DNA from: Sphagnum compactum | Lineage: Eukaryota | Reading direction: 5' to 3' | DNA: 64,000 nucleotides | Assembly (NCBI GenBank): GCA_965153455.1 | Contig: OZ234493.1 | Location: 35,764,213-35,828,212, forward strand | Shown here: positions 1 through 64,000 of the stretch, piece by piece | Layout of the letters: each line of letters begins with the position of its first letter | Position numbering within the stretch: the first letter of the stretch is position 1 | The notes under the pieces: generated by a model | Databases searched by the model: none | What the model saw: only the letters and a program-made list of their open reading frames with translations | Told to the model about the DNA's origin: nothing | Position numbers and translations under genes: made by a program

Positions 1-664
1 GTGTTGGTTCTAATGATGTAGCTTAGTTAATATAATATATTTTTGTTGTGAATTTGAGTGTGCCTTCACACTAAATTGATGAATCCAAATCAATTAGTAG
101 GCAAATGATGGTTAATGTGCATGAAGAAGAAATGATAATATAATTTTCATTTTAATTTATACATTTAATAGACCTTTTTGTGATGCATCATAGGATTTTT
201 TTCCACTTATGTGGAATTTTTTTAAAAGTAGAATGTGAGCATTTGGGTTGAATCTTTCAACCTCATACTTGTGGTGTTCCTTCTTATAAGTTATGATGAA
301 ATTTATAGGAATAAAACCAACCCCAACCTCACCTTTTATTGTTGCATTATAATTTCACATTTGCATTCCTAAAACTCAAAACATGCATTTAATTAATTTT
401 GAACTTAATTCAACATTGTGAATGCAAGGAGGGTCACTTGGTGGTCACTGGATTTAAACAATTTTGAATAAAAATTGCAAATTTTTTGTCATTTTTTTTA
501 TTTCCTCTAATTTTATGTGCTACATTTAGGTAAGCTTAAGAACTTGAGGTGTATATGTTAATGCCAACAACAATATAATCACATATATAACCCTCAATAT
601 ACAATGTTGGTTTAATATAAATATTCAAAATTTGCAAAATGAAACCAAATATAGAATGAATGAC

Positions 665-1250
665 CTAAAACTTGCAACCTTAAAATATGGACATTTGAAA
701 GCAATTTTCATATGTTTGATGGATTACTTGGTGGCCACTTGGTAGAAGGCTACAATTCATCAAAACATTAAGAGATAACACAATGTGGACTTAATAAAGA
801 AGAGCACTAAAACTTACAACCTTAAAATTTAGACATTTGAAAGCAATTTTCATACATTTGATGGGATTATTTAGTGGCCACTTGGTGGAAGGCTGCAATT
901 TATTAAAACATTAATTAAAAGATAACACAATGTGCATTTAGTAAAAAGAGAGGACCAAAACTTGTAACTTCAAATTTTGGACATTTGAAAACACTTTTCA
1001 CATGTTTGATGGGATTACCTAGTGGCCACTTTGTAAAACTTTTAAAAACTTCAATTCATCAAAACATTAAAAGATAACACATTGTGGAATGAGTAAAAGA
1101 AGAGGACTAAAACTTGCAACCTTAAAATATAAACATTTGAAAGCAATTTTCATACATTTGATGGGATTACCTGGTGGCCACTTGGTAGAAGGCTGCAATT
1201 TATTAAAACATTAAAAGATAATGCAATCTAGACTTAGTAAAAAGAGAGGA
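665..1250. repeat. Tandem repeat, ~4 x 143-153 bp, each unit containing the (T)GGTGGCCAC palindrome core
   Basis: Recurring aaaacttgcaaccttaaaat..gacatttgaaagcaattttcata..tttgatgggattac.tggtggccacttggtagaaggct.caatt unit. Confidence 0.9.
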
Positions 1251-1577
1251 CAACAAAGGCTGGTGTACACCAGGTCATAGTTATATATGAAATAAAATAA
1301 AATAGAATAATGAAAGACTATAAATTGGATTATTATCACATGACATAGATCCATGTTCATTTGAAATGTCAACATACTAAAAAAACATGAACAAATTCCA
1401 ATAACAACAATACTTTTTTTTGAATTAACCAATAATCAAATTATATTTAAAAAATGAATGAGTAAAGATCAAAATAATAATCACACACTAATAGTCTCAT
1501 TAATTACATCAAGGTTTAGTTTGGCCTTAGTTGCATGAATAACACTAATCATTATAATGCTATTGATTGTGACATTA

Positions 1578-3435
1578 CTTTTTTTGCCCCCATGTTCAAT
1601 TTGACCAAAGTGCCATTTTGGATAAGTCAATTTGGACTCAACCATTTTGACTTTGTTTTTTTGGTTGATCTTTCTAATTGGGTTCTTTTGACTAAGTTTT
1701 TTTTCACTAAACCATCATGACAATAATATAAATTGGGCAACAACCATAAATATATATTATTTAAATTATCTTATTTAATATTAATATGAAAATATTTATT
1801 AATTAATTAATTACCCTACCTACCCTATTCTACCTTACCTTAACCTACCTACCTACTTAATAAACCTAATAATTAATGCCAAAATAATTTATTTATTTAC
1901 CTACCAACCTTATGTCCTAGGCCTAGGTTAGGCCACCTAGGCTAGGCCAAGCCACTTAGGTTAGGCCAAGCCCCCTAGGCTAAGTCAAGTAGCCTAGGCT
2001 AGGTGGTTTAGTAAGTTTTGCAACCTAGGCTAACTAATTAGGTCACTTAAGTAGCCAAGGTAGGTTCAATTGCAAGTGTGAAGATTTGAACTCCTCACCT
2101 CCACATTGAGGAGTCAAGTCTTTAACCATTACAAGACCACCCCATAAGGTGATTTTTTTTGGACAACATATTATAATAAACATGATTTTGAACTAACATA
2201 TTATAATCAACATTCATGAATTATTTTTTCAACATATTGCACTAAATGAACTTGAATTTTTTTACATTATTTACATAAATGACTAAGTTATAAGTAGGTT
2301 ATCCTAAGTAGGTGAGAGGTACCTATTAATAAATGCATGTATTGGGTAACATGTAGATTCTATTAAGCCTTATAGGTACCTACTAAATCTATGTTTATAC
2401 CTACGCCTATGCTATTTAGTAAGATATGTAAGTACCTACTAGCCTATAATTAATAAATCTAGCCTAGGCATACTAGGTAGGTAGCCTAGTTTATTAAGTA
2501 GGTCTAGGGTTAAGCTACCTCTTTAATACTAAGCTAGGTTACCTACTTAGTAGCCTAGGTGGCTTAGCTTAGGTTAGTTATGTATACCTACATAATAGGC
2601 CTAAGTGGCCTAAGTAGCTTAGATTAGGCTACGTACATACCTAGTAGGCCTAGGTTAGCCTAACTTAGGCTACCTAAGCTATGTACCTACCTAGGTAGCC
2701 TAGGCTAGGCTAGGTACCTATTTAGTAGGCCTAGGTTAGTTTAACTTAGGTTACGTACCTACCTAAATACCCTAGGTTAGGTTACATACCTACATAGATA
2801 ACCTAGGTTAGGCTACATCCTAACCTAGTAGGCCTAGGTTAAGCTACATACCATGTAAGCCTAGGTGGCCTAAGCTAGGTTACGTACCTAGTAAGTTTAA
2901 GTGGCCTAGGTTAAGCTATTTACCTTGTAGGCCTAAGTGGCCTACTCTATGTACGTAGCTACCAAGGAGACTTTAATACTTAAATTAAAGTTAGGCTACT
3001 TTAGGTTATTACTTAACAAATAATCTACTAGCCTATTAATTATGCTAAGCTAGATAGGTAGTTTAAAGGCCTAGCCTAACCTATTAACTATGTTAGGTTA
3101 GGTAGGGAGCCTAGGCTTAACATGTAGGCTAAATCATCAAATGATTATGGTTCATTTGATTAAGTGTCAAATCATAATGGTTAATTTGATTAAACCCTAT
3201 CCATTCAATATGGCCAATTTGATTAAGCCATGGCCATCTTGATGCACATTTGTGCAATTTGACCAAATCTTTGGTTTGACATTTGGTCAAAAAGGTCACT
3301 TTAGTCAAATGTACTAATCAAATGTAACATGTGTTTTCCATGCCCCAAACCTTTAGTCAAAATGGACATACCCTTGTGTCAATGTGGACACTTTGGTTAA
3401 GTTGGCCTTTTGAAAAGTTATGTTTTCTCATAGTG
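1578..3435. mobile_element. Non-autonomous CACTA-like element, copy 1 (left end missing)
   Basis: Colinear homology with 18060-19640. The right end ttttctcatagtg reads CACTATGAGAAAAC in reverse complement, resembling the left TIR of copy 2. Interior is CCTAGG/TAGGC low-complexity sequence. Confidence 0.7.
2071..2143 (-). pseudogene. tRNA-like module inside CACTA copy 1
   Basis: 73 nt: GGGGTGGTCTTGTAATGGTTAAAGACTTGACTCCTCAATGTGGAGGTGAGGAGTTCAAATCTTCACACTTGCA; T-arm GGAG-TTCAAAT-CTTC. Confidence 0.55.
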
Positions 3436-3959
3436 AAAGTAGATAAAAATACATTTGAAACCAACAGAAAAATATGTGTTGAAACCTATTTTTTGGTTTA
3501 AAATTTTAATGAAATTGATATGTAATAAGTTAGGAAATGAAAATCAACATATGTTTTACCAGTCATTAAAAAAAATTTATTTCCTTTTTGTAAGAACCCA
3601 TTTGACACCCTTTTGAAACTAAAAGCCCATAGTGAAAAATAGATGTCAAAAGCTACTTGTATTTTGAAAAACCTACTTAAAACCTACTTTTGCAGTTTGA
3701 AATATGAAATCAATGCACATTAGGGTAAACATATATCATACTTAATCATTGAAATGAAAACATTCAATGTTCCACAATTTTATAATGGGTTTTGTTGTTA
3801 TTTTAAATCTACTTGTTCCAGTTTTAACAAGGTAATCAAGTTGTTCACTTTATTTTACTTAAACTCATTTCCATTTGCTCACCAACAATCCTAATACAAG
3901 TTTCTATCATTCTTTACTTTTTTTTTCACAAACACCCACCATTGAATATGAAGATGTCT

Positions 3960-6860
3960 AAAATTTTTAGAATGTTCATCCTTTTGAGAATGTAAGCGGA
4001 TGTTTTCAAGGAAGGTCACATGTTTTTAAAATCACAATATGGAACAATAACGAAGTTTTTAGGATCAACATCAACAATGGGAGGAATGGCACCTCGCACA
4101 TGATTAGACCTCCAATTGCTACAAGCCAAAAACCTTCCAAAAGGGCTGAATTTTGAATGGGCAAAGGATTTGACAACAATTCAAAGATGTTTTCCCAATA
4201 AGCCACGTAAGGACCAAACTTTCTAACATAGGTTTCATCCTTGCACATCCCCATCTTCCAAAAATCCACATGTTTAGAAAGCTTGTTGATATTTTTTTCC
4301 TTGTTAATGAACTTGGTGGCATCATTCCCCCATATAGGGCAAAAATAAATAGGATTCAAAAGTCCTTGGGGCAATTTAAGATGACCTGAGTCATCCATTT
4401 GGCACAATAAAATGGGAGGTCCATCTTTAAAACTCCAAAGGGCATTAGTAGGGGACACCTTATATTACATAATAGGCCACCCAACAGAATTTTTTTAAAA
4501 AGGAAACAAATGCACATGTCGATATGGCCAACCAAGATTTCAAACCCATATTTCAAGCATCCTTTGACCCAAGTCTTGAAATTCGTGATTTCTTAAATAA
4601 ATTGAAGAATTAAAGACAATCTTGTGAAATCATGAATGCTTTCATTAAGTCAATTAACACATAATTATCTTGTTCCTTCAATTTTTTGGAAAGATATCCA
4701 AAATTGCCATCAATGTTTTCATGGGTGTGGCCAACAACTAAAAACCCTAATTGCATTTCTTCAAACATTTATCTTGTAGTTAGGAGAGATAGGAATGCAA
4801 GCAAGTGACGATTTTTGTTATTTTTCACACAATTGTCCATTTGAAGAAACAACTTCCTAGGCAATGGCTTAGCACAAGTGAAATTCTCCAATACCTTCAA
4901 TGCAGCCAAACAACAAGAACCTCCATGCATCAATCTTTGAAAGAATACATTTTGTGGTTCATGTTCAAAAAGAATCTTGAATTCATTAACATGTTCCTTC
5001 TCCAAGGTTCAAAGTAATCGCAATAAAGACCCAATCATAAAATTTGGATCATTTGGCCAAAATTCGTTGGAGAATTGAGCAAAAGCCTTGAATCTCCATG
5101 ACCATGAACAATCATACTAATCAAAGTGATGAGAAGCTGACCCAAATTGGAAACCATTTTGTTTTTCACATTAAGTCTAGGAAGAACAATTTTGGAGTGG
5201 TCCATCTTGTCATGGATGATATAAAAATACTCTTTTATGGACTAGATTGATTCAGATCTCCAAGTGTGATAAAACAGTCTACATGACTTTCAATGAATGT
5301 TGTGTTTCTGAAATTTCATTTCATATTTTTTCACACCCACACTATTCTTGCCAACTTTGGATGTCAAATCCTTCAATGATTTACAAATAACACACTTGGC
5401 CAAGTTGGAACCATGTTTCCTCACATCAACATTTAAGTGATATTTCTTCCTCAAACAACTCATCGTAGATTAAAGGATTCTTCCAATTCCTAGCTCCTTA
5501 CAATCTACAATCCACAAAAACCAACAACATTGTTAACCAAATCGATTTGGGACTGTATAAATGAAGTTTTAGCATAAATAGGATTGAGGATTGCCTTGTG
5601 CACCTCATCACTTCATTCACGAACACTTTTCCATGTCTTTGGAATCACAAGTTGAACATCCTACCAACCATCCCCAATGCCTTTCATTTGACGGGGCATA
5701 ACATTCGCACACCTTGTTATGAGAGCTTCGACATTCAACACCACTTGCTTAGCAACATGACATTGTTTTTTGGTCCCTTTGTTTCCATGTAATAGGAATT
5801 TGTAGTCACATCGACTTTCTCGCTTGTACAACATATATGTTGATCTTGCCAAACCCACAACTTTGTACCAAGCTTTTTCACAAACCTTGACACCTTGAAT
5901 AATGATGAATTTTCATTTCCTGACATCAACTCTCGAATGTAATCATCGTGGGATGTCCAAACCATTTAAGCTTTCCAATCTTCATAAGACATCTCCCAAA
6001 ATTCTTCTCTCGTCAATGTAGTTTTTTCGCATGAAAAGTATTGACAACAATTCAAGGAACAAAAAACAATAGTTCCAATAGTGCGAATGGATTCTTTAGA
6101 CAATAGTTTGTCGACCCTTGACACAAGAACATCAGCATCCAAGGCCTTTTTCTTTCTCTTGTGAAAGGTAAATTTTTTTCTTCACACCAATTGCTCCCTC
6201 TACATTTACATCAAATATATCATCGTATGATTTCAAGAGAGCTTTCAAAGAATGCCCATGAAAAATTGTCTGTGATAGTGGCCACCCCCAAATACTCATG
6301 ACTGCTTATATGTCATCAAGGTAATACAAGATGATAATTCCACCCATTATCTTCAGCCAAATCATCATCAAGCAGTGCCTCTTTTGGGTCATATGCAATT
6401 ATTTGACCTTTAGCAACGAAAGCACCTTTGACCTCACTAACATCACATTATGTTCCTCTCCAACCGTAATGTTCCAATGAAGGAACATTTGGGTGGTCGT
6501 CATGACCATTTTTTCCAAGAGTACACAGGTTGGCCACTGGAGCACTATTGTGGCCATCGGAGCTATCATCACTATTATGGGAAACATTATTGGGTGTTGT
6601 GTTACCTTCATCTGATTTGGTGAATATTGGTTCATCTTCAATGGAGGATGTTGGGGCATGTTTCTAAACAAGAGATAAAACTCTCTTCATTCCCAAATTG
6701 TTGAATCCTTCCATGTGGCTTGAATTCATGCAACCCCATTCCACAAAATTTAGTGATGTCGATGTTATTCCAACCTTCAAAAACACGTCCTTTACAAGCC
6801 AAAAATAATTGACGCCTAGCAATTCCCCATGACATCTTGCTCTTGGACTTGGGCAAAATA
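3960..6860 (-). pseudogene. Decayed DNA-transposon transposase (DDD type, Sola-like)
   Basis: Minus-strand translation across stops and frameshifts gives: GSNLAKCVICKSLKD (CxxC, ~5400), IIHDKMDHSKIVLPRL (~5200), LFLQMDNCVKNNKNRHLLAFL (~4830), MFEEMQLGFLVVGHTHENIDGNFGYLSKKL (~4730). The D..D..GHTHExID layout is that of DDD transposases. The Sola assignment is inference. Confidence 0.75.
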
Positions 6861-8969
6861 GATTTTTGCCATGGATTTAAACACCACCAATGGTGAAACG
6901 ATAATACAATATTCTAGTCTAGATGCCCCATATATAGGAGCTAGCGTGGGATTCCTACAACGCCCACAACTAATCTACAATTTTTCCACTTGAAACGCAG
7001 TATCCCATAGATTAACATTGTCTCGAATAGCCAAGTCCCCAGCCATTAATCAATTAATGAATCTGATTGCATTGATATCGATAAAAAATATGATAGTTAT
7101 CTGCACTTGAACCAAGGAAAAACCTACTCAATGACCATAGATCATTCCATTTCTCAACGCGTATTCCATTTCAAATATTACAATTGAAAATTATATTATT
7201 TGAATACCAAAATGAATTTTTTTAAGCTCACATAATTGTTTACTTTCTCAAATATGCAAGAAACATGACTATGCAAAGTGTTGTTATATATATCGACATT
7301 CAGAATTCACCTAGTGGCCATCAGGTGGTTTAGTGAATTACCATGATGTTGCAAAAAAACCTACAAGCCACTAGGCAATGTCTTAAAGTATAGACCAAGT
7401 TTAAAAGTCCACCTAGTGGTGACCAATTGGTCTATTAGACTTCAACTATAGTTCAAAAGAACGTAGAATTCAACACTTCGTTCTACGCCAACCACAAAAT
7501 GTTAACCTAGTCACCATATCTATTAGAACGTTGTCAAATGTCATTGGTGAATAGTAGACATCCTTGTGGCCACACAAGTAACAAAATGTTAAATAGGCTA
7601 AAAAAATAAATATAGTCTGAACAAATCACACTCATATATTTTTTAAATAATTGGGTGATATTCCACACTACATATAAAATTCACAAAGAAAAATTCCATA
7701 CCCCTCACATATTGAAAATATATATTGATTTGAGATCCTTCAAACCATTAGCCAAAGGAAGGTTTAGTTTGGAAGAAGCGATAGAAAGTTCCAAACCAAG
7801 ATAGACATTACAAAAAAGAAAATTGGTATAGCTAAACCTTCCCTTAAGTGGAGCCCAACAAATTTTATATATCTCTTTATAATGACAAAATAAAGACTTG
7901 AGATTTTAATGGCGTCCCTTCTTTGAAACTTAATTATCTTTACGACTAATCAAAGCGTTGTCTTGTGGCTTTCATATTCAATAATATACTATGGTGCATT
8001 TAGTGGCCATAAGCCAAAATATTGCTTTCATGTTATATAGATTTTGAAACTACATTTAATATATTTGTTATAATACAAATAACATTTTTTGCTCCATTTA
8101 TGGTGTCCTTTGTCCAAAACTCAAAGAATTGAATTTTTCATTGTCATTTTAAATGGGAGCATTAACCCTTGGTTTGAAATAATTCTTTAAAATTATTGAC
8201 ACTCATTGTGTTATAGAGTTGAGAATAGTGATAGACTATGTCATCTTTCAATTGTAGCTTACAAGTGAATAGGGACAACCTAAGTTGAGGGGCTTGATCA
8301 CCTTAGATGGAATAGAAATGCATTGTAATTCTTTTAAGAGATTGATATGAATTCTTTTGAGAAGTCATCAATTTTAGAGCATTTGTCAAGCTTTGGATGG
8401 ATGGCACAATGTGTCATATCTATCCACCATCTGATTCATTCCCCTATTCCATTAAACATAATGTGTACATGTTGATATTATTTATTGGATTCAATTCTTG
8501 GGGACAATATTCTCATGTTTATTTAACAATAAACTTACTAAGACATTTAAATGATACTCATGTATAAAATGGTCACAAACTTGTTAAATCAGGTGCCAAC
8601 TTGGCATAGTTCATCCCATCTACCAGGTTGTTTACAGTCCTAAATTAAGAATTTAATCCTAAATTACACTAGAAGAAATTTTGTCCTTTGCAACCAAAAA
8701 TCTATGACTACAAGTCCTAAATAATTATATGTATGACTTTAGTCATAAACTATTACTTCGGTTTTTATGTGTAAGAAATTATAGTCATACATTAATGGGA
8801 CATGTGACTAGTAGATGATGAGGTGGTAACAAAATGGGGGATGCTAATTTTCATCACTTTTATTTCATCTATATGGCATCCATGACTAATGGCAAAGTGA
8901 CGTGATGTTCAATTGTCATTACAATGATTAAAAAATGGTTATAAATCATTTGATATGAACATAGACAAC

Positions 8970-9555
8970 CCTACCCCCACCCCCCACCTACCTATCACTT
9001 ACCTACCTACCTATTTACCTACCCACCCACCCACCTACCACATACCCACCAACCCACCCATCCACCACCTACCTACCTACTATCCACTTACCGACCCACC
9101 AACCTACCCACCCACCTACCTGCTTATTTACTACCCACTTATCTCCTTACCTACTTACTTACCTACCCACCCACTCACCTACCTACCTACTTCCCATGCA
9201 CCCAACCATCCACCTACCTACCTATTACCCACTTACCCACCCGCCCACCCATCCACTTTCCTATCTACCCTCCTATGCACCCACCCACCTATCTACCTAC
9301 TACCCATTTACCTACCCACCAACCCATCTACCTACCTACCTACCTACCTATTTCCTACCCTTCCACCTACCCACCCACACATGACCCACCTATTTACCTA
9401 CCTACCTAGCCACCCACTCACCCATCCATTTATTTACCTACCCATTCACCACCTACCTATTTTGTCAACCTACCTACTTACCTACCTACTTTTTATTTCC
9501 TATTTCCTATAACCTACCCACTTCCTACCTATCATCCTACCACATTCTACCTATT
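8970..9555. repeat. (CCTA)n/(CCCA)n degenerate microsatellite within the CACTA element
   Basis: Visible low-complexity tract; explains the PTYL-rich ORFs 8955-9512 and 9196-9384. Confidence 0.9.
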
Positions 9556-9621
9556 TCAAGTCTTGTAGTGATATGAAATAAACATGTGAAATAAAAAACT
9601 TGACCAAATTTGGCCACCTTT

Positions 9622-9694
9622 TGATGTTGTAGTCCATTGGTAAGGACTTGGTTTATCATTGTGAAGGTGAAGGGTTCAATTCTTAATACTTGCA
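9622..9694 (+). pseudogene. tRNA-like module (A box/B box) inside the intact CACTA element
   Basis: TGTAGTCCATTGGTAAGGAC gives a D-arm GTCC/GGAC and an A box; GGTTCAATTC is a B box; the module ends ACTTGCA. Acceptor and anticodon stems are decayed. Confidence 0.6.
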
Positions 9695-12469
9695 ACCTAT
9701 GTGCATTGTTAAGGGGCTAAGGTAAGTATGACAGACTAAAGTAGTTACATAGGTAGGTTACATAGGTTACATAAACCAGGTTAAGTTACTACCTACCTAC
9801 TTACCTTTTTCAACCTACCTAAACCTATTACCTACCTACCTATTAAAAATATTTTATGTCTGCCAATCATTTTTAGTCATTCCTTTTGTTTTTGTCTTTC
9901 CACAACACCTCAACATTATATATGGTTTGTTTTGTATGACTTGTTGTTTATGACTATAGGATGAAAAGTGCCACATCAAACATTAAGTGACTACTTGTCC
10001 TTTGCTATTCGTTCGTTACAACTAAGGGCCTTTAGTCATATAATGTCCAGTATGACTACAAATTAGTCATATATGGAGTCATAAATTTAAGAATTTCTTC
10101 TAGTGTTAATTAAATATGTGTTTTAATCACCAAGTTAGAAATTTAATATACTCAACGTCCATAATGAACAATTTATTCCTTAGTATATTAAACATATAAT
10201 GAACATAATATGTAGGCTTATGTTTGAACAACAAACACACAAGTTATTACTATTAACCATTGACTTGAATATTATTATTATGCATAGACAAGTTACTATG
10301 TTTAAATAAGATTCATTTTAGAACAAAAATTGGTTGCAATTCTTTTCCTGACCCTTCAAATATTTAAATTTACATTATCCCACATTGTGCCACTAGGTAC
10401 AAATTCCTAATGTACTAATGGTAACTACTTAGTACTCTTTGTTATCAAAGGATGAAGTTAAATTGGGGGTTAGTTAGATGAATGGTTGGTCATAATTCAC
10501 CAATCACCTATAATTTAACTAGTTGATTTCTAAGAAGGATTAGGATATCAAAGGACCTAATATTGTTATTGGAATGAAATGGGCCTTGTATGGTATTTTG
10601 AGGAAGTGGATATTCGAGATGGGATTGTTTTCTAGGAGACTCTTTTCATGTGAGGAAAGTGGTACATTGTGATATTGGAAAGCAAGGAAGAGAGTATGGA
10701 TGCAAGTTGTACATGTATTCTTGCAATGGAAAAAGGTTGGGAGATTTTCAATGTATTTAATTCATTTTGGACTTTTGAAAAATCTAGAATTAACAAACAT
10801 TGATTATTTGGAGATTGAAAATTTGGAGAGAGACAAGTTTGATTTAGGGGCCACAGTATGATGCAACAATATATATTAATAATGTTTTGACTCACTAGAT
10901 TATCCAAAACATAGATGTTTCTAGTGTAAATTTGTTTCAAATTCAATAGAAAATTTGATCGTAACCACCAAGGCTAAAAAAATAATCCATAATTAATATT
11001 TTAGTCTAGAAAATTTGTTTATCAATGTCGGTGTTTTATTTCAATTATGATAATATGATGGATATAAAGGAAACTTGTGGTGGGAAAAGATGTTGAAAAC
11101 GGTAGGTAGTAGCGAAAAAAAGGGTATGCATGTGTTACAGATGTAAGACAATCGGTGTTGGAGGCATGCAAACCCCACCAATGACCTACATTACTCATCT
11201 CTAGAGGTAGTACTTTAGTAATTACCATATTTGGGTGGGTATCACAATTTTATGATACATGCTAGGTTTGGTTTTCACAAAGTAATTTACAAAAGGGTTT
11301 GGTTCTGCCCCAAAATGTAAAAACAAAATTCTACATTGGGCAAGGGTATCAACATTTTAAAAAAAATTGACATTGGTTTTCACAATGTTGGTTTTCAAAA
11401 ATTTGAAAATAGCCGATTATCCTTTGATGGTTCTCACAAATCGGGTATTGCCTTTTATTTCTAAAAATAAATAATTAATTAAAAATAAAATAAAGATTAA
11501 ATATTTATTGATTTGCTTTCTTTTTTTAATGATAGCTAGCTTTTAGAAAAGATTCAAAATCAAAGGACCTCTGGTTTAAGGTTTTTGAGGGATCTCAAAA
11601 ATAAATTTCAATTTTGGGTTTTTGAAAAAATTCAAAAAACTTGATTAGTTTTATGGAAGAATTGTAAAAGAACCAAAGCTTTGGGGGCTAGGTTCTTTGA
11701 CCTATTCTTTTGGTTTTTTGAGATTTACAGTTATGAGTGAAAACCAATCCTTTGATTTTTTAAAAATTGTTGGTCATGGCTCCATAATACCTAGACCTTA
11801 CCTGCTAGTTCTTTCTTCGAAAAAGAGAGAAGATAGAACAAATGTTTTGTTTTGGCAAATGGTTTTTTACAAAATGGTAAAAATTCAGGGTTGAAAAGGT
11901 TTTAAGTCACGAAACAAAAAGATAATTAAGAATTTTATAATTTGCCAGATTCTATCATAGTTCCAAAACATAGCCAAAAATACAGTTTAATTTTTTTAAT
12001 TAAAATTTTTATTGCCATATTTGGCTAAATATTCACTTCAAATACATCACAAAATTGAAAAGAAAAACATTCACTAAATTAGAAGTTGAAAAAAACCCAA
12101 TAATAATGTTAAACTCTCTAAACATCATTACCATCTTACTTGGCCTACCATCAATAATATATATGAAAATGTTTTTTTTTTAATGTGCACATTTTATTCT
12201 ATTTTGAAAAGGGAATTTTTTTGTTAATATAATGTTATACTAGGAAAAAAATATTTATAAAATAAAATAAAATATTCTTCCTTGTGTTTTAACATGTAAA
12301 AATAATTTTGATTTAACATGATTCATCAATTCAAATTCATCAAAGTTTTATCATTTAATCTTTGCAAGTAATGGAAAGTTTTACTTCTAAAAACATAAAT
12401 ATTGAAAATCCAAATTATTATGGACATAAAATTAACTATCAAATAGAAAGATTAAAATGAAATTGTGGC

Positions 12470-12760
12470 TTCTAAAAATCCTTTATGATTTTATTTGGAC
12501 AATGTTAAATGGACCTAAACCAATTTGATTCGTTAAGGTGAATCATGGTAGGTTCTTCATTATCAAAAAAGAATAATACAAAATTTATACATACCAAAAA
12601 ATGGAATGACTATTTAATGTTTTGATTTGGAAAGTAAACTTACATTTTAAAAATTGAAATGTAAGGTAAAAAGTTTCACATGGGTGATATTGTTCTTTAA
12701 CCACCAAGAAGTCTTTCCACCTTTGCAAAAGGAATTAATCTATGAGTGGCTGTAGAAGGG
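12470..12760. repeat. Dispersed repeat, homologous to 36870-37130
   Basis: Shared ttaaggtgaatcatg.tagg, tatacataccaaaaa.tggaatgacta..taatgttttga, ttacatttta and aaaagg.attaatc.atga.tggc blocks. Confidence 0.75.
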
Positions 12761-13619
12761 TGAAAATGCAATCCCCCAATAAATTTATTGTTCTCATGAA
12801 GGTAATATTGAAATAATCGAATTCAAAATTAATCCTAAATCTTGTAAGAGAACTATTGTTAATCACTTAGTACCCTATTAGCAACTATTCATATATTAAT
12901 ATGCAATAAGTAGTACTAATCCATGTGAAGAAAAATGAAACAAGAAGAATGACACATTGTCCTCCTAGAATATAGTAGTCATAATGTCTAGATTCACCCA
13001 CTTTTCCAACTAATAAAACCCATGTTAAAGGGGTTTCAACAAGAAAGTGAATGAGAGGGGATTGGAAAGTAATTACCAGTGTTGGGCGAGTATCACAAAT
13101 ACACATGGGCATCACCTGGATATCACCCGGGCATGCCAATCTGATTCTTTCAAGGTATCATCATGAGTGATACCTTGACTGAAAATCAAAAAACTACTAG
13201 TTTTCACGTGTGTGAGAACTAATTTTTTTAAAAAAGAGTTGAGAAACAAGTAAGCAAAGAATATAAAATTTGATCTAAATTAATAATCTATCAAAATATT
13301 TGGTCATACAAATTGGAATTTTCAATATTTTATATATATTAAATCACATTTAATGAATTGAAAAGAATAATATAAGATTAAAATTTACTATTCATAATAA
13401 AATTTGATAAATTAATAAGGATGACATTTAAATAATTTTAATACTATGTATAAAATTTTCAAATGTTGAAAATAATATCACATATTTCATAGATAACATA
13501 TTTTATTTAAAAATATTTTTTATAATTACAAATAAATATAACACATGGTAATAAGTACAACATTTTTATCATTTTTATTTATTCATTATATTTTTAAAAG
13601 GTGGAAAAAATAATATATA

Positions 13620-14309
13620 CACACTCATACCCTACTCATAACCCTACCAACCTATCATACTACTTACCCTACCTATCTATAGGTAGTAGGTAGGTAGGTA
13701 GGTAGGACTCATTTATATACATACCTAAAAAACCATGGTGAGTTTTTAAATGTTTTTAAACAAGTTGTTTGATGAAAAAAAATGAAAAATCTTCAAGATA
13801 TCATTCTTGTTCAAATGTATGAAATAATGAAGATTCAAATGCATTTTCAATCAAATTACCTAATATTTTTGTTAAATTTATTTTATAGATGTGTAGATCT
13901 TGGAAAAATCTTTAAAAATGAAATTTATTTCTTTTCATTTGGACAAAGTATGAAAAAAAAATGGTCAAAGTTGGGTACTTTTGTATGCAACAAAGGATGA
14001 TGTGAGATAATGTTGTAAATTTATCCCATATCTTTTGTCAACAAGTTCAACTTTGGAAATTATATAACTAGGTGAAAAAGTTTTGATCTACACATAATAT
14101 ATGCACCAAATATATTCAAAGTGAAAATTTTACTTGTGATGAGCCAATAAAAAAGGATTGTCACCAAAAAATAAATAGGATCCTACTTACATATCTACTT
14201 AGGCTTACCTACCTACCTACCAAATGGTTGCATTATATATATTTGATGGCATTTATGACTACAAACCTAGTCATGGGTGTAGTCATATTTGCCATGTTTT
14301 GGCGTAGTG
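13620..14309. mobile_element. CACTA right-end fragment
   Basis: Ends ttttggcgtagtg (reverse complement CACTACGCCAAAA), preceded by TATGACTA/TAGTCAT subterminal motifs and CCTA repeats like the 8667-10105 element. No matching left end was found, so the left boundary is approximate. Confidence 0.5.
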
Positions 14310-17300
14310 TTAAATCAGCCTAATTTAATTAGGGCTAAAGGAAAGACATTTTCATCATCATCAAACCCACATCAAAATTTGCCTATTAAGTCTAAATTTA
14401 TCGTTGGAGATGGGAGATCCAAGGGAGGGCTAATATTTGGTGATAGGTACTTAAAAAAACAACTAGTAAGGCCAATAGTGTGCCACTATTGAACTACTAG
14501 CGTTCAACTAGGTCAATGTGACTATTGCAACAACTTATTAATGTATTAACTTAATTTCACTACCCATTCATATTAATATGTCATATTTTATAAAAAATAT
14601 TGTTACAATAATTTGACTATTAAATATAAATTTTTCTTGATACATTTAAGTATTATGAACTTATTAATTATATTAAATAATGAACTAGATCAATTAATTA
14701 AGATATTAATCATTATCTCATCAATAATTACCATATCATTAATTATCTAAATTAACATGCAAACTAATTCTCTAGATACATATAATTAATTTAAATGTGA
14801 AACTAAAAACAATCATGTGTATATTAAATTTAAAGTTCATTTTAAGTGTAGTACAATGTATGGATATGACTATTTATACCTTGATGTTTTTACCCAAATT
14901 CATATTTATTAATTTTTTAAATGATGAATTATTTGTCAATAATTTATTATTTAATATGTAATTTACTTAATTATTCTGAACTAATTACTTAAACTGAATA
15001 ACTAACTATTAATATGATTTCTAAATAAATAGTTTGATTCAAATAATTTGTTAAATGTTAGTTAATTCAAATAAAATTTAATAAAAAATTTAAATTTCTT
15101 ATTGATAACTGAATAATTATATGAATTTAGATAATTAATCATTTGATAATAAATTATCTGAAATAAAACATAAATTATTTATTTCAAGTAACTAATTAAC
15201 AAATTAAATGAATTATTCTAAGTTTGATTACTTCAAACAATGTTTTATTTGGTTAGTTACAACAATTAATTATCTCAATGTTTAAATTAGTAACTTAAAT
15301 TAGTTGAATTAGACTAATTAATTTAGGCTTAAACTAGTTCATTGGTTAATTAAATGAAATAATTGATCCAAATAATTAATTATCATACATGTAATTCAAA
15401 ATTTCGAAATTTTGATAATTATTTCAAATAATTACAAAACAGATTTCATGTGAATGGTCTACCTAAGAACATCATGAAGATCATCATTTTGCTAACGTTG
15501 TCAAGTTAAATGATAAAATGTTATGATGGATAATTCATTTTCACTATTGATTTAAATACATTGTTTTCTGATTTTGATTAAAAACTATCCATTAAAATAT
15601 TACAAAAAGTTGAAATTTAAGGTTTTTAAAATATGTTTTGATATTTGATTTAATTAATAGAAACTATTTTTATTTTCTTTAATTTTGATTAAAATCGTTA
15701 TTAAATTTAAAATATTGAAAATAATAGTTGTTAAAAAATTCAATTTAATAATGAATATAAATCCATATCAAATTAATTAAAAATTGTATGGATGTCGAAT
15801 ATGGTTTAACAATTTAAAATACACCAAATCCACACATTGTTCACATTCCTTTCATAGGAAACAAAATATTGAAATTTAACATGTCTAAAAAAAGTTGCAA
15901 TTGTGATTTGTAGGTCAAAAAATTGCAATTGTGATTTGTAGGTCAAATCATTTGATATGATTCATCAAATTGACGTGCTTGTTTTTATGACAACACTTTC
16001 ATCTTTTATCATCATATTAATATTCAAAAATTATGTCAATATTGATAGTTTTGAGGGTTTTCATAACTTGCAAAAATATTATTTTATCTTCAAATAATAG
16101 GAATTCACTAATTCTTATATTATAACTTTATTAAGATTTTTCATTGAGAAGCAATGACAAATTTTGTAGTGATAAAGTTTTGCTCATCTATCCATATATT
16201 AAGTCATGATGATTCACATAATATGAATTTATTTACCTATATGATGATTAACATCAATCTATTATTTTTTCCCACTTGCATTTTGACTTGTAAGATGATT
16301 CACATTAATCTATTGCACATTTCAAAGTTTTCTTATGTTTTAGCTTTCTACTATGCAATATATTTAATTATCACTTGAGATCTTTTCATGTTACATGATT
16401 ATGTTCATTCTTGTTCATTTAAAAGCATTTTTCATAGTCCAATTCAAGAAATTCATGGACTTTTGCATCACTCAATTGTTATTTAAAATCTTGCATGATT
16501 TTATGAAATAGATGTTATTATTTGAAAATCATCTATCATCACATGCCATCACAGAATTGTTCATTTCAGATCATTTCTCGCAGAATTTTATTAATTTGCT
16601 TATATTCATTCATTGATTTCTCCTATTCATTAACCATCAATTATGTTTCATGTTTCCTATAGGATCAACTAAATCCGAATGTGTCAAAAATTCACCCACA
16701 ATGTAAGAACCTTTCAAAACCTCACCCTCTACATATGCAATACTTAGTTTAGATATTCATTTCTAGTTGATGAAAAGAAAAAAATGGCACTTGGTGGTCA
16801 CCAGGTGCCATTTTCGTCGAAAATGAGGAAAAAACAAGCACCCGGTGACCACCAACATCACAAACTTCTTGGGGAAAAATAATTTTGTAAAAATAATGGG
16901 AATTGGTATATAATGTAAATTGGATCAAATGTCATTTTTTAGTTATTTCAACAAGTCTTAAAATTATATTTTACTATCATAGTATCAACATAAACATAAT
17001 TATTTTTAAAAATGATATAAATTAAAAATCACCTTGAGTGGTAAAATTTTGCATTTGTGTCATGAAAATAATGGTAAAATGACAAACCATTATTCTTTTC
17101 ATCATCATAATCATGCAATTAATAAGTCAAAGTCATTGTTCATTATGTTTATATATTTTCAACAAACATTTTATCAACAATAAAGTAATAAAGTGAAAAA
17201 CATACAACAATGATGTGAAAAAAACTTAACAAACAACATAAATATAATGAATCATTATAATCATATTGAAATTTTGCTTAAGGAAGTTTGTGATGAGGTG

Positions 17301-17376
17301 CCCTTCTAGTCAATGACGAGGACAAAAGGGACTTTGTGACATTAGTTGCCTTAAAATTCCATAAATAGGAAAAAAA

Positions 17377-17746
17377 TGCACTTGGTGGCCACCAAGTGCA
17401 ATTCTCGTCAGTGATGAGTAAAACAGAGCACCTGGTGGCTATTGAGTGCAATTCCCGTTGACGACAAGTAAAACACAACACTTGGTGGCCACTAGGTGCC
17501 TTCTTAATCCAAGAAAATAAATAAAAAACTTGGTGGCCGTTAGGTGCCATTTTCATCAATGATAAGAAATAAAAACACATAGTGGCCACTAAATGTTTCT
17601 TTGTTTTATTATGAAGAAAAAAAAGATCTAGTGGCCACAAGGTGCCTTCTTAATCTAAGAAAAGAAAAACAAAGAACCTAGTGGCCGCTAGGTGCCATTC
17701 TCATTGAGGATGAGAAAAAAAAACACTAGGTAGCCACTAGGTGCCC
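17377..17746. repeat. Array of 8 palindromic ~22-bp repeats at 48-50 bp period (outliers at 16781-16860 and 17930-18003)
   Basis: Perfect 24-bp palindrome tgcacttggtggccaccaagtgca at 17377-17400. Palindrome centres fall at 17388, 17438, 17488, 17536, 17585, 17634, 17684 and 17733. Confidence 0.85.
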
Positions 17747-18003
17747 TTACATTTGATTATGAACAAACATTACAACAAAAGGTGTCCCTATACGCAAAGT
17801 GAAAATTTCATTAGATTATGAGTGAATTCTTTGGTTATAATGAATGGGACTTAGTGGGGAAGCAATGAATTCATTGGTCTAGTGAACGAAGATTAGTGAA
17901 TTGCACCCACATTTTGTAGTAATGAAAAAAAAGACTTGGTGGCCACCAAGTGCCTTTTTAGTCCAAAAAGAGATTAAAAAGAACCTGATGGTTGCTAGGT
18001 GCC

Positions 18004-19820
18004 CACTACAAGAAATCATGGCCTTTTGGATTGGGAATTTTAGTCAAAAAAACGCTCCATATGGTTTTTTTGCCCCCATGTCCAACTTGACCAAAATGTC
18101 ATTCTAGACAAATTGTTTTAAACTTGATCATTTTGACTTGGTCTTTTAGGTTGGTTTTTTTGACCAGGTTTTTTTTATTGAACCACCATGACAATAATAT
18201 AATTTGGGCAGTGATCAAAAATTATATTATTTGAATTTTTTAATTTAAAACTTATATCAAAATACTAATTAATTAATTACCTACCCTACCTACCTACCTA
18301 ATTAATAAACCTAATAATTACTTAGGCCAAAAAACAATTTATTTATTTACCCACCAACTTTATGTCCTAGGCCTAAGTTAAACCATCTAATTTAACCACT
18401 TAGGCTAAACCAAACCACTTAGGCTAGGCCAAATAGATTACGCTAAGTGGTCTCATAGACTTTGCAACCTAGGCTACTTAGCTAATTAAGTCATCTAAGT
18501 AGCCAAGGTAGCCTAGGTTGCATGTGTGGGGCTTTGAACTTCTCACCTTCACATTGAAAAGTTAAGTTCTGAACCATTGCACCAACACCCCATAAAGTGA
18601 TTTTTTTGGACAACGTACATATTGTAATGAACATGATTTTGAACAACCTATTTTAATCAACTTTTATGAATTTTTCAACATATTACACTAATTGAATTTG
18701 AATTTTTTTACACTACTTACATATATAGGGGTACCTATTAATGCATCTATTTAGGTAACATGGAGGTTATAATCTATTAGGCCTTATAGGTACTTACTAG
18801 GTTTATGCTTATACCTACCTAGTAAGCTACCTATGCCCATCCTATTTAGTAGGCTACATAGGTACCTATTAGCTTATTAATAGATCTAGCCTAGGCATAC
18901 TAGGTCGGTAGCCTAGCCTATTCAGTAGGTTTAGGCTTAAGTTACCTACCTAATACTAGGTTAGGTTACGTACCTAGGCATAAGTGGCCTAGCCTAAGTT
19001 AGCTACAAACCTACTTAGTAAGCTTAGGTGGCTTGGGTAGCATAGGTTAGGTTATGTACCTACCTAGTAGGCTTAGGTTAGGCTATGTACTTACCTAAGT
19101 AAACTAAGTTAAGCTACGTACCTAGGGAGCTTAGGTTAGGCTATCTATTTGCCTCGGTAGCCTAAATTACGTTACGTACCTACCTAATAGGCCTAGGTGA
19201 AGTTAACTTAAGCTACCTAAGCCTAGGTTAGGCTATGTACCTACCTAGGTTAGGCTAAGTATTTGCTTAGGTAGCTTAGGTTAGGCTATGTACATATTTA
19301 ATAAACTTAAGTGGCCTAGGTTAGTTAGGCTATGTACATACTTAATAAACTTAAGTGGCCTAGGTTAGGCTACATACCTTGTAGGCCTAGGTGACCTAAA
19401 TTAGGCTATATACCTAATAAGCTTAAGTGGCTTAAGTTAAGCTATTTACCTTATAGGTCTAGGTGGCCTACATTATGTACGTAACTACTAAGTAAACTTA
19501 GATAACCTAGGTTAGGTTACCTACCTAGTAGGCCTAGGTAGCTTAGGCTACTTACCTAGTTAGTAGGATAGGCTACAGGTCTACTTACTAGGCCTAGGTG
19601 GTTTATGTTATTTACTAAATAGGCTTAAACTATGTATTTATAGAGGTTTTGGTCAAAAGGTAAAAGTTTAATAAAAAAATATAAATGTCTTGTTAAAAAA
19701 TAAAAGTTTAGTTAGGAAATATATAGGTTTGTTTTGAGAAGTAAAGGTTTAGCTAGGACAAGATAGAAGGTAGGTAGGTAGGGTGAGTAGGGGGATTGCT
19801 TGTTAGTTGGTAGGTAGGGC
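18004..19820. mobile_element. Non-autonomous CACTA-like element, copy 2 (right end not found)
   Basis: Starts with CACTACAAGAAA (18004-18015), the canonical En/Spm terminus; homologous to 1578-3100. Confidence 0.75.
18519..18591 (-). pseudogene. tRNA-like module inside CACTA copy 2
   Basis: 73 nt: GGGGTGTTGGTGCAATGGTTCAGAACTTAACTTTTCAATGTGAAGGTGAGAAGTTCAAAGCCCCACACATGCA. Confidence 0.55.
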
Positions 19821-22639
19821 TAGGATGAAAAAAACGCAACCCATCATCCATCCTATGGACAGAAAGGCCAACTGGTGCAGTGGTGGGTTGCTGGTTCAGT
19901 CTGGCCAGTAGGTAACTGGCAAGAGCTGACTGGTTAGCGATTCCGGGTTTACGTGTGGGTGGGGGGGGGGGGGGTCCTGAAATTTGGGGTTTAAAGGAAA
20001 ATTCTGTCTGGGCAGATGGGCAGGTGACTGGAAATTACAAAGGAAAACTTTGAAAAGATGGCCTAGAAAGAATAAAGAAGAAAGAACTCGCTGGGCTGCT
20101 CATGAGTCTAGGGTTACTGCAGTGTACAAGCTTTCTTCTATGTACAAGGGACGGATCTCTTCAGTCAGCTAGCTCATCAGCGTGAGCGAGATTCACATCT
20201 TCGCCGCGCATTTTAATGACAGCCATCGCAACCCATGTGATCGATCATCGCACCCATCGCGCCCATCGGCGCCCATTATACGGAAGTTGTAGTGGCGGGA
20301 GCTTTATATTGGTATGGAATCGAATGGAGGAGTTTTGCTATGCATCCAAGCCTCGTAGTAGTAGAAGCGATTTCGCGACCGTTGTTATTTCGTAGCTCGT
20401 CAGCTTCACCTAGCGCTGCGCTTCATTTCGCTTTTTTATTTTTATTTTGTTCCAGCTTGGTTTTTGGTGATCAAAAGAGTTCCAGCGCGCCCCCAACCCT
20501 GCAGCATTCAACGAAAACACCACGTCCTCACACCAGGTGCGGAAAGAAATTCCAACTTGTCTTTTGATGATTCCTCGCCCCGATTGTCTCGATCCGTTTG
20601 TTGTTGTTGTCTGTATCTCTGACCTTGCAAGGCATTACCCTCGGCTTGTAGGAAATGCTGTGAGAAAGGAAAGCATGATTCAATGCAGAAGTGGATTAGG
20701 TGGTGCCCACTACATTATACTTGTTTCTCCTACAATAGTAACTCTGTCAATTGCAGTAGCTAGGGTTGATAGGCATATTCCTCAGAGTCACACGATTTGA
20801 CCCAATCTTTGCATTGATAAGAAGACCCACAAATCCTCAAATCCTTCAAAACTGCAATAACGTCATAATCAACATGTTCCATTAGTTTCAGGGTTTGAAA
20901 ATTCCTGAGCAATCCTTACTGAAAACCCCAGTGAGCAAATCCTCACACCATTCCTTGAAGTTTGGTTCAAGTTTCAAGCACAAATATTTTGTTGAGTTTA
21001 CCCCATGCATTAGGGTTAGAGATTCTGTCAGGGGAGGATTTGCATCTTTAGAGTCATGCACTGTTGTTGCCATCACTGTATATATACATGCAGTATTACA
21101 TGCATGAATATGAAGTATGGATAATTGGGGAATGCCAACATTATATGTGCAGTTTTCAATTCAAATTGCATGAGATGCAATCTAGCAGCTAGTTTTTACT
21201 CATGATAGCAAATCAAAACTCATGTACTGGGGTCATTGGGTCACCCAATCCTCCTGGATAACAGTGCTGCATGTTGGACAGCATGTTGTTGTCATGTTGA
21301 AGAAGGTGTTCTTGGGCCGGGAGCTCCCTGCCAGCCATGAGTATGTGAATACAGTTTTGCTCTAGCACAATTAACCATGCACATATGAGGCTAATAAATG
21401 TACAACCCCAGTGTCTGCAAGGTGCTGCATTTGGGTTTGGCATTTCAGGTCTTGTGAAATCGTAGTCTGCTCTGTTTTCGCACCTACACATGTCTAGGGC
21501 TAATATATTATGCAAAAAATGTCTGGGTGGCATGTACCCTAAATCATTCTGTGAGCTCAATTGTGCTTCTATTGGCTTCTCTTGCAAGTTTTTGGATTTA
21601 GCAATAACCATAGTTTCATGTCCAATGACATCTTTGAAAAATGTTCGCAGCCAAAATATGCAGTTTTAACATGATTTTTACGCTCATAAATTTGCGTTCC
21701 AATATTTCAGATTCTGCCAACTTTGGGGTAGTTGATAGTCAGTTTTATAGTTTCTCAGAACTTTGTAGTTAGATAAAGAGTTTTATATATCTCAAATGGC
21801 TAGCCCAATTAGTCTTTTAATGAGTGATAGTCAGTCTGATTCAATATCTCCACTAAATTGAACCAGAGTTTTGCTGAAATATTTTTGTTTGGTGTTTTCT
21901 CTGTCGTTTGTATCTTCAAAACAATAATCAAAAGGTTTTTCAATTCTGAGTGGGGACCTTTACAAAGCCCAACTTTTTCTCAAAAGATCATGCTTGTACA
22001 GTTCTTTATGCCTTTTCTCTCTTCTCTTCCTCTTTCCTTGTTTGATTCTTTTTTTGTTGTTTTCTTATTTATCATGTTCCTCTTTCATCTTTTTTCTTTT
22101 GGCTATCTCCATCTCTTCGTTCCTTTTGTTGAGCTAGCTGGCATCATCAGAGAGTCTTTCCTGTCACTACTGGTCTGTCACAAATTGACCTAGACCCACT
22201 GCTGGGAGCTACTGAAGTCAGAGGGGATGTTATGGTAGCTGCTCACTACCATACATGCTGAAAGTCACTGAACATGCATGTGACTGTTGCTGTTGTCCAA
22301 ACTGCAACTCAGTCTTCCATCTTTTCGTCACTTTTGGTCCCTTTTCCTTCCTTCTTTCTCTCTTGTGCATGGAGATGTTGGATCTCAAATTTCTGAACTT
22401 TTTAATGTCCAATCATCTCCCCATTCTAGTCAAGTTGACTGAAACCATACAGATGAAGAAGTTCCCTGTACTAATGAAGATATATGTATATGTTCTGCAA
22501 TAAAGGCAGCATTGTCTTATCTCATTGTATGTGGCAAAGTTGTCAGGCCTGCCCAGAACTGGAATCAGTCAAGGATCTGGGCTCTGAAAGTCTTTCCTGA
22601 ACATTGTTTAGATGGCTGAAGCAAAGCTGGATCATGGGT

Positions 22640-23700
22640 TTTGACTGCCAGAGAATCAATGGCAACTTGAAGTTCTTTAGTTTTGAACAGTCAGCTGCTG
22701 TCAGTAATAGCAGAGATTGAGTTTGACGTCGAAAGACTCAAGAGACTAGAGCATGCCAGAAATGGGGAGTTGAGGTCAAACTCATACACTAAGAAGGCTC
22801 CCTCAGCTAAGAGGCCTATGGTTTCATTCTTTAAGTCGCTAGAGGTACACATTCCTCTTCTCGGTATAGACAATATACGAAAAATAAATGCTCAGCCTGC
22901 AATGTCCAATAATGGCGCTAAAATAGTAAATCTATTAGCACCACAGCTAGTGGCATATGACTTTGAATCTAACAGGCATGGCCTTGTTACCTTTTGGAAT
23001 GGGGATCCCTTAACGTTAATAACAAAACAACTATAGTAGTGGTAAAATTGTTGGAAGAAGAAAAACGAGCCTCAGAGAGACTTGCTCTGCCTTCTTGGGG
23101 GACGGAGGTCCTCCAGTAGGTAATAGCATAACAAGCACTTTACCAAAGGGGACCAGCGCTTATATTTTGCCGGAGTCTTGGCTGCTCGCAAGGGATGTTG
23201 AGGAATTCTGGCAGAAACTTAAAGGTCATAGAAAATTGACTTACGGTGGAAGTGGAAATATTATAGTTGTTTATTTGACCTAAAGATCTACAAAACTGCA
23301 TATCACAAAATCAAATCCAAATATGAGAACATGACTTTGGGAGTCGATTATTTCACTCTTGACAGTTAGGGACGTGATTTGTCTTATTGAAGGACAGACC
23401 TTTTCAGGTCCAACCGACCTGAAGAAAATTCATTCCAAAAGCTAAGGGGAAGATGCGTTTTTTTAAAACACCTTTCCCCATTGGCAAGATAATACAAGAA
23501 AGGATCAAAATGGTCCTTGAGCCTGTGTTTGAACCGAAAATGGTTGATGAAAGCTATGAGTTCAAACTAAGAAGATCTGCACATTTGACACTAAAAACTA
23601 TCTGCAAATAGACCAGTATTACCTGGCTGATTGAAGAAGAATTTTTTTTTTAAAGCATAATTGACGACGCATCCATAAAACCATGTAACTCATCTGTATA
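22640..23700 (+). pseudogene. Decayed group II intron with reverse transcriptase/maturase ORF remnant (probable organellar insertion, NUMT)
   Basis: YKTAYHKIKSKYENMTLGVDYFTLD (23289-; RT0-like). RKFIPKAKGKMRFFKTPFPIGKIIQERIKMVLEPVFEPKMVDESYEFKLRRSAHLTLKTICK*TSITWLIEE (23423-23638; RT1-RT3-like). Upstream GDGGPPVG and GAAA-capped hairpins fit the intron RNA domains. Stops and frameshifts are present, and it truncates before YADD. Boundaries are approximate. Confidence 0.8.
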
Positions 23701-25125
23701 CTGTTGGCAGCCTTATACAGCCAGGGCTGGCTTTAGCACAAGCCGAGGACTGCAGTGGTAGATTAGTGGTTTGAAGGTTAACAAGTTGAAGGAAGCTGTT
23801 TATTATACTATTTTTTGCTTTATTAGTGACTGCAGCTTTCCTATTTGGGTTTCAAATTGGAAGAAAGTTCAAAACTTGTGAGCAGAAATAGAAGGCAGTT
23901 ATTGTTGACAATGTTAAGTTTTCATAATCTTCAGCTGGTGCTTTCTTATACTGCAAGTTAAATTGTCCTGGAGACAAGGTATATGATTGCCTGACACTGT
24001 TCCAGCCTGAATACCAGCTAGATAGTGGAGACATCTGTTGGTATTATAACTTGATAGCCCTAATGATTATCAAAGGTCTTGGCACACAGGCACTTTAGCT
24101 GGGTGGACTATTGGGTGCTGTCTCAGTGGAGTGAGAGGTAAACACTGTACATGTGCAACCTAAATAGCAATAATTTTATCATTGCTAAGTTTGCATCAAC
24201 CTGTGTTTGCAGGTGATGAAGCTCTACTATTGATGAGATGGCCAACTGACAAGACTTGAGATTGTCCTTCTTTAGACATCAACAGGCATCTATGCATTGG
24301 GTTGTGGAGTGCACATGTCGATCATGATAGAATTGGTTGTGAGGAGCATGCATTTTTTGTTTAGGGTGCATGCTCATAAAGTTGTCTCTCTGTTCTAGTG
24401 AGTTTTGTATCTGGGCCCTTGACCTGAGTAGTTTCTATGTTTTTAGTGATTGTAGGAGGGAGAATAGTTACAAAGCATTTGCAGTTCTGAATCAGCTTTG
24501 TGCACAGCATTGTTAGTAACTGTGATGTTTCATACTGAACCTTTGTGTTTCTGGTTTTACTCTTCATTTTCCTTTGTGGCTTCTAGTAACATGTAGGATT
24601 GCAGAACTTGTTATTGAAGTGTGGATCTTTCAAGGAATATAGTTCTCTGGTCATCATTTTTCCAGGAACTCAGTTTGGAGAGTGGTTGAGTTCCAGAGTT
24701 TTTGCAGCATACATGAAGCTTGTATCCTTTTCCAGGAGAATATTGTAGGTATGGTGTATGGCGGGGGGAAGGTGGACATGGCTGGATCCATGTGAACTCT
24801 GAAGTTCACTGCCTTAGGCTGAAACTAATCTTGGAATAGGCCACCAGCTAAGAGTGATTTCAAAGGCACATTGAGCCCACTTCCAAAAGGAAGCAACTCT
24901 GTGCTGCCAGGGTGACAGTTTTTCATTCAGGGATGCTCTGCATGATTTTTCTTTCTTTTCCCCGATCATGCACTGTCAGCTTCATAGGTCCAAAAGTCAT
25001 TGTCCTGATGAATGTTTCAGATGTCATCAGCATCCATACTAGGATTTCATGAACTATATTACAATAGGTGTAGTCTTTAACTAGTACTCAATCCTACACA
25101 ATTTCAACCATCATCATACTTTCAT

Positions 25126-25810
25126 GTTGAAGCATGGTGATGATTTGACATTGGGGGGAAGTTTTGTACTGTTAAATGTTTCTGTGTGTTATTTGTGCAG
25201 ATGTATGGCAATGGTTTGACATTGGGCTGAAGGTTTGTAGTGGTGGTATGTTTGCATGTTATTGTTGAAATATGGTGATGGTTTGACATTGGGTTGAAGT
25301 TTTATAGTAGTGGTATTCCTGCATGCTATTGTTGAAATGATGTGTTGGTTTGACATTGGGTTGAAGTTTTGTAGTGGTGGTATTTCTGCATGTTATTGTT
25401 GAAGTATGGTTATGGTTTGACATTGGGTTGAAGTTTTGTAGAGGTGGTATGGCTGCTTGTTATTGTTGAAGTATGATGATCTGGTTTGACATTGGGTTGA
25501 AGTTTTGTAATGGTGGTATCTCTGCATGTTATTGCTGAAGTATATAGTGACAGTGTAGTGACAGTTTGACATTTGGTTGCAGTTTTGTATTGGTGGTATT
25601 TCTGCATGTTATTGTTGAAGTTTGGCAATCTGGTTTGACAGTGGGGTTGCAATTTTGTATTTGTAGTATCTCTGCATGTTATTGTTGAAGTATAGTGATG
25701 GTTTGCCATTGGGTCGATGGAGTTTTGTAATGATGGTATTTCTGCATGTTAGTGCTGAAGTTTAGTGATGGTTTGACATTCTGTTGCAGTTTTGTGTTGG
25801 TGGTATTTAT
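25126..25810. repeat. Tandem repeat, ~10 x ~68 bp
   Basis: Unit gttattgttgaagtatggtgatggtttgacattgggttgaagttttgtagtggtggtatttctgcat. Confidence 0.9.
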
Positions 25811-26868
25811 CTACATTATGATAAATTTTGATTGAAGATTGTAGGTGTGAATTGGTACTTGTCATTATATAATTGTTCCAAGGAATGATTTTGCGAGGAT
25901 TGTAATAGTTATGAGAATCAACAAATATTGTTTCTTAAAGAGTCAGTGGTTACAGGCACATTGCAGCTGTTGGTCAAAGGCCTTTCAGTTGATGTTGATC
26001 AACTGATGTGCTTTCTGCAACATTGCATGATTGAAAATTATCCTGTGCAAGGTTTGCAAATAGGATCTGTTGTGAATAATTTATTTACTCAGGTTTTTTT
26101 AATCAACATGAGTACTTCAACTCTAGTCTCTCACCCAGAGAAGAGAATATCCTTCAATACTGCAACACTGCAACTGGTCTAGTGTTAACTGCCTTGCTTC
26201 AGTTTGGTCCGAGTTCTGCATGATCTCTCATGCACATTCTTTGTGATCTGCAGATGCAGGAATGGACAGACATATCATGAAAACAAATCAAGTCAGTTGC
26301 AGCATATAGTTGATGCTGTGCACCACAGTCAAACTTCAGGAGCAGGTGGGCACTCAAGTTTTTCAAAGCTTTTTCGCAAAACTGCAGTCTCCACTCCAAG
26401 ATTGAGTTGCAAATTCGATTATACTGCAATTGTGCAGGTCAGTAGTGCACACCCTCAAATGAGATATAGAAACAGAGATATTAGCATCATGACCAAACTT
26501 CTACTCACCTCAATCAATTGCTGTTGAACTCAAACTTGCAGGAATTGCAGCGTTTCGAGTGAGTACTGCAACTTGACTTGCAGGAATTCAATTGCAGTGT
26601 TTGAGGGAGTACTGCAACTTTGTTTTGAATCTGCAGAGATTTCCTCAAGAATCCAAGGTCAGACACTGCAATCCAGCCATCACTGAAGACAATCTATCAC
26701 CAGAAAACATGTATCTTTTACCTGGCAAATCTTTGAAGCTGTTCACTGAAATGCTTATGTCGACCAGTACCCATTTCAGCTTGGACTGTCAGCTGGTGCC
26801 CATGTGACAATTCAAGATCTGCATGTATGAATTGGATTCATTTTTTTGTCGTCACAAAAGAATACTAA

Positions 26869-27342
26869 AACCCCTTGGTTGCACACAGCTTGGCACGAAT
26901 CACTCACAAGCTCTCTAGCTATGGAGAGATACTCAGTGAAACTACAGACCAGTAGCAGAGGAAAGACCACCTGAGAGCTAAAAAACTGGGAAAAGAACAA
27001 CAACACTGCACATCAAGAGACAGGATGACTTCTGGTGCAAGATAGACAGGAATAGCTCAGGGCAACCTTTCTACTCGGAGTACCCATGATTTGCCACTAT
27101 GCCAAACATTCTTGAAATCCTACCATACTAGTACTACTGCAACTCTGAGCAAAGCGAAAAAAGATTGCAAGAGTTTCAATCTGGACAAGAAAACTGAATC
27201 CCACGATTCTGGAGTAGTCTAGTTCTGGACAGAAAAAGCTCTAAACTTGAGCGGGATCTACACATGAGCTGCACGGTGCTGCACCCACCCTAGTCTAAAG
27301 GCTGGTGAGAGGATCGTGCCAAGCCGCGGCGACAAAGGGGAT
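26869..27342 (-). ncRNA. MIR536: MIR536 precursor hairpin, copy 1 (mature miR536 at 26878-26899; star arm ~27312-27334)
   Basis: The reverse complement of 26878-26899 is UUCGUGCCAAGCUGUGUGCAAC, the miR536 sequence I recall from Physcomitrium. The complementary arm at 27301-27342 (gctggtgagaggatcgtgccaagccgcggcgacaaagggga) pairs with it. Its C/T differences become G:U wobbles only on the minus strand. A TATAAA lies upstream on the minus strand. Confidence 0.9.
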
Positions 27343-27555
27343 GCATTCGAAGATAGCGTCGTTGCTCACCATGAGCTTACTGCACTGCAACCCATGGAGA
27401 TCTCTTAGCGATTACACACGACTGTCGCTACATAAGTCCAGACCAGATCGGGCCGGCCGCTCCGGTGCCTGGCGACGGACGCAGTAGTCTCTAGCTTCGA
27501 CGATGAGGTCCGACAATTGCGAGAAGAATGGTTGCCTCGTGCTAGGCAAGGGATC

Positions 27556-27561
27556 TTTATA
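27556..27561 (-). promoter_or_regulatory. TATA box of MIR536 copy 1
   Basis: TATAAA on the minus strand about 215 nt upstream of the hairpin; positionally matched in copy 2. Confidence 0.55.
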
Positions 27562-27633
27562 AAGGGGAAAAGAGACGTCGCGGGAAAGAATGAAAGGAGC
27601 AGCTTGCAGCATCGGTTTACTGTTGTCTTTTAT

Positions 27634-27654
27634 TTTTGTGTGGAACAGCGCAAT
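27634..27654 (-). promoter_or_regulatory. Conserved 21-bp upstream element of MIR536 copy 1
   Basis: ttttgtgtggaacagcgcaat is identical at 42283-42303, while the flanks cannot be aligned. Confidence 0.6.
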
Positions 27655-29459
27655 AAACGGAAGCTGTAGAGATAGGCCCACCATGATGCCGATCCCCTCC
27701 CCCTGTGACGACCTCCCTTATCAAAGAAACTCATCAGCTGGCTGAGTCGACGATCCACAAAGGAGAGAGATCAAAGGAAAGCTGCAGGGCAGCACCAGCG
27801 TTAGTTGTGGTTGTCCGTTTCCGACACCAGTTGCTCCTATCCACTCGCTGGCCGGGAACAGTAGCTAGCTTGAATCTTACTGCAACCTAGGTACTACAAT
27901 CTGGTGGAATACCTGCAACAGAACTAGAGCCAAGCTACCAAGCTAGCTAGCGAGCTGTGGGGGATTCTGAACTAGCGATTGGACAAATCCGCGGGATAAC
28001 CGCTGACATTAAGCAGGGGTAGCCACAAGCCACCCAACTGCTCATCAGGATCTCTGACAAAGTCCTGAACCACTCAATATACCGTAACATAAGTATCTGG
28101 ACACCACGACAGAACATGAATTCTTGTGCTGCATGCTGGCGACAGACAGACTTCCACCTAATTTCACTTGCCGATGATACTTACGGGATGAGGAGCAAAC
28201 TCTGCACCACTGCTAGTCGAACACGACTAGATCACGCCAAGGATATTTTTATATTAAATCTAGATTCTTCTCATAATTTTGCAAAATTTTCAACCAAGAA
28301 ACTATTCCTGCTGCTGTGCTGCCTGCAGCTCTTCTGAATTGATCAAGCTTGAAACCCTCGATATATATATCCATGTATATATATATAGATATTTACACAT
28401 TCTAGATCGGATATTCACTATCTAGTGTACATAGCTGGTGTGCAGCTGAAAAATATATTGTACATATATATATCTATATATATGAAATATCTATACTCAC
28501 TCCAAATTTTGCTCTGCAGTTCAAGACTTTGCACTGTAAGCCTTGATCTGCATAACTTACTTAGTTAGCTAGACTTGTAATCAAGGGACGACTTTTGTGG
28601 CGGGGGGGGGGGGGAGGGGGGAGCGAGCGAAAGAAAGCTATTCCAGCTGCTTTGCTTATGTCAGGTGGCGAACAAGACGACAAGGAATACGACAAGCAGC
28701 TGGACTAGCTAGGATCTGCCCATCGTCACTGTTGCGGGCCGCTAGCTTGCTGCTCAGATCAACACGCTGCGGTTTCGTTACGTTCCACTAAGTTGCACTT
28801 GCACGTCAATTGAGAATATACTTCAGCTTCAATATATGCTTGGCTTGTGTTCTCCGGTGATATAATATCCAACAAAAATATATTCATATTTCTAGCTAGA
28901 TTTTTATGATTGCAACTCATATATATATATATAATTTGAATAGTTGACAATCGTGTACATTGTATGGATTTAATTATCGTTGTTCAAGTTCAGCAATTCT
29001 TCATGCTTTCGTTTTGCACTAAATAGAATATATGTAATTTAGTTGTTTTCAAGTTCAAAACTAAAGATTTCATTCATATTGTTCTGCTTGCCACCACATG
29101 TTGTTGAACCTCTGTTGTTCTTGCAAGTTGAGCTTGAATTAATCAAGAACTCGATCTTGCAGTCTTATTAGTATATTGAGGTTTTATTCAGTTTTACAAG
29201 TTTCATGACACCTGCACGATCACATGATGAACATGTAGAAACAAGTTCGTTTTGAGCAAGCTTGTTAGTGCTTGCTAGTTTGATTCATGGTTTTTCAATC
29301 ACATTTTTAAACTTTTGAAATTGAGAATTTAGTTTTTCACTTGAGTTAACAAGAACTTGTAGTTTCATTTAAGGTTTTAGTCATATGTTTTTAAATTTTT
29401 AAATAAGTTTGTTTTGAAGTTAATAAAAAAAAATTTGTAATTAGTTTGACTATCATTTT

Positions 29460-30900
29460 ATATATGTAAATTTCGGTCATATGTTGTTAAACCTTTAAAC
29501 AGGTTAACTTTAATCAAAACATGTAATTTAAACAATATTTCATTTTTATCATGTAAACTTCAAACACATGTGATTGAACTTTTAAACAAGATAGCTTTGA
29601 TTTTTATCAAGACATGCAACTTGATTAAGATTTGATTTTATTCATGTAAATTTCAGTCACATGTTGTTGAGCCTTTAAACAAGTTAACTTTAATAAAAAA
29701 CATGCAATTTAAACAATATTTTATTTTTATCATGTAAACTTCAATCACATGTGATTGAACTTTTAAACAAGATAGCTTTGATTTTTATCACGACATGCAA
29801 CTTGATTAAGATTTGATTTTATTCATGTGAATTTCAGTCACATGTTGTTGAGCCTTTAAACAAGTTAACTTTAATCAAAACATGCAATTTAAACAATATT
29901 TCGTTTTTATCATGTAAACTTCAATCACATTTGATTAAACTTTTAAACAAGTTAGCTTAGATCTTTATCAAGACATGCAACTTGATTAAGATTTGATTTT
30001 ATTCATGTAAATTTTAGTCACATGTTGTTGAGCTTTTAAACAAGTTAACTTTAATCAAAACATGCAATTTAAACAATATTTCGTTTTTATCATGTAAACT
30101 TCAATCACATTTGATTAAACTTTTAAACAAGTTAGCTTAGATCTTTATCAAGACATGCAACTTGATTAGGATTTGATTTTATTCATGTAAATTTTAGTCA
30201 CATGTTGTTGAGCTTTTAAACAAGTTAACTTTAATCAAAACATGCAATTTAAACAATATTTCGTTTTTATCATGTAAACTTCAATCACATTTGATTAAAC
30301 TTTTAAACAAGTTAGCTTTGACCTTTATTAAGACATGTAACTTGATTAAGATTTGATTTTATTCATGTAAATTTCAGTCACATGTTGTTGAGCCTTTAAA
30401 CAAGTTAACTTTAATCAAAACATGCAATTTAAACAATATTGCGTTTTTATCATGTAAACTTCAATCACATTTGATTAAACTTTTAAACAAGTTAGCTTTG
30501 GTCTTTATCAAGACATGCAACCTAATTAAGATTTGATTTTATTCATGTAAATTTCAATCACATGTGGTTGAACATTTAAAAAAGTTAGATTTAATATTTA
30601 ATCAAGACATCCAACTTGAACAAGATTTGATATAAATTTCAATCACAAGTCATGGTTGAACTTTTAAACATGCTTACTTTGATCTTTAATCAAGATAGGC
30701 AACTTGAGCAAGATTTAATTTCATACATGTAAATTTTAGTCACATGTTGTTGAACCTTTAAGCTAGATAAGTTTGATACTTAATTCAGATGTGTAACTTG
30801 AAAAAAAATCTAATTTCATTCATATGAATTTCAGTCCATCATGTTGATCCTTTAAGTGAGTTAACTTTGATATTTAATCAGGACATGCAAATTGAACAAT
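29460..30900. repeat. 180-bp satellite-like array made of related 87+93-bp subunits, ~6 homogeneous units with degenerate flanks
   Basis: The sequence recurs every 180 nt between 29640 and 30560; both subunits start catgtaaa.ttca.tcacat. Confidence 0.92.
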
Positions 30901-33900
30901 CTAACTTCAATTGTGTAATCAATCACATGTGTTGTTGAACATTTAAATAAGAATTTTAACAACATATTGCAATTATAATTTAGTGGGCTTTTAGTGGTTT
31001 TCAACATGGCATGTTGTTGAACCTATTTAAAACAAGTCGACAATGTATTTTATAAGTACATAATTGGTTTTTCATTCATGGTTTTCAACCACATGTGTTA
31101 TCTTTAATCAAGTACATTTTCTATGATAAATGAAGTTAAATAATTTTGATCATGTTCATGCAAAATTTTAATTAAAAAAATTTATCCATGTTTTTTAGAC
31201 TTGCATCTATTATTTATTTTGTTGGATTTTAATCATGTTGTTCAACTCTGCATGTTATTTCAAACCTAGAAAAATGTTAATTCTAATAATCATATGTGAT
31301 TTTAATAAGACTTCATTCATTGTGTTGTGATGATTTCATTAAATTCATGTTTTTCAACATAGGTTAGATCAACTTCATCAAAATAACATGAATGTGATAG
31401 TCATTAAAATAGTTTTGGTTGTGATTCAATCATATGTTGTTAAACCTTTTAACCAATTCCATTTAAATTAAATATAGATGAAAAATTGTTCATAATCTTT
31501 TTTTCTTTTTGTTTATCCATATGTTTTGAAATTGTAGACAAGTTTAGTGTGTTTTTTAAACATTAAATTTTTAGCAAGATTTCTTGATATTAAATTATTT
31601 TAAGTAACAAGTTAAATATGATATTATTTAATTGTGCATGATGTGGAATGTTTAAATGAGAGATGAGTCTTATGATAGTCATATGTACATTTTAATAGGT
31701 TTTCATTCACGTTATTATATCTCTTAATGAAATGAAGTTATGATCTAGTCAAGTTCATTGGACTTTGTTGATTTCAATTTCACATGTCATGTTTAATGAA
31801 CTGAAACAAGCTGATGGTAAACCTATTAATTTACATTTTGGTAGGACTTTAATATTTATGCATGTGTTAAATTAAACTTAAATAAGATACAAGTTAAAAG
31901 TGATTATCATTTTATTTTGGTAAAATTTCATTCACATTGTTCAACCACATGTTATTAAACATGTTAACATTGAATGTTACATTTATTCACATTTGAGAAA
32001 AAAATATTCAAAATTTTCAATGACACATCTGTTGTTGAATTTAGTCTAAAACTTAATGTTAAAATAATTTTAATCAACATGTTGTTTGAAAGTTGTGGTA
32101 GGAGTTTATTCAAAAAAATTATTCACATTTTATTAAGCTTGTAAATAAGTACATTCAATGATGTTTTCAATATTTTTGTCACATGTTTTCACCATTAATT
32201 ATTTTTAAATTACTAAACTATATATGTTTTACAATTAGTTTTACAAATTTAAAAAAAAAATGGAAGCAAATGATCGTTATTGTTCTATTCAATCACCATC
32301 TATTGAACTTTTCAACAAACTTTCATTATGGTTACATGATTTTGTTTATGTGACAATATTTTTCAATTGTTAGATGTGATCAAACTCTATTTGATAATAA
32401 TGTGTCCCCACTTCTTTGATTATAATTTGGTGAATCCAATTGAAAGTTGATATTTCAAAGCTATAACAACATCAATTAAAAGATCCACAAAATGGTGTTG
32501 ACCATTTACATATTTTGTCTACCCATATACATGTACTATTAATTCATAGTAATACATGTTTTAGTAAAGTATTCAAGCTTTGAAGGATAAGTTTCTTTTG
32601 TAATACTCTTGATGCAACTAGCATTTTCACAATTGAATTTAGATTTAATTTCACCCCTCAAAATTTTAATGTGTTGAATCTGCACATTGCTTTTTATGCA
32701 CATAAAAATGTATCTATTAAAGTTGTGGGTATGAACCATTTATGTATATGATTGAACACAAAATGACCAATATGTCGTTTAAGTATATTTGTTATCAAAT
32801 CAACTTTCAACCCTATATATTACATGAATTCAAATATTTTACCAAGTTGATTAAACATGTTTCATAGTCTAATAAATTGTGACATGTTATACCATCAATA
32901 TATATTAACAAATATATAAAAATTACGACTGACGTAGTGATCACAAAACAATAATATGAACATTATGTTTAAAGGTTATTATCAATGCATCACACGCATG
33001 TGATTCAAATTTGTGAATATCAATCAAATATGATTTGATGAATATCAAATATGAAAGGACGGGGGGTGTGGGGACCAAAAAGCTCTTTCCAACTTCAACT
33101 TTTAAAAAGGATAACTTATATTATATTTGATGTGCTTTCATCTTTTGGTTGACATAGGTCATTACTACAAGATTGGGGTGTAGTTTCGCCATCCAATACA
33201 CGACGGCGCCTTAAAAATGAACTAGGTCACCATTTCACTACATCATTTTATTTAAAAGTGAACTTTATTGTAAAGTGAACTAGCTCACCATCACGTGCTT
33301 ACACCATTTCACCTTGGGTAAAACTTGAATCATTCATGTTGACGTATATAGTAAAAGCAATTACTAAGGTAATTCATTGAGGTCATTTTTTTAGTTATTC
33401 AAATAATTATTTTAATTTAAAATAAAAAGCTTATAATTTGTGAATAACTTATATATTGCATTATGCTTATGTGTAAACTTATTAAATGTATTTATGTTAA
33501 ATATAATGTACACACCTTTATGTACACACATGTATTTAATACTTAACATGTTATAACCAATATATTTCAAAATATTAAAATAAAAATAAAATAAAAGAAT
33601 TATTTTTGACATAATATACTAGTTATTTTTATAATGTAATATGAAACATTAATACCAGTTTTATTATTAATTAAGATAAATGATTTTTTAATATTTCATT
33701 TTATGTCAAATTTCGTAAATTCTTTTGCAGGAACAAACATTGTAACTTGTCAAATCATATTTTCTTATATGAAAAATATTTTGTGGGTTGTCATTAATCA
33801 ATCAAAAAAAATTAAAATGGGTTTTCTTCTAAATGGTTTGATTTTTTTTATAATGTACTATAATTTAGAATATTATAAAAATATGACAAATTCATTATTG

Positions 33901-34096
33901 GTGAGTTTGTACAATGTATAAAATTGTATAAAATCACAAATTGGGGTTTATTAATTAATAACTAAACTTTGAAAGGAAAAAAAAAACAACCAAAGTGATA
34001 ATGTTTTGTACAGTCTACTAGAAAAATGATTTTATACAATTTAGAGGCCAGTGCACTTCATCCAAAGCACTTCAGTATTTGACTGTGTACCAGGAA

Positions 34097-34585
34097 CCAG
34101 AGTATTTTTATTTTCCCCCCAATTTTGTGATGTAGCTGAAGTGGTGATCATTCATAAGATAATTTAGCCATAATTGGCAATAAGAAAGAAAGTATGAAAA
34201 TAAAAACATTCTAGCATCCTTCTATGTTTTTGGCTACCTGTTACCACTTAGGATAGAATTTGGAGATTTTTATAAATTTTAAAAGATTTTTTTTCAAAAA
34301 TTTCAGATGTTGTGTCATTGGCTAGCATCCTACAAAGGGATTTAGCATTAAATGGCCATAGGTTTTTAGAACTTATTTAAACAATTAAAAAATAAGTTTA
34401 AAAAAAATGCTACCAAACTAAAAGTAGAGTTCAAATGTGATAAATTTTTTTTTGAAATTTTCTCTTCCCCAAATTTGATGATTTTTTTCAGAAAAAAATG
34501 GGAAAATTATCACAGAATATTCCCTTTCTATTTTGATTTCTCACATTTTGACAAGATTTTGCACACAAAAAAAAAACCCATGGTA
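34097..34585. repeat. MITE-like dispersed repeat related to 39060-39380 and 11930-12060
   Basis: Shared tgtagct.aagtgg..atcattc and cttc/ttt.tatgtt(t)ttggcta blocks; ends poorly defined. Confidence 0.45.
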
Positions 34586-36399
34586 AGTGAACCCACTCTA
34601 AACCGTTGAATTTTTCAATTATCACTTATTAGATCTAATAATGCACAACCCCAAATCAAAGTTTACAAAGAAGATTGATCATATGTAAACTTTTCATAAG
34701 TGATATTTTAGTGCAAATGGCTTTTTAATGCAAATTGTGAAAGGTCCTTGCAATTGATAAAAACACATGTTCTTCTCTGGAGGGAGATGCTTTGAAATAC
34801 AAAGGAAGACAAATTTGGAGTGTTTTATGCATAAGAGGATTTTTTGTGAATTGGTAATCAATGTTCTTCTTATTTTGGTGGTGAAGTTTCAGTAGTATTT
34901 TGTGAAAGTTTTGTTTATAATTTTTTTTGGGAAAAAACATGTTTTTTTTATCAATGTGAAGTGTGTTGTTTCAGCAAAAAAATTTGCCACATTTGCAAAA
35001 AAAAATTAAACGACAAAAGAAAGCTGTTTTTATCCTTTGGCTCAAAAAGGTTTCATCACCAAATTTGGCATATTTTTTGTAATTAGGTACTAGATTATTA
35101 ATAACACAAACGAAAAATAAATTGGTCAAATGTCTCACACTCTCCATGGACAACACATAACATTCGATTGTGGTGAATGCATTGTACAACCTTTAAATTG
35201 ATGATAATTTTGTTACAAAAAATCGTCTTTTCTATGAAAATCGGTTAAAGAATAATGTTGTAAACATGGGCGGATTGTTACAAAAAAGTACATGCCATTG
35301 CCAAGCTTGTGTTCCAATCAACCCACTTCATATTTCTTCAATCTTGCAAGCAATTCAATTTTATGATCAACACAAAGAGTGCATAAGGTCTTCACAATGC
35401 GAGGAAAATCAAGGTGTAAGCAAGGCCAACTATATATATATGGCTTTGCATGTCTGTTCATGCTCAAAAGAACTAACTAAAAAACTCACAATTTCAGTTC
35501 ACTTAGATTCTTGTACTTAATTCTATCAGTTCTTTTAATAAATTTTCATCTTTTCAATGTGAGAATTATTGTGATAAACTTTTCATTAGAAGCACAAAGG
35601 TTGAAGTCCCACCAATAATAAATAGCAAAAAATATTGTCTTTTATAGTCACTTGATTACACTTGTATGGACAAAGTTTTGTCAAAATATAGATTGAGACA
35701 TTATCTACAACAAGACATTCTTTTAAGTTTTTCTTCTCGAGTCTAATCAAAATAGCCACCAATTGCCAAAGTTGTGTCCATTTGGCATATCCATAATATT
35801 GTTATATCAACCGGTGTTGGGTGTGTATATTACGTTAGACATACCCTCCATGTTAGTATAAATTAAATTTGAAACTTATTTACGTTTACCCACCATGTAA
35901 ATTAGTGCAAACCATGGAAAAAAGATTTGAAAACAAATTCATGCAAAAGTTGTCAACAAGAGTGTCACTAAACAAAACATTCCCAAAGTTTCAAAAAACA
36001 AATAGTGATGGGCCAATTAAATTTGCTCATTATAAATAAACAAGTGAATCATAAAAAACTTTGGGACACACCACAACAAATTAATATGAAACAGACTAAT
36101 ACTTGATGGTATAATGAGCCAAAGGTGCTTAAATTGAACTCCTTTTCCAAAGATTGCATGTGACATGTAGTATCCAAGTGTTTGTCAAGTATTTCAAATA
36201 AAAAAAAATTCAGACCTAGTTTACAATTATGTGTGATATAAATAGCTTTTATTACATCTTGATCCTAATATATCATGTGTATTATGTATTCATGTTTTTT
36301 ATCACATAACTATAAATACTTTTGTTAAAGACACATTTTCAAATTTCAAAATTTTAGGGCCAAAAACACATTTAAATGAAAAGCACCAAAATGGGTTTT

Positions 36400-37130
36400 A
36401 CAAATGAATTTCACCAATTTTTTAAACTCGTGTTATTTTAAAACTCATTAATGTTAAAATATTTTTTAATTTTGAGAAAAAATGGTGCACACTTGATTCA
36501 ATTTTGAAAATCAATGGTGCACATTTGATATATATTAATAAAAAAAAAACTCAAATAATTGTTTTTTCACAATAGGGTTTTGAGTCTTTAAACATGCAAA
36601 AGGACTTTTGAAACATTATCAAATTTCATCAAATTTTTATCATTGAAAAGTTGCAAATAATGAAATTCATTTTTAAAAAACATAAAAATTGACAATCCAA
36701 ATTATTATGTTCCCTTCATGATTTTTCAATAATATAAAATTATAATTTTAAGCACTATCAACATTGTTTTATAACTACTTTTAATATGTTTACACATGTA
36801 TAATATGATTTAAAAACTAATACATGTTTGTACATTAGTTTTCAAATATAATTAAAATGAAGTTGTGCCTTATGAAAATCCTTGATGATTTTATTTTGAC
36901 GAATGTTAAGTGGATACTTCTTTAAGGTGAATCATGATAGGTTTTTGCAATATTGAAAAAAACAACTACCAAAATTATACATACCAAAAATTGGAATGAC
37001 TACCTAATGTTTTGAATTCAAAAATTAAGTTACATTTTAGAAGCTAACTTAAAAGCTTTCAAATAGGTCATTGTTTTTTAACCAACAAGATCCATCTTTA
37101 TCTTTGGAAAAGGTATTAATCCATGAATGG
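36400..37130. repeat. Dispersed repeat (homologous to 12470-12760 and 48050-48330)
   Basis: See above; also aatggtgcaca.ttgat and caaattatt.tg..c.ct blocks shared with 48110-48300. Confidence 0.65.
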
Positions 37131-39659
37131 CACATGGGATAGTGTAGGTATTTGCAAGATCAATACATGAATTTCGAACAATTTTTTTAGGATCTTGAAT
37201 CTTCAATAAGGAAAACTTAAATAAGGATCATGTTCCTAACCAAGTTCCATATAATGATTTATTATGGATATCCAAGATCTACAACACATTTTAGTTGATA
37301 ATAAAAATTAATAATCATGTTTAAAGTTTCCTATCACATCCCCAAGGAAAATTTCAATTTAAAATGGTCTCATGAACATATAATACTTGATTTTCTTTAG
37401 ATAACAGGTGCAACCAAAAATGGATAAATTAAATGGTTAATGGTCTTTAGAACAATGCCATTATTCAAGTTGATATTTTTTTCCCAATGCCTATTTTTAA
37501 CTAAACAACTTTGTTAACTTAATAAATGTTAATAATTACTTGTTGATCTAATTTACAAGGTACTATTACTAGTTAGATAATAGATTGACTTCAATTAGGG
37601 ACCTAGATTAAGGGGTTAACATTTTTATTTCTAACATTTCTAAAATCATGTCATCATGGCATTTAAATTTGGTAAATGTCTTGTTATCAAATATTTTATT
37701 TCTATAATGAAATATTCATAGTAAACAAATTACAAGAAAAGTTTTCAAAATATCATCATATTTAATAGTGAACCTATAAAAATCATTTACACAATCAAAT
37801 CCATTTTGACATCGATTTCAATCCAAGCAACATAAGGGGACATGCAAACTTAATTATTTTAAATAGAGATCTTATCTCAAATATATATTTTCATACAACA
37901 TTCATTTTCACATACTTCCAAAAGAAAACACTCTTTTAAGTCTAAAGAGTATCTATCAATGTTGTATGAGTGTGTTCTACTTTATAAATTTATGCACGTA
38001 ACAAACATGAGATTGGTCCCCACTAGTGCCTTTTCCTTTGCACGTTTTTATAGTTGTGAGTGGTTGTGATTCCATTGGCGATTAGATTGGATTTATGACT
38101 TGTGGGCCGGTGTACATACATAAACTAATACATTGGACATAGCCAACAATGTGATTTGGAACCTTTCTCAAAGGAAAGTCCAAAGTCCCATGGTTTGATT
38201 AGTACTAGCCTAGGTCAATCAAAAGAAGTCCCCTACTTCTTTGTGATACACCTTAGAGTGAATGTAAAACAAGATTCTTCTATGCACTCCAAAAGAGTTG
38301 CATTCTTACTAGTCAAAATCCCTTACATCTCCACCATTTTACTTTTTCTCAAAAATGAAATTGTGGAGATAATACATCTCAACAAAACTTCCCAACATTC
38401 TTTTGATCTCTCCAATTCCAACTTTGTTATGACATCAAACATTTCTTAACTGTGTTAATTTCCTTTGGAGGGTGATGTTTCAAGTAAGCTTCACTCATTT
38501 GAGTCAAAATCATCGAGTATACTAAATTGAATATGAAAACTAAATGAGTTCGCATTTTGTTTTCTTTTATTTTTGTTTGTATTACATATTTCACAATCTT
38601 TTTACAATTTTTATATTCATAAATGCTTTTTGTTTTATAAACCCATGTCTTCACTCAATACTATGAAGTGGAAATTCTATCAACTTAAACCTTCTAGGAG
38701 GTACCCATAGAAAAAGAATTAAAAATAATTATAATCCCATGCATTTAAACCATCTCCACCATTTTATTTTTTCTTCCTGCTAAACTTCACACTGAGGGGA
38801 CAAAAGCAAAACCAGTGAAAAGGGTACAAAGGATTTTTTAAGGCAAAAATGGCTATGCTCCAAAGTTACCACATTTTGAGGAAAAATATCCTGAAGTTGC
38901 CATATTTAGGCAATATGTCAAAACCCAGCAAGATTCGAAGACAAATTCTGCTTTCCTCAGATCTGACTTGTAGCCAAATTTGGCTCATTCCTCTTGTGGA
39001 CAATCACCAGTCCACCTACCTCACAAAATTGAAAGAAAAAAACCTTGATGTCCACGAGCCCGAGCTTTTTTTAAAGGAATTTCTTTTTGTAGCTAAAGTG
39101 GCAATCATTCCTTAGAAGATGGAGAAAAAGTGGCAATCATCAACCCTGGTATCATTTAATCAAATCTGGTTAATAATACACAAGAAATAAAGTACAAATA
39201 TTTTATAATCTTTTTATATGTTTGGCTATACAACGAAAATCACATATGAATTTGACAATATTTTTTCTGTTTTTTTCTCTCACTTCTTGCAACTGAAAAC
39301 CTCCAAAATCACTCTTTTTTTCAAGTTTTTATTTCTCATTTTGGTGATATATCTATCGCTAATATAAAAAAAACTGGCCTTGCGCCCTTTCTCAACCATC
39401 AAACATGTATGTGATAAAAGAAACATGTTGAAAACTAGATCTTACGCCCCTACATCTTATGACTTAGATGACCAACTAACCACTTGCAGAGAATTTGATT
39501 CAAAATCAAACATTTAAGGATACATTGAAAATTTTAAGAAAAAGGAAAGGGTACTAGATAATTAGTTTAAGTTTTAGCAATTGGCATGGATCCTTTTGAT
39601 CTAAATTGGATTGAAAAAAAGTGTGAAACACATCTTTGTTGGTTAGATACACAACCAAA

Positions 39660-39915
39660 ACACTTTGCATATTTAGGTAGGGTTTAGGGTTTAATGGGAA
39701 TCTCTACATAAAGGCTTTAGGGTTTTTATGCACATCTTTGCATAACTTTAGGTTTAGGAATTTATGCACATCTCTGCATAAATGTTTAGGGTCTTATGCC
39801 TGCATCTCAGCAGCCGAAAGGTTTAGGGTTTTCATGTGCAATCTCTGCATAAAGATTTAGGGTTTAAGGGTTTTATGTGCATCTGTCCACAAAGTTTTAG
39901 GGTTTAGGGTTTTAT
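39660..39915. repeat. ~40-bp tandem repeat carrying plant telomere motif TTTAGGG
   Basis: Units tgcacatctctgcataaaggtttagggttttta, about 6 copies. Confidence 0.75.
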
Positions 39916-41344
39916 TCACATTTCTGCATGTGAAGGTTTTTGGTTTTGCTGAGTTTCATAGGAAGATGTGGCCCAAAAGCTTGAGTTCTCAACTTCAGAA
40001 ATGGACATGCTCTGCACTTCCACAATGGAATATGTCTTGTTTGTGGGTGGCACATACACAGTTTGCACAGGAAGCTGACAATGGTCAAGATAGTTCTTGG
40101 CAGAGATTACAGTTTTGAACATTGAAGCTCCAGCTTCATGATGAGTTCAAACTTCTAAGAACTCAGGACTGAATATAATTCCTAAATATTCAGGACTCAC
40201 GCATATTGAAACAAGTTTGGAATTCTGAATTGAATTTCCATAACAAAAAAGATCAATTGCAGCGCTCATTTACACATCAAGTTCATTACAAGTAATTTTG
40301 TGAAGGACAAGCTGAAGCAAGTGCTGCAACAAGCTCGGACACATTGCAGTTTATTTGCAGATCTAATTGCATTGATCAAGACTAGAAAATCAAAATTTCT
40401 TTATAAAGCCATGATCTGAATTAGCTGCCAATGCAGCTAGCTAGATTTTATAGCTCTAGATATAGCTAGGTTCAGAGCATAATGGTACTAATGCATCAAT
40501 TGCAAGTGTAGTCGAGGTCTGCGTTTCTTCTTGGCAGCCATAGCTATGGCTAGCCGAAAGGAGTATTGCAGGTAGGCTGAATCCTAACTGATCTAGACAA
40601 CATATATATATTTACTGCAGCTAATTGCAGTACTGGAGTTGTTACTGAACAGATTTACAAATTTTCCTTTTTGCTGAACAGACGTCACACGTAATTGCAG
40701 TTAAGATGAGAAGCGATTACAAACACCGTGGTGGACTTGATAATCACAAAACAAAGAGATATGCACAGCTCGTCATGGGCTTCCAGCAGTACTACACTAT
40801 AGATCATTGCAGATCAACTACTACTGCAGTAACAAACATAAATCACGAGAGTACAAATAGATTAGTATCAAGATTCCAGCAGCTTGCATTCAATATCATG
40901 ATCACAGCTGACGCTAGAACAAACTGCAGGCATATCATGAAAACAAAAAGCTAGTCGAGATTTTTACATCGAGTTCTCATCGACTATGTATGTCTCGCGG
41001 GCAGCGGCTCGCCTTCAACTCCAGTGAGCTCCCTGCACAATATGCCACATACTTACTGTGATACTAAGAGGTGATCATCAGACTTGCAGTCCATCAACAA
41101 CGACATAGATCACAGCCAGAAGATACTTAATATATTTCTTCCAGGGACAGAATCATTTGGTAAATGAGTATCGAGTACACGTCTTAATGTGACCGACAAG
41201 AGCATGCCGCGTTACTTGCAAGTTGCATGATGGATTCGGAATCTCAGTCGCCCATGTATGACACGGGTTTGAGTCAGTTGCAGCTAGCTAGCCTGCTCCT
41301 CCTTGATCGTCGTCGTGATCACATCCGTGAACAAAAACAAAATG

Positions 41345-41930
41345 AAACCCCTTGGTTGCACACAGCTTGGCACGAATCCCTCCCTACCTGCACCTCCCTA
41401 TATAACTTGCGATTGGACACAAAAACACTCTGAAAAGAGCCGGGAGCAACGCAATTATGTGAGACAAAATTCAACAAAAAGACGTCACCATGTCTCTGGG
41501 AATCCACCCAGCAGTCAATTACTTATGACTACACAAACAAAAATATACACCGGTCTTGAAGAGCAAAAGGAAATAAGAAAGTTCGTGCTTCACGACGGAG
41601 GCGTGACATGATCGACGTCCTGCAAGAAATAAATCTCCCAGGCTGCATCAAAACTGCAATTCTCAGCTGCAGGGTCTCAAAAACTAGAATTTTTTTTTGG
41701 TGTTTTTCTTTTTTGTTTTTGGGATCAATTTACAACGACCGAACGGATCCCAGTACCCGACGCGTATATAAAATTTGCAGTAGCCTAGTGCGAATCAGAG
41801 ACATCGATCATCGAGCTATAAAAGATTCGAGCGTCATGAGGATGATCTGAGCTACACCCTTAAAATAATTATACTAAAGCTACTGCAGGCTCGTGAGCGA
41901 ATCGTGCCAAGCCGAGGCGACGAAGGGACG
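41345..41930 (-). ncRNA. MIR536: MIR536 precursor hairpin, copy 2 (mature miR536 at 41355-41376; star arm ~41900-41922)
   Basis: Identical 22-mer at 41355-41376 (minus strand). The complementary arm is at 41884-41930 (tgcaggctcgtgagcgaatcgtgccaagccgaggcgacgaaggga), and the stem extends to cctgca/tgcagg. Confidence 0.9.
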
Positions 41931-42171
41931 GCATCAAACCTAATGTAACCTTAAGTACTGCAACTGGAATATCAGATCTCAATTGAACTTGCTCGATGCA
42001 GGGGAAGAATTGCAGGAAGGTGCTAGCTAGCTTGCAAGCTAGCTGTGATGTGCCTTGCAAAACTAGCAGCTAGAACTCCATGCCTGCAAATGAATGACGG
42101 ATCATGCTGCAGAATATTATTATACAAATAAGATGTGGACTTGCTGCAGGAGAACTATCTAAGCTGCTTGC

Positions 42172-42177
42172 TTTATA
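42172..42177 (-). promoter_or_regulatory. TATA box of MIR536 copy 2
   Basis: CTATAAAG on the minus strand about 240 nt upstream of the hairpin. Confidence 0.55.
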
Positions 42178-42282
42178 GCACACAATTTTGCAGATGACGA
42201 GTGCAGAAGAAGAACCAGACATATAATTCATTTCAATTGCCGTTGTTGTTTTTCTTTTTTTCTTTCTTTTTGTTTTGGTTTG

Positions 42283-42303
42283 TTTTGTGTGGAACAGCGC
42301 AAT
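42283..42303 (-). promoter_or_regulatory. Conserved 21-bp upstream element of MIR536 copy 2
   Basis: Identical to 27634-27654; about 105 bp upstream of the TATA box. Confidence 0.6.
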
Positions 42304-44899
42304 CAATGCAAAGGACTACGACTCACCACACCATCCACCTCTCCTAGAACGCTGACGACCCTTTTTCCCGCTAAAAAGATCAGATTTGTCGGCCACAAAG
42401 CGTGAGCAAGAATCAAAACAGAAAGACGGTGGCACGCAGGGCCCAGGAGGAGGCCGCCGGGGGGGGGGGGGGGGGCCCTCCACCCACCCATGCTCTAGAT
42501 CAGTAGCTGCTATTCTGGCTCGAACTAGACACGTGTATGTATGTTTTCAGCTCCTTCCAAGACTTGTTTCTATTTGAAATCAGGCCTATTCCTTAAACTT
42601 GTTGCACTGGGCTAGCCACTAGAGGGTCATGTCTAGACTCAATTATATACATATCATGTACATCTCTCACTAGTACCCACTATCTCATATCATATTAGCT
42701 AACTTTAGCAATTTTATTTTATTTCAATATTTATATTCGATCACATGTAGTTAAACCTCTTAACAAGTTACTCTTACATTAATGATGTTTGTTTTAACAA
42801 CTCACATCAATTATATATTTTAACATAAATTTTTCACATGTTAAAATTTATTATTAGGTTTTCACATTATTCAATTTATTTGCATAAATTTAGTCATTAT
42901 TGTACATATTTTGATAGAATATTAAATGAACCATGATTTCTTTTTTACAATGCAAAATTTCAATGGTGGAGATTTTGTGTAATTGCCAAATTTTAGCCAT
43001 CCGAAAATAGTGATTTAAAAACTGCATGCTTCATTAAATTCATTGATCAAAAGATTTAGAGTTGGATCTTGATCTTGTAAGACGTTGAACTTCATGGAAA
43101 AAACTTTTGCATGACCGAAATCCATGCAATAATTAGATCAACATGAGTTGAATGTTTCATGATAATTCTATTGCAAGTACACATGTAAGTCAATTCATTT
43201 CTCAATTTTAGAATGGAATTAAAGTTAGATTGCATGAATTGTTATTTGTGCTCATGTCATGTATGATAGTTAATCACATGATGATTTTTTTTTGTGAAGA
43301 AAAGTAATTTGATATTTTAATTATTGCACTCACTATTAATAATTACAATTATAATTTAAAGGTTCAACAACATATGAACGAAACTTTTTATCTAATTCAA
43401 TGTTTGCAATATTACAACGATCAAAACAAATATGAGATTACCCTTTTATCACATATATGAAAATATGTAGAGGCACGTGAAATGAAGTGAGATGAATTGA
43501 CTGGTATTGAGTTCTTATCGGGTTGCGGGGGGTGTGGGTATTAGTGCTTAGACGAAGTACTGCAGAACTTGCTCAAAAGGTAAAAGACTTGTCTAAATTG
43601 ACGAGATAAATGAGATGTGATTCTTATCTTCCATGTGCATTGTTTCATGATTGTGGATCTATATATACTCTTAGGTAGTGAAGAAACATTCGTAGCACAT
43701 GGAACAACAAATTAAGCTGCTGGCCAGGGCGATGATCATGTGAAGATAGATTTTATACATATAGATCGTGTGTGTGCGAGACGAGACCTACATCTATACT
43801 ATTAGAGTGCAGTTTGGTAGCTGCCATCCTTACCTGCAAAAATAAGGCAATGTTCATGTACAGCTGATCATCATAGAATTAATGCAGCGCCACACATATA
43901 TATATATAGAAGCTGTGTGGTGCATGCTGAAAGTTCTTTACTTTTCATGGTACCTGCTGGCCAGCTCCTCGATGACCATCCGTTTGATCTTTCTATATTA
44001 GAGCCGTCCTGCAGGAGTTGTTACGAATCTTTTCAGATGCAGCTGTACATGCACGATTGTATGGGGCGGGGGGGTAGCCCCCACATATTGATGATCAGTC
44101 ATAAAATTCAAAAAAGTCCTTGCATCCAGGTCGATGGAGTGAGGATCAAAAGCAACCCAACGTTTTGTCCACCAAGTATCCACATCGATCATCATGATGA
44201 CGTTAGACAGTGTAACTTATACTCAGTCCTGACATGCAGGTGCAGATTGGATGACTACTTTTATCACTGAATCCTTGTAGGCTTGAGCATTGCAGTAATT
44301 AAAACTTCAATACTACATGATGATATATACGCTGCTGATCGGGAGATACATTACATTTGGAGCCTTAATTACTAATGCAGCTAGTACCTAGTTGCAAATT
44401 GCAATGGTGGTATAATCTCGATTGCTAGCTTTGAAATGCAGATCCTTGATTATCATGCATCACTCCGTCACTCCATAGTCCAAAAGAATATTCTACAAAA
44501 AGAAAAATTCGTGATGGCAGCAACTCGAGCGTTCATCATGATAACCCTACTGCAGCAGCATTAATTTTTGTTTAAATTCTTCATGAGACTAACTAGTCCC
44601 AATGCAGATCATTTCTGTTTCCATCAATTAATTCTAGAAAAATGCCGTACTATTTAAGCTGTATTCATGTCCGATACCCTCACCAGCTAGCTCTATATGA
44701 AAATCAGATGCACACTCATGAATTATCAGTAAGTAGCTAGCTGATTCCTGAATCCTGATCCAGACCTACATCAATTCATGCATGCAGCTGTGATCCTGCT
44801 GGTTCTTTCCCGTGGTGTCAATATAGGTCTTCATGTAAAGTGTGAGAATCCATGCACTGCTTTTCTCCACCAGCTCCTCTTCCCTTTTTGCCAATTATT

Positions 44900-45715
44900 C
44901 CACTCAGCTACTAGGCTTCTAGATGTCCAGACTTTCCTTTCATACTAGAGGACATGTATTGCTCTTGTTCCTTTGACACTCATGGGAGATGAAGTCCACT
45001 CAGCTACTAGGCTTCTAGATATCCAGACTTTCCTTTTCACACTAGAGGGCATGTATTATTGCCCTTGTTCCTCTCACACTGTTGGGTCTTCTCCCATTGC
45101 TTTCACACTGGGACACAAGAATTACCCTTTGCTTTCACACTGGGACATAAAAATTACCGTTTGCTTTCCCACTGGGACATAAGAATTGGGCCCTTTGCTT
45201 TCACACTGGAAAATAAAATTCCTTTCACACTGGGACTTAAGAATTGACCTTCGGTTTCACATGGGAACATAAATTGCCTTTCACACTGGGACATAAGAAT
45301 TGCCCTTTGCTTTCAAACTGGAACATAAATTGCCTTTCACACTGGTACATAAGAATATCCCTTTTCTTTCACACCAGAACATAAATTGCCAAATTCATAC
45401 TGGGACATAAGAATTGCTCTTCGCTTTCAAACTGGAACATAAATTGCCTTTCACACTGGTACGTAAGAATATCCCTTTTCTTTCACACCAGAACATAAAT
45501 TGCCTTTCACACTGGGACATAAGAATTGCCCTTTGCTTTCAAACTGGAACATAAATTGCGTTTCACACTGGTACATAAGAATATCCCTTTTCTTTCACAC
45601 CAGAACATAAATTTGCCTTTCACACTGCACATAAGAATTGTCCTTTGCTTTCACACCACAACATAAATTGCCTTTCACACTGGGACATTTCCCCTCACTT
45701 TTCACACTGGGACTA
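44900..45715. repeat. Tandem repeats: ~96-bp duplication (44900-45070) followed by a ttgcctttcacactgg(g/a)acataa minisatellite
   Basis: About 20 units of 25-32 bp with alternating variants forming higher-order repeats. Confidence 0.88.
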
Positions 45716-48700
45716 CATTCATAATTTATACTCCAAATCCCTTGAATGTTATGAAACCATCAATGAACATTGAGTTTATGGTAATTTTGAACACAAATTT
45801 TGAAAAGCTTTTATGTAGTGAAAGTACAATATTTTTGTAATTTTTATGTAATGTTTTTTGGTTCATATATATATATATATAAAGGCTTACTTTTATTCTC
45901 CATTTATCTAGCTAGCAAGGATCAAGAGTTGTATATTTTATTGAAATTGTTGATAATTCATTTTGCCAAAGATTAATTGCACCTACAAAATAGACGAAGT
46001 TCAATTTAGAAGCTTTTTGCATTTAGTTCAATTTGAACACATATAAATTATCATAAAACCCTTTATTTATTCACATATTGGATTCTTGAGAAGTATAACA
46101 ACTCAATTTAATTATCGAGTTTATGAAAAAATAAAACAAACTGCATTCAAGAACCAAAAACTATGAACAGTGCCAAGCACAAAACACATAAGTTTTTAAT
46201 TTAGAGCTAAATTTGTTTCCTTTGGAGGATGTGATCAAATGTCAAGTAAAATATATAGGTAGTTGATCACAATTCTGTTGAAGGCTACAAGTTCATGAAT
46301 TGTCAATCTTCCTTTGTTGGACAATGGCATCAACTAATATATTTTTCTAAATGAGATTAATTCATAGAGGCAACCAAAGAGTTCACAATGAACTCAACAA
46401 TGCACATTTTGCAACACACTCCTCCCAAATATGTAATTTATAACATATTGAGATGAAATAGTGTTACTTGACCATTTGTCCACTTGGGGTCTAATAGTTT
46501 GCACAAGCTATAGACCCAAAAATTCCTTTTCTTTAGGAGCTATGAACATAGATGCCTCTTGATTGCATATGAGGACCCCTTTAATAAACTTGGGCTCTGC
46601 ATAGATATGCATTACCAACGACAATCGTTTCTTATGTTTTCATATTTTTTCAATAGTTTATCATTATTTATGTCAATGTCAAATTTAATTTGAATTAATA
46701 TAAATACCATGGACATGAAAAGGCTTATGTTAATCTTTTCATATCCATGCTGGTGGGTATGGAAGATGAATGTATTACACACTCCCCAATGTTTAAGATA
46801 GTGGATAACAAAGGATAAAACATTTGCCTTGAAGGCTTTCACAAGTTTGAACGCTTGTGAGAATGAAAGGGGTGAAAATTTGTGAAGCACCAAAAGGGGT
46901 CCCTAACCTTACATAAAACATTTTGAAAGAAAAAAAAAAGTTCATTAACCACTTAATTGCCAACCTAGAGAACATGTTACATTTGACAAACCTATGCCCA
47001 TGTAAGTTCATGGGGTTTATAAGCCCATTACAAATGCAAAAGGATTTTTTCCAAAATGATTTATGAACAAAGTCTTACAACAAATTAAAACCAAGGATTA
47101 TATATATGCCTGCATAGGTACGAAGTTTAGCAAATAATTAAAATTAATATTTAAGTAAAACATTAAGATCATTTGTTAACTTTTTAAAAATTTGCCTTGT
47201 TTACTGACCTAAAAAAGTTGATGTTGTGTTTAAGGTTTTTTTTTCATGATTCTAGTTTTGGTTTTGGATCTAGCAAAAGTGTTAATGCATGGTTTAGTGG
47301 CTCATTTTTTGAAAAAAAAAATCCACACAAAGTTCATTTTATAGTGTTAATTTGGTAAACTTATTTGGGTTGATCATTGGTTAAATGGAAATAAAATCCA
47401 TGTATCAAAAGAAACCCAAGTAATGATGTTGGAAGAATATGCACTTATGAAAAAAAGAAAATTGAAAATCATTTGGGACAACAAAAACTCTAAGGGCTTA
47501 TGAAAATGTGATTAAATTTTGGCCATTCAAAAATCCCTTGTTAGAAGGGACTATTTAGCTATGATTTTTGACAGAAAAAATTCACATGAACATTAACTAG
47601 TTCATGTTACACCACATACTAAGTCATTATAATATGAAATTTGGAATGACAATCAATATATGAACTCTTCAATATTCTATTGTTCCAATTAATTAACTAG
47701 TCCATATTTTTGCATTTAAAAAAATCCACTATTAGAAATGGACGTACTTTTTTCAAAAATCAATTACCCATATGCATTCATAATGAAGTTGTAAATTTAA
47801 AATCAAGTCCTAATTGGTAATAATGTAATTAATTTCAATGTAATTAAAAAAATGACATAAAAATGAGCCACCCATTAATGCATACACCCAAAAGGTGAAT
47901 TCTACAAAATTTCATTTTTTGTGCTCTTTCTAACAAAAGGGTGTTAGCTTGGTTCTAGGATGTAAGAACTTTACCTTAAACCTTTGGATTTAACATTGTA
48001 AACTAAATATTTTCATAACATTGGTTTGAACCAAACGCATTGTTGTAAAAATGAATTTCATTAATTTAAAATTTTTTTTCTTTCAATCATCAATGTTAAG
48101 ATTGTTTTTAATTTTTGAAAAGGAATGGTGCACATTTGATAAGGAAAATAGATGTTTAAAAAATAAAGATGTTTGAGCATTAAATTAATGTGCAAAAGAA
48201 CTTTTGATTTGCAACAAATTTTAGCATTAAATAATGGAACATATTCTAAAAATATTGATAATTCAAATTATTGTGCCCTCCTTATGAAGTTTTAGAATAT
48301 AAAAATATAACTTTAAGTAATATCCACCCCTTTAAGTGATCCCTTTGATTGTGTTTTCCAACCTAACATTGCCAATTAATTAATAACAAGGTAACATAAC
48401 AACATGTTTGAGATACATAACAAATAAGATTATGGCATCTGTGTGTTTATAATAAATGTCATTACTTTTGACACTAGGCATGTGAATGTTTTTAATATCC
48501 AAACAATGAACACAAAAATGTTAATTATCATGTGAAGGTCATAATTGTGAAAAAGCAAAAAGGGAACAACAAGATGAAAAACCAACAAATTTTCAGGAGC
48601 TTGAAATGGCAACATTCATCAACAAATTGTTCAAAGATAAATATACAAGATTATGTCCATTACACCAATATGCATCCAAGTTCATTTTGTGTCTCACTAA

Positions 48701-48724
48701 ATTTTGAACAAAATTGGACAAATT

Positions 48725-49974
48725 TACCATGGTGAAAGTGAACAACCCTTTAGGAAATAGGGACAAATTGTTATGGACAAGTGTATTCACTAATAACTAA
48801 TTAAATTCACCAATAATTAATCAAATTCACTAATAATTAAATCATTAACAATAAATTCATTAATAGTTAAATCATCAATAATAAATTCATTAATAGTTAA
48901 TTCGAACTTAAGTTAGGCATCTAGGAACCTAACCCACATATACACTTAGGGCTCCACCAACGCAAGGTGCAAGCGTGAAAATTTGAACTCTTTGCCTTCT
49001 TTCATATCCATGTTTAAGGAACAAGTCTTTAACCATTGAACCACTATTTAAATGGGTAATATTTTTTTGTCATCACATGTTATTATGCACATTCTTTTTT
49101 GACTTAAGCTATTCTTGGCAATTTTTGGTTATTTTATTAGAAATTATTTTACCATTGATTATTCTTGGTTATTTTATCATTGACTACTATTGGTTATTTT
49201 TCGTTATTTTATTATATGCTATTTTTTGTTATTCTATAATTGGCTATTGTTGACTATTTTATTGTAGGTTATTTTTAATTAATTTAGGCTAATTTACCAT
49301 AGGCTATTGTTATTTATTTTAGGTTATTTTTTATACGTTATTTTGGGCTATTCTATCATAGGTTATTGTTGGTTATTTTATCATAAATTATTTTTGGCTA
49401 TTCTAGGTTATTTATCATATGCTATTTTGACTATTCTATTGTTGGCTATTATTGACTATTATATTGTAGGATATTATTTGCTATTTTAAACTATTTTGTT
49501 GAAGATTATTCTTGGCTATAGTAAGCTATTTTATTACAAGTTATCTTAGACTCTATTATTAGTTATTTTAAATTAATCTATCTTAGATTATTCCACCTTA
49601 ATTTATTATATATTATTTTATTATATGTTATTTTACCTTAGAGCATTATATTTATTTTATAGTATTTTAAGTTATTATACCTTAAGATAAACTTATAACT
49701 TAAAGTAGAAAGCTTATAATAAGTTAGGATACCTAAAGATAGAATAACTTTTAATAGTTTAGAGCATAATAATTTATGATAACTTGTAATAATTTATAAT
49801 AATTTAGAGTATAAATTAGAATAACTAAGGTAGCTTAAAATAACATAAGATATATTATAAACAAACTAAGATACTTAAAATAACATAAGATATATTATAA
49901 ACAAAACTAAGATACTTAAAATAACAACACATGTTGTATGGCAAGGGCTACAACTAAAATTTTTCACCATAGTG
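48725..49974. mobile_element. Degenerate CACTA-like non-autonomous element
   Basis: Right end tttcaccatagtg (reverse complement CACTATGGTGAAA); left end taccatggtgaaa (11/13 match). Internal TTATT-rich repeats flip to AATAA-rich near 49690. The TSD is not preserved. Confidence 0.5.
48968..49046 (-). pseudogene. tRNA-like module inside the degenerate CACTA element
   Basis: TAGTGGTTCAATGGTTAAAGACTTG...GAGTTCAAATTTTCACGCTTGCA, homologous to the other three modules. Confidence 0.5.
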
Positions 49975-50125
49975 TAAATGAAGGTGGTGAACAAATATTC
50001 TCGATGTGCATGGAATAAGGAAGAATTTTGTTATTTGTAGAAGCAATATAAGAGATATCCATGTTACATGTGGGTATTGTTTGACACGAGCAAAACATGT
50101 TTGTTTTTTTTTGCAAAATATTATT

Positions 50126-50345
50126 CACACTAGATCATTGTTTCCAAATGTTAGTTTATTTTCGCCAAAACATCCACACTAGATCATTGTTTCCAAATGT
50201 TAGTTTATTCATGCAAAACATCCACACTAGATTATCATTGTTTCCAAATGTTAGTTTATTTTCGCAAAACATCCACACTAGATCATTGTTTCCAAATGTT
50301 AGTTTATTATTATGCAAAATATGCACACTAGATCATTCATTGTTT
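50126..50345. repeat. Tandem repeat, ~4.5 x ~49 bp
   Basis: Unit cacactagatcattgtttccaaatgttagtttattttcgcaaaacatc. Confidence 0.88.
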
Positions 50346-51319
50346 GGGTGATTATAAAAAGGGTTCATTTTCATAATTAAGAGCGAAAAGTAGCCTAAAC
50401 TTAATGTGGGATTTTACCCAAAAAAAAACTTTCGTTATAAAAAAGAAGACACAATTTGGGGCGTGTGTCTGTTGTAACTTGTAAGCAACTAACTCATCAT
50501 CAAAAAAGACAATTTCAGTCAAAAAAGACAATTTCAGTTAAAAAAGACAATTTCAGTTAGAGAAAGAAAGAAAGAAAGAAAGAGAGACATGTTGTTTTGC
50601 TTGACTAAATAGGAAGGAGATTGATTCCACACACATTTCTCATGGATACATACATACACATTCTTTCTCCAAACACATGGTCCATTCCTAAACTGGGTTT
50701 CAACAATTATGATATATTATGGTGGAGGCAATGGCATGGCATTAATGCTAGCATTTTCCCAACTTTTCAATTCTGCAGTTGCAAATGCATACCCATGAAT
50801 TGCACCACCACAAGAAATGGTATACTCAAAATTGACATGAATTTTTTTTTGTTAGCACCCATTATGGTAGAAAGTTTTCAATGCTGCATGTTGCAAATTG
50901 TGCATCACTGAATTGCACATTCACAAGGAATTTGGTGTTTGAAAACTGATTTGAAAGAAGGAAGAAGTTGATGGAATCCATTGATGGAGGAAGAGGAGGA
51001 GGAAGAGGAGGTCTAGAGTTGAATTCATGCTGGAAGAAACTAACTTCTTTAGTGCATTTCTAGAATCTGGCATCACAAATTGTAGCAGTTGTTGCACCAA
51101 ATTGTGCAATTGTGTTGCACATTTGAAAGGAAAGAAGAAGATGCAATCCCATTGATGATGAGGGAGGGAGGAGAAAAGAAGAAGTTGTTGATGGAGTCCC
51201 ATTGATGGAGGAGGAGAAAACAAGAAGAAGAAGAAGAAGAAGAAGTTGATGCAATCCCATTGATGGAGGAGGAGAAGGAGAAGGAGAAGGAGAACAGGAA
51301 GGAGGAGGAGGTCTAGACG

Positions 51320-54300
51320 ATGAGTACCCCAGCTGCAATGTCGGCATTGCCAGCAGCAGATTCAGCAGCAGGAGCAGTAGCAGATGTGGTCAGTCCATCG
51401 GCAGCACCGGTGGTGGTTGCAGCATTAGGAGGAGGAGGAGGAGGAGGAGGAGATGGGGTGGCAGTTGCAGCAGCAGGAGGATTGGGTGCAGATGATGGAT
51501 TGCAGCTGGTTCAAGCTCCTGCAGCAGCGACAGCAGCAGCGGCAGAAGAAGAAGAAGATCCAGAAGGTGATGGGTTCTTGTATCCGCCTCATGACGTGCG
51601 GGTGGATTGGTTGCGGCAGAAAGTGTGCATCGCATTGGACATGCCCAGACACATCTTCAACACGGCATTGAAGACGGAGAGCGGCGCCAAGTGCTTCCAG
51701 GAGTTCTTAGACGGATCTGCCCCTTGTCTCCTCTTCTACCCGGACATAGTTGTGACGCTGGTCCAAACTATGATCGATCTTCCACCACCCAAGAAGCTAG
51801 AGGGGGAGGAGGAGGAGGAGGAGGAGGAGCATAAACCCATTGTCATTCAAGAAGAGCAAGAGAAATCCGTGGACCCTATTGTCGTGGAAGAGAACAAGAG
51901 CAATAAGAAAACAGGCAAGAAAGATCAGAACAACAAAAAAGGAGGAGACAAGGAGCAGCAGCAGGAGCAACAAGAACAAGAACAACAGAAGCAGCAGCAG
52001 CAGCAACAGGGCGAAGGGGAGAAGAAGAATACAACAGCAGCAACAGCAGAGGAAGGAGGAGGCAACAACGACAAAGCTGTGGAGATGATGATGGTGGAGA
52101 GGAAGGATCCAGTGCTGTGTGTGTCGACTGGGTACTTGTCAGAGCATGCACTGTCTGTGACAATTGTGTATTTCTTGAAGATGATGACGAGCACTGGCAG
52201 CTCCATGGACATCATCACCATGGACAACAACATGGATAGCCATGTGGAGTATGGGGTGCTGCCATCAGGACCTTCCTTGAGCTGCTTGGAACAGGTAGGT
52301 AAAGAAACTAACTATCAGGCTGCTGAAGCTTGACAATCTGCAACTCTGCAAGTTTGCAAACTGTTTGCAGACTTTGAGCAATAATGCATTTGTGTGTGTG
52401 TGTGTTGTTGTGTTGTTGAGGATTGACATGTTGTGCTTCTTGCTGTGGGTGGGTGAGTAGTTGATGCTGCAGCTGTTTGTTCCACTGCTTGCACGAGAAC
52501 AAGGGATGCGAGGTGAGTCCAGGTTTTGGGTGACAGAAGAGCAGCACATGATGGAGCACATTGGGCATGAACTCCTCACCAACATGCAAAGGTTTACTGC
52601 TCAGGTACTACCCATACACATACCACACACACATGACTGTTGTTTTGCAAACCCTGATCCCAACCCTAAACCCACCATCTCCCACTTTGACTTTCTAGCA
52701 TTCCCACATTTCTTTCAACCCAGGTGCAACAATCAGCTTGTTCAGAAACATATGCACAAGATTTCCTGCATTTTTCCAACAACCCTCCAACAGTCAGCTG
52801 GAAGAAACAGTTGCTGCAAAAAGCTTTCCTGCATTCTTTCAACAACCCTGCAAATGTCCTTCTGATTTCGGACAATTTGTGCAGAAAATTTGGGTGCTTG
52901 AGGAACCTGCTGCACAAACCTTTTCCTGCAATTGTATGTAGACTATTTCATCAATTGTTGTCAGGCTGATTGCAGATGCTGATTTTGCGCACTGACACTA
53001 GTATGGTGTGGACCTGGATGTTGAGTTTTTTTTGCGTGACAAGAACTTCTAGATCATAGATCATTCTGGCAAGCAAGCAAACTGATGATCAGTTTTTGTG
53101 TGTTTGTGTTGGAATCTTGTTACTAGGTGTCTAATGCCAAGCAGCGATTAGATGGAGACTTGCAACTCGTTATCCCCACCATACCTGCAGAAAGCATGGA
53201 CAAGACTGAAGTGGACTATGAGCTCATTTTGCAGGTTCTTTCCATGGGTTCTTTTTGTTTGTTCTCAAATCCATCAATTCTGCGTTCATTCTTCTAGTAT
53301 GTTGTACATGCCAGGTTTTTGGAATTATTTTAGGATTTTTTTTTCCCCTTCTTCAAGATAGATCTCTGCATCTGTGCCTGCAGCAGGAGTTTACATCTCT
53401 ACTAGAGTTTTCTTCTTCTTTTTTTATTACCCCCTGAAAAAAAATAATCGTCATCTGAGACAAGATGTGTGGGCGTTATTTATTCTCCCTGAATTTTTTT
53501 TTCTTCTTCTGCTTGCTTCTTCTGCTTAGAAGATGATTTTATGGGTCTCCAGTGAAGGAATAATTTTTTTGGTCTTTTGTGAGCTTTTTAAATGGATTGG
53601 GTGATGTGCAGCTGGAAGGGACGCTCTCGGATTGGGTACCGGCACTTGGAACTGCCATTCACCGAGAGTCCATGAAGGTTAGAAAATAAATAAATTGATA
53701 GCCAACACTCGAATGCTCAATTTTATCAGCAAATTTTAGTAAATACAAGAAATGACATAATTGGATTATCATGATCTGTCAAACCATTGTTTTCTGTGCA
53801 CATTATTATGCGAGGAATCTTCAGGAGCTTCTTGATCTGTAACAAAAAAATATTCCTGGGATGGTCTGAGCAGCTCACCGATTATTGATGTTGACAATGT
53901 CATGGCAAAGTTGTCATGTTTTTGCAGGTGCCACTTGGAAAGAGTCCACTGGCAGAGACGGAGTTTTGGCGTGATCGTAGCAGTTCCTTAAGTAGCCTTT
54001 ATGAGCAGCTTCACTCTGTAAAAGCCAAGAGGATGCTTTCTGTGCTGGAGGCTGGAAGTAGCAACTCCAATCTCTTAGGGACATTCAAAGCCCAGGCAAG
54101 TTAACAAATCATGAACCCAGTTTTACACAATTTCAATCTCACATGATATTTTTTGAGTACAGTTTTTTGGTGCTTTTCTCGAAATCGTGGTGCTTGGTTG
54201 GTTGGGTCTTGCACCCTTTCTTTCATTTTGAACTATCTTGTCTATTGCAGGTTTCTGAGTTATCAAAGATGTTTCTTGAAGCCAAGGACAATGTGAAGTT

Positions 54301-57300
54301 TCTAACAACTCTAGAAAGGCACTTCAAGGTAACTCCATCAATCAACCGCATAAAAGAATTTCTTTTTTGGGTTCATTCTTTTTGCTAAATTTGCTAGAGT
54401 TGACACAGATGGCTTCAATAAACCTTGCACAACTAGTATGGATTTAGTGTCAATCTCATCCACTTTCTATTCCAATCCCAGTCTGTTACATTATCCTGGC
54501 ACGCAAACCCACTATTTTCTAAGAAGTCACCCTAAGTGGCAAGTGTGGCTCCTTTTGTCCTCTTTGCACTCATGTTGATTTGTGGGAGTTTTGTGTGATT
54601 GACCCATAATTATCTGCCAGACTATTTGTGATGGAAAATTGCCAAGAGCTCTAGAGACCATTAGTCCAATGATGAGTGCATTGCGCCTGGTGTGGATAAT
54701 ATCTCGCTACTACTCTGACGATGCATGTATGGGTTCACTTATGGAGCGGATTGCTTATCAGGTAATTGAAAAACACTTGATCAAGAAATTCAATAACAAA
54801 TTATTTAATCCACATTAATTGTTTATGACAAGTTTAGTTTTGTAATTTTCAGGTTTTCAAAAGGATGCACAGCAGATTGATTCTTTTGACTTGTGTTTTG
54901 TGGAGCATCAAAAATCTATTAAGAAGTTACAAAAAGACGTAATTTATTTATTGCAAAATAAGGCATTGATTTATTAGCACCAATGGAAATTGCAGATAGC
55001 TGAAAGGGTTTCTCAAGAAACAGACTTCAGAAATCTGGTGAAGAGACCAGCAGCTGAGGCGACTCGGTTGATCAGCACCTCCAAATCTGTGTTAGACTCT
55101 TGGAGTGATGTCTATTTGCAGGTTCGTGAAAAGATTGAAGTTAGTGGAAGAGATCCAAGGTAAGCTTTTTTCTCAGATATATATTCCAACTCAATTCCCC
55201 GCCCCCCCCCCCCTACAACCCAAAATAAAAAAGAAGTCAATAAATTGGGAAGTTCAAGAGCTGTTAAAAGGATGTGTTCAGAAACAAGAACTTCAAACCC
55301 AGGCACCCATTTTTCAGGAACCACAAACACGAGCTGAAAAAAACCTGATATCTACAATAAAAACAAGGTTGCAAAATGATGATACATAAATTGAGTTTTG
55401 TGATGCTGTTTTATAGCGGGTGTGGACTCTTGTTTGGTAGAAGACTAACAAAATGAAGAAATGGGCAATGCATGATTGATTGGGCTATACTTAAGCCTTG
55501 TGCTTTTTGTACACTAAAGAGAAAAAGGTAAGAGTTTTGGCATTGAACATGGGTGACTGTTGTTGGTTGTGCATGCAGGTGGGAATTTGATCGCAAAAAG
55601 CTATTTGAGCGTACAACCTACATGTCAACCATTTGTGTCGATTTGATGCATATTGTAGAAGTGGTGAATGACTTCCTTTACTTTCTGGGTCCAGACCTGA
55701 AAACAGTTACTGGGGATGTCCAGGGCATTGACAATGTCATCCATGTGAGTGCCTAATTACCAGTGCTGAGCCCAGAACCATTTTCAATACCCGCCCTCAG
55801 AAATCATGGGTTTCCTTATTGAAGTTGTGGTGGGTGCTACATAGATAGGTATGGACATACCTACCATATCTGCTAGAGCTGCCAACTCTTTCATGGGAGT
55901 TGTGGCTCTGGGATCTATTGGTTTTCTTGCAGAATTTGTTGCTGCAAGTTTGATGCAAAGGTTTGATCATCGTTGGGTCATTGTCAACAAGTCTTTGTTT
56001 CAAAGCATCTTTGGAAATTTTGAGAAAATTTCCAACTTTGCTTCAAATGAGAGTTTTTTCAGGTTTTATTTTTCCTAGTGAATCTTGTAAAAAATGAGTC
56101 ATTAATCATCTGGTTATGGCTTGTTTTGTGTCCAAGCAGAAAGTGCATGCGATGGTGGCGCCAGTTGAGAACCTCCCATTTGATGCATTTGACAAGTCAC
56201 ATGCAGCATTGTGGCAAGCAGTTGTGTACCAGTTTGATCAAGACAAGGGGAAAATTGAGGACTTAACCAAGGCTTTTATTGACACCTCTTTCAAAAAGCT
56301 CCGCAGTGCTGAAGGTGGCTCCAGAGATTGGATGGCTCATCACATTTTCTTCCCAACTCCTGCACAAAAACATTTAAAAAAAAGAATACATATATATATA
56401 TATATATATATATGTATATGTCCTAGTTAACCGTGTTGGTGTCGGTGTTTTTTCTTTCTCCTTCATCAACTCCTCACCCGGGCCTTCCAATTTTGATCAG
56501 GTGCTCTCAAGCTGCTGGAAAGCTTCAAGACTGTAAAGAGTGAAGGTGCAATCAACAGACAAATGATGGAGAAGTTCAATGACATCCTTTCTCAGGTACC
56601 CAAATCGATAGCAAATCTGAGACTGTAGTAATAACTGACTTATAACAACCATCATCTTGCAGTGTATGTAGTTTTGTATGGACCTACTTCTGCTACCTAC
56701 CTACCTACCTACCTGCTGAACTCTATTTTTCATAGAAACAGTAATAGTTGTTACTGAGACTTTTGACATTGTCAGCCCAGGTTCTTGACATCTTTCAAAG
56801 CTGAAATTTTAAAGTAGGTTGTGCCATCTGGTAACTTGCAGTTCTTGAAGGAGATAAATTTCACAAGGGAGGTGTTTCAGCTGTGTCGTGCTGCTCCACC
56901 TCTTACACGCAATCAGGTGCTTCATCTCAATAGTATTTCCAGTACTTTATGCCCAACACATCATTCATTGTGGGCACATGTTTTTTGTTGTTTCTTGTGT
57001 GATGAAGTGCAAGATTGTGCAAGCGCAAGGCAGGAACATCAGGGACATTCTGTTACCTTGTACAGCAGCACATGTGCTTACATATGAGATGTGGGTTAGC
57101 CACCGGTTGCAGGATCAATAAACTGGGCACGTTCCTTGTTCATGCGTGTGAGGAAAACAATGCGCAGTTTTCAATCACAGGGCACTGACATGACGAAGAA
57201 CCCTTTGGCACAAGAGGTACATAAAAAAACCATATTTCTCAAATCCAATAAACCCTACACCCTAAATCCTAAATGTTCAGCTCTGTATCCATGCAATTTA

Positions 57301-60300
57301 GCCACTGAATACCAATCAGTTGCAATTCAACAGTATATATATGTACATACCAGTGTTGGTCTGGTCTGGTATGGAGTTTTTTGGAAAAGTACCCTATACT
57401 GGGAGGACCCAGGCAGGTATGGTCAAAAAGTCAATACCAGACCAACACTGGTATGTATGTACCTCTCTCCATTTATCATCTAATATATATATGGATATGT
57501 GCAAAATGTGCAGATGGATTTTCAGTATCGTTCCTTGGCAAAGCAAATGATGATTTTTGAGAAGAACTGGGTCATTGAGTGGGCGCAAACAGTAAATCAG
57601 CAAGCCACATTCTATCTGAAGCAGGTATAACATCATTGAGACTTACTGATCACAGTGCCAGTTCCAGAGATTGACATCACTACTTCGTGCTCACCTTATC
57701 AAACCCCTGGCCGATGGATTTTCCTTCTTTGAATGGATCTCTCTAAGTAAAGCTGGAGCACCCAGTCACCCACCTACCTACCCACCCATTGAGAAGCATT
57801 GAAAAGTGTTGAGGATGTGAGCAATTGGGGATGAGAACAATTTTTTGTTAAAAATTATATCGCTTTTTTTTTGTGGGGGCCCATTTTTCTTTGCAGCCTG
57901 TGTTGCGGAAAGAAGGGGGTAAGACAATGCAAGTAAACTTCAGCAGAAATCTGGCTCAAATTATCAGGGAGATCAAATACTTGGATGCAATGGGCTTCCA
58001 CTTGCCTGAATTTGCACTCAGTGTGACACTACAAGAAGACAAATACGATCTTGATGTAGAGAGCCTGGAAAACATGCTAGAGGTACATGTATGACAAAAC
58101 TCATGCGCATTTCAGGGTTTAGGGTTTATCAATTTCCTCCCAAGAAACCTTCATAACTACTGTACAGCAATCCAGTACAAATTTGTTCCAGAATTTGATT
58201 GAAAGTTTCTGCCACCATTTTGTTGTGTGTTCAGTGTGTTGTTGTCTTGGTCTTTGATTCTTAACAACAGCAGCTAATGGGGGCTGCTGCCACCGCCCTT
58301 TGGCATGACATCATGTTTGCAGTACTATTATGCAACATTAGCAATGATGACGCCAACAGAATCGAAGTTGCTCAAGTCATGGGTCACCAAGCTACAAAAA
58401 GTGCTGGATCCAGGCTTTGCAGATCTGACTTGGAATGCATTGGGTATCCCTGATTTTGTCAAAAATTGCACTACTGCCATCAATGACTTCAGGTCCCTGA
58501 TTTCTCAGGTCTGTTGAATATTGCTCTTCTTATGCATGGGGTCTTTCACAGTTCAAATCCCATCTATGGTGCCCCCCCTGATAGTGTGGTTGATGATGGC
58601 AAGCTCACTTGCTCACTCAGCTTGCCAGAAATTATGCAATGTACTATCGAGTGGTCAAGCACCCTGCCCATTATGTTGTGTAAGACGCCATTGAGCCTGT
58701 TAGGGTGTAACTGGCTTTCTGGCGCCTTACCCACCATAATGGGCAAGGGTGAGACCATTCCATAACATTAAGTCTCAGGGGGTGGGCAGATTCTACAATT
58801 TAGAACAAAAAATTAATGTTCATATATGATCATCATTGGAAGATTATGTCAAGAGAATGTTATAATCTGCCACCCCAGACTGTTAATCAGATAAAAGAAA
58901 AAACCACCAAAATCCAAAATGCATCTGAAGGTGCTGCCTGTGTTGCAGAAGACCCACTGCATCTTTTGAGCTGGAATGAGCTGGGGTGCTCAATGACATT
59001 ATAGCTGGGGAGGCTGACTCCAATCTGGGAACTTGATAACAGGTGCAAAGCAACTCTGCAAATATTGAGAAAGCTATTGAGACTATTGCCAAGACAAAGT
59101 TAACTCCAATCCAACCTCCAACCAAGGAAGCTGATGTTCTAGACTTACCGGTTTAACTGCCATCACCTTTCATCCTCCACTGTGGTGACCCATTTTTGGC
59201 GAATTTAATATTCTTCACTGCAGCACTAAAATGTTTTTCATTTTGCAATGTCAGATTCCTGTTGATCTCAGCTATGGTTTTGTGGGTTAAAATTTATTAT
59301 AAAAAGAAATACTTGTTGTAATTCCAGGTTATATATCAATCAAGTATTTGGAGGGGCTTGAAACTAGCTAGGAATCACTGATACATTCTTTGCTTTGGAA
59401 ACTGAAGAGAAGGAAATTTTAGTTTATAATTTTGTTTTATGGTCTCAGGAATTTTTTGACTATCTGGACCATGGGCGCCAGCAGGTGCTGGAGGATCTCC
59501 TTCGCCAGTAAGATATGCACTCTAGTAAAATGCAGTTTTTTTTTCCTTAAGCACCGAATTTTGTCTCTGAAGGAGGAGGCTAGAAATTTTTGACCAGTGA
59601 ACTTATTACAAGCTCATGGGTAGTAGTAATTTCTTCAACATCAGGGGTTGGTCAAAAACACATTGTTGATCTGAAGCTTTTCTTTGGGGGGGGTGTAGAA
59701 TTGGGGTTGTAATACATAACCCATGATCATCATCACTGTTGACTACTGCACAGGTACCGAGCCATTGCACCTCTTCTGATGAAGATAGAAGATGCAGTGC
59801 TGGGGACAAGTACGGGTGCAGCTGCATCATTTGTCAGCTACTATTCGCATTGGGAGAAAAGAATTTTTTGGGCTCTAAATCTTATGGTATTGAATGGCAT
59901 GGGTGCTCTTCAATCCCTGTTTCATGAAAGTCTACTACGAAAGGTAATCTGTTTCTTTTAAGAAGGTAGTTCGAATTCTCTTTAGCTGATCAATCTGTAG
60001 ATGCAAATTACCATAACAAGAGCAAGCCTAAACCTAAATCTAAGTCCACCAAGGATTGCCAACCAGAACCTGCTATGTATTTATCTGTGTTGTGAATTTA
60101 TGAAGAACTGCTGGTTCTGGTTCTTTGAAAAAAACAGAATCAAAGAACTGCTGGTCCTAGTTTTCATGAAAGAACTGGCAATGAAATGGTGGTTTTTATT
60201 GTTGGTTTTTTCCAGTCACCCACTGCCAAAAAGCATGTATCTCAGCATCGGCTTTTTAAATTGAGCTGCTATTTGAATCTCCCTGATGTAGTAGTGCAGC

Positions 60301-63300
60301 CGAGCATTGCTGAAACTACAAAGATACTGGCTCGCATGGTGATTTTTTGTCACTTGCCCCAAATTCTGATTCCATGATTGATTGATGCAAGGGGTGGAAA
60401 AGACATATTTTTGTAGAGTGAAATTTTAGAGCATGTTGTTGTGTTCTTCTAATTTCTTGTCTTAAATTAAGTAAAACAAACGGAAAAAAAGAAAAGATTA
60501 CAGTTTTAGTTGACACCAAATGGGAAAAAGAATTATATTATCATATATAATGGTTAGAGACGTTGTACTGCTGGTGGTGATCAATGGGCAGGTTCGCAGT
60601 ATGGTGGATTCAGCACGGCCTTTTGTCAGGTGGATGGATGGGACTTGTCTGGAAACTCCTGAGCAGGTGTGATGCTTTTGTTGTTGGAAGTCTTAATTTA
60701 AAAGGGTGTGCCATTTTTCAAGCCTTGTGGTTTAGGTTTGAGGCGAGCGACAACATGGGTGGGTTGCACCTTTGGTGAATAATATAGATCTGATGGAATT
60801 CTCCAAGTTTTCTATTTTAAAGTTGACAGAAATGAATTAAGTTTTAGTATAGAACTCCAGCTCTTATAACATGTCAGATTGGCAAAAAACTATAGCATAT
60901 TTTACAAAATTTCCCATTAATGAAAGTCTCATAATATAGCAGCCTACTTGTTGTTGTGCACTTAAATGTGTGCTTGCTTGCTTTCTGGACTTTCTTGCAG
61001 CCACGAGGTGGAGAGGATGAGGAGCCCTACACTTTTAGTTTCTACAATGACATCTCCAGCAATCCGCAGGTGAGCTAAAAATTGAAGTCTTTTTGTCATG
61101 TAAATTTTATAGATGGCATTATCTCTTGGGCAGTGAATCTATCTGCGCTCAAGCTTTTCAACGAGGTCAGAAGCGGTTGAGGTACGTACATTGCTGCTTC
61201 TCACTCTCAAATTGTCATCAGCCAATCACCTCGGGAAGCAAATGCTTACTGTCCCTGTCAGTGAGTCATGCTTGTGAACCAAGTATGTGCGCTCGTAAAA
61301 TTGGAATGCAGCATACTTGACACCTGAATTATGTTCAGGGACCCAGCCACCACTACAAGAACATGTCTTTTCCACCCTTAGCATTTATAACATTGATATC
61401 CTTGCTGCAAAATTGTCAGTGCATTCTTGAAAAGATTTGGAACTTTGCCATGTTTTGCAGATATATATAATTGAAAGTACAACAATCCAATCTTTAATTT
61501 TGCAACTTTCTTCCACATTCAACTTTCAGCTATCAGTTTGGGACCGTTTTTTTTAACCCTTTTGGTGGTAGTGAGTTTGGCAGATAATCAAATCAATGCT
61601 GACTCTTAACAGCATCCTCCAAAAAGCAATCCAAGGAATCCACAAGTACATTCTTGTTCCCCTGAAATAATTTTCCCCAGCTGAAACAGTTATTACATGG
61701 GTGCTTCTCAGCTTGTCATGTCATGATGCATGATTGTTATGAAATGAGAATCACAAAAATTTCAGTTTAGGCACCACCAATGGATGATGATTTTGTATGC
61801 TGTGCAGGCATCTAGAAAACTGGCGCAAGTACCAACATCTTTGGAAGCAGGATAGGATGGCAATTTTGTCGAAATTTGTTGCCAAGAATCCCACTGCTGC
61901 CTTTTTTGAGAAGAAGCTTGAAAAGTACTTCAAAGTGAGACTTGATGATTGAAAACCCATGCATCATTCATATGAATCCTCATGCATCATTTGTCTCACA
62001 TTCATGTGAATCATCATCCATCATGTTTGGTAGGTACTCTTCTTCTTCTTCTTCTTCCTGCTCTGGAGAATCTGAAGATTCCTTGCAGGCAGGGGGTAAC
62101 GAAATCAAAAGATGTGGCATTGTGGATTGTTTTCTTTTGCAGGTTTCAACAGATATTTTGGTGATACCAAAGGACAAGTCTGTGGAGTTTATTCAAATCA
62201 GCTCACACCAACTTGCTGCAGCTGTGCGCACTGAAGCTCTTGCATGGTTACAAGCTATTGGTGATAGCATGTCCACTTTGGAGAAGGAGAGGGTGAAAGC
62301 TCTTCATGACAAGATGGACCGCTGGTTCAAAGTTCTTCACCAGGTATCAAATCTCCCTGATTGCTTGCATCAGCGAAAGAAAATTTACCAATATCTGAGA
62401 AAACTGCAGCATATACTGCAAGGTAGAAAAACATTCCCTTCTCTATTGAAAGCTCATGAATTCCCATTGTTAAAAATCATACTGTGACGTCTCTTGAGTG
62501 GTAGCCAACATCATGACTGGATCGTTCCATTGCAACAGAAATGCACCCAGGAAATAAGATGTCCTTCATGATGATGAAAGGCAATTGATTGATCAATTGA
62601 TCGATAGTCTAAAGTGTGACAAATTTTGTGTGTGGGGTTTTTTGCTATGGCTTTTGTTGCAGCCACCTGATTCACTGGAGAATCTGAAGATGGTGTTAAA
62701 TGTTGTGGCAGAAGTTTTGAGCTCAGGCATGGTAGTGGAATTGGAGTGAGTGAGCAAGCGAGCATCACCTCATCACCCTTTTGAGTCCTCTCTTTCTCTC
62801 CCTGTCTCTACTGTACTGAACTTCTTTCATATGCCACCCAAGTCCTGGTCCTGACATCTAATCCAGTTCCCACAGTGTAAACATCACTAGCGTTGCCCAC
62901 CTAAACCCTAAACCCTTCAAACCACCACATTTTCCTTCTTCCATGGATGATGATTCAAGAGGGGAACCCCCTGAGGCTTCACCTGAAAAAACCACATCAT
63001 GCATGCATGAATCAGGTATTTGGAGCTGGAAGAGCGTATCAGAACTCGAGAGCTGTACAACCTACAAGAGCCAATGGAAGACAAGGCACGCACATTTCTT
63101 CTCCGACAACGGTAAAAAAAGAAAGATCTCCAAATTGCTTTTTTCCAAAGCACCCAATTCTTGAAATCTTCTGACTTGTGATTTGTAAGCATAAATTTAC
63201 AGTTCTTGTCATTTTTTCCATAGGTATTCAATAAGGATGTTATGACACAAATTATGTGCATTGATCACAACTTTCTCTGTGTCCAGTTTAGGTCAAGAGT

Positions 63301-63680
63301 CTCAACTTGTTGATCGATTGGGTTCTTCCTGTACAATGTTTTATTATAACAGTATAATAATTTTTTTTAGTGATGATCGAGGATCAGAAAGCCTGTAGAG
63401 TTGGACTCCATGAGGAACAAAACACACTGACGGCTGGCTGGGCATGACTACTAGTACTTGACTCCATGTTGAATCAATCAGGTGGGATGAGCTGGAGAAG
63501 GAAGCTTCTGCCTTGTCTTTATCTCTACAAACGACCAAAAAAAACTTTGTTGAAGTAACAGAGTCACAGGTTCAAGATTTTGTGAAGACCACAGTTGAGT
63601 TTCGAGACCGAATGAATGTGAAGGGACCCGTCAAGTGCACTGACCTTGACCTTGGTCTTCAGCTGCTGGTAGAATTCCAG
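51320..63680 (+). CDS. DNAH10: Axonemal inner-arm dynein heavy chain (I1/f alpha, DNAH10/DHC1-like), N-terminal tail; partial gene continuing past the window end
   Basis: Manually spliced 28 exons give an open frame of 4347 nt (1449 codons): 51320-52294, 52461-52604, 53127-53234, 53612-53677, 53928-54095, 54251-54328, 54621-54761, 54996-55159, 55579-55744, 56140-56314, 56501-56595, 56842-56916, 57100-57216, 57514-57624, 57897-58082, 58323-58508, 59043-59150, 59449-59507, 59754-59943, 60216-60338, 60592-60666, 61001-61069, 61584-61645, 61808-61934, 62143-62343, 62663-62745, 63016-63111, 63482-63680. All introns are GT-AG except one GC-AG, and phases are consistent. Motifs recognised: PLAETEFWRDR, EAKDNVKFLTTLERHFK, MMSALRLVWIISRYY, VREKIEVSGRDPRWEFDRKKLFERTTYM, SFKKLRSAEG, NQPPVAGSINWARSLF, FVRWMDGTC. 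These match the DHC_N1 region of DNAH10-type chains as I recall them. The start codon is the first ATG after an in-frame TAG. Confidence 0.93.
57351..57450. mobile_element. 100-bp hAT-like MITE in a dynein intron
   Basis: 15-bp TIRs CAGTGTTGGTCTGGT / ACCAGACCAACACTG; the 8-bp flanks gtacatac / gtatgtat may be a decayed TSD. Confidence 0.7.
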
Positions 63681-64000
63681 GTAACTTCTTCACCTACCTG
63701 AAAAACACCCTTTTTGGGACTTTGCTGAGTGCTGAATCTCAATCCCGTCCTCTTCTACCATCTGATATATATGCTACCTTCATCCCTGCTTGGGGAAGAG
63801 TTCAAGTGTGGTAGGCTAGCTTGGGTGTAGGAGCTTTCATCACCAACATTTCAAACATACATGCATACATACATATGTATGTATGTTTACTTGTATTTTC
63901 TTTTTGTTTAGGAAGACTAGCACATCAACTGAGATCTGAAACCTGAAAAAGTGGGATTTGTCTGTGACAGGCTGAGTTTGAGATAATGCAAAAGACCAAA

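Follow-up and report, generated by a model that had tools for sequence, protein, structure and literature searches.

In elements that move via RNA, such as SINEs and Cassandra-type TRIMs, the presence of a Pol III promoter module comes as no surprise; a DNA transposon needs no such transcript. The tRNA-derived unit reported here, which is carried inside non-coding CACTA transposons, can be compared with several described systems, of which the first is TRIMp3 (Cassandra, Helenus and Ajax), a group of non-autonomous LTR retrotransposons with a 5S- or tRNA-derived Pol III promoter, as described in PMC10886601. In Helenus and Ajax the promoter motifs were kept and the RNA structure was not, as argued in that paper. 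TRIMp3 elements have LTRs, PBS and PPT and need an RNA template (PMC10886601), which makes the benefit of a Pol III promoter plain. The elements studied here are likewise non-autonomous transposons other than SINEs with a segment that came from a small-RNA gene, they also kept promoter motifs without RNA structure, and capture of a SINE or of a small-RNA gene is again a plausible origin. Unlike TRIMp3, they are cut-and-paste CACTA elements with one internal unit, inverted ends and 3-bp target site duplications (TSDs), and with no obvious need for a transcript. The term 'DNA transposon' is not mentioned in the text of PMC10886601, and the comparison with TRIMp3 is used here as a working analogy only.

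Spread of a SINE-derived segment by DNA transposition has been reported for MER6/MER6A, a MITE whose copies are inactive (PMC6887750) and which, with TRIMp3, comes nearest to the present case. However, MER6 is Mariner-derived and carries the 'highly conserved domain' of V-SINEs, which belongs to the SINE body and is not a tRNA-related head, and it is a single family, whereas the units described here span a set of families with different ends. MITEs are stated to be without a Pol III promoter in PMC3879986 and PMC3845634. The tRNA-derived SINEs (SINE2 type) share with our units a repeated tRNA-related segment that has both boxes, A and B, along with a degenerate cloverleaf, but here the 5' end of the repeat is not formed by the unit, which has no tail or TSDs of its own (TSDs were sought by eye) and moves within CACTA-ended elements with 3-bp TSDs, with no free-standing copy among the 87 listed. 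The host elements resemble the plant non-autonomous and Pack-CACTA (En/Spm) elements in their CACTA...TAGTG ends, 3-bp TSDs, subterminal repeats, non-coding content and captured foreign segment, and the end form CACTACAAGAAA agrees with what we take to be the En/Spm terminus. Protein-coding genes are the described source of the fragments captured by Pack-CACTAs, whereas the captured piece here is a tRNA-type Pol III unit, common to at least eight families and the sole segment alignable between them. The literature searched, which did not extend to Repbase reports or subscription journals, contained no description of plant DNA transposons, CACTA or other, with a tRNA-like or Pol III unit inside them.

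The window is the whole stretch of Sphagnum compactum DNA that was analysed, 64 kb in length. Labels of the sequencing runs, DHC_N1 exons and the plant-type CACTA ends point to a moss, while the N-terminal ORF P0001 had neither a homologue among longer proteins nor a usable Atlas match. Four related modules had been described in it, and they were confirmed with their coordinates and strands:

m1: 2071..2143, minus strand, tRNA-derived unit; the cross-family part extends to ~2189 (AT-rich leader), with an abrupt end at 2070/2071
m2: 9622..9694, plus strand, tRNA-derived unit; the common unit spans 9580-9695 and lies 411 nt from the right end of host element e2
m3: 18519..18591, minus strand, tRNA-derived unit; the 18004 end of host element e3 is 515 nt away
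m4: 48968..49046, minus strand, tRNA-derived unit, 310 nt from the 48658 end of host element e4

An nhmmer profile built from the four modules was searched against the 64-kb window and retrieved only these four, with E values in the range of 1e-24 to 1e-32 (2e-32, 5e-31, 6e-29 and 1e-24), the next-best match having an E value of 0.049. The mean column identity of their alignment was 68%, and m4 contained a 10-nt internal duplication typical of family A. Judged by these comparisons of sequence, m1 to m4 are true homologues, i.e. decayed copies of one unit of ~80 nt. The pairwise homology spanned 2189-2070, 9580-9695, ~18640-18514 and 49098-48968; its 3' edge was abrupt at ...TTGCA, and its 5' side was longer than the preliminary description gave. 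At 2070, loose ends in 25 and 23 contigs and in 24 reads coincided with the 3' edge of m1.

The elements that carry the modules were delimited as follows:

e1: 1579..3435, minus strand, non-autonomous CACTA element of family B, truncated at 1579 and intact at its 3435 end
e2: 8667..10105, plus strand, complete non-autonomous CACTA element of family C, 1439 bp, with TIRs at 8667-8680 and 10092-10105
e3: 18004..19640, minus strand, non-autonomous CACTA element of family B, intact at its 18004 end, the other end lost near 19640
e4: 48658..49974, minus strand, element of family A with a well-supported end at 48658; 49974 is a candidate upstream limit only

The elements around the four modules are non-coding, and every one of them has a CACTA-type end on at least one side. 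All four had been placed between CACTA termini, which holds in full for e2; e1 and e3 have one end each, and the end pair of e4 is unsupported. A brute-force search for paired CACTA ends in the window returned e2 only, whose ends match (CACTAGAAGAAATT; 20 of the first 30 terminal bases agree) and are flanked by the TSD TTA at 8664-8666 and 10106-10108; its subterminal motifs are ATGACTA/TAGTCAT. The sole preserved end of e1, at 3435, reads CACTATGAGAAA on the minus strand. At 1579, 23 contigs (X1), 14 contigs (X6) and 40 reads (X21) continue into sequence like that of e3 at 18030-18064, and e1 is therefore truncated at this position. The single end of e3 at 18004 has the form mentioned above for En/Spm (CACTACAAGAAATCATGGCC), and family-B ends read CACTACAAGAAATCA[CT]GGC on both sides, in different copies. 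The subterminal motifs TTTGACCAAA/TTTGGTCAAA were read directly from the sequence in both e1 and e3, and these two hosts, which had been regarded as poorly alignable, are 71% identical across ~1.35 kb.

For e4, the end at 48658 (CATTACACCAAT; CATTACACCAATATG, decayed CACTACACCAATATG) is supported by the family alignment, in which conservation falls from about 0.84 to 0.52 beyond it, and it replaced the end proposed earlier at 48725. CACTATGGTGAAA at 49974 had been given as the TIR type of e4, but it has no matching partner and its flanks differ (GTC vs TAA), so there is no TSD and a terminal pair is not supported; it was rejected as a family-A end because exact occurrences were found only in e4 and its orthologue L067. 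Family A shows one end only, no inverted partner being found within ~2 kb upstream in the 27 loci listed, and it carries the subterminal motif TTAACTATTAGTGAATTT (read directly from the sequence). The CCTA/TAGG-rich repeats that had been described near all modules were found as arrays bordering e1, e2 and e3, whereas the upstream array of e4 is of the AATAACC type.

Copies outside the window were taken from metagenome contigs of a related moss. In total 87 copies were considered, the four in the window and at least 83 from the metagenome, and all 83 were gathered with a search pattern built on the A and B boxes. Since the source of all these extra copies is a closely related moss, with unique flanks about 91-92% identical, the evidence covers one lineage. 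Before counting, seven duplicate contigs and three second matches within one locus were removed. Among 120 listed pattern matches, 30 were without the module (GC 0.26-0.51) and were excluded; one of these loci is a cluster of genuine tRNA genes, and ARAGORN found no tRNA in the other 29.

The layout of the elements was constant. End 1 with its subterminal repeats is followed by a long CCTA/TAGG- or AATAACC-type array, then by an AT-rich leader (40-70 nt), the unit, a short array, and the subterminal repeats with end 2. The unit is oriented toward the nearer element end in every case, at a distance of 0.2-0.55 kb, and within families the homology extends 0.3-1 kb upstream of it. CCTA/TAGG arrays border the unit in 79 of the 87 copies listed, at ~5x the distal density, and a CACTA-like terminal 12-mer was found 150-700 nt downstream in 26 of 50 copies listed (5, 5 and 2 of 50 in controls). 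Brute-force searching for paired ends in the 4-kb loci gave weak, chance-level pairs only, and element ends were then located by family alignment and terminal motifs. Three complete elements were obtained, e2 (TSD TTA), L064 (TSD GGC) and L025 (TSD GTA), with identical 3-bp TSDs on the two sides and with 19-20 of 30 terminal bases matching between the inverted ends; in the further candidate end pairs of L040, L032 and L074 the TSDs do not match. The family-A end was present in 20 of 25 listed loci, at or near +239 to +338. In the 90 loci listed that contain the module, 15 ORFs of at least 120 aa lie within ~2 kb of the unit, and no transposase was recognised among them. We conclude that a group of non-coding CACTA (En/Spm-like) transposons in this moss lineage has carried the unit internally since its ancestor, and that the unit spread with them as DNA, with 3-bp target duplications, and not as a SINE.

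The alternative of an ordinary SINE, with the unit as the head of retroposons of tRNA origin that inserted separately into several CACTA elements, would account for tRNA-type boxes in the right order and spacing, and also for the many family pairs that share only 65-72 nt, which is the size of a tRNA head. However, the position of the unit, its orientation to the nearer end and the AT-rich leader are identical across families, the homology runs on upstream of the unit in each family, and the unit lies between CCTA/TAGG arrays in nearly all copies, as counted above. Beyond the TTGCA edge there is no A- or T-rich tail, and no direct repeats were seen by eye around the unit. The read depth of the module equals that of the subterminal parts of the element and is not many-fold above it (module bin 63, adjoining bins 28 and 35, subterminal bins 43-72, in DNA reads with the same species label); this depth and the loose ends at 2070 are independent of the box search pattern. 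Free-standing copies with TSDs and A-tails, by which the preliminary description would have recognised an ordinary SINE, numbered 0 among the 87 copies listed, and we consider this origin extremely improbable.

The family consensuses keep an A box TGGTGCAATGG together with a B box GGTTCAAATCC (3 of 8 consensuses) or AGTTCAAATCC (2 of 8), the box motifs used for this assignment being general consensus forms and not the output of a tool. The canonical A-to-B offset of 44 nt holds for 5 of the 8 family consensuses; in one more it is 43. The boxes were nearer to canonical in the consensuses than in individual copies: the A box was present in 58 of the 87 copies listed, the last two B-box positions (CC) in 26, and the strict combined pattern in only 6. 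In m1, the genome majority at 2131/2134/2135 (48-50 of 50 contigs) restores the A box of the consensuses.

A conserved transposon cis-element without tRNA ancestry, for example a binding site for the transposase or a host factor, in which A and B boxes occur by coincidence, would be consistent with the failure of tRNA detectors to recognise the unit, and with the loss of the 5' acceptor half in most families, including A, D and G, while the 3' stretch CACACTTGCAACCT was conserved. It is hard to reconcile with two boxes that are offset by exactly 44, as in tRNAs, in a setting that resembles the D and T arms, and that occur in the window only at modules. The combined A/B pattern (B box with one variant at each end) matched in the window only at m2 and m3, and 50 block shuffles of the window gave a mean of 0.00 matches for this pattern and 0.16 for a loose one. 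ARAGORN relaxed to an 80% threshold predicted a cloverleaf on m2 and m3 in the same register, each with an odd 4-base anticodon, against a false-positive background of 1.5-3% (18 calls in 1200 shuffles, 37 in 1200 random pieces of the window). Coincidence of the boxes is therefore considered very unlikely, and the features of the sequence indicate that the unit derives from a tRNA gene, corresponding roughly to tRNA positions 5-76.

The unit is not itself a tRNA. ARAGORN at default settings found 0 tRNAs in the window and 0 in the 87 module contexts listed. Rfam gave no match in the window at the gathering score, and with E values up to 10 allowed, neither 1900-2300 nor eight well-preserved loci matched a tRNA. 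Single-sequence folds of the modules were not better than those of shuffles (z from -1.7 to +1.1), and RNAalifold on 30 copies gave a consensus of -1.24 kcal/mol with only 1 of 10 predicted pairs compensatory. The acceptor stem and cloverleaf were lost. As to an oligo-T terminator, the first T4 run lay within 30 nt downstream in only 5 of 57 copies listed (median distance 111 nt), and for the window modules it lay roughly 110-265 nt downstream, as read from the sequence. A functional tRNA gene was thus rejected, since boxes at tRNA spacing are present but without a cloverleaf, compensatory stems or a nearby terminator; the tRNA-like cassette proposed earlier stands with regard to its boxes and their spacing and fails with regard to the cloverleaf.

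Among the at least eight element families, the unit (65-118 nt, consensus to consensus) was the sole mutually alignable segment. Over 28 consensus pairs its identity was 0.68, with 0.45-0.51 in the flanks and 0.44-0.49 for shuffled partners, in line with the earlier observation that poorly alignable hosts nevertheless keep the module, which is to be seen as an integral, inherited part of several non-autonomous CACTA-type families. Part of this identity is forced by the search pattern, as 26 of the 30 rows of alignment A2 were found with the box-based pattern; when the columns of the pattern were left out, the 20 nt on its 3' side still reached 0.68 vs 0.46 shuffled and the 12 nt on its 5' side 0.55 vs 0.36, the next 20 nt giving 0.41 vs 0.39. 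The flanks are low-complexity arrays or transposase-binding repeats with fast turnover, which weakens the contrast between families and makes the AT-rich leader its only roughly neutral comparator; the leader was near shuffle level between families (0.50-0.51 vs 0.42-0.49).

No such excess was found within families. Between e1 and e3 the module had an identity of 0.74-0.78 and the flanks 0.78-0.84; in family A the module without pattern columns reached 0.841, the leader 0.858 and the last 100 nt before the end 0.850. For the orthologous pair e4/L067 the module was identical at 70/79 positions (88.6%), and the flank outside the element at 496/538 (92.2%). The A/B module, which had been expected to be conserved above adjacent sequence, is so between families, but not within families or at this one orthologous locus. 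As the module decays like its neighbours, the copies of today are old relics evolving neutrally.

Chromatin barriers can be formed by tDNAs and by extra-TFIIIC sites, and the present copies might accordingly serve the host as TFIIIC-bound barriers or as sources of small RNA, as the box motifs in some copies would allow. The missing excess of conservation argues against such a present-day host function, e.g. insulation: the orthologous copy is not slower than unique flank, copies within families decay like their flanks, and the strict box pattern is kept in so few copies. A present-day role for the host is thus regarded as highly improbable.

The same data may also be read as those of a passive passenger, in which one ancestral tRNA-gene capture, or one insertion of a tRNA-derived SINE, has been carried ever since without a role, and the unit only appears conserved because its surroundings, i.e. 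microsatellite-like arrays and subterminal motifs coevolving with the transposase, turn over faster than by substitution. The decay of the unit at the pace of its flanks within families and at the orthologous locus is consistent with this reading, and so are the missing cloverleaf, conserved fold and terminator, the low-complexity arrays on its flanks and the identity imposed by the search pattern. MER6 provides an example of a MITE that carries and spreads a SINE-derived segment (PMC6887750). On the other hand, columns outside the pattern are still conserved between families on both sides of it, whereas the adjoining non-repetitive leader is near shuffle level, the consensus boxes are closer to canonical than those of single copies with the offset of 44 in most families, and the decay of individual copies is silent on selection acting on the master copies that transposed. 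We therefore regard a passenger without any role as a real possibility, but not as a probable one. A single ancient capture of a tRNA gene or SINE head is the likely origin of the unit.

Our preferred explanation is that a tRNA-derived unit was inherited in CACTA elements, once served them and is now a neutral relic. As a whole this seems probable, and its structural part, i.e. inheritance of the tRNA-derived unit inside the CACTA elements, is very probable. Between families, ends and subterminal motifs can no longer be aligned and only the unit has persisted; its boxes are nearest to canonical in the consensuses, and the RNA fold was not kept. These facts may point to a function, and we tentatively propose, somewhat short of considering it probable, that the unit may have served the active elements as DNA, in the form of a type-2 Pol III promoter or a site for TFIIIC binding. 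Such a unit might keep the neighbouring transposase-binding region accessible, or alternatively drive read-through transcription toward the element end. Anti-silencing, insulation and small-RNA production, the roles suggested in the preliminary description, are conjectural. One poly(A) RNA run had 6 reads in total, at 3028-3249, and 0 on the module, and is uninformative for Pol III products.

A more far-reaching and more doubtful form of this proposal is that the CACTA lineage retained the tRNA-derived type-2 Pol III promoter/TFIIIC site as a selfish cis-element. TFIIIC or Pol III would then be recruited beside the subterminal transposase-binding repeats, and the recruiting end would stay nucleosome-poor and unmethylated, so that the element could still be mobilised; the unit could in this way have outlasted the divergence of at least eight families, in which ends and binding motifs became unrecognisable. 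By analogy, and with the same doubt, a selfish cis-element of this kind in CACTAs would be the DNA-transposon counterpart of Cassandra and the other TRIMp3 elements.

For annotation, these loci call for caution, because box-based SINE finders would label them as SINEs and screens for tRNA pseudogenes could catch them. If the unit is a mere passenger, it would provide a clean case of a tRNA-derived segment spread by DNA transposition. If it was kept in CACTAs by selection, it would suggest that class II transposons exploit the Pol III machinery at the level of DNA, with TFIIIC binding, open chromatin and barrier activity as candidate uses, and these moss elements would offer a concrete bryophyte system in which to test them.

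The window holds four copies of a tRNA-like unit of about 73-79 nt with an A box and a B box (modules m1-m4), and the positions and strands in the preliminary description were correct. The modules and their non-autonomous CACTA-type host elements (e1-e4) are listed here.

2071-2143, minus strand: m1, in e1 (family B), whose end CACTATGAGAAA is retained at 3435 on the minus strand and which is cut at 1579
9622-9694, plus strand: m2, in e2 (family C; 8667-10105), with CACTAGAAGAAATT at both ends and 20 of 30 terminal bases matching
18519-18591, minus strand: m3, in e3 (family B), with the end CACTACAAGAAATCATGGCC retained at 18004 and the opposite end lost near 19640
48968-49046, minus strand: m4, in e4 (family A), where the family end appears as decayed CATTACACCAAT at 48658

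The alignment of the four modules had a mean column identity of 68%, with the invariant blocks ..TGG.., ACTT, GTTCAA and TGCA, and the profile search that had been suggested, run with an HMM built from them, matched just these four sites in the 64-kb window (E-values 2e-32, 5e-31, 6e-29 and 1e-24; next match E 0.049). A combined box pattern, consisting of an A-box consensus, a gap of 28-40 nt and a B box with one variant permitted at each end, matched at m2 and m3 only; 50 block shuffles of the window gave a mean of 0.00 matches. By sensitive pairwise comparison, the stretch common to the four copies is about 120 nt (2189-2070, 9580-9695, ~18640-18514 and 49098-48968), comprising an AT-rich leader and a 73-nt tRNA-like part with a sharp edge at ...TTGCA.

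The unit is not a recognisable tRNA. The tRNA check that had been proposed was carried out with ARAGORN, which found no tRNA in the window nor in the 87 copy contexts among the matches listed. Rfam gave no match at the gathering score and, at E up to 10, no tRNA match on 1900-2300 nor on eight of the best-preserved related loci. Single-sequence folds were no better than shuffles, and RNAalifold on 30 copies gave -1.24 kcal/mol with 1 of 10 pairs compensatory. The 5' acceptor half is absent in most families, and an oligo-T terminator was not found in general, the first T4 run lying within 30 nt after the unit in just 5 of 57 copies among the matches listed. A chance likeness to a tRNA would agree with these results; it is nevertheless unlikely. 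Three further observations bear on the ancestry. At an 80% threshold, m2 and m3 were both given a cloverleaf by ARAGORN, in a common register and at the coordinates first described (background: 18 hits in 1200 shuffles and 37 in 1200 random pieces of the window). The family consensuses contain the A box TGGTGCAATGG and the B box GGTTCAAATCC (three families) or AGTTCAAATCC (two families), with an A-to-B offset of 44 in five of the eight consensuses and of 43 in another; an offset of 44 is the tRNA spacing. At positions 2131, 2134 and 2135, 48-50 of 50 contigs of the species differ from e1, toward the A box TGGTGCAATGG. The relaxed cloverleaf, the box spacing and the contig majority restoring the A box thus support a tRNA ancestry, and we read the unit as tRNA-derived DNA in which the promoter boxes were retained and the RNA structure was lost.

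When metagenome contigs were scanned with a pattern based on both boxes, at least 120 loci were obtained. The module-bearing loci, at least 90, were AT-rich and had at least 93 nhmmer hits. Thirty loci without the module were left out, one of them a genuine tRNA gene cluster; ARAGORN found no tRNA in the other 29. After seven duplicate contigs and three second hits within one locus were also left out, the analysed set comprised 83 copies among the matches listed and the four window copies, 87 in all. The metagenome locus L067, from a related moss, is the orthologue of the e4 locus, with unique flanks 91-92% identical; the contigs are therefore those of a close relative, and a single lineage is represented. 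Among the matches listed, family A has 41 copies (with e4), family B has 8 (with e1 and e3), family C consists of e2 and L079, and the remaining copies form five small families and 22 singletons. Fragments of an LTR-retrotransposon integrase (rve, SH3_retrovirus) and of a plant NLR-type LRR lie on two module-bearing contigs (L037:3347-4054, minus strand; L043:3-683, plus strand), as fits plant nuclear DNA in metagenome assemblies. A divergent subgroup (L003, L011, L032, L035 and L101) has the terminus ...TGACAT instead of ...CTTGCAAC, and its unit is preceded by TCACCA...TGGTGG, possibly a hairpin between the leader and the 5' end of the unit; L003 and L032 have CACTA-like ends ~430-490 nt downstream of the unit.

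The placement of the unit inside transposons was borne out; no free-standing copy was seen among the 87 from the matches listed. Every displayed context has a common layout of array, AT-rich leader, unit, ACCT and array. Among the matches listed, the CCTA/TAGG density beside the unit has a median of 3.0 per 100 nt versus 0.6 distally, and in 79 of 87 copies one or both sides lie above the 90th percentile for distal DNA (five of the eight below the cut-off belong to family A). Of the 50 listed copies with enough flank, 26 have a CACTA-like terminal 12-mer at 150-700 nt downstream; the upstream side and the reverse strand gave 5 of 50 each, and shuffled sequence gave 2 of 50. Three complete elements among the matches listed have inverted ends in which 19-20 of 30 bases match, and each lies between identical 3-bp duplications (TTA for e2, GGC for L064, GTA for L025); in three other candidate end pairs the target duplications did not match. 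The CACTA ends here are of plant type, and no transposase was found among 15 ORFs of at least 120 aa within ~2 kb of the unit (among the matches listed).

In the window, e2 is a textbook non-autonomous CACTA element, with the target duplication TTA/TTA and the subterminal motifs ATGACTA/TAGTCAT. Elements e1 and e3 are two decayed members of one family, with 71% identity across ~1.35 kb. Past 1579, same-species contigs and reads continue into sequence resembling e3 18030-18064, which confirms the truncation of e1. The DNA directly beyond the e1 end (3436-3600) has a depth of 65-89 in same-species reads versus ~5 in the lowest bins, and e1 thus lies inside or beside another repeat. Tandem arrays adjoin e1 (660-1251, units ~145 nt, 78-89% identity) and e3 (16780-17960, with units of ~100-150 nt at 17369-17767); palindromes of the (C)TAGTGGCCACTA / CACTTGGTGGCCACCAAGTG type abound in both arrays, which do not align with each other at E 1e-5 and may be part of another element family.

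The boundaries of e4 had to be corrected. When e4 was aligned with 27 related copies among the matches listed, the family-A boundary was sharp at ...CATATTGGTGTAGTG, column conservation dropping beyond it from ~0.84 to 0.52; the left end formerly set at 48725 thus lies inside the element. As a family-A feature, CACTATGGTGAAA at 49974 was rejected: among the matches listed it is exact only in e4 and its orthologue. It is at best a candidate upstream end of e4, and paired with 48658 it gives no TSD (GTC vs TAA). An inverted copy of the family-A end was not found within ~2 kb upstream in the 27 listed loci, so family A has one good CACTA-type end. Just outside e4, ~865 additional bases in L067 (142-1008) stand opposite 18 in the window (48100-48118), an insertion or deletion between unique flanks ~91% identical. 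A short tandem repeat lies just past e4 (50097-50345, ~100-nt period, 87% identity).

Independent SINE insertions into the elements could also have brought tRNA-derived units into them. This explanation is unlikely: among the matches listed, the unit is oriented toward the nearer element end in all cases, at 411 nt in e2, 515 in e3, 310 in e4, 509-548 in other family B copies and 239-338 in family A. In raw DNA reads labelled with the same species, depth is 63 in the module bin, 28 and 35 in the two adjacent bins and 43-72 in subterminal bins. The unit thus roughly equals the element ends in abundance, whereas a separate SINE family would exceed them many-fold.

Individual copies of the module are no better kept than their neighbours, contrary to what conservation of the boxes would require. 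Between e1 and e3, identity is 0.74-0.78 in the module and 0.78-0.84 in the flanks; in family A it is 0.841 in the module minus pattern columns, 0.858 in the leader and 0.850 in the last 100 nt before the end; and in the orthologous pair e4/L067 it is 70/79 (88.6%) in the module, 90.8% subterminally and 496/538 (92.2%) outside the element. Present copies therefore drift neutrally, which disfavours a current host role, the orthologue test being one locus; a present-day host function of the copies is unlikely.

Family consensuses reflect what transposing master copies retained. Between them, the unit is the sole aligning part: 26 of the 28 pairs have 65-118 nt of homology, and none was found in A-H and D-H. 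Mean identity over consensus pairs is 0.68 in the module, 0.45-0.51 in four flanking 70-nt segments and 0.44-0.49 for shuffled partners. Since copies had been found via the boxes, pattern columns were taken out; identity was then 0.68 vs 0.46 shuffled in the 20 nt after the box pattern, 0.55 vs 0.36 in the 12 nt before it, 0.54 vs 0.42 between the boxes and 0.41 vs 0.39 in the 20 nt further out. Independently of the pattern, an exact break-off at 2070 was seen in 25 and 23 contigs and 24 reads. The turnover of the arrays and of the transposase-binding repeats may exceed the neutral rate, weakening the between-family contrast, for which the AT-rich leader is the only fair control. The main rival, a single ancient capture after which the unit was carried along neutrally, agrees with the drift of present copies; set against the between-family contrast it is credible but rather doubtful.

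Elsewhere in the window, a multi-exon dynein heavy chain gene lies on the plus strand (51317-52333 and 54062-58514). Five ORF pieces from the exons at 54-58 kb match Pfam DHC_N1, ordered along the profile (E 4e-13 to 1e-4); homologue searches with the long low-complexity N-terminal ORF 5' of them found none. The presence of this gene suggests that the organism has motile, flagellate cells. Taken with the plant-type CACTA ends and the sequence words shared with 'moss metagenome' runs, the DHC_N1 exons suggest a bryophyte, probably a moss. Two dispersed repeat pairs of 75-76% identity (12284-12422/36584-36709 and 48042-48140/36395-36497) are unrelated to the module. For 1400-10200, runs of four other organisms and several 'moss metagenome' runs contain 8-9% of sampled words, so some sub-part is near-identical across taxa, perhaps organelle-derived or highly conserved DNA.

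Searches of openly available full texts found no report of such a unit in CACTA or other plant DNA transposons. The nearest concept is TRIMp3, the LTR retrotransposons Cassandra, Helenus and Ajax with 5S- or tRNA-derived promoters (PMC10886601). A V domain of SINE origin was multiplied by MER6, a MITE (PMC6887750), and in two papers a missing Pol III promoter is regarded as typical of MITEs (PMC3879986, PMC3845634).

The preliminary observation thus stands, and its interpretation is supported in part only. Several CACTA-type non-autonomous families have inherited the tRNA-derived unit, with its promoter boxes, as part of their interior, and the present copies are relics. We tentatively suggest that the unit may have been retained because the elements profited from it at the DNA level, where it would be a predicted Pol III/TFIIIC-type site.
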